A stretch of DNA of 64,000 nucleotides from a virus (IMGVR_UViG_3300043434_000266:1-64000), one strand, 5' to 3'. Numbered from the stretch's first letter, positions 1 through 64,000 are shown. The notes: generated by a model not told the origin, from the sequence alone. Numbers and translations: made by a program.

Positions 1-1
1 C

Positions 2-3000
2 GGTAATGATAAATACGATGCACAGATTCGTAAACTAGTTTATGAAGGTAGAGCAAGTTATAATCCTGCAACTAAGGTAATGACTTTCTTAAAACCTAAT
101 CAACAAACTAAAGTTGATCAGACTACTCAAACTTTATCTAAAGATAAACGTACGTGGAATGAGCAAGATAAAAAAACAGTTGCTAAGGTAAAAGAGGACG
201 CAACAAAGATGACTCCTGAAAAAGCTAGGCAGTACATTGTTGATAATCAAAAAGACTTTGTACAGAAGTCAGCATTAGCAGCTGGAGCATTAGCAGCACC
301 ATTTGCAGCACCAGCTGTAATGGGGGCATTAGAAGCACCAATGGTTATAGCTGGTTCTACAGTTCCTCAAGCAGCAGTAACTCTTAATGCAGGTCAGGCA
401 ATAGGTGCATTAGGTGCGGGTTATGGATTTACTCAATTACCTAATACTTGGAATACAGTAAACAGAGCTGTTGATAATCCTACAACATCAAATATTACAG
501 ATGCTGCAACAACTTTGGGTGTTAATGCGTTAGACTTTGTGGGAGTAGGTCTTGGTAAAGCTGCGTTAAGTGGTACAAAAAACGCTGGACGTTTCTTAAC
601 TACGCAAACACCTTTAAAAAATGCGTATAAGATTAATCCTTGGGCATTTAAACCTAATCCTAATAATATTTATAGAGGTATTGGAAAAGGTGGAATGGAA
701 GATGCTTTTCGATCAGGAGTTATACGAAATAACCCAAATAAATTTTCAACAGAAGGCATAAGAGCTGGAGTAGAAAACGGAGGTTTTAGAAGTCCATATT
801 TTGTTGAGGGTGAAAATTTTAATATTGCTGAACAATATGCTAATGGATATATAGCTGAAACACCTTTAATAAGAAACGCAGAAACAGGAGAATTAGCAGC
901 ATATCCAGCTGGTAATGATTGGGGATGGACAGGAGCTGAAGCAGAAATGCCTTTAAAAGATTTTAAAATATTACAAAAAGATTGGTTAAGAGGTTATAAA
1001 CCTGTGGAAGTTCCTAAAGTACTACCTGGTTCTGCTAATGCAGGTTCTATTACAAATACAGCACCTGTTTCCTGGTCTATGCAAGAGATGCCAGGATTAC
1101 ATTTAAAATCTACAATGAGTGGTAGTACTTTAGAAAAACAACTTTCTAAAACTGGAGAAATAAGTAGAAACAATATTATAGCACATATAAATAAAGCAGA
1201 AACTTCTGCTGCTGATAAATTTACTTTACAAAAAGTATTAGATACAAAGTTTCCAAATCAAAATAAAATAGACTATAATGATTTTAGAAAAGCTGTTTCA
1301 GATGAAGCTATTGAGTTAGAAAGAAAAGTTTTACCAGATTATCAACATAATAATTGGGGTGTTGGTAGATTAGGTTATCCTCTTGCAAAAAGATCTAGTT
1401 TTGACAATGCAATAAAATCTGGACAAGAGAATATACAAAACTTAGAAAGAAGGTTAAGTGGTACTATTGAATCTAATCCTTGGGAAACCCGTGAAGATTT
1501 AGAGTGGCAACTATCTGAAGCAAAAAACCAACTAGCAAAAAACTTATCTGAGTACGAAAAACTACCCCTAGAAAATGTATCTATTACTTATGAAAATCCC
1601 ACAAAGTTTGGTAGTGGTAGTGCTGATCATTTTGATGAATCTACATTAGGACATGCTCGAACATTAGTATCTCAGGAAGAACCGGATATTATGCACTTTT
1701 TAGAACAACAGAGTGATTACTGGCAAAAGTTAGGAAAAACAAAACCTGTTGATTTAGAAAAATATGAAAAACAAATCGCAAGACGAGAAGCTGAGTATCT
1801 TGAAGATTTAGAAACTCTTAAAAAATTAAAAGAAACTAAAATGGATTACACTGGTAATCCAAAATCAGATTTCGAAATAGCGCAGTTTGAAGATATTGTA
1901 AATAAAAAAGGTGCAGAGCTAAATTTGAGAAAAGGGAATCTTTTTAATCCTCAACAAAAAGAATTTTTAGGTAAAAACTATCAAGAAAGACTATTACAAG
2001 AAAATGTAAAATATGCAGCAGAACAAGGAAAATCTACTGTAAGAGTTCCTACTTCTGAAACAGCTGCTAAAATACAAGGATATGATAAAAAAGTAGATGC
2101 AGACAGAGCAAATCTTCTTGCAAATGAAATAAGTTTTTTAGAGAGACCTGATGTTTGGAAAGCATCAGAAGTAAACGATTACAATTCTGATATAATATCA
2201 CGTGTAACAAAAGAATTAGAAAATGCAGGGGGTGATGTTGAAAAACTTATTGCTAAAAAATTAGAAGAGAAGAAACGGGCAATGACGGTAGATTATTTAC
2301 CAATGCATCAAACTATTCTTAAAAAATATTCAGAACAACCTAAGACTATTAAAAAGCTATTTGGTGCAGAACCTAGAGTAGTAACAGATGGTAAAGGTAA
2401 TACATGGTACGAGTTTGATATACCTGAAAGTTTTAAACAAGGAAAAGCTGAAATTAAAGCTTTTCGTTTAGGCGGGTTTATAAGAGAAGGATCAACTACA
2501 CAGCAAAATAAAAATAATGGTTTATATCTAGGTCACTATGAATTTAAAGATGGTGGATTAGTTCAAATGCCTTTGGGTGGTGCTAATAGATATAGTGGTA
2601 AGATGACCGCTGATGAATTTAATCAGCTAACAGAGAAACCTCTACCACTTGCACTACAGTTACCAGAGAAACCAGCTACTACTATTGAGGAATACATGGC
2701 ATCCAAGAATCCAATTCTTAAAAGGGATCTTGAAAAAGCAAAAGTAGAAGCAGTAGAAAAAAAATATAGTGAGTCTCCCACATATAAGGGTGAAGCTAAT
2801 GTATATAGATCCCCAGAGGAACATGCTGCAGTATATGAAAAAACAGCTGATCATAAATTAAGATTTAAGAATGAAGCTGACTACAGTGAAGAAGATATTA
2901 AAACTATTCAAAAAGATTTTGTTGATAAAGGTATATTCCAATCTAAACAATTAGATCCTAAGAACTATAAAACAAAAGAAGAAGTAATTGCGCTTCAAAC

Positions 3001-5857
3001 ATTTCTAGCAGAGAATGGTTTGATGGATGATCTTGGTAAGTATGGTGTTAATAAAGACGGTATTGATGGAAAGTTGGGTGCTAAAACCAGAGCTGCAATT
3101 CAGAAGTACAATGAACATAATAAAGAATACCAAGAGGGTGTATTAGATGATGCTACAAAAAAAGCAATCAAAGATTTTAAAAACGCTGAAGATGCTAAAC
3201 GTGCATTAGGATTAAACGTAGGTTCTAATCTATATGGTATGGTGAACGAGGATGGAACAGCTAATGTAGGTCTGTCTAATCAGGAACTTTCTGACTTTGA
3301 GAAACAACTCATGAAGAGAGGTTACTTCACAGGTAAAGATTATAATACAGATTTGATATCTGATGATGAAGTTAATCCTAAAGTAGCATTTAAGTTTAAA
3401 CTTAATCCTAGTTCTAAGACACCATTTGGAATGTGCGCTCAGTATGTTAATGGTACTGTATGTGATGAAGATGCTGCAGGATTTGAAGCTCGTGAAGGTT
3501 TAGGATTAAATGGATCTGCGTGGCACATCTCTGATAATATTGAAAAGAAAGGTGGTAAAAGAATCTTTGCAGGTTTACCTGAAAGAAGTCAAGTAGGTGA
3601 TCTAAAGAATAAGGATCAAATTACTAACTATCTTAAGTCTACATTAAGCTCTCAAAAAGATGCACTAAAGAGTATTATAGGCGGTGGCGTTACATGGGAC
3701 AGTAAAGTAAGACCTGGTGATGTTGTAAATATATTTTACGAAGGTTCTAACTATACCGAAGAAGCATATCAGCAAACTAAATCTATGAACAATAGATTGT
3801 TTACAACTCACGTAGGTGTTGTTAAAGCGGACGATGCAGGTAATCTATATGTGGAACATAACGTTCACGGAAAAGTAGAGAAAGATAAGATCACTGATTT
3901 TCTTGAAGGTAAAGTTAAAGGTAATGGTAATAACAGAGTCTCAATGATTTCCGGTATTACAAGACCTAATTACTACACTGGAATATTTGAAGATGGTTCG
4001 GGTATACCTTCTGCTGGGGTAGATTATTATCAAACCGAATATGGACAATTTAATCCTAAAGGTGTAAAAGCTAGACAGGATGATAATAATGCACAGTCTG
4101 TTGCAGGAAAGAATACCTACAAACTATTAAAAACTATTGAGAAGAACAAGGATAAAGTATTAAAAGACATTCCTATTACTGAGAATGAGTTTGATAAGTT
4201 GATGAGAACAACTCGTGCTATTCCTACATTAGAAACCTATGGTGGTATGAACTTAGGTGAACCTGTTAACCAAACACAGAAATGGTTACAGGATACATTT
4301 ATGAGTGATAGAGAAAAGTCAATGGGTATTACTAAGTTAAAAGACGAAAGTAATTTGAATCCGACTTTGCGCAAGAAGCTTCTTAAATCAGATGAAGAAT
4401 TAGCTACACCAGAGAAAGCGGCATTACCAACATTCTATAAAGTAAGTAAGGATTATTTATATCTTAAAGAAGTAGCTAATAAGTATGGTATTACAAATAT
4501 TAGTACGGATCAATTAGCAAAACTTGCAGGTTTAGCATATAATCAATCAGTAGGTAAGATTGCAAAAGATCTTGTAGAAGCTGGTTCTTATGATAACTAT
4601 ATCAGTGGTCGTCAACAAAAAGCAAAAGCTGCTGGATCAGATAAGTTTAAATACGAAAGTCTTATAGATATCTATGATCAGCAAACTATGAAACGTGGTG
4701 GTAACGTAAATAGTCAAGGATTATTCTTAGGTAAGTTTGAATTCAAAGACGGCGGTCTTGTAAAGTATCAGGACAAGGGTGAGGTTAACATGTATGAATT
4801 AGAGAGACGTGCGAAAGCAATGGGTCACAATAGCATTGAAGACTACAGAAATGCTAATTGGGGATATGGTGAGAATCATCCTAAAATAGTAAAACTTAGA
4901 CAAGAGTATCCATATACGTGGAAACTAGCAAAAGGATTACCAAGTGTAGAAAGATATAAAGATGTTTCCCCTACACAATGGTTTGATATGCTTGATATGA
5001 TTGCTCAAGCAGAATCTAAGAATAGAAATATTCGACAAGGAGATGATGGACCTGGTAGAGGTTATTATCAATTTGAAGCACCATCCACAACAACAGCAAA
5101 AAATAGAGCAATTCAAATTAAAAAAGATTTAAAGAGTTTGGGTTACGATTTGCAGGTACCTGAAAGATTTGATACAAACTTTATGAATCTATCTAAAGAT
5201 GAACAAGCTTTCTATGCACTGAGTAATCTTATTAAAGGTGCTTCTGCAAAAAGAGAAGGTAATCCTAATTATAAAATTGATTTAACTAATCCTGGTAAAG
5301 CATGGTTTGATTTACATTGGGCAGGTGCTGAGAAACATCCAGAAGATGTTAATGATCGTATTGCGCATTGGAATGAATCAAACCCTAATTACAAAATAGG
5401 ATTTGATCAAAAAAAACAAATTGTTCCTTTAAAAGCAAATGGAGGTTTGGTTAAAGCACAGGAAGGTAAAGAAATGCCGTTTGACTTACCACTAAAAGAA
5501 CAAAACATCTATTTACTTCCTGAGTATAATCAACCCATTAATCCATTTACTGGAGAGATTCTTCCGGATCCACAAAGACCGAACTTAGGTATGGATACTG
5601 GAGCTACAGAATATAAGTATACTTACGGAAGTGACAAAGGTGATATTGATGTACCATCAATAGTAGCAGGTCAGTATATAGGAGATCAAGCATTAGATAG
5701 ATACATGCTTACAGGTGAAAGATTTAAGACAATGAACGATCCTGGATCCTATAGTAAGTTCTACGATCAAATGGGTCAATTAGGTTTGATGCAGGAAAAG
5801 AATGGAGGGTCTGTAAGAAAAGTAAAGATCAAACGTGCTCCTAGGAAAAACCAGTAA
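2..5857 (+). CDS. Large multidomain virion cargo protein (5'-truncated): hydrophobic segment, ART-like domain, HxR/QSD domain, PG-binding domain, CHAP/NlpC-P60 amidase, two lysozyme-like domains
   Basis: Frame is open from nt 2 through the ATG at 80, so the true start is probably upstream of the window. Motifs: YRGIG..SPYF; HF..LGHAR..EQQSDYWQ; LQTFLAENG..DGIDGKLGAKTRAAI; CAQYV..PGDVV..THVGVV; ETYGG..SMGITKL..AYNQ; AES..GRGYYQF. Confidence 0.8.
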   Translation, partial: GNDKYDAQIRKLVYEGRASYNPATKVMTFLKPNQQTKVDQTTQTLSKDKRTWNEQDKKTVAKVKEDATKMTPEKARQYIVDNQKDFVQKSALAAGALAAPFAAPAVMGALEAPMVIAGSTVPQAAVTLNAGQAIGALGAGYGFTQLPNTWNTVNRAVDNPTTSNITDAATTLGVNALDFVGVGLGKAALSGTKNAGRFLTTQTPLKNAYKINPWAFKPNPNNIYRGIGKGGMEDAFRSGVIRNNPNKFSTEGIRAGVENGGFRSPYFVEGENFNIAEQYANGYIAETPLIRNAETGELAAYPAGNDWGWTGAEAEMPLKDFKILQKDWLRGYKPVEVPKVLPGSANAGSITNTAPVSWSMQEMPGLHLKSTMSGSTLEKQLSKTGEISRNNIIAHINKAETSAADKFTLQKVLDTKFPNQNKIDYNDFRKAVSDEAIELERKVLPDYQHNNWGVGRLGYPLAKRSSFDNAIKSGQENIQNLERRLSGTIESNPWETREDLEWQLSEAKNQLAKNLSEYEKLPLENVSITYENPTKFGSGSADHFDESTLGHARTLVSQEEPDIMHFLEQQSDYWQKLGKTKPVDLEKYEKQIARREAEYLEDLETLKKLKETKMDYTGNPKSDFEIAQFEDIVNKKGAELNLRKGNLFNPQQKEFLGKNYQERLLQENVKYAAEQGKSTVRVPTSETAAKIQGYDKKVDADRANLLANEISFLERPDVWKASEVNDYNSDIISRVTKELENAGGDVEKLIAKKLEEKKRAMTVDYLPMHQTILKKYSEQPKTIKKLFGAEPRVVTDGKGNTWYEFDIPESFKQGKAEIKAFRLGGFIREGSTTQQNKNNGLYLGHYEFKDGGLVQMPLGGANRYSGKMTADEFNQLTEKPLPLALQLPEKPATTIEEYMASKNPILKRDLEKAKVEAVEKKYSESPTYKGEANVYRSPEEHAAVYEKTADHKLRFKNEADYSEEDIKTIQKDFVDKGIFQSKQLDPKNYKTKEEVIALQTFLAENGLMDDLGKYGVNKDGIDGKLGAKTRAAIQKYNEHNKEYQEGVLDDATKKAIKDFKNAEDAKRALGLNVGSNLYGMVNEDGTANVGLSNQELSDFEKQLMKRGYFTGKDYNTDLISDDEVNPKVAFKFKLNPSSKTPFGMCAQYVNGTVCDEDAAGFEAREGLGLNGSAWHISDNIEKKGGKRIFAGLPERSQVGDLKNKDQITNYLKSTLSSQKDALKSIIGGGVTWDSKVRPGDVVNIFYEGSNYTEEAYQQTKSMNNRLFTTHVGVVKADDAGNLYVEHNVHGKVEKDKITDFLEGKVKGNGNNRVSMISGITRPNYYTGIFEDGSGIPSAGVDYYQTEYGQFNPKGVKARQDDNNAQSVAGKNTYKLLKTIEKNKDKVLKDIPITENEFDKLMRTTRAIPTLETYGGMNLGEPVNQTQKWLQDTFMSDREKSMGITKLKDESNLNPTLRKKLLKSDEELATPEKAALPTFYKVSKDYLYLKEVANKYGITNISTDQLAKLAGLAYNQSVGKIAKDLVEAGSYDNYISGRQQKAKAAGSDKFKYESLIDIYDQQTMKRGGNVNSQGLFLGKFEFKDGGLVKYQDKGEVNMYELERRAKAMGHNSIEDYRNANWGYGENHPKIVKLRQEYPYTWKLAKGLPSVERYKDVSPTQWFDMLDMIAQAESKNRNIRQGDDGPGRGYYQFEAPSTTTAKNRAIQIKKDLKSLGYDLQVPERFDTNFMNLSKDEQAFYALSNLIKGASAKREGNPNYKIDLTNPGKAWFDLHWAGAEKHPEDVNDRIAHWNESNPNYKIGFDQKKQIVPLKANGGLVKAQEGKEMPFDLPLKEQNIYLLPEYNQPINPFTGEILPDPQRPNLGMDTGATEYKYTYGSDKGDIDVPSIVAGQYIGDQALDRYMLTGERFKTMNDPGSYSKFYDQMGQLGLMQEKNGGSVRKVKIKRAPRKNQ
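2519..2563 (+). repeat. Linker repeat copy 1 (GLYLGHYEFKDGGLV)
   Basis: 12/15 aa identical to copy 2 at 4718-4762. Confidence 0.85.
4718..4762 (+). repeat. Linker repeat copy 2 (GLFLGKFEFKDGGLV)
   Basis: Same peptide as at 2519-2563 with synonymous codon divergence. Confidence 0.85.
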
Positions 5858-5894
5858 ATTTTAGTATCTTGTATAATATCACTATCTTAGCCAG

Positions 5895-8237
5895 ATGAAC
5901 AGAAAAAAAAGAACACGCAGTAGCAGAAAAAGTTCTCCACTTTCAATAGACTTGAGAGATTTTCTTATGTATAGTAACCCTTCAATGTTTGCTCCTAAAG
6001 TAAGGGCAAATGGGGGTGAAGCATATCCTCAAGCACCAACCATGAATCAATTCTTTGATTACGGTCATCCTACACCACAAGTACCTTTTGTTTTCCAAAC
6101 AGGAGGTATGATGGATTTCTCCGGAGAGAATTCTACGAGACGTTCTAACTTCTTAAATAAGATTAAAGAAGCAGCAGCAGCTGCTGTTCAGAAAGAGTTT
6201 GAGAATGAAGCATTTGACTATGAGGAAGAAGCGGATTCAATGTTTCAAACAGGTGGTCCATTCGCAATGGATTTCTCAAAAGCAAACGCGTGGGCATCTG
6301 CACAACAACCATCTAACTTTTATAATGCTGCATCTAATTTTGCTACATTATGGGATGCTGCACAAAGCGGTCCTACAGATACATATATCAAACGTTGGAA
6401 ACAACAGCAGTTACCTATTGCGCAAACAGGATTAGAGAATAAGAATGATTGGAGAGATCAACTTTCTCTTTATCCAGAGAATGAGTATATTCCAGAAACT
6501 CCTAACGAAGATCCGTTAGCAACTATGACGCGTGATCAACGTCTCGCATATGAGAGATCAAGACGCAATCTTGCTCCTGGTACTGTTGTAGATCAAGTAA
6601 CAGCAAACGATAGTAGTATAAAGAACCAAGCTCTTGCTGATCAACGTGCTAGAGAAATGGGGTTAGATCCATTAACTGGTAAAATGATGGGTAAGGATAT
6701 GACTCCTATTGTAGAGAAAGATACTGCTGATTGGAGAAATCATATGATGATTCCTGGTAGAAATACAGCTACCGCTACAACTACTACAACTCCAGGTGCT
6801 AATACTAATCAAACAATTGTTGAAAAAGCTGTAGAGGATGTAAAGAAAAAAGAAGAGGAAAAGAAAGTTACTCCACCTGCAGCAGGATCAGATGTAACAT
6901 CAACATCTCCTGATGGTACTCAAATAGTAACTAATCCTGATGGCACCCAATCTTCTATATCACCACAAGAAGCTGCAAGAAGAAAAGCAGAAGAAGATAA
7001 AAAGAAAGGTGCAAATCCGGAAACTCCTGCTCCAGGTAGTGAAGAAGAAAGTAATGCCGCAGCAGCCGCGGGTATGTCACCTGAACAATACAGAACGTTC
7101 TTAACCAGAGCAACTGTAAACAATAGACGTGCTATCCTACCAGGTAATAGATTGAGATCTATGGATTTCTATTTTGATACTTATGGTCCTGGTATGAACC
7201 CTATTACAGCATCTGCACAAGGTGCTCGTAATACTCAACAAGGTCAAGGTACAATGCAGAATCCTCAAAATCCTGCTGATGTACCTGGTGCTAGAAGTAA
7301 TCAACCAGGAGCTCCTAAGAGATCTGGTTTTTTAAATAAAATATTTGGAAGAGCTGATGAACAATCTAGATGGAATCCTGAAAACGATGTCAGCAGATTT
7401 AGTTCTAAAGTTAGAAATACAGAATCTCCTGTAATGGAGAGTCAGTTTGAAACTCAAGGTTATTCTGACAAGAATTATATGTCTGATCTAAGAAATGATA
7501 TGGCAACAAATCGTTTGAATCGTTTAGGTGAACGTATTGATAGAAACATGCAGAGAGAAATGGCACTCGATAAGTTTTATGGAGCTCCTATCTCAGATAG
7601 AATGCAACGTTTAAGAGATCGTGATTTACGTAGATATAATAGAGTTGCCGATAGATTTAATAGAGATGAGTATGTAGCACCAGCATTCGCAATGGGTGGT
7701 GGTATGGCGTATTTCCAACCAGGTGGTGAAAATGATATTTACGGAACTGATGGTTATTCTACAGACGGATATGATACTACAGAACGTGAAGACTATGCAG
7801 GTAATACTATCTATGAAGAAGCACCAGCAGAGTATCAAGCGCAAATACCTGGTCAGAAAGTAGGATCAAATAAAATGACTGCTATCTTCGGACACTATAA
7901 TCCTTATGAAGCACCTATGATGTTAGCTGGATTACAAGCAACTGCAGGTTTGATGGATAGAAGAAACCAAAGAAAACTTCAAGGTGAGTGGATGGGTAAG
8001 ACTAGTGCTGACCAAGTTTACACTAAAGACTTTGAAAAAGATCGTGGAGATTATACTATGAATGAAGGTTATTCTAGCGATGATATGGTACCTATTAAAA
8101 ATGCAGGATATAATTACCAATCTTTTAATGCTAAGATGGGTGGTAGTTATAAGAAAGGTGGTGAATATTATTTATCAGATGAAGAAATCCAACGTATCAT
8201 TGATATGGGTGGTGAAGTAGAATTCTTAGAAGATTAA
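5895..8237 (+). CDS. Virion cargo/internal protein, low complexity, several xxxGG motifs
   Basis: 780-aa ORF with basic N-terminus, Pro/Thr/Gln-rich disordered middle, and RANGG, FQTGG x2, FAMGG, FQPGG, AKMGG, YKKGG motifs. Confidence 0.7.
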   Translation: MNRKKRTRSSRKSSPLSIDLRDFLMYSNPSMFAPKVRANGGEAYPQAPTMNQFFDYGHPTPQVPFVFQTGGMMDFSGENSTRRSNFLNKIKEAAAAAVQKEFENEAFDYEEEADSMFQTGGPFAMDFSKANAWASAQQPSNFYNAASNFATLWDAAQSGPTDTYIKRWKQQQLPIAQTGLENKNDWRDQLSLYPENEYIPETPNEDPLATMTRDQRLAYERSRRNLAPGTVVDQVTANDSSIKNQALADQRAREMGLDPLTGKMMGKDMTPIVEKDTADWRNHMMIPGRNTATATTTTTPGANTNQTIVEKAVEDVKKKEEEKKVTPPAAGSDVTSTSPDGTQIVTNPDGTQSSISPQEAARRKAEEDKKKGANPETPAPGSEEESNAAAAAGMSPEQYRTFLTRATVNNRRAILPGNRLRSMDFYFDTYGPGMNPITASAQGARNTQQGQGTMQNPQNPADVPGARSNQPGAPKRSGFLNKIFGRADEQSRWNPENDVSRFSSKVRNTESPVMESQFETQGYSDKNYMSDLRNDMATNRLNRLGERIDRNMQREMALDKFYGAPISDRMQRLRDRDLRRYNRVADRFNRDEYVAPAFAMGGGMAYFQPGGENDIYGTDGYSTDGYDTTEREDYAGNTIYEEAPAEYQAQIPGQKVGSNKMTAIFGHYNPYEAPMMLAGLQATAGLMDRRNQRKLQGEWMGKTSADQVYTKDFEKDRGDYTMNEGYSSDDMVPIKNAGYNYQSFNAKMGGSYKKGGEYYLSDEEIQRIIDMGGEVEFLED

Positions 8238-8241
8238 TATT

Positions 8242-10854
8242 ATGCTTAGAAGAGTAAAAGTAAAAAGCTTACCTAGAGCAAAAAATGGAGGAGTTAGTTA
8301 TAATCAACTAGCTCCTATGTTTATACCTAATGAAAATGGAAATCAACGTACACAAGTACGTGATACATTAACTAGTGTACCTAGAGAAGAAGCAAATCTA
8401 GAAGCTGAAGGTGGTGAAACAGCATTAGTTCCTAATGTTGGTGGATTACCTGCGCACTATAAAATTAAAGGTAACAGACACACTAGTGGTGGTGTACCAT
8501 TGAATCTTCCTAATGAGTCATTTATATTTAGTGATACTAAAGCAATGATCATTAAGGATCCAGATGTACTTGCTGAGTTTGGTGAAACTAAACCAATGAC
8601 CCCTGCAAAGATTGCTAAGAAGTATGATATAAATAAATATCGTGAAATCTTAGCTGATCCTGATATGGATAGACGCAGTAAAGAAACTGCGGAGAAAATG
8701 ATCTCTAACTATAATGTAAAATTAGGTAAGCTTGCTACATATCAAGAATCAATGAAAGGTTTTGATGGTGGTATTCCTACTGTATCAATGCCTTATTTAG
8801 AGAGTAGTGGAATTAATCCACAAGACTTGTTACCATTACAACCACAGCAACAATCACCTCAACAAGAAATGTTAGAAGGTGAGATGTATGCTGAACAGAA
8901 TCCTACTGAAGAACAGTTTGAAGCTGAGCAAGAATTACCTGAAGCACAGTTTGGTGGTGGTCGTTTAGGAAGACGTATTAGAGAATTCTTTAATGGTAGT
9001 AGACAATTTGATCCTACTACTGGTATCTATATGAATACAGATGCTCAAGGAAGAGTATTCTATGTAGATGGTAGAGGTGTTCAAATGCCTGGTAATATTA
9101 CATTACCTCAAGGATTCATGTCACCAGGAACAGTAGTTGGAAACAATCAACCTACAGGTACTTCTAACACTACAACTACTACAAAAACTAAAACTGTTAC
9201 TAAGAGTACTGCTAGTAAAGCAAAAGTTGACGAATCAAAAGTTAAGAAAGCTGATGATCCTAATCTTAAAGTAGGTGACTACTACAGAGATTCTGAAGGT
9301 AAACTTAGAAAGGTTACTAAGGTAGGTTATTCTAAAACACCTATTGGTACAACTTACTCAGGTCCAGAAGATTACAAAGCTACTTACAACGATCTTGAAG
9401 GGGATGTTGCTCAAGCAAATGCGCTCATGGAAGATCTTGCAAAAGATGGACTTGCTGAAAAAACTGATAAAGGTTGGATTATTTATGCTGGTGCAAAAGA
9501 TAAACTTGATATACAAGATAAAGACTTTTTAACTAGAGTAGCTTCTTATAATAAAGCTGCAGGATTAAAAGAACTTGGCGCACCTGGATTTAGTATTGCT
9601 TCACAATCACAGTATAAAGATAATAAGAAGGAAGAAAAAGTTGATAGTGGTTTCTACGGTTTTGCTGATCCAGAAATGCTAGAACTTAGATACTGGCAAG
9701 CAACAAATCCTAAAGGTACTTACGAGGACTTTAAGAAAATGGATGATGCTGCTAAAGTTCAGAATCGTAAAGGAATGTTATCTTTATATGGGTATGATGT
9801 TGAGAAGCTAGGAGATGTGGTAAACGATCCTGCTAAACTATATACTAAAGAATTCGTTACAGATCCTAAATCAGGTCTCGCTGCTAGAAATGAAGTAACA
9901 TTTAAAGGTGACAAAGCTAAAACATATAGAAGTGCTGATGACGCTAAGATTGGTTTAGATCACTTGGATGCTTATAGTTTAGCACCTGAATATGGTAATG
10001 AGTTAATAGATGAAACAGAAGATGCTGAGGATATAGAAACTAATACATTAGAAGATACTTACGCTGGTGATCAAGATACACCATATTGGAAACAAGATGT
10101 TGTTAGAATGGCAGGTGCATTTGGAGATCTTAATAGAATCAAGAAGTATACTCCTTGGTCACCTAAGTTAGCACCTTATATTCCAGATCCTACATTTTAC
10201 GATCCTACTAGAGAACTTGCTGCTATCAATGAACAGATGGCAATTGGTTCACAAGGTGCTGGAGCATTTGCACCTGCACAAGCATACAACGCACGTCAAG
10301 CAGAGATGCAAGCACAAGGTGCTAAATCTGTAGCAGATGTATTAGGTCGTTATAATAACTTGAATGTTGGAGCAGCTAATCAGTTTGAATTAACTAAAGC
10401 AAATGTTTTAAATCAAACTGGAGCAGCAAATGCTGATATATCAAAAACTTTATATGATCAGATGGTGACTGCAAATCAGCAATATGATAACTCTAAAGCG
10501 CAAGCTCGTCAAGAACTTCGTCAATCTTATATTGATGCAATTACAAACCGTGCACAAGCACAAGCATTGAATGAGACATATGGTGACCATTATATGGTAG
10601 ATCCTGCATCTGGTGGTTATGTAAACTTTACAGGAAAAACTAAAGATCTTGAACCTAGTAATCCTTATGATCAACAAATGGCGAGTGCGTTCAGAGATCT
10701 TAAAAATCAGTTCCCTGATGTTGATGATAATGTATTAATAAAGTTAATGGGTAAAGATCAAACACCTAACTTTGCAGATGATTATATGAAGGCGATGGCG
10801 AGCATGTACCCCGCACAAACTGGTGCAGGATATGGTGCTAATTATCAAAGTTAA
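8242..10854 (+). CDS. crAss-like virion cargo/structural protein
   Basis: 870 aa; N-terminal EAEGGE..G.RH..GGV..FIFSD motif that I recognise from crAss-like virion proteins; Gln/Ala/Asn-rich helical C-terminal region. Confidence 0.7.
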   Translation: MLRRVKVKSLPRAKNGGVSYNQLAPMFIPNENGNQRTQVRDTLTSVPREEANLEAEGGETALVPNVGGLPAHYKIKGNRHTSGGVPLNLPNESFIFSDTKAMIIKDPDVLAEFGETKPMTPAKIAKKYDINKYREILADPDMDRRSKETAEKMISNYNVKLGKLATYQESMKGFDGGIPTVSMPYLESSGINPQDLLPLQPQQQSPQQEMLEGEMYAEQNPTEEQFEAEQELPEAQFGGGRLGRRIREFFNGSRQFDPTTGIYMNTDAQGRVFYVDGRGVQMPGNITLPQGFMSPGTVVGNNQPTGTSNTTTTTKTKTVTKSTASKAKVDESKVKKADDPNLKVGDYYRDSEGKLRKVTKVGYSKTPIGTTYSGPEDYKATYNDLEGDVAQANALMEDLAKDGLAEKTDKGWIIYAGAKDKLDIQDKDFLTRVASYNKAAGLKELGAPGFSIASQSQYKDNKKEEKVDSGFYGFADPEMLELRYWQATNPKGTYEDFKKMDDAAKVQNRKGMLSLYGYDVEKLGDVVNDPAKLYTKEFVTDPKSGLAARNEVTFKGDKAKTYRSADDAKIGLDHLDAYSLAPEYGNELIDETEDAEDIETNTLEDTYAGDQDTPYWKQDVVRMAGAFGDLNRIKKYTPWSPKLAPYIPDPTFYDPTRELAAINEQMAIGSQGAGAFAPAQAYNARQAEMQAQGAKSVADVLGRYNNLNVGAANQFELTKANVLNQTGAANADISKTLYDQMVTANQQYDNSKAQARQELRQSYIDAITNRAQAQALNETYGDHYMVDPASGGYVNFTGKTKDLEPSNPYDQQMASAFRDLKNQFPDVDDNVLIKLMGKDQTPNFADDYMKAMASMYPAQTGAGYGANYQS

Positions 10855-10878
10855 TAATTTAGATATTATATTTACAAT

Positions 10879-13800
10879 ATGGCAACGTACTTACCCGGAA
10901 TAACTGACTACATACCAAAAATACAACCGTTCAAACCGGACCTTAACTACTATGCTAATATATTACAAACTAAAGAAGCTCAGTATCAAGCAGGATACGA
11001 TAAGCTAAGTAATATATACGGTACGTTATTGAACTCCGAAATGCTTCGTTCTGGAAATATAGAACGAAGAGATGAATTCTTTACAAAGATTGATAATGAT
11101 ATCAAAAAGGTATCAGGAATGGATCTTTCTAAAGAACAGAACGTGATGGCGGCACAGAAGATATTTCAACCACTTATAGATGATAAGTACATCCAAAAAG
11201 ATATTGCGTTTACTAAAAACTGGAGAGGTCAACAATCAAGAGCGGAAGCTTTAAAGAATTGTACAGACCCTAAAAAATGTGGTGGACAATGGTGGGAAGA
11301 TGGTGTTCGTGCATTGAATTATCAAGCTGAAGATTTTACAAAAGCAACAGACGCTGAGTCATTATCTTTTGCAAATCCTACTTATACTCCTTATGTAAAC
11401 ACTCGGCAGAAAGCAATGGATTTTGCTAAGGAGATGGGTTACAATGTAAAAACTGTAACATATAGTCCTGATGGAATGTACAGAATTAATACAACTAATG
11501 GTCCTCAGATTGTTGAGGATTTAACTAAGATGTTTATTAATCAGACTCTATCAGATCCTCAAGCTTTAGATATGTATAAAACAAAAGCATATCTAAATAG
11601 AAAAGATTACGTTAGAGGATACGCACAACAGTTTGGATCAGAAGAAGCTGCAGAAAGAAACTATATTAATGATATCATAAATAAATCTAAGGAGACGCAA
11701 AGTAAACAAGCAGCTCAAGCAGAGAAACAAATAGATGGTATTACTGAAGATAGAGCGATTGCAGAAAAGTCACTTACTAAGTTTCCTTTAAATGAAACTG
11801 CTGATGCTAACTATATAGAATATCTTGAAAGTCTAGATGGTAACGAGCAAGCCGCATCCAGTGTTGCAGCATCTTCAAAAGATGCATTGATGCAAATAGA
11901 AGGTTTGGAAAACATGGATATCCAAACTATGCGTTATCGTGCAGATCTTGCTGAAGCACAAAATCTACTTGTAGATCAAATGTACGGTGCCGCTACAGAT
12001 TATGCAATGGGTACCATGGAACAAGAGATAGAAGAAGATAAGTATGCGCTTGCTTCTTTCAACCATGGTTTGCAAATGAAAGAAATCGAATATAGAGCTG
12101 CTATCGATTATGAGATGGAGCAATTGAAATTCGATAACCAAAAACAATTAAAGTTATATGAGTACGCTTTAGAGAATGGTGGTCTACCAGGTAGTGAGAG
12201 CGCACTTAACTTTGATGAACAAGGTATGCCTGTTGAACCCGGAGCGGGTGGTACAGGAATTCCTGAAGGGGGCGCTGCTGCTTTTGCAGAACAACAAGTA
12301 AAAGCAAAAATGGATGGTTATAATCAAGCTACTCAAAACAAGATGCAATTTGTTGTATCTCAGCTTGATGCAATTATTAACAATCCTAATGCTTACTCTA
12401 AAGAAGAAGTAAGTCGTGCTAAAAAATATAAAGAGGAACTCTACGGTAAAGCAGAAGTAACTTCTAATATTGGACAGATCCAAGCACAGCAATCTATAGG
12501 TAACGCTGGTAATCTTACACAAGCTGTTGTTGGCGCTGCTGCTGTCGATGTTGCTTTAACAACTGCTGCATCACTTGCTGCAGCAGGAACTGCTACTACA
12601 GCAACCGGTATTGGCGCACCAGTAGGTTTAGCACTATTAGGAGCTGCTGGTGTTACTATGGCAGCAAAAGGTATATATGATTTCTTTACTGAAAATAATG
12701 AAGGTGAAGAAGCAGCTGTTGTAACTAGTCAAGGTGGATACATCGACGCTAGTGGTAAAATGGTAGATGTCAAAGGACATACTGATGCCACCAATCCTAA
12801 AAGTCCATATAATATTACTAATATAAACAAACGTCTTGATGCATTTATTGCTACTGAAGGTAATGGTTTATTTAGAGGTAACGAGAATTTTAAAAAGCGT
12901 GCATCACAATTAAATCAAGAAATTGAGAAAGCTGATGCAATGCAACAATCAGCGTTTAAGAAAGCACGTAAAGATAATTTGAGTATTCGTCAAAGAATCG
13001 TAGGTTTATATGGTGGTAATGACGGTAGTGAATTATTAATTGATGACACCGGACACAAGCTTAGTGAGCAAGAATTTATTAGCGCGTACACTAAAAAGTA
13101 TTCACGTGGTATAGATAATCCTATGCTGAATCCTGCAGCAAAGTTTATGATGGATATATTTGAGGATGATGCTGCTGACATATACGATAAAGCTATTGAA
13201 AGATATAATCGTATATACGACAACGGTGAAGTTGAGGGTTTGGGTATTGGTATTAATTCTATTGGTCAGGGTGGTGGTTTAGTAGGTAGAGGAAATCGTG
13301 TTTTTGATTTTGATCCTGCACAACCCGGACCACTTAAAGCTGCAGTTAAAGAAATGTATCTTAAAGATATAGCGCCTGCTTTGAGTAATCGTAGTATGAA
13401 AGGTGCTACTTTTGCATTTGGAGATGCCGCATCCTTTACTAATCAAGATGAGTTGGGAGATGATGCTGAAGCTGCGGCTGTAATATCAAACTTAATGAAA
13501 CAATCTTTAGGTACAAAGTGGAAAAAGACTAACAATAATCGTCCTGTATTCCAGATTACTCGTGTTGGTATTACACAAAATAATCCTGATAAAGTCGCTG
13601 TAACGTTTGAGGTTAACGAAGATTTTATTAATAAGTATGATGGATCAGATAAGAATCCCGGTATTACTGCTAAGATGTCTCAATCAGGAGATAATAAAGT
13701 ATCTGTCTTATTCGATAGAAATAAAGTAAATTCATTATTCTTTAAATCTATTGAACCGTCAAACGAAGAGTTTTTATTATATAATAATGGTAGACTTGAT

Positions 13801-14052
13801 GTTAATGCCTACAATGAATTTGGAGGAACAGGATCTATTACAAGAGATCCTGTATCAGGAATGAAGTCATTTACGCTTACCCAAAAGCATGTAAATCCTG
13901 AAACTGGTAAATTAGAGCAGCTTACTATGAGTGATGTTGGAGACTTTGACGTTACCGACATGTATGAAAAGATTAATCAAGAACTTGCAACAAGATACCA
14001 ACAGAACTATAACACATTAAGAACACCTGCAGAAGAACAAACAAATGAGTGA
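10879..14052 (+). CDS. Putative ejection protein with membrane-spanning Ala/Gly-rich segment
   Basis: 1057 aa; long apolar stretch AVVGAAAVDVALTTAASLAAAGTATTATGIGAPVGLALLGAAGVTMAA; lies directly upstream of the giant-gene trio. Confidence 0.65.
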   Translation: MATYLPGITDYIPKIQPFKPDLNYYANILQTKEAQYQAGYDKLSNIYGTLLNSEMLRSGNIERRDEFFTKIDNDIKKVSGMDLSKEQNVMAAQKIFQPLIDDKYIQKDIAFTKNWRGQQSRAEALKNCTDPKKCGGQWWEDGVRALNYQAEDFTKATDAESLSFANPTYTPYVNTRQKAMDFAKEMGYNVKTVTYSPDGMYRINTTNGPQIVEDLTKMFINQTLSDPQALDMYKTKAYLNRKDYVRGYAQQFGSEEAAERNYINDIINKSKETQSKQAAQAEKQIDGITEDRAIAEKSLTKFPLNETADANYIEYLESLDGNEQAASSVAASSKDALMQIEGLENMDIQTMRYRADLAEAQNLLVDQMYGAATDYAMGTMEQEIEEDKYALASFNHGLQMKEIEYRAAIDYEMEQLKFDNQKQLKLYEYALENGGLPGSESALNFDEQGMPVEPGAGGTGIPEGGAAAFAEQQVKAKMDGYNQATQNKMQFVVSQLDAIINNPNAYSKEEVSRAKKYKEELYGKAEVTSNIGQIQAQQSIGNAGNLTQAVVGAAAVDVALTTAASLAAAGTATTATGIGAPVGLALLGAAGVTMAAKGIYDFFTENNEGEEAAVVTSQGGYIDASGKMVDVKGHTDATNPKSPYNITNINKRLDAFIATEGNGLFRGNENFKKRASQLNQEIEKADAMQQSAFKKARKDNLSIRQRIVGLYGGNDGSELLIDDTGHKLSEQEFISAYTKKYSRGIDNPMLNPAAKFMMDIFEDDAADIYDKAIERYNRIYDNGEVEGLGIGINSIGQGGGLVGRGNRVFDFDPAQPGPLKAAVKEMYLKDIAPALSNRSMKGATFAFGDAASFTNQDELGDDAEAAAVISNLMKQSLGTKWKKTNNNRPVFQITRVGITQNNPDKVAVTFEVNEDFINKYDGSDKNPGITAKMSQSGDNKVSVLFDRNKVNSLFFKSIEPSNEEFLLYNNGRLDVNAYNEFGGTGSITRDPVSGMKSFTLTQKHVNPETGKLEQLTMSDVGDFDVTDMYEKINQELATRYQQNYNTLRTPAEEQTNE

Positions 14053-17000
14053 GATCTATAGATTACCTAGTGGTAAACCTTTCAGCGCAGACATTAGAAA
14101 AAATGTTGGAAATGCATTAACAGGACCCAATCCTCAACCTGCACCAAAGACTGCAGCAGAAGCTCGTCAACAAGCAATGGCGAGTATGAATAAGTTTGTA
14201 ATAGAAGCACCAAAAGCTGATACACTTAAATATGATAAACCATTTACATTTAACTCAGATGTAACTGGTCAGAACTTTGAAAGGTATTATTCTCACCCCC
14301 AATTTAAAAAGTTGGGATTTTCTCCATTTAGAGATAATGAAACTGCATATAACCAGAACTCAAGTTTATGGGATGATACTGTACGTGCAGGTAAATACTA
14401 TCCTAAGTTAGTAGGTTTAGCTGTAAGTGGTACTTTTGGTAACTGGGATGAACTATTCTCAGCAACACCTGATGTAGATAACTCCATTAAGATGGAGAGG
14501 TACATGAACATGGCGTCTTCAAGTCGTGATGGATTTGGTGCAAAAGCATTAAACTTTGGAGTCAATAGTGCATATACTGTTGGTATAATAGGATCTATTG
14601 CTGCTGAAGAAGCGGTGCTTGCAGGTATAGGTGCAACAGGTGTTGGATCTGGTGTTGCTGTAGCTGGTACAACTAAGAATATATTAAAGCTTAACAAAGC
14701 ATTTGATAGATTAGCAGATATATTCAAAGCAGGTTCTAATATTACAGAAGCTCGTAAAACGTGGGAAGCAGTTGGTAAAGTATCTAAAGCTGTATTACCA
14801 TTTCAAAATACTGCGAATCTTTTCAGACAAACGGAGAGAGCAGCAATGGGTTGGAATAAAATGGACGACTATGCAAAAGCATATCATTCATTTGGTGCAT
14901 TCTTTAGAGACTTAAGAGAAATTAACTTAGTAACCTCTGAATCAAAACTCGAAGGAGGATTTGTTCAGAACGAAGTTGCTAATGATTTGATAAAAGAATT
15001 TAGAGCAAAGAATGGTCGTGATCCTAATGATCAAGAATCTAAGAAGATGTATGATCAAGCACGTGAAGCAGGATTCTCAACTAGTTACGCTAACATGGCG
15101 GGTATCTATGCTAGTAATAAAGTAGTACTAGATAAATTATTAAAGGGTGTTCCTGTATTAGGTCAAGTAGAACACGCCGCATCTAAATCAGTCAGAGGTT
15201 CTATCGTAAAGAATGCTAACTGGTTGAAAGAAGGTAAGAATCCATTTGAAGTTCTATACGGTGCTAAGAAGTATGTAAACAAAGAGTGGTTAAAACAGAC
15301 CGCTAAGAACATACCTAAAAACGGATTACGTTATATGAGTGCTAACCTTATGGAAGGTACTCAAGAAGTTTATCAAGAAGCAACTGCAGAAGCAATGAAG
15401 CAGTATTATATTGATACTTACTACGACCCAAATCGTGCACATCAAGGACACATGATGGCATCTATTAAAAATGGTTTGAAATCTCAAATAAGTGGAAGAG
15501 GTTTAGAGACATTCTTAAGTGGTGCATTAATGGCAGGACCTATTCAAGTTGCTCAAAATGGTTTGATGCGTTTGGGTGAATACGGTAACTTAGTTAAATT
15601 AAAATCTCAAGCAAAATCATTTGACGCTGATCCTAAGAATGCTGGTAAAGAGAATCCCTATACTAAAAAGATTAATGAGTATAAAGAATGGGATACGAAA
15701 GTAGTTGATGCTCTTAATGATCTTACAAAAAATAAGAAAGAAAACTTCTCTAAACTATACAGAAACGCTAAAGAACAAAAAGATCTTGCGGATCTATATG
15801 AAGATGCTGCTTTGAATGACGATACTAAGACTGCAGTTGATACTAAAGAAGACTCTTTGTTTGCTCATATTAATACATTAAGAAGAAGTGGTACTTTAGA
15901 TTTATTCAAGGAGCAATTACAATCGCTTTCTGAATTATCAAATGAAGAACTCAATGAAGCTTTTAATGAACCCGGCGGTACAAATGTAGTAGATGGTAAA
16001 AATATAGGAGACCGTATCCAAACAACATTAAAAAGAATTGATGAGATTGATAAGCATTTAAGTGATGTAGAAAAGATCGCTAACCCTTATGATGCTCGTC
16101 AAGATTTCTTTAAATGGTTTGGATTTGAAGAAGCACGTAAAATGGTAGCTTACCATGATTACACCTATAAGCGTATTGGAGGTCGTATGACCGGTATATC
16201 TGAGAAGATACAAAATACATTAAGTTCATTGGGATCTAATCCTAACTATTCTGATATTGCTGCATTATTTAATGTTGGTAGAGAAGCTAATTTAATGGAC
16301 TCTATGGACATGGGTATGACCAGTGAGATCGATCTTATTCAAAAAGAAATTGAGGGAATAGGTGATATTACTGATCTAACATTAAAGCGTAGAAAGGATA
16401 TATTATTAGCAAAGAAAAATAGACTTCAAAATATGTCTGTTGCTGTACAAAATTATGTACAAGCTAATAAGTTAATGAACTCAAACTTATCACCTGAAGA
16501 AGTAGATGATGTAACAGAACGAGTAGCTGTTGCAGAACAATTATTATATGATGCATTTAAAGACCACCTTACAAACATAGGTGTATCTCAAGGAAAAGCT
16601 AGTGCTGAGTTTGGTATATTTAATAAGACAATTGATGAGTTGTTTGGTCAGTATAAAGATTACTGGAGACTAGAAGCGGACAAAACAAACTTTGCAAACG
16701 CAATCAATATGTTGTATAACCCAGAGTTATACGGACAAGCAGTTGATCGTTTTGCTGAAGCAGCATCACAAGCAGATATTGTTAAAGCAGAGAAAGCAAA
16801 AGAAGCGGCTCTAGCATATAAAAAGAGATATGCTACTAATGATTTCTTAAATGACCTATTGAGTCAGTATAATGTATTTGTAAGTGAGGATGAAGCAGAA
16901 GCATATCTAGCTAATAACATTGTACCTAGTAAATTCGTTAATGCTGATACAGGATACGAATTAGATCCTAGAAGAGATAAAGAAACATATGATAAGATTT

Positions 17001-20000
17001 TAGATCTTATTGATAAGTACGATGAGGTGTTCTTTGAGGAGTCTGGTCAACGTTTATTTAAACCAGCAACATTTGATGCAGGTGTGCGTATAGCAGGAAC
17101 ATCAGGTAATAAAGAGATTGCTGAGTTTGTTCCTGAGTTTGCAGAAAACGACAAGAGAACATTTTCTGACTTAGCACAAGAATTTGGATTTAGTAAAGGT
17201 AGAGCTGAGTCACAAGTAAAATTAGATACTGTACTTAATGCGATTATTAATAGTAAGTATGCTTCACAAGAACAGAAAGAACTTGCTAGAAAGCTTATTG
17301 CACTTACTGATAAAACAGATCTGATTACATTTAAACAGAACCACTATATAAACTCTACGTACGATAGCACCAATGGTATTATTGTAGACGCTCGTTATAG
17401 TTCAAAAGATTACGATGCTAAAGTGTCAGTTCCTATTGAGTATTCTATTCTCAATGGTGTAATGCAAAAAGTGATTACTGATGCATTAGCTGATCCCGCA
17501 TATGCAAGTCAGATTTCTGAACTTAGAAAACTTGCTATAGCAGCAACATCTAATGATACCGAGAAAGCTTTGTTTAAATATGGTTTAGCAAACGATAAAC
17601 AATTTGTTTCGGAGTTACTTACAAATGGTGACTTCCAAGCTTTCCTACAAAACATCGAATATCAAGGAGACAGTACAGAGATTAGTAATGAAGCTAAATC
17701 AATGTGGGGTAAATTCCTAGATATTCTAAATGATATATTTAAAGATGTACTAAAACTAAGTAAAACAGTTTACGCGGAAGCAATGACTGTTACATTAAAT
17801 AAATTAGCACAACCCAAGACAGGAACTACAACTAGTGGTCAGCAACCCACAGCTACTCCTGGAGGAGGTACCTCTGTAGATACAGATGCACAAGATGCTG
17901 AATTAATGCAGAAACTTAGAGATAAGTACGATTCTATAATTGCAGGAATGTCTGATGCTGATAAAGCAGGTATGGTATTCGATAGTTGGAGAAAAACAGA
18001 TTCTCGTGCAATAGATATTATTAAAAAGCATAAAGCAGATAAAATACGTTCACAAGCTAGTGGACAGGGTGCAGGAAGTTCTCAAGTATTTGTAGACGCT
18101 GCGACTAAGAGAAGAGCATTAACTGCTGTTGGATATACATTTGATGAGATCAACAGTATGTCTGAAGATGAAATTAATGACTTGTATTCTAGAAGAGAAG
18201 AGTTAGCAAAAGGATTTGTACCTAACTTAAATAGCGAAGACTGGGGAGAAATTGATGAGGTGATGAACGCAGCTAAGAAAAGAGTTGCTGATATGAATCT
18301 CAAGCTTACTGAAGATACAAAGAACTATGTACAATATGATGAAAACGGTCAACCTATAGAAGGTACTGAGAGAAAGCGTGTAAGTAGTGTTGTAAAAGAA
18401 CCTTTAACCGATGTTAAACCTGTAGCAAGTGCAAGAGGTAATATTATTGATGGACTTTTTAAAGATTTCTTACAAGGTAAGCTCCAATCATTTGACGCAT
18501 TTAAAGAACGCTATAAAGAACTACAAGCACTTCCAAAGAACAAAGTAGTAAACTTTTCTGAAGAAATGCTTGAAGATTTATTTGATTCTGTAAGAACAGT
18601 TCAAAAAGCTTTAAACAGTAAGGGTATTAAAGTAATAAGTGATTTTCCAATTATCAGTGGTATACTAGGTTCTGACGCAGTTGCTGGTGAAATGGATATT
18701 CTCGCTTATAATAAGAATGGTAAAATATTCATTATTGATATTAAATCAGCTTTTGCAAATAGACGATTAGGTTATGATGTAGATAATGCTTTAAGACTTG
18801 CATTAGGGGATAAGTATTCTCAGTTTTCTAAAGCAATGAAAGAGAATGACAACCTTGTCCGTAAAGCAATGGGAACATTTTCTGATCCTGCAGATAAGGC
18901 ATTGATCGAAGATACTATTAAAAAGGTATTAGAAAAGTATCCAAACGAAGAATCTGATTTCTTAGAAGGTAAAGATATTACAGTACCTATTTTCTATCCT
19001 ATATCAGACCGTGCACAACAGCTAGGATATAAAGAATTATTACGTCAGTCTACAGGACTAGAAGCTGACTTCATTAATATCTTTCCTATTACAACAGATT
19101 ATGCAAAAGCAGGAACCATTAATGGTGCTAGAATGTTACCTGAAATAGTAGGTGTAAGGACAGATGAGGATGGTAATAAAGTATTGCAAGAAAGTAATAA
19201 CTATTCTATTAGAGTTGATACTTCTAAAAGTATATATGAATTAGGAATACCTGGTGTCACACAAACCGTTACTACTTATCCTGAGAATCCAATTGCTCAA
19301 AAAGCACCTCAACCACCAGCAACCCCAACTCCTGTTTCTGATATAGAAGCTGAGATAGAAAAAAATAAAAAAGCAGATTTAGAACAATTAAAAACAATAC
19401 CTCCTGGTAACTATATTAGAGTTAACGGTAATGAAAAGGAATTACTTAAAAAGTTTAGAGAATACTTAACTGATGTTCTAGGATGGGAAAGAATGACTAT
19501 TGGGTTTTCTAATGGTAATCTTACACTTAACTACTTAGGAACTGAACTTAAAATACCTGCTTCAATTAATATACTTGGTGGTAATACTGCTATTATAGAT
19601 ATAAATGTAGAAAATGTAATTGAAACTAAATATAATGCAGAACTAGCTGCTTTAAAAGGTAAACCAACTCAACAACAAGGTGGTTCAAGTCAAACCAGAA
19701 CATACGATAACAAACCAATTGCTAAAGGTTTAAAAGGTAAAGTAATTTATATAACTCCTGATAGTTATACTACAGGGGATATGAAAACTCACTCTGAAGA
19801 CTTAGTAGCAGGTGATGATTTAGTTAATGCAGCAATCTTAGGTTTAGATCAAGAAGCTTTAAAAACTAAATTAGAGAGTTTTTCAAAAGGTAGTAGTCGT
19901 CTAGCTAATGCTGCAGGTGGATTGCTCAACTTCATAAAGAAAACAGGTATCTCTGAAAAAACATTAGATGGTAAAAATAACTTCAAATACTTATTAGCTG

Positions 20001-20932
20001 TATTACAAAGTGCTGGTGAAACAAGCGTAGCTGGAGAAATCTATGGTAATGCAATGTCAGAAGCAAGAAGACTTGCTAAAGATGGTAAGACCGTAGTATT
20101 TGATAATATCAACATACTTAAGTACGGTTCTGATTTAGACTTAGCTATTTTAAATAGTGAGTCTGATATTGCTAAGAAAGCTGTTACTACTCCTGGAGGT
20201 AAGACAGCTATTGCATTTGCTGAAAATACTTATCAAGGTACTAAGAAAAGAGTATTTACAGATAGTGCTGAAAGTATCATTACAGGAGGTGCTGTAAGTA
20301 AAACACCTAAAGCGCTTAAAGATTTAAGAGCAAGCGTTAATAAGATTACAGCTAAATCTGACTTACCACAGTTTAAGGACTTTATAAAGGCATTAAAGAG
20401 TCAAGGTGTATTAGATGATCTATTAGAAGATCAAGGTCTTACTCAAGAATCATTTGATGCTTTGATTAAACAAAAAGAAAATGAACTCTCAAACCAACTT
20501 ACTATTAATGATATCGTAAGTCTTGAAGGGGAAGTCCTTGTAAAATTCTTAAATAAAAAAGGAGAGGAAAGAATAGGTCTTGTTGTTGGAAAAACAGAAG
20601 ATAACAAACTAGAAATCAAGGATATAACTAAAGAATATACTGAACTTAATAGAGGTGACCTACTAATAGACATAGATGATTTAAGCTATGCTGGTTTGGG
20701 TACTAAAGCAAAAAGTAGTAAATTAGCAGAGAGAGAGGTTAATGAAAGAGTTTTATCAATAATTGAGTCAGAAAAAGTGGACAAAGCAGACAAAGTTACT
20801 AAAGCACAGTCAAACAAAACACAGACAGATACTGGTGCTGACATCGATGCGCAAAAAGATGACTTGGGTAAGTATGACCCGTTTGATAAAGATGCTAGAA
20901 ATAATAATAATGCCGACTTTTTAAGCTGTTAA
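14045..20932 (+). CDS. Giant virion/ejection protein 1 (TM segment, degenerate zincin, PD-(D/E)xK nuclease domain, degenerate P-loop domain)
   Basis: 2295 aa; apolar stretch VGIIGSIAA..LAGIGATGVGSGVAVAG; nuclease motif AGEMDILAY..IIDIKS..QQLGY; only Cys is the terminal residue. Confidence 0.75.
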   Translation: MSEIYRLPSGKPFSADIRKNVGNALTGPNPQPAPKTAAEARQQAMASMNKFVIEAPKADTLKYDKPFTFNSDVTGQNFERYYSHPQFKKLGFSPFRDNETAYNQNSSLWDDTVRAGKYYPKLVGLAVSGTFGNWDELFSATPDVDNSIKMERYMNMASSSRDGFGAKALNFGVNSAYTVGIIGSIAAEEAVLAGIGATGVGSGVAVAGTTKNILKLNKAFDRLADIFKAGSNITEARKTWEAVGKVSKAVLPFQNTANLFRQTERAAMGWNKMDDYAKAYHSFGAFFRDLREINLVTSESKLEGGFVQNEVANDLIKEFRAKNGRDPNDQESKKMYDQAREAGFSTSYANMAGIYASNKVVLDKLLKGVPVLGQVEHAASKSVRGSIVKNANWLKEGKNPFEVLYGAKKYVNKEWLKQTAKNIPKNGLRYMSANLMEGTQEVYQEATAEAMKQYYIDTYYDPNRAHQGHMMASIKNGLKSQISGRGLETFLSGALMAGPIQVAQNGLMRLGEYGNLVKLKSQAKSFDADPKNAGKENPYTKKINEYKEWDTKVVDALNDLTKNKKENFSKLYRNAKEQKDLADLYEDAALNDDTKTAVDTKEDSLFAHINTLRRSGTLDLFKEQLQSLSELSNEELNEAFNEPGGTNVVDGKNIGDRIQTTLKRIDEIDKHLSDVEKIANPYDARQDFFKWFGFEEARKMVAYHDYTYKRIGGRMTGISEKIQNTLSSLGSNPNYSDIAALFNVGREANLMDSMDMGMTSEIDLIQKEIEGIGDITDLTLKRRKDILLAKKNRLQNMSVAVQNYVQANKLMNSNLSPEEVDDVTERVAVAEQLLYDAFKDHLTNIGVSQGKASAEFGIFNKTIDELFGQYKDYWRLEADKTNFANAINMLYNPELYGQAVDRFAEAASQADIVKAEKAKEAALAYKKRYATNDFLNDLLSQYNVFVSEDEAEAYLANNIVPSKFVNADTGYELDPRRDKETYDKILDLIDKYDEVFFEESGQRLFKPATFDAGVRIAGTSGNKEIAEFVPEFAENDKRTFSDLAQEFGFSKGRAESQVKLDTVLNAIINSKYASQEQKELARKLIALTDKTDLITFKQNHYINSTYDSTNGIIVDARYSSKDYDAKVSVPIEYSILNGVMQKVITDALADPAYASQISELRKLAIAATSNDTEKALFKYGLANDKQFVSELLTNGDFQAFLQNIEYQGDSTEISNEAKSMWGKFLDILNDIFKDVLKLSKTVYAEAMTVTLNKLAQPKTGTTTSGQQPTATPGGGTSVDTDAQDAELMQKLRDKYDSIIAGMSDADKAGMVFDSWRKTDSRAIDIIKKHKADKIRSQASGQGAGSSQVFVDAATKRRALTAVGYTFDEINSMSEDEINDLYSRREELAKGFVPNLNSEDWGEIDEVMNAAKKRVADMNLKLTEDTKNYVQYDENGQPIEGTERKRVSSVVKEPLTDVKPVASARGNIIDGLFKDFLQGKLQSFDAFKERYKELQALPKNKVVNFSEEMLEDLFDSVRTVQKALNSKGIKVISDFPIISGILGSDAVAGEMDILAYNKNGKIFIIDIKSAFANRRLGYDVDNALRLALGDKYSQFSKAMKENDNLVRKAMGTFSDPADKALIEDTIKKVLEKYPNEESDFLEGKDITVPIFYPISDRAQQLGYKELLRQSTGLEADFINIFPITTDYAKAGTINGARMLPEIVGVRTDEDGNKVLQESNNYSIRVDTSKSIYELGIPGVTQTVTTYPENPIAQKAPQPPATPTPVSDIEAEIEKNKKADLEQLKTIPPGNYIRVNGNEKELLKKFREYLTDVLGWERMTIGFSNGNLTLNYLGTELKIPASINILGGNTAIIDINVENVIETKYNAELAALKGKPTQQQGGSSQTRTYDNKPIAKGLKGKVIYITPDSYTTGDMKTHSEDLVAGDDLVNAAILGLDQEALKTKLESFSKGSSRLANAAGGLLNFIKKTGISEKTLDGKNNFKYLLAVLQSAGETSVAGEIYGNAMSEARRLAKDGKTVVFDNINILKYGSDLDLAILNSESDIAKKAVTTPGGKTAIAFAENTYQGTKKRVFTDSAESIITGGAVSKTPKALKDLRASVNKITAKSDLPQFKDFIKALKSQGVLDDLLEDQGLTQESFDALIKQKENELSNQLTINDIVSLEGEVLVKFLNKKGEERIGLVVGKTEDNKLEIKDITKEYTELNRGDLLIDIDDLSYAGLGTKAKSSKLAEREVNERVLSIIESEKVDKADKVTKAQSNKTQTDTGADIDAQKDDLGKYDPFDKDARNNNNADFLSC

Positions 20933-20934
20933 TA

Positions 20935-23900
20935 ATGAGTATAATTTGCGACCCTTCAGGTGAATGGAGTATATCCCGAGAAGATATTTTTAAAATAAAC
21001 AGAAAGGTAGCAGGAATGCTAGCTGAGAAAATTGAGAAGAACTCTAAAATTGATTTAGGTAAGTTCATCAATGCAATCTTTGATGAGGTTGTAACTGCAA
21101 CAGGTGATCAGCAACGAGCACTTGCTGTAGCAAGACATATACCTTTTGCAATTGAATTATCTAAGCAAGTATTCCCAGACAAGATTCGTGTACCTCTACA
21201 CAAGAATAAACTATTAGATTCTGCAGCACTTGAAGACGTAAGTGTCTCATTTACAGAGTCTTTAGATAATGTTGCTACATTTCTAAATAACTATAGGGAT
21301 TCGTTAAAACCTAAAGTCAGAGACACTGCAGGAATAACAAACAGTAGTGCAGCTGTTCAACCTAAAACAAAGATAGATGTACTTGACTATGTCTTTGTTC
21401 CTGACGATGTATTAACTACAACGGGTCAGGAGGTGAATGATGAAAGAGATTTAAGATGGTATTATAACTTTCTAAAGTATTTGGGTGAACAAAATATATA
21501 CCCTAATGCAGACGGTACAATTAATTACTTTGGTAAGACTCTTCAAGTAAGCATAATGACAGGATTAAGTATTCCTGTTGATAAGTTGTATCCCTACGAG
21601 CGAGTAAAACCCAATATTGAAAAGATGAAAACCAATCAGATTTTCATCGGGTTTACTGATACTAACGGTGACTTTGTTTATTTCGATGATAACTATAACT
21701 TGACTGATGATACAGGTGCGTTTATTTACTTCCCATTAAGAACAGTTCCTAAAGTTATATCAGAGCAAAACGGTAAGCGTATTTTTGATATTGATGAGAG
21801 TGTTAGAGAAAACAGAATACAACCAATAGCTAGTATAGTAGCTAACAGGAGACTTGCTGGTGAAAATACAAATGAGGAACTTGTAAGGGATCAGATAAAT
21901 CAAAACTACAACGATATAAAAGATATCACTGATTACTTATTAAGTAAGGGTAACTATAAGAAAAAACTTAAACTGAACCTAAACAGAATAAGCAGAGGTT
22001 TTATCTTTAGAGTTTCTGGAACAGAAGGTAGAAAACGTATAGACAGTATTACAAACTTGTCTGACTTTAATCCGGTTATTCTTGATTCTAATGAAGCTAA
22101 GGGTATGGTAAAAGCAGCTTTCTATGTAACGGGAGTTGATGAACCTATACCATTTTCAATGGCTGATTTTCCTAAAGAACTTGCTGAGAAGACAGCAGAT
22201 CTTTTATTAAATGATGTATACTATGATGGTAATCTAATTACTTCAACTGATAAATCACGCTTGATATCTCAATACTTAGGATTTAATCTTAATGATAAAA
22301 CTGGTCCCGAGGGTACTGTAGGATTTATGTATAGTCCTACTACAGGAGAAATACTTATTAATTCTAAACCCTTAAGTACAGATAAAGCACAAGCAAAAAA
22401 TGAGATTGTTGATTACTTAACAAGGGATATAAGTATACCAACTGCTGATAAAGAGATAGCGTTTAAAAATAAATTATTCTTTAACCAGCGTTTTGTAAAT
22501 GATAACTTTACAGATTTTAGTCTGTCACCTGTATCAGAAGGATTTGCTTTAACTACAAATCAAGATGTTACTTATGTTGATTGGGTAAAAGACAATGCAT
22601 ACGTTTATGCAAAAACCACTAATGGTGAAATTCGTGAAGAGAACGGTTATATAGCATTTGAGGTTCCTATTGACACTTTGTACATAGCTCGTCAGAAAAT
22701 GACAGATGCTCAGATAAAAGAGTTTAAAGCAAAGCAAGAAAGCAAAACAGTTAAACCTAATAGTGTATTAGAAAATAATGCATCTCCTTCTTCACCAACA
22801 AATTTAGCAGATTTGCTAATGCGTCGTGATATGACTGGTTTTGATGTTAGTGCTACGCCTGAACAAATTGAGAAAGCTAAAGAAGATTACGATGCAAAGG
22901 TTATTACTTTCAGAGATAAGAACGGTAAGGTTGTACAGAAGAAGCTAACTGATCTTATACCTTACGAGGTAATGTTTAACATTGCTAATAGTAATGGAAA
23001 CGTTAGAGCAACATGGACTCGTGCAGGTATTACTCTATTCCAAGGATCCGACTATACAGATTTATATCATGAGTCTTGGCATGGTTTTACACAATGGTTT
23101 CTTACAGGTGATCAGAAGTTAAAACTTTATAACGAAGTAAAAAACTCTGGAGAAACTATTCGCTACTATAATAATGGTTGGAAAACTATGAATAGTAGTA
23201 AACTAGATTTTAATAATCCGGACCACATCCTATATGCTGAAGAACACTTAGCTGAGAAATTTAGAGAATACTCTTTAGGTAAGTATACTCCAGCTAGTGC
23301 TGTTGAGAAATCTATGTTTAAAAAGATTTGGGAAGCAATCAAAGCATTGTTTGGTTTTGGTTCTCCTGAAGAAGTACTCGCTCCATCAGGTTTGGTAGCA
23401 AAAGCATTCCAAGATTTAAAAGCTGGTAACCTTGTTGACTACACTTTTGATCAAGCAAACGTTCGTTTTAATAGATTAAATAGTGGTATTACAGCACTTA
23501 AGAGTAGTACCAGTCCTATTAAGAACTTGGATATTACGTCATCTCTAATGGTTACAGAGGGTATAACTGATGTCATATCAGCTTCTGTAGATGAATTAAA
23601 TAAAGAATACGGGACTAATAAATTTACAATTGGTATTTTTGAAAATGATACCGTAAAGAAAGAAGTTCTTAGAAGAGCAAAATCAAAATTAATTGACAAA
23701 CTTAATGAGTTAGAAGCTAAAGTTGATTTAGCTACAGGGTTTGAAAAAGATAGACTTGATAAATCTGTTCAGACTTTATCTTGGGCAATTGATAATTTTG
23801 ACATTGATGATGTAAAATCCGGAACACTAAAGTACTATAACGACAGAACTGGATTCTTTACATTGTCTACAGGTGCTAAAGTAATAGATACTGAAACAGC

Positions 23901-26900
23901 TATAGATGGACAGACTGAAGAAAATACAGATGCTCCAGCAAGTCGTGAAGGTGTGACAACTGATGAAGGTACTGAGTTCTCTGCAGTAGATCGTATGTCT
24001 GATAGCATGCGATACATCTTAGAATCTCTGTTTGAAAGAGTAGAACCTACTAAAGACAATCCTGAAGGTTATGTATATAACGATTTAGGTTTTAGAAAAG
24101 CAGTTCCGTTTAAAACGGCATTTGCTGTAATAGCAAGTGCTACAGCTAATAAGTTGACACCTGAGGAGATGTACAAATCTCTTCAAACAGCGTCAGATAC
24201 TAAAACTCGTAATAAAACTCAGAATTATAAATTCTTATTTATTAAACAGTTGTTAGCTAAGTTAGGTGATCCAAGAAATCCTAACGCACAAAGTTTGACA
24301 GGACAAAATCTTATTAGTGAGTTTTTCTTTACATTCCGTTTAGATAAACAAACCGGTATACAAGTTACTGCAGAAAGAGAAGGTGTGTCATTAACTATTA
24401 AAGTAGGAACATCTGATTCTGCTGAAAAAGCATTTGGTAGAACATTAGAAAATCGTTTCCAAACCGGAAAGGTGAAATCTAAATATATAACTAAGAATAA
24501 GAATAACGAGTATGAAATTAATCTAAAAGGAATACTTGAAGATTATCCTTCATCAACAGCTGCTAATGCAAGTCCTGTCTCATTTTTAAGAGCGCTTGGT
24601 ATTGATATAACAGACACAGATGCTGTTATTAACTTCTTAAAGAAGCAAAATGCAATTACAAATATCTATCAGACAGTACTTGATAGATCTAAGCTTATAG
24701 ATAAACCTACAACGTCATTAGTACCCGAAAGAGCTTCAGGACTATTTAATGATAAAAGTTCTGTATGGAACACGTTACTAGAAGCTGAAAGTAAGTATTC
24801 AGGTTTTAACGCTGGTTACATGTTTAAGAACGTGAATGGAGACCCTCAGTCAGAGATGAACAATCCTAGCACTGCTGGTAACCAGATCCACCTTATAAAT
24901 GCAGCAAAAACCTATGCAGAATTAATTTCAGATCCTCGCACAGCGCACTATAGTACTGAAAGAAATTCTTGGGTAAAAACATCTGTAATGTTCCAAAAGC
25001 TATTTGGAAAAAAACTTACAATAAAGAATACTGAGGACGGTAGACCTGTTAGTATAAACGTTCAATCATTGTTAGGAACTCAAGCACTTAATGTAGAAGA
25101 TGATATCAGAAGTTTAATAAGTGGGATGAAGTCAGCGGCATCTGATGTACAGACTGCTTACTTACGTGATTACTTCATGACCTTATTAAACGGTGCATCT
25201 GAAGCATTTAAACATGCTGATAAATCATCTACATATGTAGCATCCTTAGATGCAGGAGGTGTATATTACTATGTTAATCCTAAAACATTTACATCAAATA
25301 TTGGTAGAAACAAAGCAAATGAAATCTTTATAGGTTACATTGCTTCTGAGTTAGAGCGTATTAAAAAAGTAAGTTCTAAAAAACTTATAGGTGAACAAGC
25401 TGATGATATTATCTTAGGAGGTAAACCAGGATCATATGAGACTTTAAAAACAAGAGGTTCTGAATTTGTTGTCTTCCATGATATAATAAAAGATGAATTA
25501 AAAGAGGAGCTTATAAAGTTAGATGTAAACACAGTTGAAGATTTTCTAGATCTTGTAGGTAAAGATGCTAGTTTAAAAGATAAGCTAGTCAATGCTTTAA
25601 ATAACTATTTTGATCAGTTAGCACTTGAGGACTACACTATGCTAAAATCTTTTGGTGTAACAAAAGCGGAAAACTTCTTTAAGACAATTAAAAATAGATT
25701 CCCGGAACTAGCTGTACTTAGCGATCAAGACGTTTTAAAAGCTACATCTGAAGCATTTACATACAATGCTTTCATACATAAGATGGAGATGAGCACCTTG
25801 ATTTATGGTGATCCTGCACTATACACACATGACAAAGATGAGCACATGAAACGTGTTTCTGGTTTCTTTGCAACAGGTCGTATAGGTAGAACAGACAGCA
25901 GTATGAATGCATTTATTGCAGCAAACGCTGGATCTTATCATACATCACAGTGGTTTAAACAATCAGGATTTGCTGCACCTACAAATACTTTAAGCTATCA
26001 ATCAACAATTCTTCCTATTGCAGTTGGTGAAGACCCCGTAGATAGATCTGTATATCTTGATGAGATGATCAAGATTGCAAAAGAGCAAGGTATTCCTGAA
26101 TCAGATTATGCAGCTTATGAAGAAATGAAAAGTGCTGATGGTGAAGCTTGGATAAGTTTTGATGCATATAGAGCGTTGGAGATTCGTTTTAGAAACTGGA
26201 ATCCACAGAAAGAACTACTATATAATAAGATCATTAATAATGAAAAGACAGATAGTGCTGAAGTTCTAAAAACATTCTATCCTGTAAAGAAACTACAATA
26301 CTCAGGACCACTAGACATTACTAACTTTTCTGCTTTAGCTTTCCATAAGTACTCACTTATTCCATTAATACCTTCTGTCATTAAAGATAGTCGTTTAGAA
26401 GTACTCCATAACAAAATGGTTTCTGAAGGTATTGCATATACTGTACTACAGTCAGGTTCCAAGATTGTATCTATCGGTAAGAATGGTACTTTGGATTCTT
26501 TCTATGATAAAAATTACAATCCTAAATTTGCTGATCCTAATTTTAAGTTTACAAAAAATAACATCTTTGTAGACTATCTTAAAGAACAGTTAGTTACTAA
26601 GGATAAGTTCAAAGAAGAAATTGATTTCCCATCACAGATTCGTAAGCTTATTGTATTAGGAATGGATCCTGAAAGTCCATTAATTAAAACCTATTTGAGC
26701 AACATCGATAAGATGACAAAAGTTGCGGAGACAGAACTTAAGATGGAGCTGGGTTATAAAGATGTAAAATCTAGAAAAAAAGGTGAACCTGCTTTAGATC
26801 TTAAGAAACTATTAGAGTATGTAAAGTCAAGTCTTACCGCACAAGACTTAGCAGAACAATCAATTGATTTCATTGAGATAGGTGATGACGGTAAATTAGT

Positions 26901-29900
26901 ACGTTTCTTAGACCTTTCCGAAGATCCTTCTAAGATTGAAAAGATTATTGGTGCTTTGGTAAACAAACGCATTAATAAGCAACCTGTATATGGTGAGCAG
27001 TATATTCAAGGATCTAGTGTAGGGTTTGAGAAATTCTCTAAACCTACTCAAATAGATCTTGATAAGTACGGTGAGTGGGGATTACCATTCTACAGAATGA
27101 GTAAAGATGGTAAGTCTGTATCAGCAATGAAAATTAAAATTGCTTTACACGGTAAATTTAAAAACTTACTAAAACTTAATCATACAGATAATAAAGTAAT
27201 CGGTACCATAGAGAGACTTAATGAAATGTTGAAGGATGAGAACTGGTTGAATACCGGAGAACATCGTCAAATGGTTACGCTTATCGGTGCTCGTATCCCA
27301 ACGCAGGGTCCAAACTCTATGGAGTTTATGGAGGTATTTGAGTTCTTACCTGAAGAAGCAGGTAACATTATGATTCTACCTTTAGAGATTGTAGCTAAGT
27401 CAGGTGGTGACTTTGATATTGATAAACTTGTAACAATGATTCCCGGTATCACTGATAACGAGGGAGTTATTGAGATTGAGAAACCTAAATCATCACGAAA
27501 ACTTTTAAATACTATAATTGAGGAAAAGTACGAGTTGATTAATGAAATCAAAGAGATCAGAAAAAAGTATCTTAAATCTTATTTAACACCTGAGCTACAA
27601 GAACAAATTGATAGTCTTGAGAAGGAACAGAGTGATGCTTATCAAGAATTCTTATCGCAGTGGACAAATAACTACTATGTAGGAGGTGCTACAGAAAAGT
27701 ACTATAGTAGAATCAGTAATGCTAAACAAGCTATCGACAGCATCTATGAGCAGTTTGATCAAGATCTTAATGACCAATATAATGCTGAAGTAGAACCGGT
27801 TAAAGAAAAACTTCGTCAATTAAACAGAGAAGAAAACTTCTATAAACCAAAAGCTTATCAACAAGATGTATTAAACTCTATGAGAGCTATCTTAAGTAGA
27901 CCTGATAACTACATCAACTTAACAAGACCTAACGGTACTGGTATTTATACAGAAGGTAGTGAAGATGCTCAGTTTAATAATAAGAGTATTGTTGAGTTCT
28001 TAGCTGAGTTTAATCGTGTTTATAATAAGAAGTTTACAAAAACAAATCCATTGGGTAAAAAGAAGATTTCTCCAACCCGTATAATGGAAAATGGTTACAA
28101 TATTTCTAAAGCAGCTGCTCTCTTTACCGGTAAAATGGGTGTTGGTATGCTTGCTACAGGTAACACATTTCACGCATCAGCTGTATTAGCAGATGTGTAT
28201 ATGAGTCCTTTTAGAGAAGAAGAGAAGCTTGTAAACAAAGTGCCTGTAACTTATAAACTTATACAGCAGTTATTAATACCTCATAACTTTAAAATAGTAG
28301 ACGGTGAAAAAGTTATTGATTTTTCTAAACCTAAAGATGCTGATTTAAAAAACTATGTTCGAGATGTAGTTTCAGAGTTAATGAATGGATACTTAGACGT
28401 TGCGAAAGATGAGTGGGTTTATGATATTAATGCTGTTAAACAGTTGGAACCAGAATTTGAGTTCATGCTTTTAGCAGGGGTTCCTGTGAAAACTGCAGCA
28501 CTAATGTTAGCGCAACCTCTTGTGCGACAGTACCTAAATAAGTTTAAAGAGTACTCTAGTCCTTATGCACTATTCAATCCTGAGGATAACTTATCAAATA
28601 CAAATTTTGCAAAGCGTCAAGCTTTAATTGATGTACTACTTAAAAATGATATGTCTAGTGTGTTCCCTATGGATGACACGGGGGAACCAAATACATTTTT
28701 AAATACACCTGCATTATTAGAAACACTTCGTGCTCAGTATTTACAAGGGGATCTAAAGAGTAATAGAAACGCTTTAATCTTAGAAAAAGCAAGATTAGAA
28801 GGTTTAGAAGAAGTAACTGTAGGTACTGAATATGAAATATACTTTGATAAATCCGATAGTGTTTCAATACTAACTGTACAGTCTATTACACCTAAAAAGA
28901 ATGAGTATAGTGTTGTATTGAAAAATGAAAAAAGCGGTAAGGAGTATACATATACAGTAAATAAGTTTGGTGAAGGTAAAACAATGCGATTTGAAGAACC
29001 TGTCACATTCATTGATGTCACTTCAGAAATCAATAGATTATCTAAGCAAATTGCTGATGCTGATATTGAATTAGAAGAAGCTCCTCAAGGTGAGTTTCCT
29101 AATCTAGTAATTGGTGATAAAGTAACAGAAACTTTAAATAGACGTAGGGATGAGTCAGGTAATATTAAAAAAATAGAAGTCCCTGGAGAGTTTTATAAAG
29201 TAGAAGTTCCTGGTCATTCTGATATTAGACTATACTTAAGTAAAAATGACTATGGAACTTGGGTAGTCGAAGAATTCTACTCAGGTTTACCTGTTGGTTC
29301 AGGATCAACACCTAGTATAGCTTTAGCTGATGCTGAGAAAAAACTTAAAGAGAATCTTTCTAATATCAAGAAAGGTGATAAGGGTTACGAGATTGCAAAA
29401 GAAATAAAAGCTGATGTCAAAAAGTTGACACCCCCTAAAGGAAAAGCAAAATCTGTAAAACCTCAAGAGTCTCCTGAGATACTATTCAATAATGAGAAAC
29501 TGATTGATAACTTAAGAAAACCTGGATCTAGTTTAAGTAAACAACACTTTGCACATTTTGCTGAGATTATCTACATGGCAAGTCAATTGACTAACTTAAA
29601 GATGGGAATTCGTTTCGACACTTTAAAAAATACTAGTTACTTTGATGCAGATCAGCAAGAAAAAGGATTCGAGGCAACACTAGGTAAAGCATTCCCTGCA
29701 GATGTAGTTAACAGACTTATTGATAAAACTGTATTAAAAAGTTTTAGAACAGGAGCTTTCTTAAAAGAAGTCATTGGAACATTATTACCTGTAAGAGCTA
29801 ATTCAAAAGTTAATAATGCTATTGGATCTATTATTAAGGGTATGTCAGATCTATCAATGGATGATAAGGAAAAACTAGCAAGTCAGTTTAATACAGACTT

Positions 29901-31728
29901 ACTACTTTATATCTTCCAAAACAAGCTATATAGTTTTGATAGTGAGACCGATACATATAGATCTGCTGATATTACTGAGACTGTTGCACCTATTGCAAAA
30001 GAACAAGTTCTTAAAAGAGGAGCATTTCTTAATCCTAACACAGGTGTAATGCATGTTGATAAAGCTCAGATCATTAAAGAGTTTAAATCTAAAGCATTTA
30101 CTACACCATCATATGGCGGCGAAAGTAGATTAGCGCCGTTACCAGCATCTATATTTGATAGATATAAAACTGAGAATAGAGTAAAACTCTACTATAAGTT
30201 TGTACTAGAAAGAGAGTCTTTAAGAGATGCTTATCCATACAATGAGACTATAAACAGTTTTGAGTTCCAAAACTTCTTAGTAATGATAGGGTTGAATACT
30301 GATATACCTATGCGCTATGAAGAATTCATTCGTAACAAAGCTTTAGAAAACTTATATCTTGATGGTCCTTTATTTGGAGCAGAGTACAAGTTTAATGGTA
30401 TGACTACTGCTGTAGATAAGTTCTTAAGAATTCTTGAGACTCATCCGGAGTTAGTTACCGCATATCCTGTACTTGATATTATAGGAACTGTTAAGTCTGG
30501 TTCACATAGATTCTTCAAACTTAACGATAGAATTTCTGATGGAACTGTACTTACTGCATATAAAGATCAGATGGCAATCCTTGCGGATCCGGGTCAGATT
30601 AAAGTAAAAAATACTGAGGAAAACTTATACATCAGTCAATTCTTTGCAAAATTAAATACCATAGGATATCTGCAAGCAGGTAACAATAAGAACTCTGAAT
30701 TGTATATGATGTCTATATTGGATATGAAACCAATCAGTAGCTATGTTCAGAACACTATAAATGATGTTATGAATAGTCCTAAGTTGGATGGTGTGTTGGA
30801 AGATTTTGAAAGTAAGTTTACCACATCATTTGCAAGACGTAAGTCATTTGCATTTACAAACTATGCGTTTAATGCACCTTATACAGCAACTGATAAAGCA
30901 ACAGTAGAAGATCAACCATTACTGAAGTATATAAGAAACGGAAAGGTTAAAACTGGAAGTATATTCATTAATGAAGAAACAGGAGAGATTGAAGATGTCT
31001 ATAAGTATAACGAGTCTATGTTTGAAACTACTAGTAAAGTAGTAGCTAAAGATGATACTGAGTTAACAAAGAGAAACTATAAGATCACTGAAACTGATGT
31101 ACAGGCATTATTTCAGATTAATCCTGAAGCAACGTATGTATTTGAAGATTCTTATCCTAAAGTAACTTTAAAGGAAGATGGTTCTTTAAACATTGGTCAA
31201 AGACCAACTAATCCTACTAGAATTGAGCAAGAAGCATTTCGCGCAGGTTTAGCAACAGGAAACAGTTTTGCAATTCCTATTACAAAGCAAGATGGTTCTA
31301 TACCAGCAGTTGAAAAAAATGCGGTACCCAAGGAGCTGATTGACATGTACATTCAAGAACTAGTGAATTTAAGAGATAGTGGAAAAACTATCATATTCCC
31401 TTCAGAAGGTATAGGTAATAAACTATTAGGATTCTTTAAAAACAGCTTAGGTAACTTAGAAATGAGAAAAGAAGGAGCGAAGAATATAGATCTGTACTTA
31501 TATTTGTCTAAGAAACTTCTAGAGAACTTCGGATATAGAAATCCTAAAATGGAAATGATCACTAAGAACTTTACACCTGAGTTACTTGAGGGTGCTCAAA
31601 CAGGACTAGAGTTCATACAGCAGTTCTATATAAACAAGTCAGAGAGTTTAGGGTTAAGTGAACCACTTCAAACTCTAACAGACAAAGAGGTTAATGATTA
31701 TATTAATAAATGTAAAGGTATTTCGTAA
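20935..31728 (+). CDS. Virion-packaged two-barrel (crAss/phi14:2 gp66-type) DNA-dependent RNA polymerase with N-terminal zincin domain
   Basis: 3597 aa; GARIPTQGPNS (~27292) and catalytic GGDFDIDKL (27409-27423); DGEAWISFDAYR and KRVSG motifs; HESWH..EEHLAE zincin at ~23068. Confidence 0.9.
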   Translation: MSIICDPSGEWSISREDIFKINRKVAGMLAEKIEKNSKIDLGKFINAIFDEVVTATGDQQRALAVARHIPFAIELSKQVFPDKIRVPLHKNKLLDSAALEDVSVSFTESLDNVATFLNNYRDSLKPKVRDTAGITNSSAAVQPKTKIDVLDYVFVPDDVLTTTGQEVNDERDLRWYYNFLKYLGEQNIYPNADGTINYFGKTLQVSIMTGLSIPVDKLYPYERVKPNIEKMKTNQIFIGFTDTNGDFVYFDDNYNLTDDTGAFIYFPLRTVPKVISEQNGKRIFDIDESVRENRIQPIASIVANRRLAGENTNEELVRDQINQNYNDIKDITDYLLSKGNYKKKLKLNLNRISRGFIFRVSGTEGRKRIDSITNLSDFNPVILDSNEAKGMVKAAFYVTGVDEPIPFSMADFPKELAEKTADLLLNDVYYDGNLITSTDKSRLISQYLGFNLNDKTGPEGTVGFMYSPTTGEILINSKPLSTDKAQAKNEIVDYLTRDISIPTADKEIAFKNKLFFNQRFVNDNFTDFSLSPVSEGFALTTNQDVTYVDWVKDNAYVYAKTTNGEIREENGYIAFEVPIDTLYIARQKMTDAQIKEFKAKQESKTVKPNSVLENNASPSSPTNLADLLMRRDMTGFDVSATPEQIEKAKEDYDAKVITFRDKNGKVVQKKLTDLIPYEVMFNIANSNGNVRATWTRAGITLFQGSDYTDLYHESWHGFTQWFLTGDQKLKLYNEVKNSGETIRYYNNGWKTMNSSKLDFNNPDHILYAEEHLAEKFREYSLGKYTPASAVEKSMFKKIWEAIKALFGFGSPEEVLAPSGLVAKAFQDLKAGNLVDYTFDQANVRFNRLNSGITALKSSTSPIKNLDITSSLMVTEGITDVISASVDELNKEYGTNKFTIGIFENDTVKKEVLRRAKSKLIDKLNELEAKVDLATGFEKDRLDKSVQTLSWAIDNFDIDDVKSGTLKYYNDRTGFFTLSTGAKVIDTETAIDGQTEENTDAPASREGVTTDEGTEFSAVDRMSDSMRYILESLFERVEPTKDNPEGYVYNDLGFRKAVPFKTAFAVIASATANKLTPEEMYKSLQTASDTKTRNKTQNYKFLFIKQLLAKLGDPRNPNAQSLTGQNLISEFFFTFRLDKQTGIQVTAEREGVSLTIKVGTSDSAEKAFGRTLENRFQTGKVKSKYITKNKNNEYEINLKGILEDYPSSTAANASPVSFLRALGIDITDTDAVINFLKKQNAITNIYQTVLDRSKLIDKPTTSLVPERASGLFNDKSSVWNTLLEAESKYSGFNAGYMFKNVNGDPQSEMNNPSTAGNQIHLINAAKTYAELISDPRTAHYSTERNSWVKTSVMFQKLFGKKLTIKNTEDGRPVSINVQSLLGTQALNVEDDIRSLISGMKSAASDVQTAYLRDYFMTLLNGASEAFKHADKSSTYVASLDAGGVYYYVNPKTFTSNIGRNKANEIFIGYIASELERIKKVSSKKLIGEQADDIILGGKPGSYETLKTRGSEFVVFHDIIKDELKEELIKLDVNTVEDFLDLVGKDASLKDKLVNALNNYFDQLALEDYTMLKSFGVTKAENFFKTIKNRFPELAVLSDQDVLKATSEAFTYNAFIHKMEMSTLIYGDPALYTHDKDEHMKRVSGFFATGRIGRTDSSMNAFIAANAGSYHTSQWFKQSGFAAPTNTLSYQSTILPIAVGEDPVDRSVYLDEMIKIAKEQGIPESDYAAYEEMKSADGEAWISFDAYRALEIRFRNWNPQKELLYNKIINNEKTDSAEVLKTFYPVKKLQYSGPLDITNFSALAFHKYSLIPLIPSVIKDSRLEVLHNKMVSEGIAYTVLQSGSKIVSIGKNGTLDSFYDKNYNPKFADPNFKFTKNNIFVDYLKEQLVTKDKFKEEIDFPSQIRKLIVLGMDPESPLIKTYLSNIDKMTKVAETELKMELGYKDVKSRKKGEPALDLKKLLEYVKSSLTAQDLAEQSIDFIEIGDDGKLVRFLDLSEDPSKIEKIIGALVNKRINKQPVYGEQYIQGSSVGFEKFSKPTQIDLDKYGEWGLPFYRMSKDGKSVSAMKIKIALHGKFKNLLKLNHTDNKVIGTIERLNEMLKDENWLNTGEHRQMVTLIGARIPTQGPNSMEFMEVFEFLPEEAGNIMILPLEIVAKSGGDFDIDKLVTMIPGITDNEGVIEIEKPKSSRKLLNTIIEEKYELINEIKEIRKKYLKSYLTPELQEQIDSLEKEQSDAYQEFLSQWTNNYYVGGATEKYYSRISNAKQAIDSIYEQFDQDLNDQYNAEVEPVKEKLRQLNREENFYKPKAYQQDVLNSMRAILSRPDNYINLTRPNGTGIYTEGSEDAQFNNKSIVEFLAEFNRVYNKKFTKTNPLGKKKISPTRIMENGYNISKAAALFTGKMGVGMLATGNTFHASAVLADVYMSPFREEEKLVNKVPVTYKLIQQLLIPHNFKIVDGEKVIDFSKPKDADLKNYVRDVVSELMNGYLDVAKDEWVYDINAVKQLEPEFEFMLLAGVPVKTAALMLAQPLVRQYLNKFKEYSSPYALFNPEDNLSNTNFAKRQALIDVLLKNDMSSVFPMDDTGEPNTFLNTPALLETLRAQYLQGDLKSNRNALILEKARLEGLEEVTVGTEYEIYFDKSDSVSILTVQSITPKKNEYSVVLKNEKSGKEYTYTVNKFGEGKTMRFEEPVTFIDVTSEINRLSKQIADADIELEEAPQGEFPNLVIGDKVTETLNRRRDESGNIKKIEVPGEFYKVEVPGHSDIRLYLSKNDYGTWVVEEFYSGLPVGSGSTPSIALADAEKKLKENLSNIKKGDKGYEIAKEIKADVKKLTPPKGKAKSVKPQESPEILFNNEKLIDNLRKPGSSLSKQHFAHFAEIIYMASQLTNLKMGIRFDTLKNTSYFDADQQEKGFEATLGKAFPADVVNRLIDKTVLKSFRTGAFLKEVIGTLLPVRANSKVNNAIGSIIKGMSDLSMDDKEKLASQFNTDLLLYIFQNKLYSFDSETDTYRSADITETVAPIAKEQVLKRGAFLNPNTGVMHVDKAQIIKEFKSKAFTTPSYGGESRLAPLPASIFDRYKTENRVKLYYKFVLERESLRDAYPYNETINSFEFQNFLVMIGLNTDIPMRYEEFIRNKALENLYLDGPLFGAEYKFNGMTTAVDKFLRILETHPELVTAYPVLDIIGTVKSGSHRFFKLNDRISDGTVLTAYKDQMAILADPGQIKVKNTEENLYISQFFAKLNTIGYLQAGNNKNSELYMMSILDMKPISSYVQNTINDVMNSPKLDGVLEDFESKFTTSFARRKSFAFTNYAFNAPYTATDKATVEDQPLLKYIRNGKVKTGSIFINEETGEIEDVYKYNESMFETTSKVVAKDDTELTKRNYKITETDVQALFQINPEATYVFEDSYPKVTLKEDGSLNIGQRPTNPTRIEQEAFRAGLATGNSFAIPITKQDGSIPAVEKNAVPKELIDMYIQELVNLRDSGKTIIFPSEGIGNKLLGFFKNSLGNLEMRKEGAKNIDLYLYLSKKLLENFGYRNPKMEMITKNFTPELLEGAQTGLEFIQQFYINKSESLGLSEPLQTLTDKEVNDYINKCKGIS

Positions 31729-34700
31729 TGATAAATGCATGTCCCGGGGGACCAGAATGGAACAAACTTGTTAAAGCTGTAGGTGAATTTGAAGCTTATA
31801 AGGATTACATAGAGAACGGTGAAACAATCCGTTCTGTTGATGAAGTTTTAAAAAGCAAACCTTTTCTTGAAAAGGTAAAACGTAATGAAGCTGATACAAA
31901 AGCTATAGAAGAAAATCTTCTATCAGGGTTCCTTAAAGATTTTGGAATAACGGTAACAGAATACGAATCATTAAAAGATGATCTTGGATTAAATGGATAT
32001 ACCGCAACAGACCTTATTACTAAAACTGTTGTTCATCAACCAGGGGAGTCGATATTACCTGAAGCAGCATATATTGCTTATTCTATTTTAGGTAAACAGA
32101 ATAATAAAATCAGATCCGAGCTAAGATATTTGATCAGAAAGTGGGACAAGTACGAAGAGAGATTTAACTTCCATAAAGAGTTATTGAAGAAAAATAAAGT
32201 GTCCATTAAGGATTCAAAAGAATGGAAAAACAATATCCGAGATAAGGTTATTATTGACTTCTTAAAAGATAATTTGTATCAATACTACAGTAATCCTACT
32301 GAATTTAAAAAGAATTTGGATACTAAGTGGACTCAAGAAGACTTTACTTTATGGGAGAAGATCATTAGAGCTATTGAAAACTTTTTAAGTAGAACCTTTG
32401 GATATAAGGAAGAAGAGTATATAACTCAGTTAAAAGACACAGGTTCTGCAATAGCAAGTGAACTACTTACACAAAACTATGAATACTTCAAGTATAATCT
32501 TTCAGAAGATCAGATTAGAAAGTACTATAGTAGTACAATAGAATCAGATCCTAAAGCAAAAGATATTGTTACAGTATTACAAAAGATCGGTTTAGTTTTA
32601 ACAGGATCATTAGCATTAAGAAGAGCTGGTGAAGTATACAGAACAGCAGAAGAGAGTGTGCATGATATAGATTGGATTGTACCATACCTCATGAACATGT
32701 CCGGATATAATGCTAAGCTAACTGAAGCAATGTTGAGAGGTGATGAACCTACTCTATTCAGAGAAGATGTTGAAAAACTAAAATTGGATAAGCGTTCTAA
32801 AAACGCTTTGAATCAAATTGCTCAGATGGATTGGTTTCTTAAAGTACAAGAAGCATATCCTAATATAAGATTTACAAACGGATTTTATGGAAAAGAGCAT
32901 GCTAATCTAGAAAGTTTTACAGCGCAAGCTGCAATAGACGGTGAATTTTATGATAGCGATGGTTATCATGAAGAAGAATTTGCTACTTATAGAAAGGATC
33001 CTTATACAGGTGCACCAGTAAAAGAAAAGATTAAGAGAACTATAAAGCACCAAAAGGGGGATTACGTTAAGGGTACCGGTTATCAAATAGATTTCTTTGT
33101 AAGACTAGAAGAGCATCAGGAAGAACATGATGGTTATTTCTTATTATGGAAAGAAATCATGTTAGCTAAACTAAGAATGGGTAGAGATAAAGATTTCATT
33201 GATTGGAAAGCATTTCAACCATACTTAGCATCTAAGGATAAGTTTAATTTCTTCTATGAAGGATTCCGTCATATAAATTTTGAGAGTTCGCAAGACTTCT
33301 TTTTAGAAGACATGACTCTTAGCAAGAAAATAAAGTATGAGGATATTGATACTATTGTTAACTATATCGTTGATACAATTCCTGGAGTTAAAACTTATGC
33401 TGAAAAGGTAGGATTCACACCTGTTCAAACAAACATGCGTAAAGCTAACTCTGTTGTAGAAGCAATGGTTCAGCAATTGTCATCTAGATTAAACATCCCT
33501 TATCAATTTGTTACAGCTGCTGAAGCACGTGAAATTCTAGAAGGTGCTGGTAAACCATTCACAAACCAAGCGGGTTTTTATGTCGGAGGTACAGTATATC
33601 TAGTGTCTAGTGATTTGAATCTAGAGACAGCAATACACGAATTTAGTCACCCTTTTATAAGAGCGATTCAACAAGAGAATCCTCAACTATTTGAAAAATT
33701 AGTTAGTGATCTATCTTTAACAGAAGAGGGTCAAAAGATCATTAACATAACAAAACAGTTATACGGAGAAGACGATCCTTTATATAAGGAGGAGTTACTA
33801 GTTCGAGCATTAACTCGAGCAGCTAGAATGAAACTTACTGGAGCACTTAAGCAGTATAAAAACAAAAGCTTTAAAAGTGTAATCGATAGAGTATTGTATG
33901 CTATAAAAAAGGCATTCAGAAAATACTTTGGTAAGTCTGTTGATGTTTCTGATTTAGATGTAGACACAAGTATTGAAGATCTATCTGAAATGTTGTTGTC
34001 TGCAGATCAAATTACCTTTGATGTTGAAGCGGTTAGTCAAGAAGAACTTGTAGCAGAAGAACGCCGTGTCAAAGAAGAAATAGATCAGTTTCTTAATATT
34101 GGTAATACCGATAGCGGTGCTATTGCTATTAAGACAATGATTAGTGATTTTACTCGTATATCAAGAGATCACATCGACAAGTTAGTAAAGAACCGTAATC
34201 TTAAAGATATAGCGGAGATCCTTAAATCAGGTTATGATGAATCTGACTATAAGAGTATTATTCGAAATTTAAGTAACTATCAAGAAGATCTACTAGAAAA
34301 AATAGAGGACGCTTCAGAAAGACTAGAATACGAATCTCAAAGAGCAACTGCATTAGTTAACTCTATATACAGAATTAAATATATGAGTGCCAAGATGGTA
34401 CTGCATATGAAAGACTTACTTGCTGAGGACATCTCTCCTGATACTGTAAGAAAGTTTTACTATTATAGTAAACTTGTAGATGATTGGTCTAAGATTATTG
34501 CAAAGACGCGTCGAATGATGACGAATGAAGATGTGATAACAGGACCAATGGCAACTGTTGTTTCAGAGATTGAAAGTTTATTGAAGACAGCAAAAGACTT
34601 AGATGTTGATATGAGCATGCGAGGTTCTGTTGATTTGTTAACAGAGACTATCAAACCTTTATCAGATAAAGTTAAGACTTACTATGAGGATATTATTAAA

Positions 34701-37700
34701 GCGCTTAAAAAGAAAGGTGCTCCTGATAGAATCATAGAACGTTATGAGAGAGAGTATAAAGAAGCAAGCTTGGAAGAGAAAGATATTAGAGAATGGTTAT
34801 CTGGGCAACGTGGTGATACACATGCTATTAGTGCATGGTTAGAGTCATTCATGAACATTCAAGATCCTGTTGTATTTGGTCTTGCTAAATACTTGAATGA
34901 TAATATCAGTGATGTATTGACTAAAGCACAACAGCGTCAGAACAGCAGAACAATGATATTGGAACCAATGCTTAAAGCAGCAGGGTTGGATCTAAAAGAT
35001 TACCAAGCGCTAAACAAGTTGGTTACCTACAAAGAGTTTGAACCTATTTATAATTCTGAAGGAAAGTATGAGGAGAGAGAACGTATGGCATACATACACC
35101 ATGTAAAAGGATATCAAAAAGAGGTTGGTAAGCTAAACGATCAAATTCGTGAAGCAGAAAAGAAATCACAAGAAACTGGTGACACTACAGAACTTGACGC
35201 ACTTAGAGCACAATTAAAACAATTGTTACATGATCATTTCTATAATGACTATGACTCTAGGGTCTTTGCATCTGAATCGTTATTTACTCAAGATGAAATA
35301 GGTCAGAAAGCATATACTAAAAGAAGCGCTATCTTAAACAAGATCAATAACCTAGATGCAGGAATTCATCAAAAGACAGAGTTATATGATTCTGACTTTC
35401 AAGAATTGCGAGACATGCTTTGGAAAGAGTACCAACATTTATATTCATTCTCATACGAGGATGGTAGTATGAAAGTACCTGGTACAGAGGATTATGAAAT
35501 TACAAAACGTTTAAGAGATCATAGAGAAAGAACACGTGAATTTTATGAGTGGGTTCCTATTAAGGGTATGTTCCAAGGATCATTGAGATCATATGAGCAA
35601 CAATTAAGAGCACAAAATCTTACTGATAAACAATTTGAAGAAAAGCGTAAACAATGGATTGATGAGAATACTAAAGTAAAAATCAAACCTAAGTTTTGGG
35701 AGGATGTGCAAGATATCATTGGAAGACTTAAGAAATTAAAAGAATCACTTCCTGTAAATATCGGAGCACAAATGAAGTTGGATGAGTACTTCAAAGAACT
35801 TAATGACCAGATGAGTGCGTATAGAGACGAAGACGGTCAACCTGAAGCTAACTCAATGAGTGAAGAAAAACTTAGACGTATTGCTGAACTTGATGAACTT
35901 ATTTCTGAAGAAAGAGATAATCTAAGTAAGTATACAGGGTTGTCAGAAGAGGAGGAACTTTTTGTAGCAGACTTTCAAAATAAAGCACAAGCATACATTG
36001 CAAGCAAGTTTGATCCTCTTAACATGAGTATGGATCAGTACACTGAACTATTTGAAGAGTTTAAAAATCTTAATCCAGCAGATGCCGCAGACTATGAGTC
36101 TTTGATGGATAAAAGAGTTAGTGCTGAAGATGACCCGATGCTAAAAGAAGAACTAACTTACTTATTGGCAGAGTTAAATGCAATAAGAAGTAAAGTACCA
36201 ACCGATCAATATATTGATAAACTCAATTCATTTGTTAAAACATCTGATGATGGTAATGGTATAAACAAGAGTACAATAAAAGAACGTTTTGGAGTAGAAG
36301 CTTTTGATAAAAGTATTATATCAAACATGCTAGAAGATACAGGATTCCTACAGAAATTATTTATAGAGAGTCCTGAATTCAAAGTTTGGTTTAATCAAAA
36401 TCACCAACAACGTATTTTTGAATACACGTATGGTCCTAACGCAGGTGATGAAAAAGTAAGCTATTCACCATCAAGTGCTTGGAGAGTTACTCGTCCAAAC
36501 CAAGAAGAGTACTATGAAACCACAGAACTTTATGATGAGGCTGGTAATGTTATTGGTAGTATACAAGGTGTACCTGTAAGTAAATATTGGAGACGTCAAC
36601 TTAAATCTGAGTACAGAACCCAAAGAGTTACGTATAAGGAAGCGTTAGAAATGGGTGACCTTACTAAAGCAACAGTTGATGAACAAGGTCGTTGGTTACC
36701 AAAACCCGACAGTAAATATAGGAACGAAGACTACTATAGATTACAGCGTACAAATAAACCGGCATTTGATTTACTTACTCAGATTCATAAATTCCATCAA
36801 GAAAACCAAGACGGATTAAATGTAAATTCCAGATTGGGTATGTTTATGGCAAGGTACCGTAAAGATAACTATGAGTCTTTAGTATCAGGAGAAGCAAAGG
36901 ATAAAGTAACATCAATGATTAAAAACTTCAAGTCATCTTTCAGAAAAGCTGCTGATGATTTTGAAGAAGGTTATAATGCAGAAAACCAGGTAACCTATGT
37001 CAACCTAGATATGTTTGATACTCAAACTTCGGGTATCCCTATTACAGGTAGAGCAGACTTAGATCTAGAAGAAACATCTGAGGATGTTATCTCTAGCTTA
37101 ATGCGTTACATGCTTTCTGCAGAAAGACAAAAGAAACTTATTGAGATTAACCCTAACGTTAGAGCAATACAGAGTATTGTAAATAACGAAGAGAAAGGGG
37201 GTATCAAGGATATGACTAAAGCTAACAAGCAAGATTACCTGACTCAAGGTATCACAAACTTTGCTACTAAGAAAGGTAAATCAGTTCGTGCTCAAGTCAT
37301 TAATGCAATGATCGAAAGAGAGCTTGAAGGTAAACAGTTAGTAGGTGTAACCGAGAATCTTGCATGGGCAAACAAACTTGCAGGTAACTTAATGAAGATG
37401 TCATCATTTGCATTCTTTGCATTTGACGCAGCTTCCGCACTTAAGAACGCATTCAACGCGCAGTTCCAGTCTATGATTGCAGCTGCTGGTGGTGACGGTT
37501 TAGATATGGCGAGTATTACAAAGGGTGCTTATTGGGCACAGTTTGCATCAAGTCAGGTATCATTTGAGATTTATAAGTTCGGACCTAAGTCTTTGAATGT
37601 TCAATTAGTAGAGATGTTTGATCCGGAAGCTACACGTTTTGATAAAGACGCTGGTAGAAAGTTTGCGGAAAGTTCTACAAGAACATTGTCAAGAGACGTT

Positions 37701-38747
37701 GCAAACATGCAATGGTTTACAAACTTCCGTGCTTGGACGCAGATGAATGCTACCTTGCAATTATTTGGAGGTATGATGAACCATCAAAAAGTAAAGCAAA
37801 CTGTAAATGGTGTTACTAGAGAGATTCCTTACATTGAAGCATGGGAAGTTAAGGACGGACAACTAACTGTAAAACAAGGAGTTGACCAAGAATGGAACAT
37901 TGGGGGTAAGAAGTTTACAGAAATGAGAAACAAAGTTCAAGCTGCTAACAAGAACTTGAACGGTGCACTATCCAAGATGGATCAACCAATGGCAAACAGA
38001 TACTTGTTGTATAGAATGATTGCTTATATGAAGACGTGGTTTACTCGTCAGTTCATGTCTCGTTTCCAATTTAGAGGAAACTGGAAAGAACCTCGAGCAC
38101 GTTGGGATATTCAAGCAAACGATTTACCTATAGGTTACTACATCCAAGGACTAGATACTTTAAGAAGAGGTATCATGAGTATGGGTGCTGACTTTAAATA
38201 TATGACACCTAGAGAGATCGCCGCTGCTAAGAAAGTAGCAATGGAAATGGGTATCATTATATTAGGAAGCGTTCTCATCAAACTATTGTTTAATTATGAT
38301 GACGACGATGAGGATCGTTTCAACAAACTAAGACAGAAATCAGGACCACTTCCAGGATTATTTGTAGCGGATACTCCATTTGAGTTTAATGCTACAGGAT
38401 ACTTAGAGAACCAATCATTGTTCTTAGCTAAGTCAACTATGAACGAACTTCAAGCAATGACTCCTGTGTTCGGTTACGATGACTATATTAACATGCTTAA
38501 GTTAGAATCTGTAGCTGTAAGTAGTACTGTAGTAAATATGGGTAAGACTCTACAAACAATAACCCAACTTGTAGCACAAGATCCTGGAGCACGTTACAAA
38601 CGTGACGCAGGTCCATACGAGTGGCAACAAGCAGGAGAGTTAAAGAGTATTAACTATTTGCTAAAAAGTGTAGGTATTTCTGGTAAGATGATTGATCCGG
38701 TAAACGCACTTAGAGGGTTCGAAAGTGCACAAAATCGTTTCAAGTAA
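31728..38747 (+). CDS. Giant virion/ejection protein 3 (nucleotidyltransferase domain, zincin HEFSH, C-terminal helical/TM region)
   Basis: 2339 aa; N-terminus CPGGPEWNKLV; LTGSLAL..HDIDW..QIDFF..K..RDKD; HEFSH..KEEL; TM-like MGIIILGSVLIKLLF followed by DDDDED. Confidence 0.75.
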   Translation: MINACPGGPEWNKLVKAVGEFEAYKDYIENGETIRSVDEVLKSKPFLEKVKRNEADTKAIEENLLSGFLKDFGITVTEYESLKDDLGLNGYTATDLITKTVVHQPGESILPEAAYIAYSILGKQNNKIRSELRYLIRKWDKYEERFNFHKELLKKNKVSIKDSKEWKNNIRDKVIIDFLKDNLYQYYSNPTEFKKNLDTKWTQEDFTLWEKIIRAIENFLSRTFGYKEEEYITQLKDTGSAIASELLTQNYEYFKYNLSEDQIRKYYSSTIESDPKAKDIVTVLQKIGLVLTGSLALRRAGEVYRTAEESVHDIDWIVPYLMNMSGYNAKLTEAMLRGDEPTLFREDVEKLKLDKRSKNALNQIAQMDWFLKVQEAYPNIRFTNGFYGKEHANLESFTAQAAIDGEFYDSDGYHEEEFATYRKDPYTGAPVKEKIKRTIKHQKGDYVKGTGYQIDFFVRLEEHQEEHDGYFLLWKEIMLAKLRMGRDKDFIDWKAFQPYLASKDKFNFFYEGFRHINFESSQDFFLEDMTLSKKIKYEDIDTIVNYIVDTIPGVKTYAEKVGFTPVQTNMRKANSVVEAMVQQLSSRLNIPYQFVTAAEAREILEGAGKPFTNQAGFYVGGTVYLVSSDLNLETAIHEFSHPFIRAIQQENPQLFEKLVSDLSLTEEGQKIINITKQLYGEDDPLYKEELLVRALTRAARMKLTGALKQYKNKSFKSVIDRVLYAIKKAFRKYFGKSVDVSDLDVDTSIEDLSEMLLSADQITFDVEAVSQEELVAEERRVKEEIDQFLNIGNTDSGAIAIKTMISDFTRISRDHIDKLVKNRNLKDIAEILKSGYDESDYKSIIRNLSNYQEDLLEKIEDASERLEYESQRATALVNSIYRIKYMSAKMVLHMKDLLAEDISPDTVRKFYYYSKLVDDWSKIIAKTRRMMTNEDVITGPMATVVSEIESLLKTAKDLDVDMSMRGSVDLLTETIKPLSDKVKTYYEDIIKALKKKGAPDRIIERYEREYKEASLEEKDIREWLSGQRGDTHAISAWLESFMNIQDPVVFGLAKYLNDNISDVLTKAQQRQNSRTMILEPMLKAAGLDLKDYQALNKLVTYKEFEPIYNSEGKYEERERMAYIHHVKGYQKEVGKLNDQIREAEKKSQETGDTTELDALRAQLKQLLHDHFYNDYDSRVFASESLFTQDEIGQKAYTKRSAILNKINNLDAGIHQKTELYDSDFQELRDMLWKEYQHLYSFSYEDGSMKVPGTEDYEITKRLRDHRERTREFYEWVPIKGMFQGSLRSYEQQLRAQNLTDKQFEEKRKQWIDENTKVKIKPKFWEDVQDIIGRLKKLKESLPVNIGAQMKLDEYFKELNDQMSAYRDEDGQPEANSMSEEKLRRIAELDELISEERDNLSKYTGLSEEEELFVADFQNKAQAYIASKFDPLNMSMDQYTELFEEFKNLNPADAADYESLMDKRVSAEDDPMLKEELTYLLAELNAIRSKVPTDQYIDKLNSFVKTSDDGNGINKSTIKERFGVEAFDKSIISNMLEDTGFLQKLFIESPEFKVWFNQNHQQRIFEYTYGPNAGDEKVSYSPSSAWRVTRPNQEEYYETTELYDEAGNVIGSIQGVPVSKYWRRQLKSEYRTQRVTYKEALEMGDLTKATVDEQGRWLPKPDSKYRNEDYYRLQRTNKPAFDLLTQIHKFHQENQDGLNVNSRLGMFMARYRKDNYESLVSGEAKDKVTSMIKNFKSSFRKAADDFEEGYNAENQVTYVNLDMFDTQTSGIPITGRADLDLEETSEDVISSLMRYMLSAERQKKLIEINPNVRAIQSIVNNEEKGGIKDMTKANKQDYLTQGITNFATKKGKSVRAQVINAMIERELEGKQLVGVTENLAWANKLAGNLMKMSSFAFFAFDAASALKNAFNAQFQSMIAAAGGDGLDMASITKGAYWAQFASSQVSFEIYKFGPKSLNVQLVEMFDPEATRFDKDAGRKFAESSTRTLSRDVANMQWFTNFRAWTQMNATLQLFGGMMNHQKVKQTVNGVTREIPYIEAWEVKDGQLTVKQGVDQEWNIGGKKFTEMRNKVQAANKNLNGALSKMDQPMANRYLLYRMIAYMKTWFTRQFMSRFQFRGNWKEPRARWDIQANDLPIGYYIQGLDTLRRGIMSMGADFKYMTPREIAAAKKVAMEMGIIILGSVLIKLLFNYDDDDEDRFNKLRQKSGPLPGLFVADTPFEFNATGYLENQSLFLAKSTMNELQAMTPVFGYDDYINMLKLESVAVSSTVVNMGKTLQTITQLVAQDPGARYKRDAGPYEWQQAGELKSINYLLKSVGISGKMIDPVNALRGFESAQNRFK

Positions 38748-38795
38748 ACTAACTTTTTTGTATATTATATATGTAAACTATTAAAAATAAACACG

Positions 38796-39245
38796 ATGGC
38801 ATTTATCGACATTTTCAACTTCAAAAAATACTTCGCTAAGTCTAGTGATGCACAAGTCGCACGTTACGGACATGTGAATGCTTTATACGATGATCTTGCA
38901 CCAAGAATTAAGAATCATGGTACGTATAGAAGTACAGCATCATCTACACCTTCTGTAATAGTACCTATTACTTCTTACGCAGGTAAAGTAGACTTACCAA
39001 ATTTCGGTGTTCCTGTAGCTATAGAAGTTCTCGGAGCCCCTAAAAGTGAACCAGGTCGTGTAGAATTTGCTTTGTCAGCTGATTTTATAACAGAAAATTC
39101 TATGGCAATTGTTAGTGTGGGAATAGTTACTGACTTATTACTTGCATCAAGTACTTGTGAAAACGGACTAATAACAATTAGTATACTTAATTATAGCACT
39201 ATTGAAGTAGAAGGTATAACTGTTAACTTCTTAATCATTAACTAA
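38796..39245 (+). CDS. Small virion protein, paralog A (conserved 34-aa N-terminus plus beta-rich C-terminal domain)
   Basis: N-terminal 34 aa are 32/34 identical to the next ORF. Confidence 0.7.
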   Translation: MAFIDIFNFKKYFAKSSDAQVARYGHVNALYDDLAPRIKNHGTYRSTASSTPSVIVPITSYAGKVDLPNFGVPVAIEVLGAPKSEPGRVEFALSADFITENSMAIVSVGIVTDLLLASSTCENGLITISILNYSTIEVEGITVNFLIIN

Positions 39246-39246
39246 G

Positions 39247-39666
39247 ATGGCATTCATAGATATCTTCAACTTTAAAAAGTATTTTAGAAAACCTAGTGAT
39301 GCACAGGTTGCTAGATACGGTCATGTTAATGCGTTGTATGATGACCTAGTTAATAGTTTTGCAATCGAAACGGCTGAATATACTAAAACAGGTCCTACAG
39401 TATCAGTAACTACAAAATCTGGTATTATCTCTGTAACAGAGACATTAAATACAACTGATTACATTCAATTTAGGATCGTTAATGAAGACATTACTGCAAA
39501 TACTGTTGTTCTTGTAACTGCCTACAATCCTGATTTAGGTACAAGTATATTACATGCTGCTCCCTGGGTGGGTCCTAGTCCTGATGGTGGTCGTTATGCA
39601 GTCATTACAAACCTTGGTGCAGACACAGTAGAAAATATTAAATTGTTATATTACATAGTATCCTAA
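39247..39666 (+). CDS. Small virion protein, paralog B
   Basis: Shares MAFIDIFNFKKYFxKxSDAQVARYGHVNALYDDL with the previous ORF. Confidence 0.7.
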   Translation: MAFIDIFNFKKYFRKPSDAQVARYGHVNALYDDLVNSFAIETAEYTKTGPTVSVTTKSGIISVTETLNTTDYIQFRIVNEDITANTVVLVTAYNPDLGTSILHAAPWVGPSPDGGRYAVITNLGADTVENIKLLYYIVS

Positions 39667-40211
39667 TGAAAAAGTATACAACAAAAGAACTTAGAGCTGA
39701 GTTTGAAAAGCACGGATATGATTTTCCAACTTTTCATTTAGTAGGTATTAGATCTAACGCTAATGCTAAGAATCAGTTTGATGATCTTATTGGTGTAATA
39801 GAAAGAGATACTATTACTTGGTATACTTGCACAACTAATCCTGGAACACACTGGTTACAGAATTTGCTTAACCCAAAAGGTGCAGCTATGTTAGTACCCG
39901 GACAATGGGATGATTGCTGGAAGATAGGATTGCATCAAGGTAAATACGAAGCACTTACCCAATGTGCACCCGTTACTGTATATAGAGACGGAGATAAAGA
40001 TGATGTAGCTGAAGAATCTAAAGTAACTGAGACAGGTATCTTTGGTATTAATATCCACCGTGCTAATCCTAGTTTAGTATCTAAGCTTATAGATAAATGG
40101 TCTGCCGGATGTCAAGTTCTTAATGACCCCAAACAGTTTGCAGAGTTACTAGGTAAATGTAAAAAATCTGGATTTAAGAAGTTTACATACACCCTATTAA
40201 AAGAATTCTAA
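39666..40211 (+). CDS. Putative endolysin, L,D-transpeptidase(YkuD)-like peptidase
   Basis: GINIHRA..WSAGCQV His/Cys motif; adjacent to holin-like and spanin-like genes. Confidence 0.75.
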   Translation: MKKYTTKELRAEFEKHGYDFPTFHLVGIRSNANAKNQFDDLIGVIERDTITWYTCTTNPGTHWLQNLLNPKGAAMLVPGQWDDCWKIGLHQGKYEALTQCAPVTVYRDGDKDDVAEESKVTETGIFGINIHRANPSLVSKLIDKWSAGCQVLNDPKQFAELLGKCKKSGFKKFTYTLLKEF

Positions 40212-40465
40212 TGAAGAACATTCTTCACAATATCTTCTCAAGTAAAGGAGATATATCTTTCAAGAGAGTAAGTTCAGCGCTTACTCTTTTAGCTTTACTT
40301 TCTTTAGCGTATATAAATACTCTTAGTGAACATAAAACTCCAGACTATGTTTTTGACTGGTTAGTTATGATTGTTATAGCTGGATACGGCGGTACTGTAG
40401 TTGAATCAGTGTTTAATAAAAAAACCAACAAGTCAAATGAGGGAGAATCGGGAACAACTAACTAA
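40211..40465 (+). CDS. Putative holin
   Basis: 84 aa with two TM helices, SFKR motif and charged C-tail; follows the endolysin. Confidence 0.7.
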   Translation: MKNILHNIFSSKGDISFKRVSSALTLLALLSLAYINTLSEHKTPDYVFDWLVMIVIAGYGGTVVESVFNKKTNKSNEGESGTTN

Positions 40466-40793
40466 AGATATTGTAGTCATATTAGTAGTAGGTATAATAG
40501 CTATTCTATTTGTACGTACTATGGTTAAAACTACAGAGAATGAGAAAAAGAATAACACTCTTTTTCAAAAGATTAATACGGATAGTTTAACTATTGATTC
40601 TCTTAAGATGAAAATCACTCATGACTCTCTCGCTCATATAGATAGTCTTAGAGTAGCTCATATAAACTATTTAAACAATCAAGATAATAAAAACAAAGAT
40701 GAGCGTGATGAAGCAAATGCTCTTATTCAGTATGCTACTGATAAGCAGCTTGACAGTCTCTGGGCAGTTTACTCCCCAAAGATTAGTCATTAA
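40437..40793 (+). CDS. Putative inner-membrane spanin-like protein
   Basis: N-terminal TM (IVVILVVGIIAILFV) followed by a coiled coil; ATG at 40437 preferred as start. Confidence 0.55.
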   Translation: MRENREQLTKDIVVILVVGIIAILFVRTMVKTTENEKKNNTLFQKINTDSLTIDSLKMKITHDSLAHIDSLRVAHINYLNNQDNKNKDERDEANALIQYATDKQLDSLWAVYSPKISH

Positions 40794-41148
40794 TGGTCAA
40801 AAAGGAATATTTCTTTCTGAAGCAGAAGAGCGTGCTGTGCTTTCTGCATTAGTAAAATTGCGTTATTATTCTAATAGTGCTGCTATAAAGGACAGTATAA
40901 TCTTTGATATGTCAAAATCCATAGGTGATAAAAACTTTGAGATTAACTTATTAACAACTAAATATAACGAAAGTATATCTGATGCTAAAAAGTACGCTAA
41001 AGATTATAATTTACTCATAGAAGAGTATAATGAGCTTGGTGCACACAATATGGAACTCAATGCTAAGTTAAATAGTTCTTTAAAATGGAACATTGGACTC
41101 GGTGCTTCCGTATTACTACTAGGAACTTTATTAATCTTGACAAACTAA
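40708..41148 (+). CDS. Putative spanin partner (signal peptide, coiled coil, C-terminal TM)
   Basis: Overlaps the 3' end of the previous gene; MKQMLLFSMLLISSLTVSG signal; C-terminal IGLGASVLLLGTLLIL; no Cys. Confidence 0.55.
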   Translation: MKQMLLFSMLLISSLTVSGQFTPQRLVINGQKGIFLSEAEERAVLSALVKLRYYSNSAAIKDSIIFDMSKSIGDKNFEINLLTTKYNESISDAKKYAKDYNLLIEEYNELGAHNMELNAKLNSSLKWNIGLGASVLLLGTLLILTN

Positions 41149-41303
41149 TGGACAGTAACTTTTATTTTTTAAGAGCACAGATCAGAGTTATGAATCCTGA
41201 ATGGACTAATGCTCAGATTGATGACGAGGTCAGAAGAATCATGACAGAAAAGAAAGACTGGTATGATAATGACGGTGATGATTGTTTATATTGCGGATCT
41301 TAA
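41148..41303 (+). CDS. 51-aa protein ending in acidic CxxC tail (DGDDCLYCGS)
   Basis: ATG overlaps the TAA of the upstream gene (TAATG coupling). Confidence 0.6.
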   Translation: MDSNFYFLRAQIRVMNPEWTNAQIDDEVRRIMTEKKDWYDNDGDDCLYCGS

Positions 41304-41315
41304 CTATATTAGTAT

Positions 41316-41426
41316 ATGAAGAAACCTTCTTTCAAACCTGAGAACAACAAACTTGATAGCATAATCAAGGAAGCACGTACTCGGAAACCAAAACAACCTA
41401 AAAATCCTAACAATGGCAAAAGTTAA
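41316..41426 (+). CDS. Small basic protein (36 aa), not in ORF track
   Basis: MKKPSFKPENNKLDSIIKEARTRKPKQPKNPNNGKS; fills the intergenic gap. Confidence 0.45.
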   Translation: MKKPSFKPENNKLDSIIKEARTRKPKQPKNPNNGKS

Positions 41427-41553
41427 TACTGCAAAGAATAACTACGCACCCAGTGACACTCGTAAGAAGCGCCCTGGGATTGTAGCTAAAAAAAAATCAA
41501 GTAAACTAAAATCAAGTAAAAACTACTTGAAACGGTATAGAGGTCAAGGTTAG
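41413..41553 (+). CDS. Small highly basic protein (46 aa), not in ORF track
   Basis: MAKVNTAKNNYAPSDTRKKRPGIVAKKKSSKLKSSKNYLKRYRGQG; resembles a KKRPG..KSSKNY.K.YRGQG peptide type I recall from Bacteroidota phages. Confidence 0.65.
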   Translation: MAKVNTAKNNYAPSDTRKKRPGIVAKKKSSKLKSSKNYLKRYRGQG

Positions 41554-41933
41554 ACCCCTAGTATCTTTTTGATATCTGGTTTAGAGTAGTTATTTCCCTT
41601 CAAAATTTTTCCATCTTCTCTGAGAATGGGTAATCCGTCTTCTCCTAACTTGCTCATGTTCGATCTCTGTATCTCTTCGAATACTTCCACGATCTTGTCT
41701 TGCATACCATGTTTAAGAATGGTGCCCACCAGTATATATAACTGATCACCAAGAGCATCAGCAATACCCACCAAATCGTTCTCCCGACATGCGAGAAGAT
41801 ATTCAAATAGTTCTTCAGCTTGGAGATCATGTCTTAGTTGATATTCTTTTTCTTTTATTAAACTTGGTTCAGATGCATAGTGTTGTCCGAATACATCATG
41901 AAAGTGCTTTACAGCGTTTATAATTTCTTGCAT
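41550..41933 (-). CDS. MazG-like / PRA-PH family nucleoside triphosphate pyrophosphohydrolase
   Basis: EELFEY..DALGDQLYI..EEIQRSNMSK..REDGKILKG motifs. Confidence 0.85.
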   Translation of the reverse strand: MQEIINAVKHFHDVFGQHYASEPSLIKEKEYQLRHDLQAEELFEYLLACRENDLVGIADALGDQLYILVGTILKHGMQDKIVEVFEEIQRSNMSKLGEDGLPILREDGKILKGNNYSKPDIKKILGV

Positions 41934-41934
41934 A

Positions 41935-42444
41935 CTAGTAACTGGAATAATACCACTCATCATAGTTAGGTGGTAGTTGTTGATTTTTAAATTTATTTAT
42001 AGGTAGTGTTTGGAAGTTAGGATACCCCATTTGATTAACTCCTCTTTCTTGAGGCGTGGTTTTATTGAGTTCTTCTAACTTCTTCTCAGCTTTCTGTGAC
42101 GTATACTTAACAGCATCGCAGAATCTCTGTTGGATACCATTAGACTCTAACATCATTGCTTCCATAAGAATCAAATAGTTAATAGCATCACCAAACTTTT
42201 CACGGATGGTATATTCAGAGTATGCATCTTTACTAGATATCATGTCCTTTATAGATATCATATGTTTCATCATGTACTCCCAAGCTACCATTTCACGTTT
42301 GTCATGAAAGGACATCTTAGTACCTTCTTCAAAGTTGTGGAATACGTCTTTGTCGGTAGCATACTCAGCACCTTTCTTTTGCAATAAAGATTGGATAAGC
42401 TTAATACGCTCATCTACTAGTTTGTTAAATTCAGTCTTTTTCAT
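41935..42444 (-). CDS. DUF1599/Nmad1-like all-alpha nucleotide-modification-associated protein
   Basis: KKGAEYA..FHNF..KH..EKFGDAINYLIL pattern. Confidence 0.6.
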   Translation of the reverse strand: MKKTEFNKLVDERIKLIQSLLQKKGAEYATDKDVFHNFEEGTKMSFHDKREMVAWEYMMKHMISIKDMISSKDAYSEYTIREKFGDAINYLILMEAMMLESNGIQQRFCDAVKYTSQKAEKKLEELNKTTPQERGVNQMGYPNFQTLPINKFKNQQLPPNYDEWYYSSY

Positions 42445-42447
42445 TTT

Positions 42448-42496
42448 AAATAAATAAGACCCCAAGGGGGCATGCAAGGGTCATACCCCCAGGGTC
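42448..42496 (-). terminator. GC-rich stem-loop with U-rich tail downstream of the DUF932 gene
   Basis: Minus strand GACCC-T-GGGGGTATG-ACCCTTG-CATGCCCCC-TTG-GGGTC followed by TTATTTATTT. Confidence 0.6.
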
Positions 42497-42501
42497 AATT
42501 A

Positions 42502-43614
42502 TTATAGTTCTGGTAAATCAAATGATTCTCCGTCAAAGTTAAAGAATTCATCCTCAGCAGACAAAGTATTTTCTACTTTTTCTTGATCTTCATAGAAAGA
42601 ATTTGGTACTGGTGTAGTATCAAAATCAGGTTCTTCTTCTTCAAAGTCAAACAATGTAGGTTCTTCCTGCTTGTCAATATCAAAATCAGAACCTGGTGTT
42701 TCTACATTATCAAAATCAGGGATCAAAAGATCATTGGTCATATCTACCTGTAGTTCTTCCTCTTCTGCGATAACATCAAAGATATTAATCTGAGCAGGGT
42801 CAACAAGTGGTGTACTTAAATCCGTAACTGGTGTACTTAAATCTTGAGGTGGTGTACTTAAACCGGCAGCTAGTGCACTTATTACAGAAGGTGGTATACT
42901 TATTATACATCTGTCCAGATACGCTGCGTAGACAGTATCAAAACAACCAATGTGAGATCTAGTATAAAACTTAGGATGAGAATGCTTAATACTAGAAGCT
43001 AATGTAAAGTAAGCTTCCCAGTATGTAATCTCATCTTTCTTTAAGCTCTCATAATAGTGTTTAGTTGCTGTAAGCTGATCCGCTTTCAAATAGTCATTGA
43101 TAAATGCTCTACCGATGATATCACCCATCTCGTCTCTAGATATAGTAAGTAATTCTAGATTAGACTTGCGGGTCATTAACTCATTATAGAAATCAGATAC
43201 TCGTGCTACTTGATTCTTTACAGCATCAACCATCTCTATATCTGCAGTACCAGTATGTTTACGCATAAAGTACGCCATGTCCGAAGTCATCATGACTCCG
43301 TCATTGTCTTTGAAGTGTAAACCTATACTACAATGGAAACGGGTACTCTTATCATAAGAGTTAACCCAGGTAAATACAATACCTACATTCTCATCTGTAC
43401 CATAGGAGATATAGTGGTTACCTACGGATACATTCCCATTAGATGAAAACAATTCTCTATCTACAATTAAACCAGCTGTTGCTAGTTCTTGACGCACAGT
43501 GCTTAACACACTAGCGTTAGTAATTACTTTGTAACGTCCTCCATGTGAAGGAATGAGGGAAGGGTCACAGAGATAACTCTCTGTGGACCCACCCATTGAT
43601 AATTTAAAGGGCAT
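42502..43614 (-). CDS. DUF932-like protein with long acidic C-terminal tail
   Basis: YKVITN..WVNSYDKS..F..G..RKHTG motifs; D/E/F-rich tail. Confidence 0.7.
   Translation of the reverse strand: MPFKLSMGGSTESYLCDPSLIPSHGGRYKVITNASVLSTVRQELATAGLIVDRELFSSNGNVSVGNHYISYGTDENVGIVFTWVNSYDKSTRFHCSIGLHFKDNDGVMMTSDMAYFMRKHTGTADIEMVDAVKNQVARVSDFYNELMTRKSNLELLTISRDEMGDIIGRAFINDYLKADQLTATKHYYESLKKDEITYWEAYFTLASSIKHSHPKFYTRSHIGCFDTVYAAYLDRCIISIPPSVISALAAGLSTPPQDLSTPVTDLSTPLVDPAQINIFDVIAEEEELQVDMTNDLLIPDFDNVETPGSDFDIDKQEEPTLFDFEEEEPDFDTTPVPNSFYEDQEKVENTLSAEDEFFNFDGESFDLPEL
42808..42862. repeat. Three copies of TGGTGTACTTAAA at 21-nt period (encodes LSTP x3)
   Basis: Copies start at 42808, 42829 and 42850. 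Confidence 0.9.
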
Positions 43615-43615
43615 T

Positions 43616-45607
43616 TTAAAATAAAGTTAGTTGTGACTTTTCTTTTTCTTTGCTGATATTCTCGATCTCTTTATAGATCCTCTCTAGATAGTACTCATCA
43701 TTAACATCATGGTCATCCCAAGATTTAATCTCAAAAAGATTAAACTCAGTCTGTAACCATTTACCTGCTTCTACACGAGTTTCTCTACCATCAGCTTTGT
43801 TGACCTTGATAATTTTACAACCTTTGTTGGATACATAGTACCTTACAACAGCTTGTAGTTCTCTATCTTGTCTAACACCTTTTACAAAACATGTTTCTAT
43901 AAAGATCCAATCACCTTTACGTTTAACACCAATACAATAATCTAGGATATTACGGTTAGTCTGTACGAATACTTCCGGCATAACACTGTGTACGAAGTAA
44001 TAATAGATCGCTTTTGGCACTATTAAAGCAGACTTATTCTTGTGTAGCGCTAGATCTGAAAACTCAAATCTACCTTTACATTTGGTAGCATTAAAATAAT
44101 ACTTACCGTTTACTTCTTTGAACACGTAATGCGGAGACTTCTTCTTAAGACTATCCCAATCCTCTTTACTTAGTTCTTTCTCTTTGAATACGGCGATATA
44201 GTTGTTGACATCACCGATAATCATCTTCTCATACTCGTCATGTTCTAACTGCAGCATAGTCATCTCTTCCCACTTAGCACATATTTCAAGATACTTATCT
44301 TTATAGCTAGCGGGGATTAACATCTCGAGACCATCTGTATTCTGCATGAGTGGTATACTTCCGGGAATACCGTCAGATAACATCTCATATAGCATGACTA
44401 GACTAAGTTGACCATTGATTGTAATACGCATTGTGAACTCTGGATCATACAAGAAACTATTCTCATCATTACTTAAACCATAAGTACTGTTAAGTATAAT
44501 CTTATATACATAGTTCTTTGGATCTTTCTTGGGAATTTTCTTTCTCTCCTCAAAGAACCATTCGTACTGATCGCAGAAATCTTCTTTGGGTAGATGCGCT
44601 GGAGACCACCTATTTCTAATCGCAAGATTAGGATAGAAACTGGTAACGTCTGAAGTCATGATGATCATTCCATCCTTTGCTTCATACACACCAGCTTTTG
44701 TAGCACCATGCACACCACCCAAACCGAAGTCTGTTTTCACACCTTTATGTGTGACAGAATACTTAAATCCACCTTTTGTATCATTAGGATTAATGCTTAA
44801 AGCTTTAAACTTCTCATGGATGTTTTTAAACTCTTTGCGATTAAACGTAATGTAATCCAATAGAATGTCTTTAACTACTATAGATTCTCTAACAGTTCTC
44901 AATTGTTTCAGGTCATACTTCTTCATTTGAAGTTTCTTACCCAAGAAATGCAAGAATAACTCTTTAGAAATCTTTGGTTCAGACGCACTGTACAGATTTA
45001 TTCCGTACTCATTAGTCAATGCTTTACGCAGCATGATCTGTTCCTTACTCAGGAGCATTACTTGCTTAGTCGCTTTAACGTCATTAATACAGTAACTTAC
45101 AATAGTGTTTATCTGTTCCTTAGTTTTGATCAGAGCACTGTGTTTGATTGGCATATCGCGAACGTTATTCCAATCCATAGAGAATTCGATCCATTTAAGA
45201 CTGGATCTTTTTGCTGGATTATCCCAGTGATTCAACCTGAATACATCAATCTGCTTGATACTTAAAGCACGTTCAGGATACTCAGCAAACTCTCCTTTAT
45301 TAGAGCGATCGATGGTATCCTGTGCTTTAAGATAAAGTATGTGAGCAATGTTCTCTGCAGGTTCATCCAAATAGTATTCACCTTCTCTTATGATAAACTC
45401 TGTTATCTGAGAGTCAAAGTTAATACCGTTGAATGAGATATGCCACACTTGTTCGTGCTTACACTCTTGTAAGAATTCATAGAGTTGTGGATAATCATTC
45501 TGCGTCTCGTGTACTACAAATACTTTAGTTTCATCAGACTTGTAATCGATGAACACGGCGACAAAGGCGTTAATTAGGGTTTCATAGTCATGTACCCAGT
45601 TAGTCAT
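43616..45607 (-). CDS. polB: Family B DNA polymerase with 3'-5' exonuclease
   Basis: Exo motifs HDYE, FNGINFD, YCINDV; pol motifs DVTSFYPN, YKIILNSTYG, NTDG. Confidence 0.93.
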   Translation of the reverse strand: MTNWVHDYETLINAFVAVFIDYKSDETKVFVVHETQNDYPQLYEFLQECKHEQVWHISFNGINFDSQITEFIIREGEYYLDEPAENIAHILYLKAQDTIDRSNKGEFAEYPERALSIKQIDVFRLNHWDNPAKRSSLKWIEFSMDWNNVRDMPIKHSALIKTKEQINTIVSYCINDVKATKQVMLLSKEQIMLRKALTNEYGINLYSASEPKISKELFLHFLGKKLQMKKYDLKQLRTVRESIVVKDILLDYITFNRKEFKNIHEKFKALSINPNDTKGGFKYSVTHKGVKTDFGLGGVHGATKAGVYEAKDGMIIMTSDVTSFYPNLAIRNRWSPAHLPKEDFCDQYEWFFEERKKIPKKDPKNYVYKIILNSTYGLSNDENSFLYDPEFTMRITINGQLSLVMLYEMLSDGIPGSIPLMQNTDGLEMLIPASYKDKYLEICAKWEEMTMLQLEHDEYEKMIIGDVNNYIAVFKEKELSKEDWDSLKKKSPHYVFKEVNGKYYFNATKCKGRFEFSDLALHKNKSALIVPKAIYYYFVHSVMPEVFVQTNRNILDYCIGVKRKGDWIFIETCFVKGVRQDRELQAVVRYYVSNKGCKIIKVNKADGRETRVEAGKWLQTEFNLFEIKSWDDHDVNDEYYLERIYKEIENISKEKEKSQLTLF

Positions 45608-45987
45608 TATTCAGCTGCTTGTACTGGTTGAGTAATATAAGTTTCGATATCGAAGGTATCTGCATTGAATGCAAACAACTTCACGAAAGCACGAATCTCA
45701 TCAACATTCTCAATATAGTACTCTTGGAAGGTTTCGATTGTACGACGCTCTTCTTTGTAAGGTTTACCTTCACGAGATGGAGACTTACGCATTTCGATAT
45801 CACCATTAGGATCCAACTTAGGCATCATATGGAAGATATCTTTTTGAACAGCACCGATAACTGCCAACACTTTCATGTCTGCGTCAAAGATACATTCTAC
45901 ATAAGGACAATCTACGTGAGTAGGGATCATCTTAAAAGTCTTTCCACTCTTCCAGGTGGAGGTAATTAACATCATGTTACTTGTCAT
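45607..45987 (-). CDS. Hypothetical protein
   Basis: 126-aa ORF translationally coupled to polB. Confidence 0.75.
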   Translation of the reverse strand: MTSNMMLITSTWKSGKTFKMIPTHVDCPYVECIFDADMKVLAVIGAVQKDIFHMMPKLDPNGDIEMRKSPSREGKPYKEERRTIETFQEYYIENVDEIRAFVKLFAFNADTFDIETYITQPVQAAE

Positions 45988-45998
45988 AATTTTTGGTT

Positions 45999-46565
45999 TT
46001 AAAGGTCAAAGATAGATAAAAATTGTGGTTGCTTAATGTCCGTTACTAGAGTTTCTTTCTCTATATCAATTATGGAACATAGCTCACCTACTTCTTCAAG
46101 AAGTTCTTTCTCAACATTCAGATACTTAGCGTAGCTTTCAAAATAGTTATCCGGATTAAGATAGCTGTTAATCAGATCTTTATTCTTCGGATTGTTATTA
46201 AAGAACGCTAATATCTCTGTCTTTAGGTTCTTATCGATTTGAGAATACCTACCTGTTAGTAAGCAATCCCAAAACTTAGGATTGTCACTAAAATCAAACA
46301 CATATAATCCTTTATCATCTTCTATCTCATAGAAGTTATGAAATCTAGGATTACCTTGTAGTTTAGATTTCTCAAATGTTCTGAACTCTAAATCTGTTCT
46401 AAGGTGATACAAGCAAACTAATTTATGATCTTCAGGTTCAACTACTCCTTTTATAGAGATATATGTCTCCAAAGGAACTACAGATGAACCTCTTCTTATA
46501 CCTAGAAGTGGATATAAAAACATCCTAGATTTCTGAGTATATTTTGTATACAGATTTTTGACCAT
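45999..46565 (-). CDS. Conserved phage hypothetical protein
   Basis: 188-aa ORF; KSRMFLYPLLG and GRYSQI motifs. Confidence 0.75.
   Translation of the reverse strand: MVKNLYTKYTQKSRMFLYPLLGIRRGSSVVPLETYISIKGVVEPEDHKLVCLYHLRTDLEFRTFEKSKLQGNPRFHNFYEIEDDKGLYVFDFSDNPKFWDCLLTGRYSQIDKNLKTEILAFFNNNPKNKDLINSYLNPDNYFESYAKYLNVEKELLEEVGELCSIIDIEKETLVTDIKQPQFLSIFDL
46007..46014 (-). promoter_or_regulatory. Possible Bacteroidota sigma-A -7 element (TATCTTTG)
   Basis: Matches TAnnTTTG ~20 nt upstream of the 45987 start; no good -33 TTTG. Confidence 0.35.
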
Positions 46566-46575
46566 GTTTTAGTCT

Positions 46576-47544
46576 TTACAGGGTTACTTTATTTACAATG
46601 TAATCATAAGGTAGATCATACCTTCTATTAGTATAATGGAATTCAGCTTTCTTTATTACCTCGTCTAAGTTCCAGATCCAGCTATGCAATGTAGCAGCAC
46701 AAACAGGAAACGCGAATACCTGTTGGTACTTATCAATAACTATGAAATTAAATCTGATGTCTTTGACATTAGGGTACTTTGCTTGTATCAACTTGTAATA
46801 CATAGCAGCCTGCATCCAATACTTGTAATAGTCTACAGTTTCTCTAAACTCACTAATGGTCTTACCAGTAGTTTTAAAGTCGTTAATAGTGACACTATTA
46901 GTTTCAGGATCGTAAACATAGTTGTCTATGATACCTTTTAAACCAAAACCATACTTAGTATCAGCTTCAAGTGCAACTTCACTGTGACTGTTAGAACCAC
47001 CTAACTGCAGTAAACATGTAACTGATTCATTACTAAGGATGATTTCAACGTATCCTTTAAGTTTATCATAGGTCTCTTGGTCTATAACAGTCTTCGATCC
47101 CTTTGATTTGAGAAACTCATAATAAGAAATATTCTCTGCAGTGAGTATTTTATCTACACGTTGTTGGTCAGTCTTAAGACTTTGGTGTAGATTAATCTCT
47201 CTTAGAATATCAAGTATGATTGCCTCATGTGTGGACAAAGATAATGCTTCGCACCCATCTTGGCAAGATAGAGCATACACTTTGTCAATAACTTTCTTTG
47301 CATTGTCCCCAGGTAGACTGTTTGGAGATACTACGAATAGATCATCAAACTTCTCCTGTTCTAATAGTAAACAATGAAGAGCTCGACCCTCAACTAAATG
47401 AGAGTCAAGCCTATCTTCACGTTCACCAAGTATGTAATGTTTATAAAAAGTGTTCGGTACAAACATTAGTTTGTTCAGACTGCTGTAGCTGAACTGAAAC
47501 TTCTTGCTGTAGAACCTCTCCTCCGCTTGGAAATCCGTCATCAT
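46576..47544 (-). CDS. PD-(D/E)xK exonuclease (RecE/Cas4-like, DUF3799-type)
   Basis: SYSSL, G.ALHCLLLE, SE..LKGIID..INDFKTT, Y.MQAAMY. Confidence 0.85.
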   Translation of the reverse strand: MMTDFQAEERFYSKKFQFSYSSLNKLMFVPNTFYKHYILGEREDRLDSHLVEGRALHCLLLEQEKFDDLFVVSPNSLPGDNAKKVIDKVYALSCQDGCEALSLSTHEAIILDILREINLHQSLKTDQQRVDKILTAENISYYEFLKSKGSKTVIDQETYDKLKGYVEIILSNESVTCLLQLGGSNSHSEVALEADTKYGFGLKGIIDNYVYDPETNSVTINDFKTTGKTISEFRETVDYYKYWMQAAMYYKLIQAKYPNVKDIRFNFIVIDKYQQVFAFPVCAATLHSWIWNLDEVIKKAEFHYTNRRYDLPYDYIVNKVTL

Positions 47545-48604
47545 CTGTTTTTAATTTTGATTGTAATTTTTTCATTGCCTCATCTGTGAATCTATAACTA
47601 GTAAAAGTTATGTTATCACTACTAGCACTAAACTCTTCAGCACCCAACTCATACAAGAAATCAATAGTATCTTGAGTAACAGCATCTTTGTCTATAACAG
47701 TTCTAAAGATATCATCATAATTCGTACGTAGTTGATACCTCATGTTACTACCTAAGTAGTTAATAAAACCTTTGAAAGCTACAGTCTTACGAACTGAGTT
47801 ATCCCACATAGTTCTATTGTGTCTACGGCATAGTTCTAAGATATATACTAAACTCTTTTGATAGTTACAGTTAGCAATGATGGTCATAGCTACAGTATGA
47901 TTACTATTATCAGTACTCTTAAACATAGCATCTAAAGATTCAAAAGCTTCTCTATCAATAATAGATTCACCCATCAAGTCTAGTATAACTTGCTGATCAT
48001 ATACATTACCGTTACCACTAACTACATTCTGAAATAGCTCATTGTTATCTAAATCTACTTTCTTAATAATAGCTAAACTACTAGTAAACTCAAAGAATCT
48101 TTCTGACCAACCACTTATCGTAAAATATTTTCTGTCAATAGCACTAATCATTGGGTTTCTAATAGAATCCTTTATATAACAATGTGTAATATTATTAATA
48201 TCAACAGGGTGTACAAAAGCATTTTTCTGAATACCCACATTATCAAAACCTTTGATCATACTACCGATCTCAAAAGGAATCATATCAACAAAGTACTTAG
48301 CATTAGTAATAACTACATCAGCTTTGCTTTGATCTCTTGTAACTTTCATGTTGTGCTTATCTAAGAGACTTTTAAGTTTCTCCCTAGATACATCACACTT
48401 AGCTGTAAAGAAAATAGTTTTTACATTAGTCAAGTCCAGCTTTTTATCAGCCGTAAACTTTTTATACTCTTGTCTCATATAGTTTTGAAAACCCCAATAT
48501 CTATCGTGGTCTACAACTTGTACATCTTGAGTATCTACACTGTGAATCATACCATTCTGAATATCTATATCATTCAGAATCTTTATTGTCTTGTACTTGA
48601 ACAT
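47441..48604 (-). CDS. BRCT-like domain plus shared helical domain protein, paralog 1
   Basis: IFFTAKCDVSREKLKSLLDKHNMKVTRDQSKADVVI; FESLDAMFKSTD..N..VAMTIIANCNY. Confidence 0.65.
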   Translation of the reverse strand: MFKYKTIKILNDIDIQNGMIHSVDTQDVQVVDHDRYWGFQNYMRQEYKKFTADKKLDLTNVKTIFFTAKCDVSREKLKSLLDKHNMKVTRDQSKADVVITNAKYFVDMIPFEIGSMIKGFDNVGIQKNAFVHPVDINNITHCYIKDSIRNPMISAIDRKYFTISGWSERFFEFTSSLAIIKKVDLDNNELFQNVVSGNGNVYDQQVILDLMGESIIDREAFESLDAMFKSTDNSNHTVAMTIIANCNYQKSLVYILELCRRHNRTMWDNSVRKTVAFKGFINYLGSNMRYQLRTNYDDIFRTVIDKDAVTQDTIDFLYELGAEEFSASSDNITFTSYRFTDEAMKKLQSKLKTDDDGFPSGGEVLQQEVSVQLQQSEQTNVCTEHFL

Positions 48605-49742
48605 AAGTTAAATTGTGTTTTTTTGCGTATTCTTCAAAGGTATCTTTAGCAGTAACTTGTATGTTTAATATATCAGATCTGTCATCAAACCTACGGTCAA
48701 CATCATCTATAGTACCTATAAGAATCTTTGACATGATATCATTATAAAGTTCTTCAGTTACCTGATCTCTCTTTGTAAGAAGAGATAAGATCTCTATGCT
48801 ATTGCAGTTATACAATATATGTACATCATTAGTGTCTATGAACAATCTACCTTCCTTTAGTCTCCTGTTTTCACTATTAGTAATATGATAATAGTGTTTC
48901 TTAACAAGCTTATATAGAAGATACATAGACTTACTACAGTCAGTGTTAAATAAAATTTTAGATGCTGTAAGACTATCCTCATCAGATGGACTACTATACA
49001 TCATATCTAATGCATCAAACATCTGCTCATCCAAAGCAACTTGATCAGAACACGTAGCAATAAAATGCTCTTGTGTAATAACCGGTAACTTTTTAGATAG
49101 GATATTGTATACAAGTTCAACACCTTCTGCTGTCATCAAGTATCCTGTCTTCTTTTCATTAACAGTAGAGGCGTAAGTAGATTGATTAAACTCATATATC
49201 AAAGCACCAGATATAAGTATGTTATCTGTAGGTCCTATCTTAGTCTCAGGTTCTACATCAAAAGTCACGAATGTATTCTTGTTCTTAATGAAATTAATAG
49301 TAGTTTCATCATAACCTAGAACTTTATAATCACCTTTAGAAGCAAAGCATGCGTCTGGAATCTGATACTTGTATGCATCATAGTCTCCATTCTCAAGCAT
49401 GTTCTTTTCTGTACCTAGTACACATGTTGCTTTCTCTATATCTGTTACAATAGATATGTCTTTTGATCTACAATATTCCTTGATTTTATAACCAGGAATT
49501 TTAGAGTCGGGAAGTACGTATAACTTATCTCCTGCAGTAGGGGTAAAGGTATCACTCCCCTTAAGGAGTGACACCATTTTACCAAAACTAGCTTCTGATA
49601 TTACACATACATCCGCAACCTCTATAGGACTAGTATATGTACCTGGTGTTAGCATGTACACATACTTACCTACCATCTCAACAAATCTTAGTTTGTTAGG
49701 AATAGTAGGATCACTAAAAGGTTTATGGATGTTTCTTTGCAT
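48570..49742 (-). CDS. BRCT-like domain plus shared helical domain protein, paralog 2
   Basis: KLYVLPDSKIPGYKIKEYCRSKDISIVTDIEKATCVL; FDALDMMYSSPS..D..TASKILFNTD. Confidence 0.65.
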   Translation of the reverse strand: MQRNIHKPFSDPTIPNKLRFVEMVGKYVYMLTPGTYTSPIEVADVCVISEASFGKMVSLLKGSDTFTPTAGDKLYVLPDSKIPGYKIKEYCRSKDISIVTDIEKATCVLGTEKNMLENGDYDAYKYQIPDACFASKGDYKVLGYDETTINFIKNKNTFVTFDVEPETKIGPTDNILISGALIYEFNQSTYASTVNEKKTGYLMTAEGVELVYNILSKKLPVITQEHFIATCSDQVALDEQMFDALDMMYSSPSDEDSLTASKILFNTDCSKSMYLLYKLVKKHYYHITNSENRRLKEGRLFIDTNDVHILYNCNSIEILSLLTKRDQVTEELYNDIMSKILIGTIDDVDRRFDDRSDILNIQVTAKDTFEEYAKKHNLTYVQVQDNKDSE

Positions 49743-50929
49743 TACTTTACAGTCATTTTAATAACCTCGGGGTTGAGCATGAGCTTGGAAAATTTACCTT
49801 TGTTACCATTAAGGATACCCTTAACCATGTAATACTTAAGATCATTACTGAAGATATCATCAGTAATCAAATTAGTAATACGGTCAATCATACCTTGGGT
49901 TACCGTGTTGTTATTTGCATAGTGTACTGCGTAGTTGATAACACGAGTGGTCATCAAGCTAGCAATGTCAGCACGGTAGTTATTACCCTCACCAACACAA
50001 GACTTAAGTTGTCCCTTGATATATTCCCAACTATTGTTAGTCAATACATCTTTAGGAGTTACCAACTTATCCAACTTGTTGTTAATGAACATAGTAAACA
50101 TAGTAGCAAACTCACCACCTACAGAACCTTCACCAATCATCTGGATAATAGGAAGACTTTCTTCAAAGCTTTCTAAACTAGAGATAGAGTTAAAGAATGT
50201 AGTAAAGCTACGCGCATTAGCACGCTTCTCTGTCAACTCTGGGTGCAACAACATAAAGTTAATACAACGAGTATCTATCTCATTCTCCTCTGCCCAACGT
50301 GCCCAGCACTCAAGATCAAACTTCAAATAGCTTGTAATAAAGCGAGTCTTCTGAGCCTCATCCAAAGATGTTACTTGATAGTCACCATTATCAGGATTAC
50401 TAGTTAAGATAACTGTCCATCCTTTTGGTAGTTTCCATGATACATACTCCTGACGGTCAATGATCTCCATAGTAGCTTGCATGAACCTAGCATCTGCACG
50501 AGTATAGTCATCAAGAATTAAGAGACCGTTCTCTCCCTTACCTTGAATCCATTCTGGTGCAGCATGTGTCATACGCTTTTCTCCAGTAGGTACATACTTC
50601 TGTTGGATATACATTGGCATAACGTTCTCAGGAATCCACTTCGTAACCTTCTGTCCGTCATCTGTAGTCTTAGTAACCTGAAATTCTTTAATAGGAAAAC
50701 CTACTAAGTCACCCAACTCCTCGAGCTGACTCAAAGACAACTTTACATAATCCATGTTGTGGTCCTTTGTGAACTGCAGAATAGTAGTAGTCTTACCAAT
50801 ACCTGCTTCACCCTCAATATTTACAGCTACAGGAATCTTACCATTCTCCTGTAGATACTTATTATTATTTACAACGTGAGATACAAACTGCTTTAACTCA
50901 TCTGTGTTTAATTGTACTTGCTTAGCCAT
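49742..50929 (-). CDS. MoxR-like AAA+ ATPase
   Basis: Walker A GEAGIGKT, DLVGFP, Walker B LILDDYTR, sensor TSNP, DEAQKTRF. Confidence 0.88.
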   Translation of the reverse strand: MAKQVQLNTDELKQFVSHVVNNNKYLQENGKIPVAVNIEGEAGIGKTTTILQFTKDHNMDYVKLSLSQLEELGDLVGFPIKEFQVTKTTDDGQKVTKWIPENVMPMYIQQKYVPTGEKRMTHAAPEWIQGKGENGLLILDDYTRADARFMQATMEIIDRQEYVSWKLPKGWTVILTSNPDNGDYQVTSLDEAQKTRFITSYLKFDLECWARWAEENEIDTRCINFMLLHPELTEKRANARSFTTFFNSISSLESFEESLPIIQMIGEGSVGGEFATMFTMFINNKLDKLVTPKDVLTNNSWEYIKGQLKSCVGEGNNYRADIASLMTTRVINYAVHYANNNTVTQGMIDRITNLITDDIFSNDLKYYMVKGILNGNKGKFSKLMLNPEVIKMTVK

Positions 50930-50942
50930 TTTCTTTAATTTT

Positions 50943-52133
50943 TTAATTCAACTTGATTTGTGGTCCCGGAAGACTACTGTTAATTTCACCACGGGTAGAT
51001 ATTACCCACAACATTTTACCTCTCGGTTTTACATCTGTGTGACATTCACCATCTGTTAGATAGAACATACACGTATACTTTCTTGTATTCTCATTGTAAT
51101 ACTCTAGAACTGGATCAAAGTCAGTACCTCCACGACCGTGTAACACGATGTCTTGGTTAGGTTTGAACTTCTCAATACTTCTAATAGTAGTATCACACTG
51201 TAAGACGGTTACTTCACTACCAGTTTTATGTATGTGATGTATCTCATTAAGGAACTCCTTAACTTCCTTATCACTTACAGAACCACTAGTATCTATAGCA
51301 ACCAACAAGTGTCTCTTGTTTTTAATCTTGAGACCAGGATTTTCATCAAACCTTCTGTTTTCTTTACGTCTTAGTTTCTTAGTAAAGATCTCACTAGATC
51401 CTCCTGCAAATCTTCTAACATAACTACGCCAGTCAAACTTTGGAGGTTCAACATGTCTAAGTCTTTGAATAATACCTTGGAACTCTCCGGGAATAGTACC
51501 CCTAGATTTTTCTACAGTTTCTGCAATCTCTTTAAGAATGTGTGCTGTCTGTGATTCAAGCAATTTCTTTTCTGCTTCAGACAAATCTTCAAAATCTTTC
51601 CATGTACCGTGATCAGGATTAATAGTGCCGTCGCCATGTGCTTCACCTTCACCCATACCAGCCATGTCAGATATCTTACCACCATTACCAGACTGTTGTT
51701 CTTCTTCCATAGCTTTCATCAAGAGTTTGTAATACTCCCGACAACCTGCTTTAGGTGGTAGATTATATTCCGAGAATGACTCTAGAGTACATCCTCCGTC
51801 TGGTAAATCTTCTGCATCAATGAACTGATTAATCTCAATGTCCATAGCAATATTTGCTACTCTCTTATTTTGAAATTCATCTTGACATTGAATATGGAAG
51901 AAACCAATATGCAATAACTCGTGCTTAAGTAAACCTCTCTTGTGATTATCACTGAGAGAGTTCCAAAAGTCTTCATTAATAGTAAGCTGAAAGTTCACTC
52001 CATTCTTACTCACACCAGCGGTGGGGACTCTCTTGTCCCACACCTTATTTAAGCTGAGTATAAGTAAACCATAGAATGGTTCTTTAAGCATTAGTTCTTT
52101 ACTGACCTTCGCCAGTGAATCTTGTTTTGTCAT
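50943..52133 (-). CDS. DUF2201-type metallopeptidase fused to a vWA domain
   Basis: LKHELLH (HExxH), NIAMDIEINQ; MIDAS DTSGS..GGTDF..LTDG. Confidence 0.88.
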   Translation of the reverse strand: MTKQDSLAKVSKELMLKEPFYGLLILSLNKVWDKRVPTAGVSKNGVNFQLTINEDFWNSLSDNHKRGLLKHELLHIGFFHIQCQDEFQNKRVANIAMDIEINQFIDAEDLPDGGCTLESFSEYNLPPKAGCREYYKLLMKAMEEEQQSGNGGKISDMAGMGEGEAHGDGTINPDHGTWKDFEDLSEAEKKLLESQTAHILKEIAETVEKSRGTIPGEFQGIIQRLRHVEPPKFDWRSYVRRFAGGSSEIFTKKLRRKENRRFDENPGLKIKNKRHLLVAIDTSGSVSDKEVKEFLNEIHHIHKTGSEVTVLQCDTTIRSIEKFKPNQDIVLHGRGGTDFDPVLEYYNENTRKYTCMFYLTDGECHTDVKPRGKMLWVISTRGEINSSLPGPQIKLN

Positions 52134-52596
52134 GTGGTACTAGTTTTAAGTCCATGCTTTTTACAAATGTGAAACCCCATTGTAGAAGGTGATCCTTCAA
52201 TGCATCTGCAAATCTTCCTAAGAAGAAGTTCATAGCAACAGCATCAGTATTTATTCTGGTAAGTTCTTCGTACATTGAGTTGTAGTTTAACTTATCAGCT
52301 TGATTAGTACATGTTTGTATCATAGTTCTAATCTCATGATTAAAACTACATGACCCTACATCTGTAACAGCCTCACCAAACAACTCTGTTCTAAAAGGAT
52401 TATTATCTCTTTTTAGTTTTGCTTCTGCATCTTTTGCAAGCAACAAGATATATGGAGCATTCTTTTGAAAATCTACAGCTTCAATAATACTAACAGCAAC
52501 TTGTACATTATCCCTATCAGGACTACATAACATATCAAGCACTCTGTCATACGTGGAATCATTGAGGATAATAACCTCATCTAAAGTTTTAGTCAT
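52099..52596 (-). CDS. Stand-alone version of the helical domain shared with 47441 and 48570 (paralog 3)
   Basis: YDRVLDMLCSPDRDNVQVAVSIIEAVDFQKNAPYILLL aligns with both BRCT-like proteins. Confidence 0.6.
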   Translation of the reverse strand: MTKTLDEVIILNDSTYDRVLDMLCSPDRDNVQVAVSIIEAVDFQKNAPYILLLAKDAEAKLKRDNNPFRTELFGEAVTDVGSCSFNHEIRTMIQTCTNQADKLNYNSMYEELTRINTDAVAMNFFLGRFADALKDHLLQWGFTFVKSMDLKLVPHDKTRFTGEGQ

Positions 52597-52936
52597 CTAT
52601 TTTCATTGTTTTAATCATCCATAGAGGATGTTCGTTAGACTTCATTGCGAGTATCCACTCTTTTGCTGAGGGTATGTAGTTATTACAATCCTCTTTTACA
52701 TGTTGTTCACCTACATAGCGAACCATTACTTTTTTACCTACTGAGTTTGTGAAGTATTCACCGAATATACTTTCTGCTTCGAATATACCTTCTGAATGAT
52801 GTCTAAACATACGGTGATCAGAATGACCAACCCATCCTTTAGTAGCATCAAACCAGTTATGAATATGTGAGTACTCTGATGGATGACCTCCCCACTTCTT
52901 TGCACTAGAACGTGCATGATCATAAGGATGTGCCAT
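52589..52936 (-). CDS. DUF6915-like His-rich protein
   Basis: MAHPYDHARSSAKKWGG..IHNWFD..HRMFRHHSEGIF..GEQHVKED. Confidence 0.75.
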   Translation of the reverse strand: MAHPYDHARSSAKKWGGHPSEYSHIHNWFDATKGWVGHSDHRMFRHHSEGIFEAESIFGEYFTNSVGKKVMVRYVGEQHVKEDCNNYIPSAKEWILAMKSNEHPLWMIKTMKIDD

Positions 52937-52937
52937 A

Positions 52938-53297
52938 CTAGTTTATGTCATCTATATCAAGTGTTCCATCTTGAAATGCTTCTCTAGCTTCCATTACATA
53001 ACCATGAACATCATACTCTAAAGTATTAATATCAAAATAAACAGTACCACTACCGCCATCATTGTTATACCAGTCATAGTCGTATTTAGTACTTAAGATT
53101 TCATACATAAAGTTTTCTACACGGTCATGAAAATCACCAAGGTCTATATGATCACCTTCAGTATTCTCAGCATATACAGTATCTATAGCACCGGAGTCAC
53201 CTCCCCCACTATACTCGGCAACTAGTTTCTCAACACCTAAATCTTTTAGTCCAGAGAAGAACATTGCTTTATCTAGATCATCATTAAATATACTCAT
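52938..53297 (-). CDS. DUF6878-like acidic protein
   Basis: YSGGGDSG..DWYNNDGGSG. Confidence 0.7.
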   Translation of the reverse strand: MSIFNDDLDKAMFFSGLKDLGVEKLVAEYSGGGDSGAIDTVYAENTEGDHIDLGDFHDRVENFMYEILSTKYDYDWYNNDGGSGTVYFDINTLEYDVHGYVMEAREAFQDGTLDIDDIN

Positions 53298-53301
53298 ACA
53301 A

Positions 53302-53724
53302 TTAATATTTTTGTTTATAAAAACGTCCTAGGATATTACCATTCAGATAGAAGTCTGATTCTAGTACACCCTTGACAAACTGATACTTGGTTTCCATGTA
53401 TGTTAGTTCTGTTTTAGAATAACATATGTGTAAGATGTTCCTCTTAATAGGAACTTTATCTTTGTGAGCTTGCTTAAGTACTACGTTACTACTAAAGTAG
53501 TTCTCGTAATTTAACTTAGAAGTCTTCACGTAATTCTTTTTACGCTTATCTACAGGTGCGTTCTTCTTTGCAAGTTTCTTTTTGGTAACTAATGCAAAGT
53601 TCTTTTTACCTATATAAGCCACAGACTTACCGTCTATGATTGCTGTCATTTCATATATGAAACCAACAGCACCTTCAGGTATCATCTCAGGTGTAAATAC
53701 TACACCTTTATAAATCCAACTCAT
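53302..53724 (-). CDS. GIY-YIG-like endonuclease
   Basis: GFIYEMT..YIGKK..YFSS..E..LNGNI. Confidence 0.7.
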   Translation of the reverse strand: MSWIYKGVVFTPEMIPEGAVGFIYEMTAIIDGKSVAYIGKKNFALVTKKKLAKKNAPVDKRKKNYVKTSKLNYENYFSSNVVLKQAHKDKVPIKRNILHICYSKTELTYMETKYQFVKGVLESDFYLNGNILGRFYKQKY

Positions 53725-54701
53725 TTACTTATTGCTTCTTTTAATAATGGATATAATACTTCTCTTGTCTTAACTAAACCGTGGTCTCTAACAGAATCAG
53801 ATAGATCCTTACTAAGTGGTAGGACAACACTAGCGATACCATAAGTTGATTCATATTTACTCATAGCTTTTCTACCGGCGTCGTCATTGTCAAACAAAGT
53901 AATGATATTCTTATACTTGCTTTTATATATGCTAATCGCACCTTGTGGGATAACAGTATTCTCACTATCTGGTGCTACGAATTCCGCATTGAATCCGAAC
54001 TTAGATAGTGACATAAGATCCTTGAGTGAACTGCATATGATGAGATTTGGTTTCTCAAACTTTAGTTGATCTGTACCTTGAATATAATTCTTAACTTTTA
54101 GAAACTTATGATCAGGATTCATCGGTTGATACATCTTGTAAATACTACCGTCTAGTCTTGTATATGCGTACAAATAGGGACCAGTAATAGACAAGTGTTT
54201 AACCGCATCTTCATCCTGCTTCTCCATAGAATAATCACCAACAGGAAATACATTGTATCTCTCTAGTGTTTCCGAATCAATATCAAATTGAGTCCAAAAA
54301 CTTGCATCACCTTTAGTCCAGGAGCGCTTAGAGAAATCTACAATCTTGTACTTCGCCATTTTCTTAAACGTACGCATGTCGTCAGTTGTACCAGTGTGTA
54401 GAAACTCACGGTAATCTTTTATAACCTTATTGACAGCTTCCGGGAATGTTACACCATATAGATCCATTACTAGATTGATTGGTGAACCGCCTCTACCAGA
54501 TGAGAAATCTTTAAACAGATACTTCTCTTCTTTACGATAGATACAGAAACTTGCAGTACGTTCTGTAGGATTAAATACAGATTTAATTTTTACATCTTGA
54601 CCGATTAATTTTTCGTTTAGATTACAATAATGCTCAAACATCCAGTAATCCGGAACATCATCATAACTAGACACTAGAACTTTAGAACTTATCATAAACA
54701 T
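53721..54701 (-). CDS. DNA primase (degenerate Zn-binding domain plus TOPRIM)
   Basis: ERTASF..FKDFSSG N-terminal domain; TOPRIM ..SSLKD..LFDNDDAG..KDLSD. Confidence 0.82.
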   Translation of the reverse strand: MFMISSKVLVSSYDDVPDYWMFEHYCNLNEKLIGQDVKIKSVFNPTERTASFCIYRKEEKYLFKDFSSGRGGSPINLVMDLYGVTFPEAVNKVIKDYREFLHTGTTDDMRTFKKMAKYKIVDFSKRSWTKGDASFWTQFDIDSETLERYNVFPVGDYSMEKQDEDAVKHLSITGPYLYAYTRLDGSIYKMYQPMNPDHKFLKVKNYIQGTDQLKFEKPNLIICSSLKDLMSLSKFGFNAEFVAPDSENTVIPQGAISIYKSKYKNIITLFDNDDAGRKAMSKYESTYGIASVVLPLSKDLSDSVRDHGLVKTREVLYPLLKEAISK

Positions 54702-54707
54702 AGAGAT

Positions 54708-54733
54708 AAAAAAGGGGGAGCAATACTCCCCCT
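54708..54733 (-). terminator. Intrinsic terminator after the SSB gene
   Basis: 8-bp stem AGGGGGAG/CTCCCCCT, 5-nt loop, U-tract on the minus strand. Confidence 0.8.
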
Positions 54734-54751
54734 CTTATCGTTAAACTTAGA

Positions 54752-55435
54752 TTACAATTCGAAATCAGAACCTACTGAAGACGATGTAGTAACGGTACCG
54801 CTACCAAACGACTCAACATTTTCTACTTTCTTCTTCTTGATGTGAAGATCAGATTCAAACTTGATCAATTTAGAGTCAGCTACATTAGCATTCTCCATAT
54901 TGTATGCACCGCGTTGGTTTCTAACTAGGAACATGTCATAGTTTGTATAACCTTCCTTGTTAAGATACTCTTTACCACCTACACACATTCTAACAAACAC
55001 ATCTTTGAAAGGTGCGTCATTGTTAAATGCTGTAACATAGTCTTCGATAGTTTCATGCTTGCTGTCATTCTCATCCATCCAGTTGAGTTTGTCTACAACA
55101 CGACAGATGTTCTGTAATGCTTTCAATATATCCATATCACGAGACACAGAGATACCTGTCTTAGTAGTTCCGTCTTTGTAAGCATATTCAGAAGTCTTCA
55201 CTTTACCTACTTGACCTTCGTAACGTCCTTTTTCAGGATTGTTCTTATCAATATAGAAACCTTCGAATCCTTCAATAGGACGAGTTTCTACGTTCATTAC
55301 CAAGTTGTAAGCGTTCTTGTCATAGACAGGTGCTTCCAATGTGATACTGTTGATTTTAACTTCTGTGTTACCAGGACCGATAACTTTTGGTAAAGATGTA
55401 CCTTCTGAGCTTTTTAAATCTTTTGTGCTAATCAT
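54752..55435 (-). CDS. Putative single-stranded DNA-binding protein
   Basis: Between Sak4 and primase; beta-rich; flexible tail ending SDFEL; followed by a terminator. Confidence 0.55.
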   Translation of the reverse strand: MISTKDLKSSEGTSLPKVIGPGNTEVKINSITLEAPVYDKNAYNLVMNVETRPIEGFEGFYIDKNNPEKGRYEGQVGKVKTSEYAYKDGTTKTGISVSRDMDILKALQNICRVVDKLNWMDENDSKHETIEDYVTAFNNDAPFKDVFVRMCVGGKEYLNKEGYTNYDMFLVRNQRGAYNMENANVADSKLIKFESDLHIKKKKVENVESFGSGTVTTSSSVGSDFEL

Positions 55436-55446
55436 TTTTCTTAATT

Positions 55447-56190
55447 TTAATCAATGTAAATTTCATTCCAGTTAACTACGATCGTTCCGTCTTCTTGCAT
55501 TTCAGACAGAACTATTTCTTTGTTGCTTAAGTGTGCAGGTCTTGCTCCACATGCTACTTCATCTGAGGTCTTAAAACTAATAATGTTTTTCTTACCTTTT
55601 CTGTACAAGTAACCTATAGAGTCAGAGTTAGACGCTGTGATTCTCTTTAACTTACCAGTTAAATCTAGATCTAGCGAGTTGAATTCTGAACCATTCTTCT
55701 CAAGCATTGTGTCTTTTACGTGACCCACTAGAATAGTTCTAGGTGCCCAGGTTTGAATATAATTCACAACCTTCGTAAATGCTTCCCTTAGATATGGATA
55801 ACCAGCACCATTAGGTAGACTAAGAATACTACTATACTTAGGTTTACCTTCTGTTAACCAGTTCTTACCCATAGGGGTTTTCATATACAACTCTTCAGCA
55901 TACGGAATACACATCTCTTCTAATGCAGTGATGGTATCGACAGCAACGTATTTATAAGGATTACCGGCATCCTTAATAGCTTTTCCGATATGCTTAATTT
56001 CTTCTACACTACTAGCTTCTATCTTCATAGCATCTACATACTTTGAACCTTTCTCAAGGTCAAGTATTAAACAGTTGTCTAATTGAGATAGTAAGGTAGT
56101 CTTACCGGTTTTGGGTTTTGAAAAAATAATCAGGTTCTTTGGACTCGTGTGTTCCGCAGCAACCTTCGCTGTTGGTAATATAATCTCCAT
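55447..56190 (-). CDS. Sak4-like (AAA_24) ssDNA annealing ATPase
   Basis: SKPKTGKT, LDLEKG, VAVDTIT, GAGY, LVGH. Confidence 0.85.
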   Translation of the reverse strand: MEIILPTAKVAAEHTSPKNLIIFSKPKTGKTTLLSQLDNCLILDLEKGSKYVDAMKIEASSVEEIKHIGKAIKDAGNPYKYVAVDTITALEEMCIPYAEELYMKTPMGKNWLTEGKPKYSSILSLPNGAGYPYLREAFTKVVNYIQTWAPRTILVGHVKDTMLEKNGSEFNSLDLDLTGKLKRITASNSDSIGYLYRKGKKNIISFKTSDEVACGARPAHLSNKEIVLSEMQEDGTIVVNWNEIYID

Positions 56191-56204
56191 TGTTTTGATA
56201 TTTG

Positions 56205-56741
56205 TTACTTAACTAAGTCGTTCAACCACTTCTTGTTGCTGATTGGTTTCTTCAACAAAATCGCAGCTAAATCTTTGATTGTCATTTCAGACATAGGAGC
56301 ATCATCTTGCAACAAGTTTGAGAAATCATCAAACTCTGTTACCTTCAAGTTCGCCGCAGCATTAAACTTTGCTGGAGCTGTAACTTTTACAAGTTCACTA
56401 ACAGGAATCAAGTAACGCATCTTAGGATCATCAGAAGGAGTTGTAGTATCATACTCTTCTTCCCAATGGGGATTAAAATATAATCTCCACAATGTTCTGT
56501 TTGCATCTTGTGGTTCTGTATCACCTGCTACAAACTCTGTATACACGTCAGTCCCTTTTCTCAATTCACTAGGAAACAAACTAATATGCAACTCGTCTTT
56601 ACCTTTAGGTCGATACGCAATCTTTGGATAGAAATACGCGTCAGGAATTCCTAAGGCATTGAATGTTTCTTGGTGATACTCTCTTAGTTCAGCAACTTTT
56701 GTTTTGTAATCTTTTTCTTTTTCTTTCAAACTTAAACTCAT
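56205..56741 (-). CDS. Hypothetical replication-region protein
   Basis: 178-aa ORF coupled to the helicase; YLIPVSEL and MTIKDLAAI..KPIS.K.WLN motifs. Confidence 0.75.
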   Translation of the reverse strand: MSLSLKEKEKDYKTKVAELREYHQETFNALGIPDAYFYPKIAYRPKGKDELHISLFPSELRKGTDVYTEFVAGDTEPQDANRTLWRLYFNPHWEEEYDTTTPSDDPKMRYLIPVSELVKVTAPAKFNAAANLKVTEFDDFSNLLQDDAPMSEMTIKDLAAILLKKPISNKKWLNDLVK

Positions 56742-57727
56742 ATTCTTAATCTTTTTTCTTGTTGAGGTGGTGTCTGCATTTCTGAAATACGCATGCGTTC
56801 AAACTCTGCTTTGAAAAAGCTCATTCGATTATCACCATTACGACATTTCAAGAAGTGCAATACAAGCACCCTGTCATTTTCGATCATATACCTATCAGGA
56901 CCATAGAACCTAATCTTTTGTTTAGCAGGTCTATTGATACCAATAAGTGTATCAGCGTGTTGAAGCAGAGCATCTGAACCGAAGATATCAGACTCTAGTA
57001 TGTAATTACCATACTTACCGTCTTCATTCCTCTCAGGATTGTCAATACCCCGGTTAAGCTGTGTAAGAATAATAAACGCGATTGGGAATCTACGTTTAAG
57101 TTCTGTGATAGCTTCACCTAGATTATATAAGGTATCAAACTTATCCTTCTCAAATGGTGCTTTCTTTAACAGCAAAGAGTGATCGAGAGTCACTATTGTT
57201 TTCGTAAATTCAAACTTACCTTCGTCATCCTTAGTCGCGTGGGTATTCATATAATCCACAATTACTTCTTTAAGTTCGTTGACGGTGATAGGTTCCTCTA
57301 CTATATCAATAGGGATCTTTACTCTCTCTTTAGCATGTTCGTAACATACACTAAGATCTTCATTCGATAACTGACCATCTGCACTACATAGGTATTTATA
57401 AGATTTACCAAGTACACTAGAGAATTCTCTGATCGCAGACGTACGAGCGAGCATCTCGAACTGAAACTCCAAAACACGAAATTGTTCGTCAGGGTTCAAT
57501 ACAAATGCTTCTCTTACAATCTGATCTTTAATCAAAGTTTTCCCGCTACCTGGTCTACCACCTATAACAGTCATCGAGTGCCATTCGAGACCATCAGTAG
57601 TAGCATCATTAAACTTTTCCCACGGAGTCTTCAAGCTACGAATTTCACCATCCATTCTACCTTTTAGGTAAACTAATGAGTCAAGGAAACCTTGCTTCTG
57701 GTCTTTCCAAAGCTTTTTTTTCTCCAT
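56738..57727 (-). CDS. DnaB-like (SF4) replicative helicase, ATPase domain only
   Basis: GGRPGSGKT, FQFEM, LDH, LTQLNR, SDALLQHAD, LKCRNG. Confidence 0.88.
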   Translation of the reverse strand: MEKKKLWKDQKQGFLDSLVYLKGRMDGEIRSLKTPWEKFNDATTDGLEWHSMTVIGGRPGSGKTLIKDQIVREAFVLNPDEQFRVLEFQFEMLARTSAIREFSSVLGKSYKYLCSADGQLSNEDLSVCYEHAKERVKIPIDIVEEPITVNELKEVIVDYMNTHATKDDEGKFEFTKTIVTLDHSLLLKKAPFEKDKFDTLYNLGEAITELKRRFPIAFIILTQLNRGIDNPERNEDGKYGNYILESDIFGSDALLQHADTLIGINRPAKQKIRFYGPDRYMIENDRVLVLHFLKCRNGDNRMSFFKAEFERMRISEMQTPPQQEKRLRI

Positions 57728-57738
57728 TATAGTACTGA

Positions 57739-57933
57739 TTATCGTTGTTGAACGCTGATCCAGCGATGTACAAATTTATAAAATGTGTGTGATAAAACCA
57801 AGAGAAGCTCAATAATTAAGTACTCCAAGATATTAACATTCACAATGAAAGTATCTATGATAAAATAACACAATATCGACAATATTATCGACATACCTAT
57901 CTTTAATAGGATTTTCTCTGTTTCTAAACTCAT
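57739..57933 (-). CDS. Small membrane protein
   Basis: 64 aa with two hydrophobic segments. Confidence 0.6.
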   Translation of the reverse strand: MSLETEKILLKIGMSIILSILCYFIIDTFIVNVNILEYLIIELLLVLSHTFYKFVHRWISVQQR

Positions 57934-58490
57934 ACTACTCTTTCTGAGAAGTGAGCGTTGTCAGTTAGATCATCACCACCTAGAACAATATCACAACAAT
58001 TAGCAAGTTCAGAATCCCATGTCTTATCTGTATTTTGTTTACGGATAAAATACTGGGAGTTCCTCATATACTTATAGTTATCTTTCTCATAGGTATCTAC
58101 ATAATAAGATGTAGCTTTGAGAACTATTGTCCATTCGTAGTCATAGTTCTTAAAGAACCAACTAAACGCTTCTTCAATGTTTCTTTTGTTTACTCTGGCA
58201 GGTTTACCACTTGGTAACTTACCTTTTGGAAATAACTCTAAATAATCATCTACATTATAGGTAGTAGTCTTTGCTTTTGCAGGTACACTTACAAGTTTAC
58301 CTAGAACATCCTGTCCTTTCTGTGTGATCTTAGAGTCTTTTAGATACCCATCTGTTGTTAAACAACGCATCTCTAATGCAGTATTGATATGTTTAGGTAC
58401 TCTTTTCATAGAGATGCACCATAGCATATAATACTGATTTGGAGTTATACCTTTGATTTCAATATGGTCAAATAGTTCTTGCATAATCAA
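57930..58490 (-). CDS. Putative replication initiator / helicase-loader-like protein
   Basis: N-terminal wHTH-like region; YLELFP..ATSYYV..YMRNSQYFI C-terminal domain; upstream of the helicase. Confidence 0.45.
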   Translation of the reverse strand: MIMQELFDHIEIKGITPNQYYMLWCISMKRVPKHINTALEMRCLTTDGYLKDSKITQKGQDVLGKLVSVPAKAKTTTYNVDDYLELFPKGKLPSGKPARVNKRNIEEAFSWFFKNYDYEWTIVLKATSYYVDTYEKDNYKYMRNSQYFIRKQNTDKTWDSELANCCDIVLGGDDLTDNAHFSERVV

Positions 58491-58495
58491 CGAAT

Positions 58496-58978
58496 TTAAT
58501 CAAGATATTGTAATACCTCACCACCTGGATGATCTTTGAGACGTGTTGTAAACTGCTTTAATGTTTTAATATAATCAGCTGTATTGTAAGTTAAAGCATC
58601 TAACACAGTCTTTTTAGCTGCAATCACAGTTGTTCTATCTCTGTTAATAACATAAGCAACAGCACTATCTGTATAACCCATCTCACCTGCTATGTAACAT
58701 AGTAGTTGACGGGGTACAACGAGAGGTCTCTTTCTAGAAAACTTCTGATCTGTCATAAGACATGTAGGTGAAATCTCTAAAGCAATCTCTACAAGAGTTG
58801 ATAGAGGTACCTTAAATTCTCTAAACACATTCACATACGAGATGTTTAGCTTTTTTAGTTTTTCCTCTAGTGCTCTTTCCACATTTGCTTGAAATGTTTG
58901 GAACACTAACTTCAACTGCTGGTTCATTATTATCAGAGCTTGGTTCAAATCCTCCGCTCTCTTCTGGTTCTCTGTCAT
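58496..58978 (-). CDS. Protein with DnaA C-terminal (domain IV) HTH-like domain
   Basis: SRKRPLVVPRQLLCYI..G.TDSAVAYVINRDRTTVIAA resembles the DnaA R....V..RQ..MYL....IG..F.RDHTTV.HA signature. Confidence 0.75.
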   Translation of the reverse strand: MTENQKRAEDLNQALIIMNQQLKLVFQTFQANVERALEEKLKKLNISYVNVFREFKVPLSTLVEIALEISPTCLMTDQKFSRKRPLVVPRQLLCYIAGEMGYTDSAVAYVINRDRTTVIAAKKTVLDALTYNTADYIKTLKQFTTRLKDHPGGEVLQYLD

Positions 58979-59204
58979 ATAATCTTGTGTGTTTAGTTTC
59001 TAAAGCAAAGTGATTTACTGATTTCATCCGCCTGTATACAGTATCAACCATATCAGTTATACCAGTCATCTTGATATCAGCATCAGATAAAGCATCGTGT
59101 AGACACTTACTCTTGAATATACCCATATGACTTTTAACTGAAAATACAACTTCACCATACTGTGTAAGTTCACTTGATACAGTTATTGTTACTTTTTCTA
59201 CCAT
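58821..59204 (-). CDS. Hypothetical protein
   Basis: 127-aa ORF; 3' part overlaps the next gene by 158 nt. Confidence 0.55.
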   Translation of the reverse strand: MVEKVTITVSSELTQYGEVVFSVKSHMGIFKSKCLHDALSDADIKMTGITDMVDTVYRRMKSVNHFALETKHTRLYDREPEESGGFEPSSDNNEPAVEVSVPNISSKCGKSTRGKTKKAKHLVCECV

Positions 59205-59911
59205 TTAATTTCTGTTTTACCTTGTAATTTTAAACATTCATTTACTCTGTTCCATACATTATCACAATCCCATTTAGACTGCTTGTTGTAGGCAGCACTT
59301 GCAGGATGAGATATAAGTATCTTACAGTTACCTTCGGGTACTAACTTAGCAAACTCTTGTGCTTGCTTACCCATAAACACATATACAAGTTCATTAGATT
59401 TATTCCATACTAATGAATCTATAACAGATGCAGTGAATGGTTTCCATAGCATTTGATGTGACCCTGGTTTACCAATAGTAGTAGTTAATGCTGTATTGAG
59501 CAATAATACACCTTGATGAGACCATCTCTTCAAATCACAATCTTCCGTATTAATATTAGAATCATACGTATCTTTTAAAGAACCGAATATATACCTAAGA
59601 GATGCTTCAGGACGTTGTGTTTTACTACATGAAAACGCAATACCATCTGCAACATCTTGCTGCGGATAAGGATCCTGTCCAATTATAACAACTTTTACAT
59701 CGTTAAATGGACATTCTACAAACGCATTGAATAGATCTTTTATCTTAGGTGTGAATCTTTTGTTATCCATAGCATCGGATAAAAGAGTATTTAATAGATT
59801 ATCCATACTGGGAGTATCTAAATAACCTTCTAGATATATATTCCATTTTGATGGACGTAACTTGTCAATCAATTTGTCTTTTACTTCTTGTAAGTTTACA
59901 CTTTCTAGCAT
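59198..59911 (-). CDS. ung: Family 1 uracil-DNA glycosylase
   Basis: VVIIGQDPYP, GIAFS, QGVLLLNTALT, SHPAS; ATG at 59911 preferred. Confidence 0.92.
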   Translation of the reverse strand: MLESVNLQEVKDKLIDKLRPSKWNIYLEGYLDTPSMDNLLNTLLSDAMDNKRFTPKIKDLFNAFVECPFNDVKVVIIGQDPYPQQDVADGIAFSCSKTQRPEASLRYIFGSLKDTYDSNINTEDCDLKRWSHQGVLLLNTALTTTIGKPGSHQMLWKPFTASVIDSLVWNKSNELVYVFMGKQAQEFAKLVPEGNCKILISHPASAAYNKQSKWDCDNVWNRVNECLKLQGKTEIKW

Positions 59912-59918
59912 AAGTTTG
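59887..59918 (+). promoter_or_regulatory. Bacteroidota sigma-A-type promoter for the lone + strand gene
   Basis: cTTG (59887-90), 20-nt spacer, TAAGTTTG (59911-18); consensus is TTTG-N19-21-TAnnTTTG; 16 nt upstream of ATG 59935. Confidence 0.6.
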
Positions 59919-59934
59919 TATAAAATAATTAATA

Positions 59935-60264
59935 ATGAGCGACTCAAATACATTAAACGACCCAATAAGAGAAGTTGAAGTTCTAGATGAAAACGCTGTG
60001 TTCAAAGTAGAACTTACAGCACACTACTACTTTCGCTTGAATCAATTCTTGTTTGAAGCATTCCCTGTAAAAGATTCTCAAGAGTTTTTGGAACTACTAG
60101 AGAAAGTTAAAAAGGATGAAGAAGAATCTGATAGGAAAGTATATCATCTAAAAACTTTGATTTCTTTGATGACTGTACTTGAAGATTCTGCTAGAGAGCA
60201 AGGTTTCATGAAAAAGGTAAAACTTAACATTGAAACAGGAGAAAAGATAGAAAACCCTCAATAA
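59935..60264 (+). CDS. Hypothetical acidic helical protein on the opposite strand within the replication block
   Basis: 109 aa; fills the gap between ung and the NinB-like gene; has its own promoter. Confidence 0.75.
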   Translation: MSDSNTLNDPIREVEVLDENAVFKVELTAHYYFRLNQFLFEAFPVKDSQEFLELLEKVKKDEEESDRKVYHLKTLISLMTVLEDSAREQGFMKKVKLNIETGEKIENPQ

Positions 60265-60638
60265 AGAGGGAATCCTATCTTGTCACCTATCGCTATACAT
60301 GCTTGAATAGCGCTACTCACTTCTTCTTTACTACAATCTGCGAAAGACACGATGCTGTCACCTTTAACAAGACCAGCTTCGTTCTTTACGTAGAGTTTCA
60401 TGTCATCCATTGACATACCTGCATAATCTGCAAGTTCTCTAATACACTTATGAAGCTTACTTATCTGCGCATAAGACGCGTCATCAGTAACTACTTCATA
60501 TGTAACCTGGACTTTCTGTCCTTCTTCTAACTGTTTTACAAATAGATCAAGTTGAACTTTACTTAGCTGATTTGCTATTATCAGTTCCTTGTTCTCCTTT
60601 TTGAATCTTACGCTTACGGGTAACAGGTTTGCCGCCAT
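60258..60638 (-). CDS. NinB/DUF1367-like protein
   Basis: SYAQISKLHKCIRELADYAG..DDMKLYVK..SFADCSKEE pattern. Confidence 0.5.
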   Translation of the reverse strand: MAANLLPVSVRFKKENKELIIANQLSKVQLDLFVKQLEEGQKVQVTYEVVTDDASYAQISKLHKCIRELADYAGMSMDDMKLYVKNEAGLVKGDSIVSFADCSKEEVSSAIQACIAIGDKIGFPLY

Positions 60639-60864
60639 ATGTTGTTCTTGTTTGACCTTTATCTTTACGTGGTTTTCTCTTAAACTTTGCTAACTCTTGT
60701 TGAAGTTCTGCTTTGTCAACATATGTTCTGACATACTTGTCCATCATCTCTTCATATGCATCTTCAAGTTCTTGAATAAGATCTTTAGCATTCATTAGTT
60801 GACTAAAAGCATAAACTGCTGCAATACCTAGTACTACAGCAATACTTGTTAAAATAATAATCAT
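60559..60864 (-). CDS. Membrane-anchored coiled-coil protein with basic tail
   Basis: N-terminal TM, coiled coil, KRKPRKDKG. Confidence 0.6.
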   Translation of the reverse strand: MIIILTSIAVVLGIAAVYAFSQLMNAKDLIQELEDAYEEMMDKYVRTYVDKAELQQELAKFKRKPRKDKGQTRTTYGGKPVTRKRKIQKGEQGTDNSKSAK

Positions 60865-61190
60865 TGTTTTCCGTATTTGTTTTCTTTAAATTGTTTAATT
60901 ATTGCGGTAACTTCAGGTAAGTCCATCAAAGGAAGGGTGCTTACTTCATTACCAAATGTATCTATTGTCCTTACGAAGTCCGTCATATCAAGACCTGGTG
61001 TTTCCCAGAAAGCTTTGAATAAATGACCGTGTTCTTTAAGAACAGTATCAACAAACTGTTTCATAGTCATCTTAGTTTTGTGCCTATTAAACCACTTGAT
61101 ACCCTCGGTATTATCACAAGCATGAATACATACTTCAAGATGCATCATCAGATGCACAATTCTTAGCTTATCTTCTTCAGACATTTCCAT
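60861..61190 (-). CDS. Hypothetical protein
   Basis: 109-aa ORF, ATGA-coupled. Confidence 0.7.
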   Translation of the reverse strand: MEMSEEDKLRIVHLMMHLEVCIHACDNTEGIKWFNRHKTKMTMKQFVDTVLKEHGHLFKAFWETPGLDMTDFVRTIDTFGNEVSTLPLMDLPEVTAIIKQFKENKYGKQ

Positions 61191-61191
61191 A

Positions 61192-61389
61192 TTAATCTTC
61201 TCTATCTTTAAATCTTTCTGTTATAAGTACATAGATCACAGCAATTGATATTACAATGATAATTGTAGGTAACCACCACCATAACGGTAGTGTAACTAAC
61301 CACCATGACCAGTCAACAACATTACTAAGTTTCAAAGTTAAGAAGACTATGAATACAACTAATGAGATACTCATATTATTTTTTTCCAT
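61192..61389 (-). CDS. Small two-TM membrane protein
   Basis: FIVFLTLKL..VDWSWWLVTLPLW motif, common in phages. Confidence 0.7.
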   Translation of the reverse strand: MEKNNMSISLVVFIVFLTLKLSNVVDWSWWLVTLPLWWWLPTIIIVISIAVIYVLITERFKDRED

Positions 61390-61627
61390 ATTTTTTCACA
61401 AATTTATGCATCTGATACCACTCATTAAATGTTTTTGTCTCATGACCTGCTTCACCATGTACACCTTCTACATATCCACCATTCCATGCTGACTGCAGAT
61501 CAGTCTTATCAAAACAGATTTGATCCCGGAGAATATTATTCTCAGAGTGTACCATAGCCATTCTAACACTCATAAATACTATTACTAAACATAGTGCTAG
61601 TATTAATAACAAATAAACTAATGTCAT
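61376..61627 (-). CDS. Membrane-anchored hypothetical protein
   Basis: N-terminal TM; C-terminal TFNEWY motif. Confidence 0.6.
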   Translation of the reverse strand: MTLVYLLLILALCLVIVFMSVRMAMVHSENNILRDQICFDKTDLQSAWNGGYVEGVHGEAGHETKTFNEWYQMHKFVKKYGKK

Positions 61628-61638
61628 AATTTTAATTT

Positions 61639-61941
61639 TTATTGATATTGACATATATTATAAAACACTTGACCCTCTACTCTACGTACATAATCAATAA
61701 GCAGATAGAGATGTTCTATCTCATCATAACCAAGACGTTTCTTCTCAGCATGCTTATACTTAAACTTATACCCATTACCATCATTAATCATAGTAATAAG
61801 TAATTCACCTTTAGAATCTTCACTCCATGTGTCATTCATACTACGGTATAGTTGATACATAGTACCATCATCAGTGTCTGTTTCTGTAATGATGTACTCA
61901 ACACTCTGTTCCAGTGTGTCTATTACATAATAGTTTTTCAT
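61639..61941 (-). CDS. Hypothetical protein
   Basis: 100-aa ORF in operon. Confidence 0.7.
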   Translation of the reverse strand: MKNYYVIDTLEQSVEYIITETDTDDGTMYQLYRSMNDTWSEDSKGELLITMINDGNGYKFKYKHAEKKRLGYDEIEHLYLLIDYVRRVEGQVFYNICQYQ

Positions 61942-62150
61942 TTCTCTTCTCCTTTTACTATGTTATTAAGTTGATTCCAAATACCTTGAGCATTCTCTCC
62001 CCAGTAATATGTACAGGTAAATTTGTTACCTTCTAATTTTCCGGGTATATCCATGAAGTAAGATTGATACTCATCAGGTTCTGATGTAAACCTATGACAC
62101 TTTTCTTTTACAGGACAGTCAGTCCCTTTACACATTGTAATATCTGGCAT
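61938..62150 (-). CDS. Small Cys-rich protein
   Basis: MPDITMC.G..CP.KE.C.RF..QSYF..C.YYW. Confidence 0.75.
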   Translation of the reverse strand: MPDITMCKGTDCPVKEKCHRFTSEPDEYQSYFMDIPGKLEGNKFTCTYYWGENAQGIWNQLNNIVKGEEK

Positions 62151-62152
62151 GA

Positions 62153-62773
62153 CTATAATTTAAAAGCATTAATAGTGTGTTCAAAAGGATTACCTTCTAG
62201 GTTCTTAACTATGTCTAGCATCTGTTGTGCTAACTCTCTAACTTCAACTTGAGCATGCTCACTGTTGCGTAGTTGTTGAAAGTGTGCAAAACTTCTCCAG
62301 TTAAACATAACATCCATAGTAATCTGAGAGTTAAAAGTTTTAAAGAACCTTGCAGATTCTTTAGCACGCTTACGTCCTAATGTAGGAGTCATAACATCTA
62401 AAGCTTTATGATATAAACGATTAGACATTCTAGTAAACTCTTCTAAAGTATGTTTCCATTCAGTATCCCAATCTTCAGGAATATAAGTCTTGTCTTCCTT
62501 CAACTCTTTATATCTAGCTGACTCACCATTTATACTAACTCCAATACGGTGTTTTAATAAATGAATGTGTGTAGCTTGATCTACAGTTACTAAGAAGTGT
62601 AGACTACTCTTCTCAAAAGGAGTATGATGTCCTTCTGATGCAAGCATGTCTAATAACTTAGGTATTCTATTTACTTTTTCTTCTGTCAAGTCTCTACTTG
62701 TACTTGTCCAAGCTGAACTTGCGTGTATGGTATCATCACCATAAAATCCTAATAAGTCTACTGTGTTCTTCAT
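62153..62773 (-). CDS. thyX: Flavin-dependent thymidylate synthase
   Basis: H.TPFE, KHRIGVSINGESARY (RHRx7SxR variant), KESARF, NWRSF..F..LR...HAQ.E.R. Confidence 0.92.
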   Translation of the reverse strand: MKNTVDLLGFYGDDTIHASSAWTSTSRDLTEEKVNRIPKLLDMLASEGHHTPFEKSSLHFLVTVDQATHIHLLKHRIGVSINGESARYKELKEDKTYIPEDWDTEWKHTLEEFTRMSNRLYHKALDVMTPTLGRKRAKESARFFKTFNSQITMDVMFNWRSFAHFQQLRNSEHAQVEVRELAQQMLDIVKNLEGNPFEHTINAFKL

Positions 62774-63051
62774 TTATACTTTCTTATTATTTCAAATGTT
62801 CTTTTAATAGCTGACCAATCAAGACAGGGTTCCTCACCATTCCTAACAGGATACCAAGCAAAGTTATATCCGTGGTTAGCGTTATAGTCTTCCCGACTTA
62901 CTTTGTTACCATTAACTTTGTCTATATATATCCAAGGAACATTACCAAAGAGTTCTAGTTCTATACCTATCTTCTTTAGTCTATTCCGGAATACTTCTAT
63001 CTCATTCATTGTTACCTCCTTTTGCGCCCATATTTTATCTTTTGCGCTCAT
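62770..63051 (-). CDS. Hypothetical protein
   Basis: RLKKIGIELEL.GN.PWIY..KVNG motif. Confidence 0.7.
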   Translation of the reverse strand: MSAKDKIWAQKEVTMNEIEVFRNRLKKIGIELELFGNVPWIYIDKVNGNKVSREDYNANHGYNFAWYPVRNGEEPCLDWSAIKRTFEIIRKYK

Positions 63052-63053
63052 TT

Positions 63054-63302
63054 TTAAGATCCTTTTATTTTATCTCTCATCCAAATAGCACCAAGTTGAA
63101 AATTCTTTTGAACAATCCCAACACTACTGCTGCCATAACCTAATTTATTAGATTTGTCTTTTATCTCCTCATCAGTTGGTAGTTGGATAGGGGTTATTTT
63201 ATCTAACTCCATCTTAAAAATAAATTTGTTGTGATTTTCTCCGGCTGAATACGCTGCTTTTGTCAATTCAATTACTTGTTCTTCTGTGTATAGCTTACTC
63301 AT
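63054..63302 (-). CDS. Hypothetical protein
   Basis: Start MSKLYTEEQV at 63302; LPTDEEI..GA.WMRDKI. Confidence 0.65.
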   Translation of the reverse strand: MSKLYTEEQVIELTKAAYSAGENHNKFIFKMELDKITPIQLPTDEEIKDKSNKLGYGSSSVGIVQKNFQLGAIWMRDKIKGS

Positions 63303-63534
63303 TGTTACCTCCAAATGTTTCGTTGTAGTATTGTTTAGCGTAGTCAATTGCTTCTTGCAGAGGAAAGCCATCAGAAGCAATAACATAACCACGAGCAGAT
63401 GATTTGATAATTTCTTTTTCGTGCATTGCTTTGGCTTGTTCAAAAATGACACCTATGGCAATTTGATTTCCTTGTGGTATGAGGTTTTCTAATTTCTCAA
63501 CTACCCAATCAATACTACTTTGTTTCTTTTCCAT
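63295..63534 (-). CDS. Hypothetical protein (Bacteroidota phage type)
   Basis: KQSSIDW..FEQAKAMHEKEI..QYYNETF. Confidence 0.7.
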   Translation of the reverse strand: MEKKQSSIDWVVEKLENLIPQGNQIAIGVIFEQAKAMHEKEIIKSSARGYVIASDGFPLQEAIDYAKQYYNETFGGNNE

Positions 63535-63535
63535 T

Positions 63536-63910
63536 TTACTTTTGTTTTTGTTGTTCAACGATTTCAATTAGCTTGGTAAGACACGCAAGTTCTGCTTCTT
63601 CGTATGAATTTAACGGGTAAATTTCAATGAAACATTCGCCTGTAATCGTGTTCCAAATATCATAAGACTGGTGAGTTGGTACTCCAACTAACTCATATTT
63701 CTCTCTAAACCATCTAAATGCTTGTTGGTAGAGTGGGGCTGATACTGAATCAGTATTATTAAGATGATATGTATTCATTGTATCAAATCTTACTTCATCA
63801 ATACCTAACATATAATTACCATTATCATTATACCAAGCAAAACAAGGTTCATCAAATCCAAGTGCTTTGAGTTTAACCGCCAACTCGTAGGGTACAAATT
63901 CTTTTTGCAT
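63536..63910 (-). CDS. Hypothetical protein (Bacteroidota phage type)
   Basis: EFVPYELA.KLK.LGFDEPC..APLYQQAFRWFREKY..YEEAELACL. Confidence 0.75.
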   Translation of the reverse strand: MQKEFVPYELAVKLKALGFDEPCFAWYNDNGNYMLGIDEVRFDTMNTYHLNNTDSVSAPLYQQAFRWFREKYELVGVPTHQSYDIWNTITGECFIEIYPLNSYEEAELACLTKLIEIVEQQKQK

Positions 63911-63911
63911 A

Positions 63912-63998
63912 TTAATAAATGTATTTACCACAAGCCACTTGTTGACCTTGTGAGTTGGTTGTTGTTTTGATTTTAAATGTTGGGCCGTGCAAAAATCC
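63912..63998 (-). CDS. 3' end of a gene that begins beyond the window
   Basis: Open frame ..GFLHGPTFKIKTTTNSQGQQVACGKYIY* ending just before ATG 63910. Confidence 0.5.
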   Translation of the reverse strand, partial: GFLHGPTFKIKTTTNSQGQQVACGKYIY

Positions 63999-64000
63999 TT

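Follow-up and report, generated by a model that had tools for sequence, protein, structure and literature searches.

The 64,000-nucleotide stretch of viral DNA analysed here (IMGVR_UViG_3300043434_000266; hereafter the window) carries a structural arm on its plus strand, where three giant ORFs abut (Table 1). Their products, referred to as A, B and C, have a summed mass of 931 kDa, and both the A/B and the B/C genes abut or overlap. Translation with table 11 yields four cysteines in 8231 residues, each at an end facing the neighbouring chain protein and with 0–4 residues beyond it; the N-terminal end of A and the C-terminal end of C are both without Cys. The initial annotation had reported this arrangement from a scan by eye and had named overlooked internal cysteines as a possible flaw. 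The four codons, read directly and by translation, lie exactly where it placed them, and full translation of A, B and C gives only these four. With regard to the surroundings, Cys is scarce in the remaining ORFs of the structural arm as well, while the minus-strand genes of the window mostly contain 0.6–3%.

Table 1. Genes, motifs and cysteine codons of the three chain proteins, numbered from the first nucleotide of the window.
Feature	Position	Strand	Remarks
Gene A, first chain link	14045..20932	+	2295 aa, 254 kDa; family profile matches crAss001 gp47
Cys2295 codon (TGT), last residue and sole Cys of A	20927..20929	+	Translation, codon read directly
Gene B, crAss-type virion RNA polymerase	20935..31728	+	3597 aa, 407 kDa
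Cys5 codon (TGC) of B	20947..20949	+	Column invariant in 11 polymerases including phi14:2 gp66 and crAss001 gp50
HESWH (HExxH) motif, N-terminal part of B	23068..23082	+	Kept in relatives
DFDID catalytic motif of two-barrel RNA polymerase, B residues 2159–2163	27409..27423	+	Invariant in alignment A1
Cys3593 codon (TGT) of B, fifth residue from end	31711..31713	+	Sole invariant column of alignment A2
Gene C, last chain link	31728..38747	+	2339 aa, 271 kDa; family profile matches phi14:2 gp65 and crAss001 gp49
Cys5 codon (TGT), sole Cys of C	31740..31742	+	Sole invariant column of alignment A3
HEFSH (HExxH) zincin-type motif of C, residue 637	33636..33650	+	

Protein B is distantly related to gp66, the virion RNA polymerase of Cellulophaga phage phi14:2 (tblastn, E = 4e-18; gp66 structure, 6VR4). 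A profile of the C family, window C included, matches phi14:2 gp65 (5.7e-48) and crAss001 gp49 (3e-78), along with DAC15 gp62, cr118_1 gp15 and the C-terminal halves of p-crAssphage gp44 and crAss002 gp33. The corresponding A-family profile matches crAss001 gp47 at 4.8e-17; phi14:2 gp67 and DAC15 gp61 are unmatched at 1e-3. For A, B, C and the proteins next to them, no family reached significance in PHROGs or Pfam, and a phmmer search with B against PDB sequences gave no match. The cargo relatives in crAss001 have been detected in virions by mass spectrometry (PMC10172136), and annotation notes likewise record the phi14:2 relatives as virion proteins by mass spectrometry. The window DNA turns up in metagenomes from fresh water and lakes collected in several studies; the habitat of this crAss-like phage is fresh water.

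The conservation of the terminal cysteines was assessed in 92 loci from two scans of viral contigs, which reduce to 63 lineages when B is clustered at 70% identity. The chain proteins of these lineages, 165 in number and 406,754 residues in total length, contain 236 cysteines. As many as 208 lie in the terminal zone, defined as up to 12 residues from the N-terminal end or up to 25 from the C-terminal end and comprising 1.4% of residues, leaving 28 internal instances, or about 7 per 100,000 residues. Mapping cysteines in orthologous gene trios had been suggested as a check on the pattern, and the anticipated enrichment at facing ends is borne out: Cys is present on both facing ends at all 102 scorable junctions of consecutive chain proteins. 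The outer ends present the opposite picture, with Cys at none of 42 complete chain N-termini and none of 55 chain C-termini, nor at any of 40 C-termini of upstream neighbours. For comparison, among complete control ORFs from the same loci (n = 92), 9% have an N-end and 22% a C-end Cys.

The exact placement of the cysteines varies within narrow limits. At N-terminal ends they occupy positions 3–7, preceded by 2–6 residues; at C-terminal ends they lie at −1 to −9 and, in two cases, farther away at −19 and −21, so that 0–8 residues follow in most lineages and up to 20 in two. As to codons, TGT occurs 173 times and TGC 31 times. In alignments of the last 300 residues of B (A2) and the first 400 of C (A3), each covering 52 lineages with a mean column identity of 11%, the sole invariant column is the Cys. 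An alignment of 11 polymerases including those of phi14:2 and crAss001 (A1) has 62 invariant columns, among them C5 and C3593. As these counts and alignments indicate, the terminal-Cys pattern is neither chance nor local; it is real, extends across the order and is under strong selection.

The same arrangement is found in cultured and gut phages. In phi14:2, gp67 ends in its sole Cys, gp66 (2180 residues) bears Cys3 and Cys2179, and gp65 has Cys3; in crAss001 the equivalent positions are −3 in gp47, Cys5 and −9 in gp50, and Cys5 in gp49, and the DAC15 arrangement is like that of crAss001. These blocks (gp67–gp66–gp65 and gp47–gp50–gp49) are homologous to that of the window and have the same terminal cysteines, but at only about 19–23% identity and with the window proteins much longer. 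The rule is kept in crAss001 and DAC15 even though their gene A lies on the opposite strand, which excludes a nucleotide signal at the gene boundary. Among the genomes compared, those of Steigviridae, Intestiviridae and Suoliviridae follow the rule, as do unclassified aquatic relatives.

In some phages neighbouring chain proteins are fused. FpV4, cr118_1 and cr7_1 have A and B fused and a single Cys pair, at the B/C junction; p-crAssphage, crAss002 and cr271_1 have B and C fused and a single Cys pair, at the A/B junction. The fused polyproteins, such as FpV4 gp32, cr118_1 gp14, p-crAssphage gp44 and crAss002 gp33, contain the modules of the window in the same order in one polypeptide but, unlike the window proteins, are linked by a peptide bond and lack a Cys pair at the fused junction. 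The fused polyprotein would then be the covalent state that disulfides in the split forms would imitate. Within the 63 lineages, nine have A and B as one protein of 3764–4686 residues. In these the N-end Cys is absent and the upstream neighbour is without Cys, while the C-end Cys is kept, as is the facing Cys of C. Fusion is confirmed for four of the nine lineages by an A-family profile match in the N-terminal part of the A+B protein. A tree of the polymerase core shows at least three changes between the split and the fused state.

The converse is seen where the chain has gained an extra link bearing both terminal cysteines, for which the same tree gives five independent origins. A 583-residue protein in lineage L092 lines up collinearly with residues 1–560 of unsplit C proteins, and a 396-residue protein in L071 with residues 1–350. 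The unsplit matches to these links include window C (E = 2.6e-24), and unsplit C proteins lack Cys at the corresponding site. By this collinearity, both extra links are pieces of C. Some pairs of chain genes are separated by gaps of about 550 nt or by inserted nuclease genes, and GIY-YIG homing-endonuclease genes sit in junctions of L070, L071 and L068.

Three apparent departures from the rule proved not to be junctions of intact proteins. The split of B in L013 and L089 is a frameshift, since a homologue aligns gap-free across the two frames, and in L013 the break bears no Cys. In the cr108_1 polymerase, a group I intron (RF00028, 80 bits) accounts for the break at the catalytic motif, again with no Cys there. 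Finally, L007 has a truncated B, and its close relative L012 is intact.

A structurally characterised parallel exists in the cyanopodophage A4 (Anabaena phage A-4L). There the sole Cys of gp27 (1717 aa) is at −3 and that of gp26 (1114 aa), the product of the next gene, is Cys5, and cryo-EM reveals a Cys1715–Cys5 disulfide between the two in the packaged pre-ejectosome inside the capsid (PMC12002296; gp26 structure, PDB 9K3A). As in the window, the genes encode consecutive ejection proteins with lone facing terminal cysteines, but A4 has one junction, against two to four in crassvirus chains, and no RNA polymerase. Comparison by hhalign of profiles for the C-terminal end of B and the N-terminal end of C with A4 gp27 and gp26 shows no homology (probabilities of 0.3% and 0.15%), so that the precedent is one of functional analogy and not of membership in one family. 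The A4 bond was not put forward as a general rule (PMC12002296). The initial annotation knew of no description of such a mechanism. For Crassvirales this agrees with the literature searched, where no description of head-to-tail Cys linkage was found and where the phi14:2 polymerase preprint, the crAss001 atlas (PMC10172136) and a 2026 paper on N4 leave these cysteines unmentioned; as a general statement it needs qualifying, given the published A4 junction.

The Schitoviridae offer a second comparison. Like the window they have a giant polymerase ejected from the virion and strong suppression of Cys. Their ejection proteins, N4 gp50–gp52 and DEV gp71–gp73, are however essentially Cys-free, which has been ascribed to passage through the periplasm (PMC11445570), whereas the window keeps four invariant terminal cysteines. 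The N4-type polymerase has been called fundamentally distinct from phi14:2 gp66 (the 2026 N4 paper). What is new with respect to N4-like Cys suppression is that precisely the junction cysteines are retained here.

The reading that best accommodates these observations is the one originally proposed, namely that head-to-tail disulfides join the chain proteins as A–S–S–B–S–S–C; we give it a probability of roughly 0.65. With regard to the covalent train that had been envisaged, the pairing of facing ends stands, the cysteines being lost in fusions, gained in splits and absent outside; the disulfide chemistry comes by analogy with A4. Disulfide is most likely the chemistry of the facing cysteines in the crassvirus chain because the same sequence signature in A4 is a disulfide by cryo-EM. 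Other inter-subunit disulfides are present in crAss001 virions (PMC10172136). Prediction of complexes of the facing termini, another check suggested at the outset, was run for the last 300 residues of B and the first 400 of C with alignments. It scored 0.43, against 0.00 for the best control. Of 80 solved complexes 58 came up to that mark, as did 2 of 110 mismatched pairs, but only 7 of the 80, and both mismatches, did so with scores of 0.60 or less. The runs share at least 12% of contacts and pLDDT of the partner is at least 46. The model weakly supports contact between the C-terminal end of B and the N-terminal end of C and counts for little in the reading adopted here.

Under the disulfide reading, A, the virion RNA polymerase B, and C would be packed in the capsid as cargo, where the lone C-terminal Cys of one protein would bond by an intermolecular disulfide to the Cys at positions 3–7 of the next. 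The three gene products would thereby act as a single thread, about 931 kDa in mass and comparable in effect to the fused polyproteins of other crassviruses, and the scarcity of other cysteines would avert wrong pairings. Oxidation would probably occur after packaging or upon release into oxic fresh water. The thread could then exit via the tail link by link, with its stoichiometry and order fixed and the first protein perhaps pulling the others, and the reducing cytoplasm of the host could part the links and set the polymerase free. In the window's own 79-kb virus record no thioredoxin family match or thioredoxin-fold gene was found, a result of little weight given that the record is about 65% complete. 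Assembly in a reducing cytoplasm, and the life of gut relatives without oxygen, count against the disulfide reading, and the sequence data would also be compatible with another type of link between the same two cysteines.

One such link would be a metal ion clasped by the facing pair, as the initial annotation had itself offered. Paired thiolates could bind Zn, Cu or Fe, and the logic of splits and fusions is compatible with any type of link between facing ends. However, each end supplies one Cys only, no second ligand position is conserved, His makes up just 0.2–0.6% of residues around the Cys, and the equivalent signature in A4 is a disulfide. With His nearly absent near the cysteines, this is a weak alternative that we regard as improbable.

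If instead each terminal Cys paired with that of another copy of its own protein (A–A, B–B, C–C), dimers or polymers would form and no A–B–C chain. Several copies of each cargo protein may be packed in crAss001, so that like ends could meet, but self-pairing leaves unexplained the joint loss of cysteines on fusion, their joint gain at new splits and the Cys-free outer ends. Moreover, the lone C-end Cys of fused A+B has only the N-end Cys of C as a chain partner, and the bond in A4 joins different proteins. There seems little chance that this is the arrangement.

There seems equally little chance that the cysteines anchor the ends to a third partner (the portal, an inner-capsid protein, a lipid or the end of the DNA) or carry some other modification. 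Terminal cysteines are commonly sites of acylation or anchoring, and their pairing is deduced from sequence comparison. Against this, independent anchors would not vanish exactly at fused junctions or arise pairwise at new ones, nor would B need two, mirror-placed, to the one each in A and C.

A C-terminal Cys followed by an N-terminal Cys in the next protein is also reminiscent of extein and intein chemistry, which raises the idea of peptide ligation, by intein-free splicing or in the manner of native chemical ligation, to give a single polypeptide. This is very improbable: a Pfam search of A, B and C turned up neither a Hint nor an intein domain, few residues follow the C-end Cys (0–8 mostly), the N-end Cys is preceded by 2–6 residues and hence not N-terminal, and separate proteins are listed in phi14:2 and crAss001 virion proteomics. 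A by-product of gene-boundary signals such as translational coupling, brought to mind by the abutting or overlapping genes of the window, can be dismissed together with chance in Cys-poor proteins, given gene A on the other strand in crAss001 and DAC15, the gaps and inserted nuclease genes elsewhere, the variable positions, the two codons, and Cys at 100% of junctions against the far lower control frequencies.

Of all phages in the human gut, crassviruses are the most abundant, and they also occur commonly in water. A conserved tether from head to tail would account for a fixed stoichiometry and a sequential delivery of about 1 MDa of protein through a narrow tail, for a cargo that includes the polymerase starting the infection, and also for the interchangeable split and fused forms of the genes. 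More speculatively, and with considerable doubt, the cargo of Crassvirales as a whole might be a modular, redox-cleavable train. In it cysteines would act as couplers, the order of links would set the order of ejection, and reduction in the cytoplasm would both uncouple the links and activate the RNA polymerase; the couplers would tolerate splits by homing endonucleases and inserted modules. Were this true, they would provide a third route, beside introns and inteins, by which a mobile gene can reside harmlessly inside an essential gene.

The junction rule is also of use in annotation. With it, frameshifts and introns can be told apart from genuine boundaries between proteins, and wrongly assigned start codons stand out, as in the case of crAss002 gp33.

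The boundaries between consecutive giant cargo genes, whose products carry Cys at their facing ends, are in some related loci the sites of mobile elements. GIY-YIG-type homing-endonuclease genes lie exactly at the junctions of Cys-tipped chain genes in L068, L070 and L071 (see the table below). The chain piece 3' of the nuclease gene in L071 has around 170 additional N-terminal residues, including a Walker A-like motif, GTSGSGKST.

Interruptions are also found within genes for the virion RNA polymerase, the middle protein (B) of the chain A-B-C. That of cr108_1 (L099) is split at 18772-19090 by a group I intron (RF00028, 80 bits, E 8e-21) inserted within the catalytic motif, of the GSDFDID type; in the record the gene is annotated as two separate CDS. 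Frameshifts break the polymerase ORF at about 15920-16075 in L013/L089 and at about 18420-18590 in L007, with all homologous residues still encoded across them; these frameshifts could stem from faulty assembly or be genuine defects.

Read with table 11, the giant genes of cr7_1 (L097, 4533-26704) contain 60-148 in-frame stops, pointing to recoding of stop codons. Internal Cys are more numerous in these genes, yet the junction pair (last residue plus Cys3) is retained. In crAss002 (L095), the annotated start of gp33 (11191-11295) seems to be some 32 codons too early: initiation at the internal Met33 would give MSC..., as in p-crAssphage (L017) gp44, and would fit the rule of an N-end Cys at residue 3.

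Thioredoxin-domain proteins, which may be relevant to whether the cargo Cys are reduced or oxidized, are encoded by p-crAssphage (26936-27214) and cr108_1 (30049-30318); none was found in the window's own record, which is incomplete.

Upstream of the chain, the 1057-aa protein of the window has C128 and C134 as its sole Cys, both positions recurring in distant relatives (L009, 978 aa; L088, 937 aa); this CX5C possibly marks a small site, metal-binding or disulfide, of a virion protein. The upstream virion proteins p-crAssphage gp47 (1546-4119) and crAss002 gp30 (496-2169) each have a single Cys by the C-end, at -2 and -8, respectively; the product of the gene following each lacks an N-end Cys.

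Since HExxH motifs occur in both B and C, the chain may, judging from these motifs, include two zincin-like modules. The 181-aa ORF 3' of the chain has no match in Pfam; an ORF of equal length follows the chain in many distant loci too.

Features in and around the chain in the window and related loci
Locus	Position	Strand	Feature	Remark
L068	12361-13050		GIY-YIG-type gene	
L070	278-763		GIY-YIG-type gene	
L070	10024-10641		GIY-YIG-type gene	
L071	19120-19713		GIY-YIG-type gene	
Window	10879-14052	+	1057-aa protein gene	Upstream of A; two Cys
Window	23068-23082		HESWH, B	Conserved in relatives
Window	33636-33650		HEFSH, C	
Window	39666-40211	+	181-aa ORF	Five Cys
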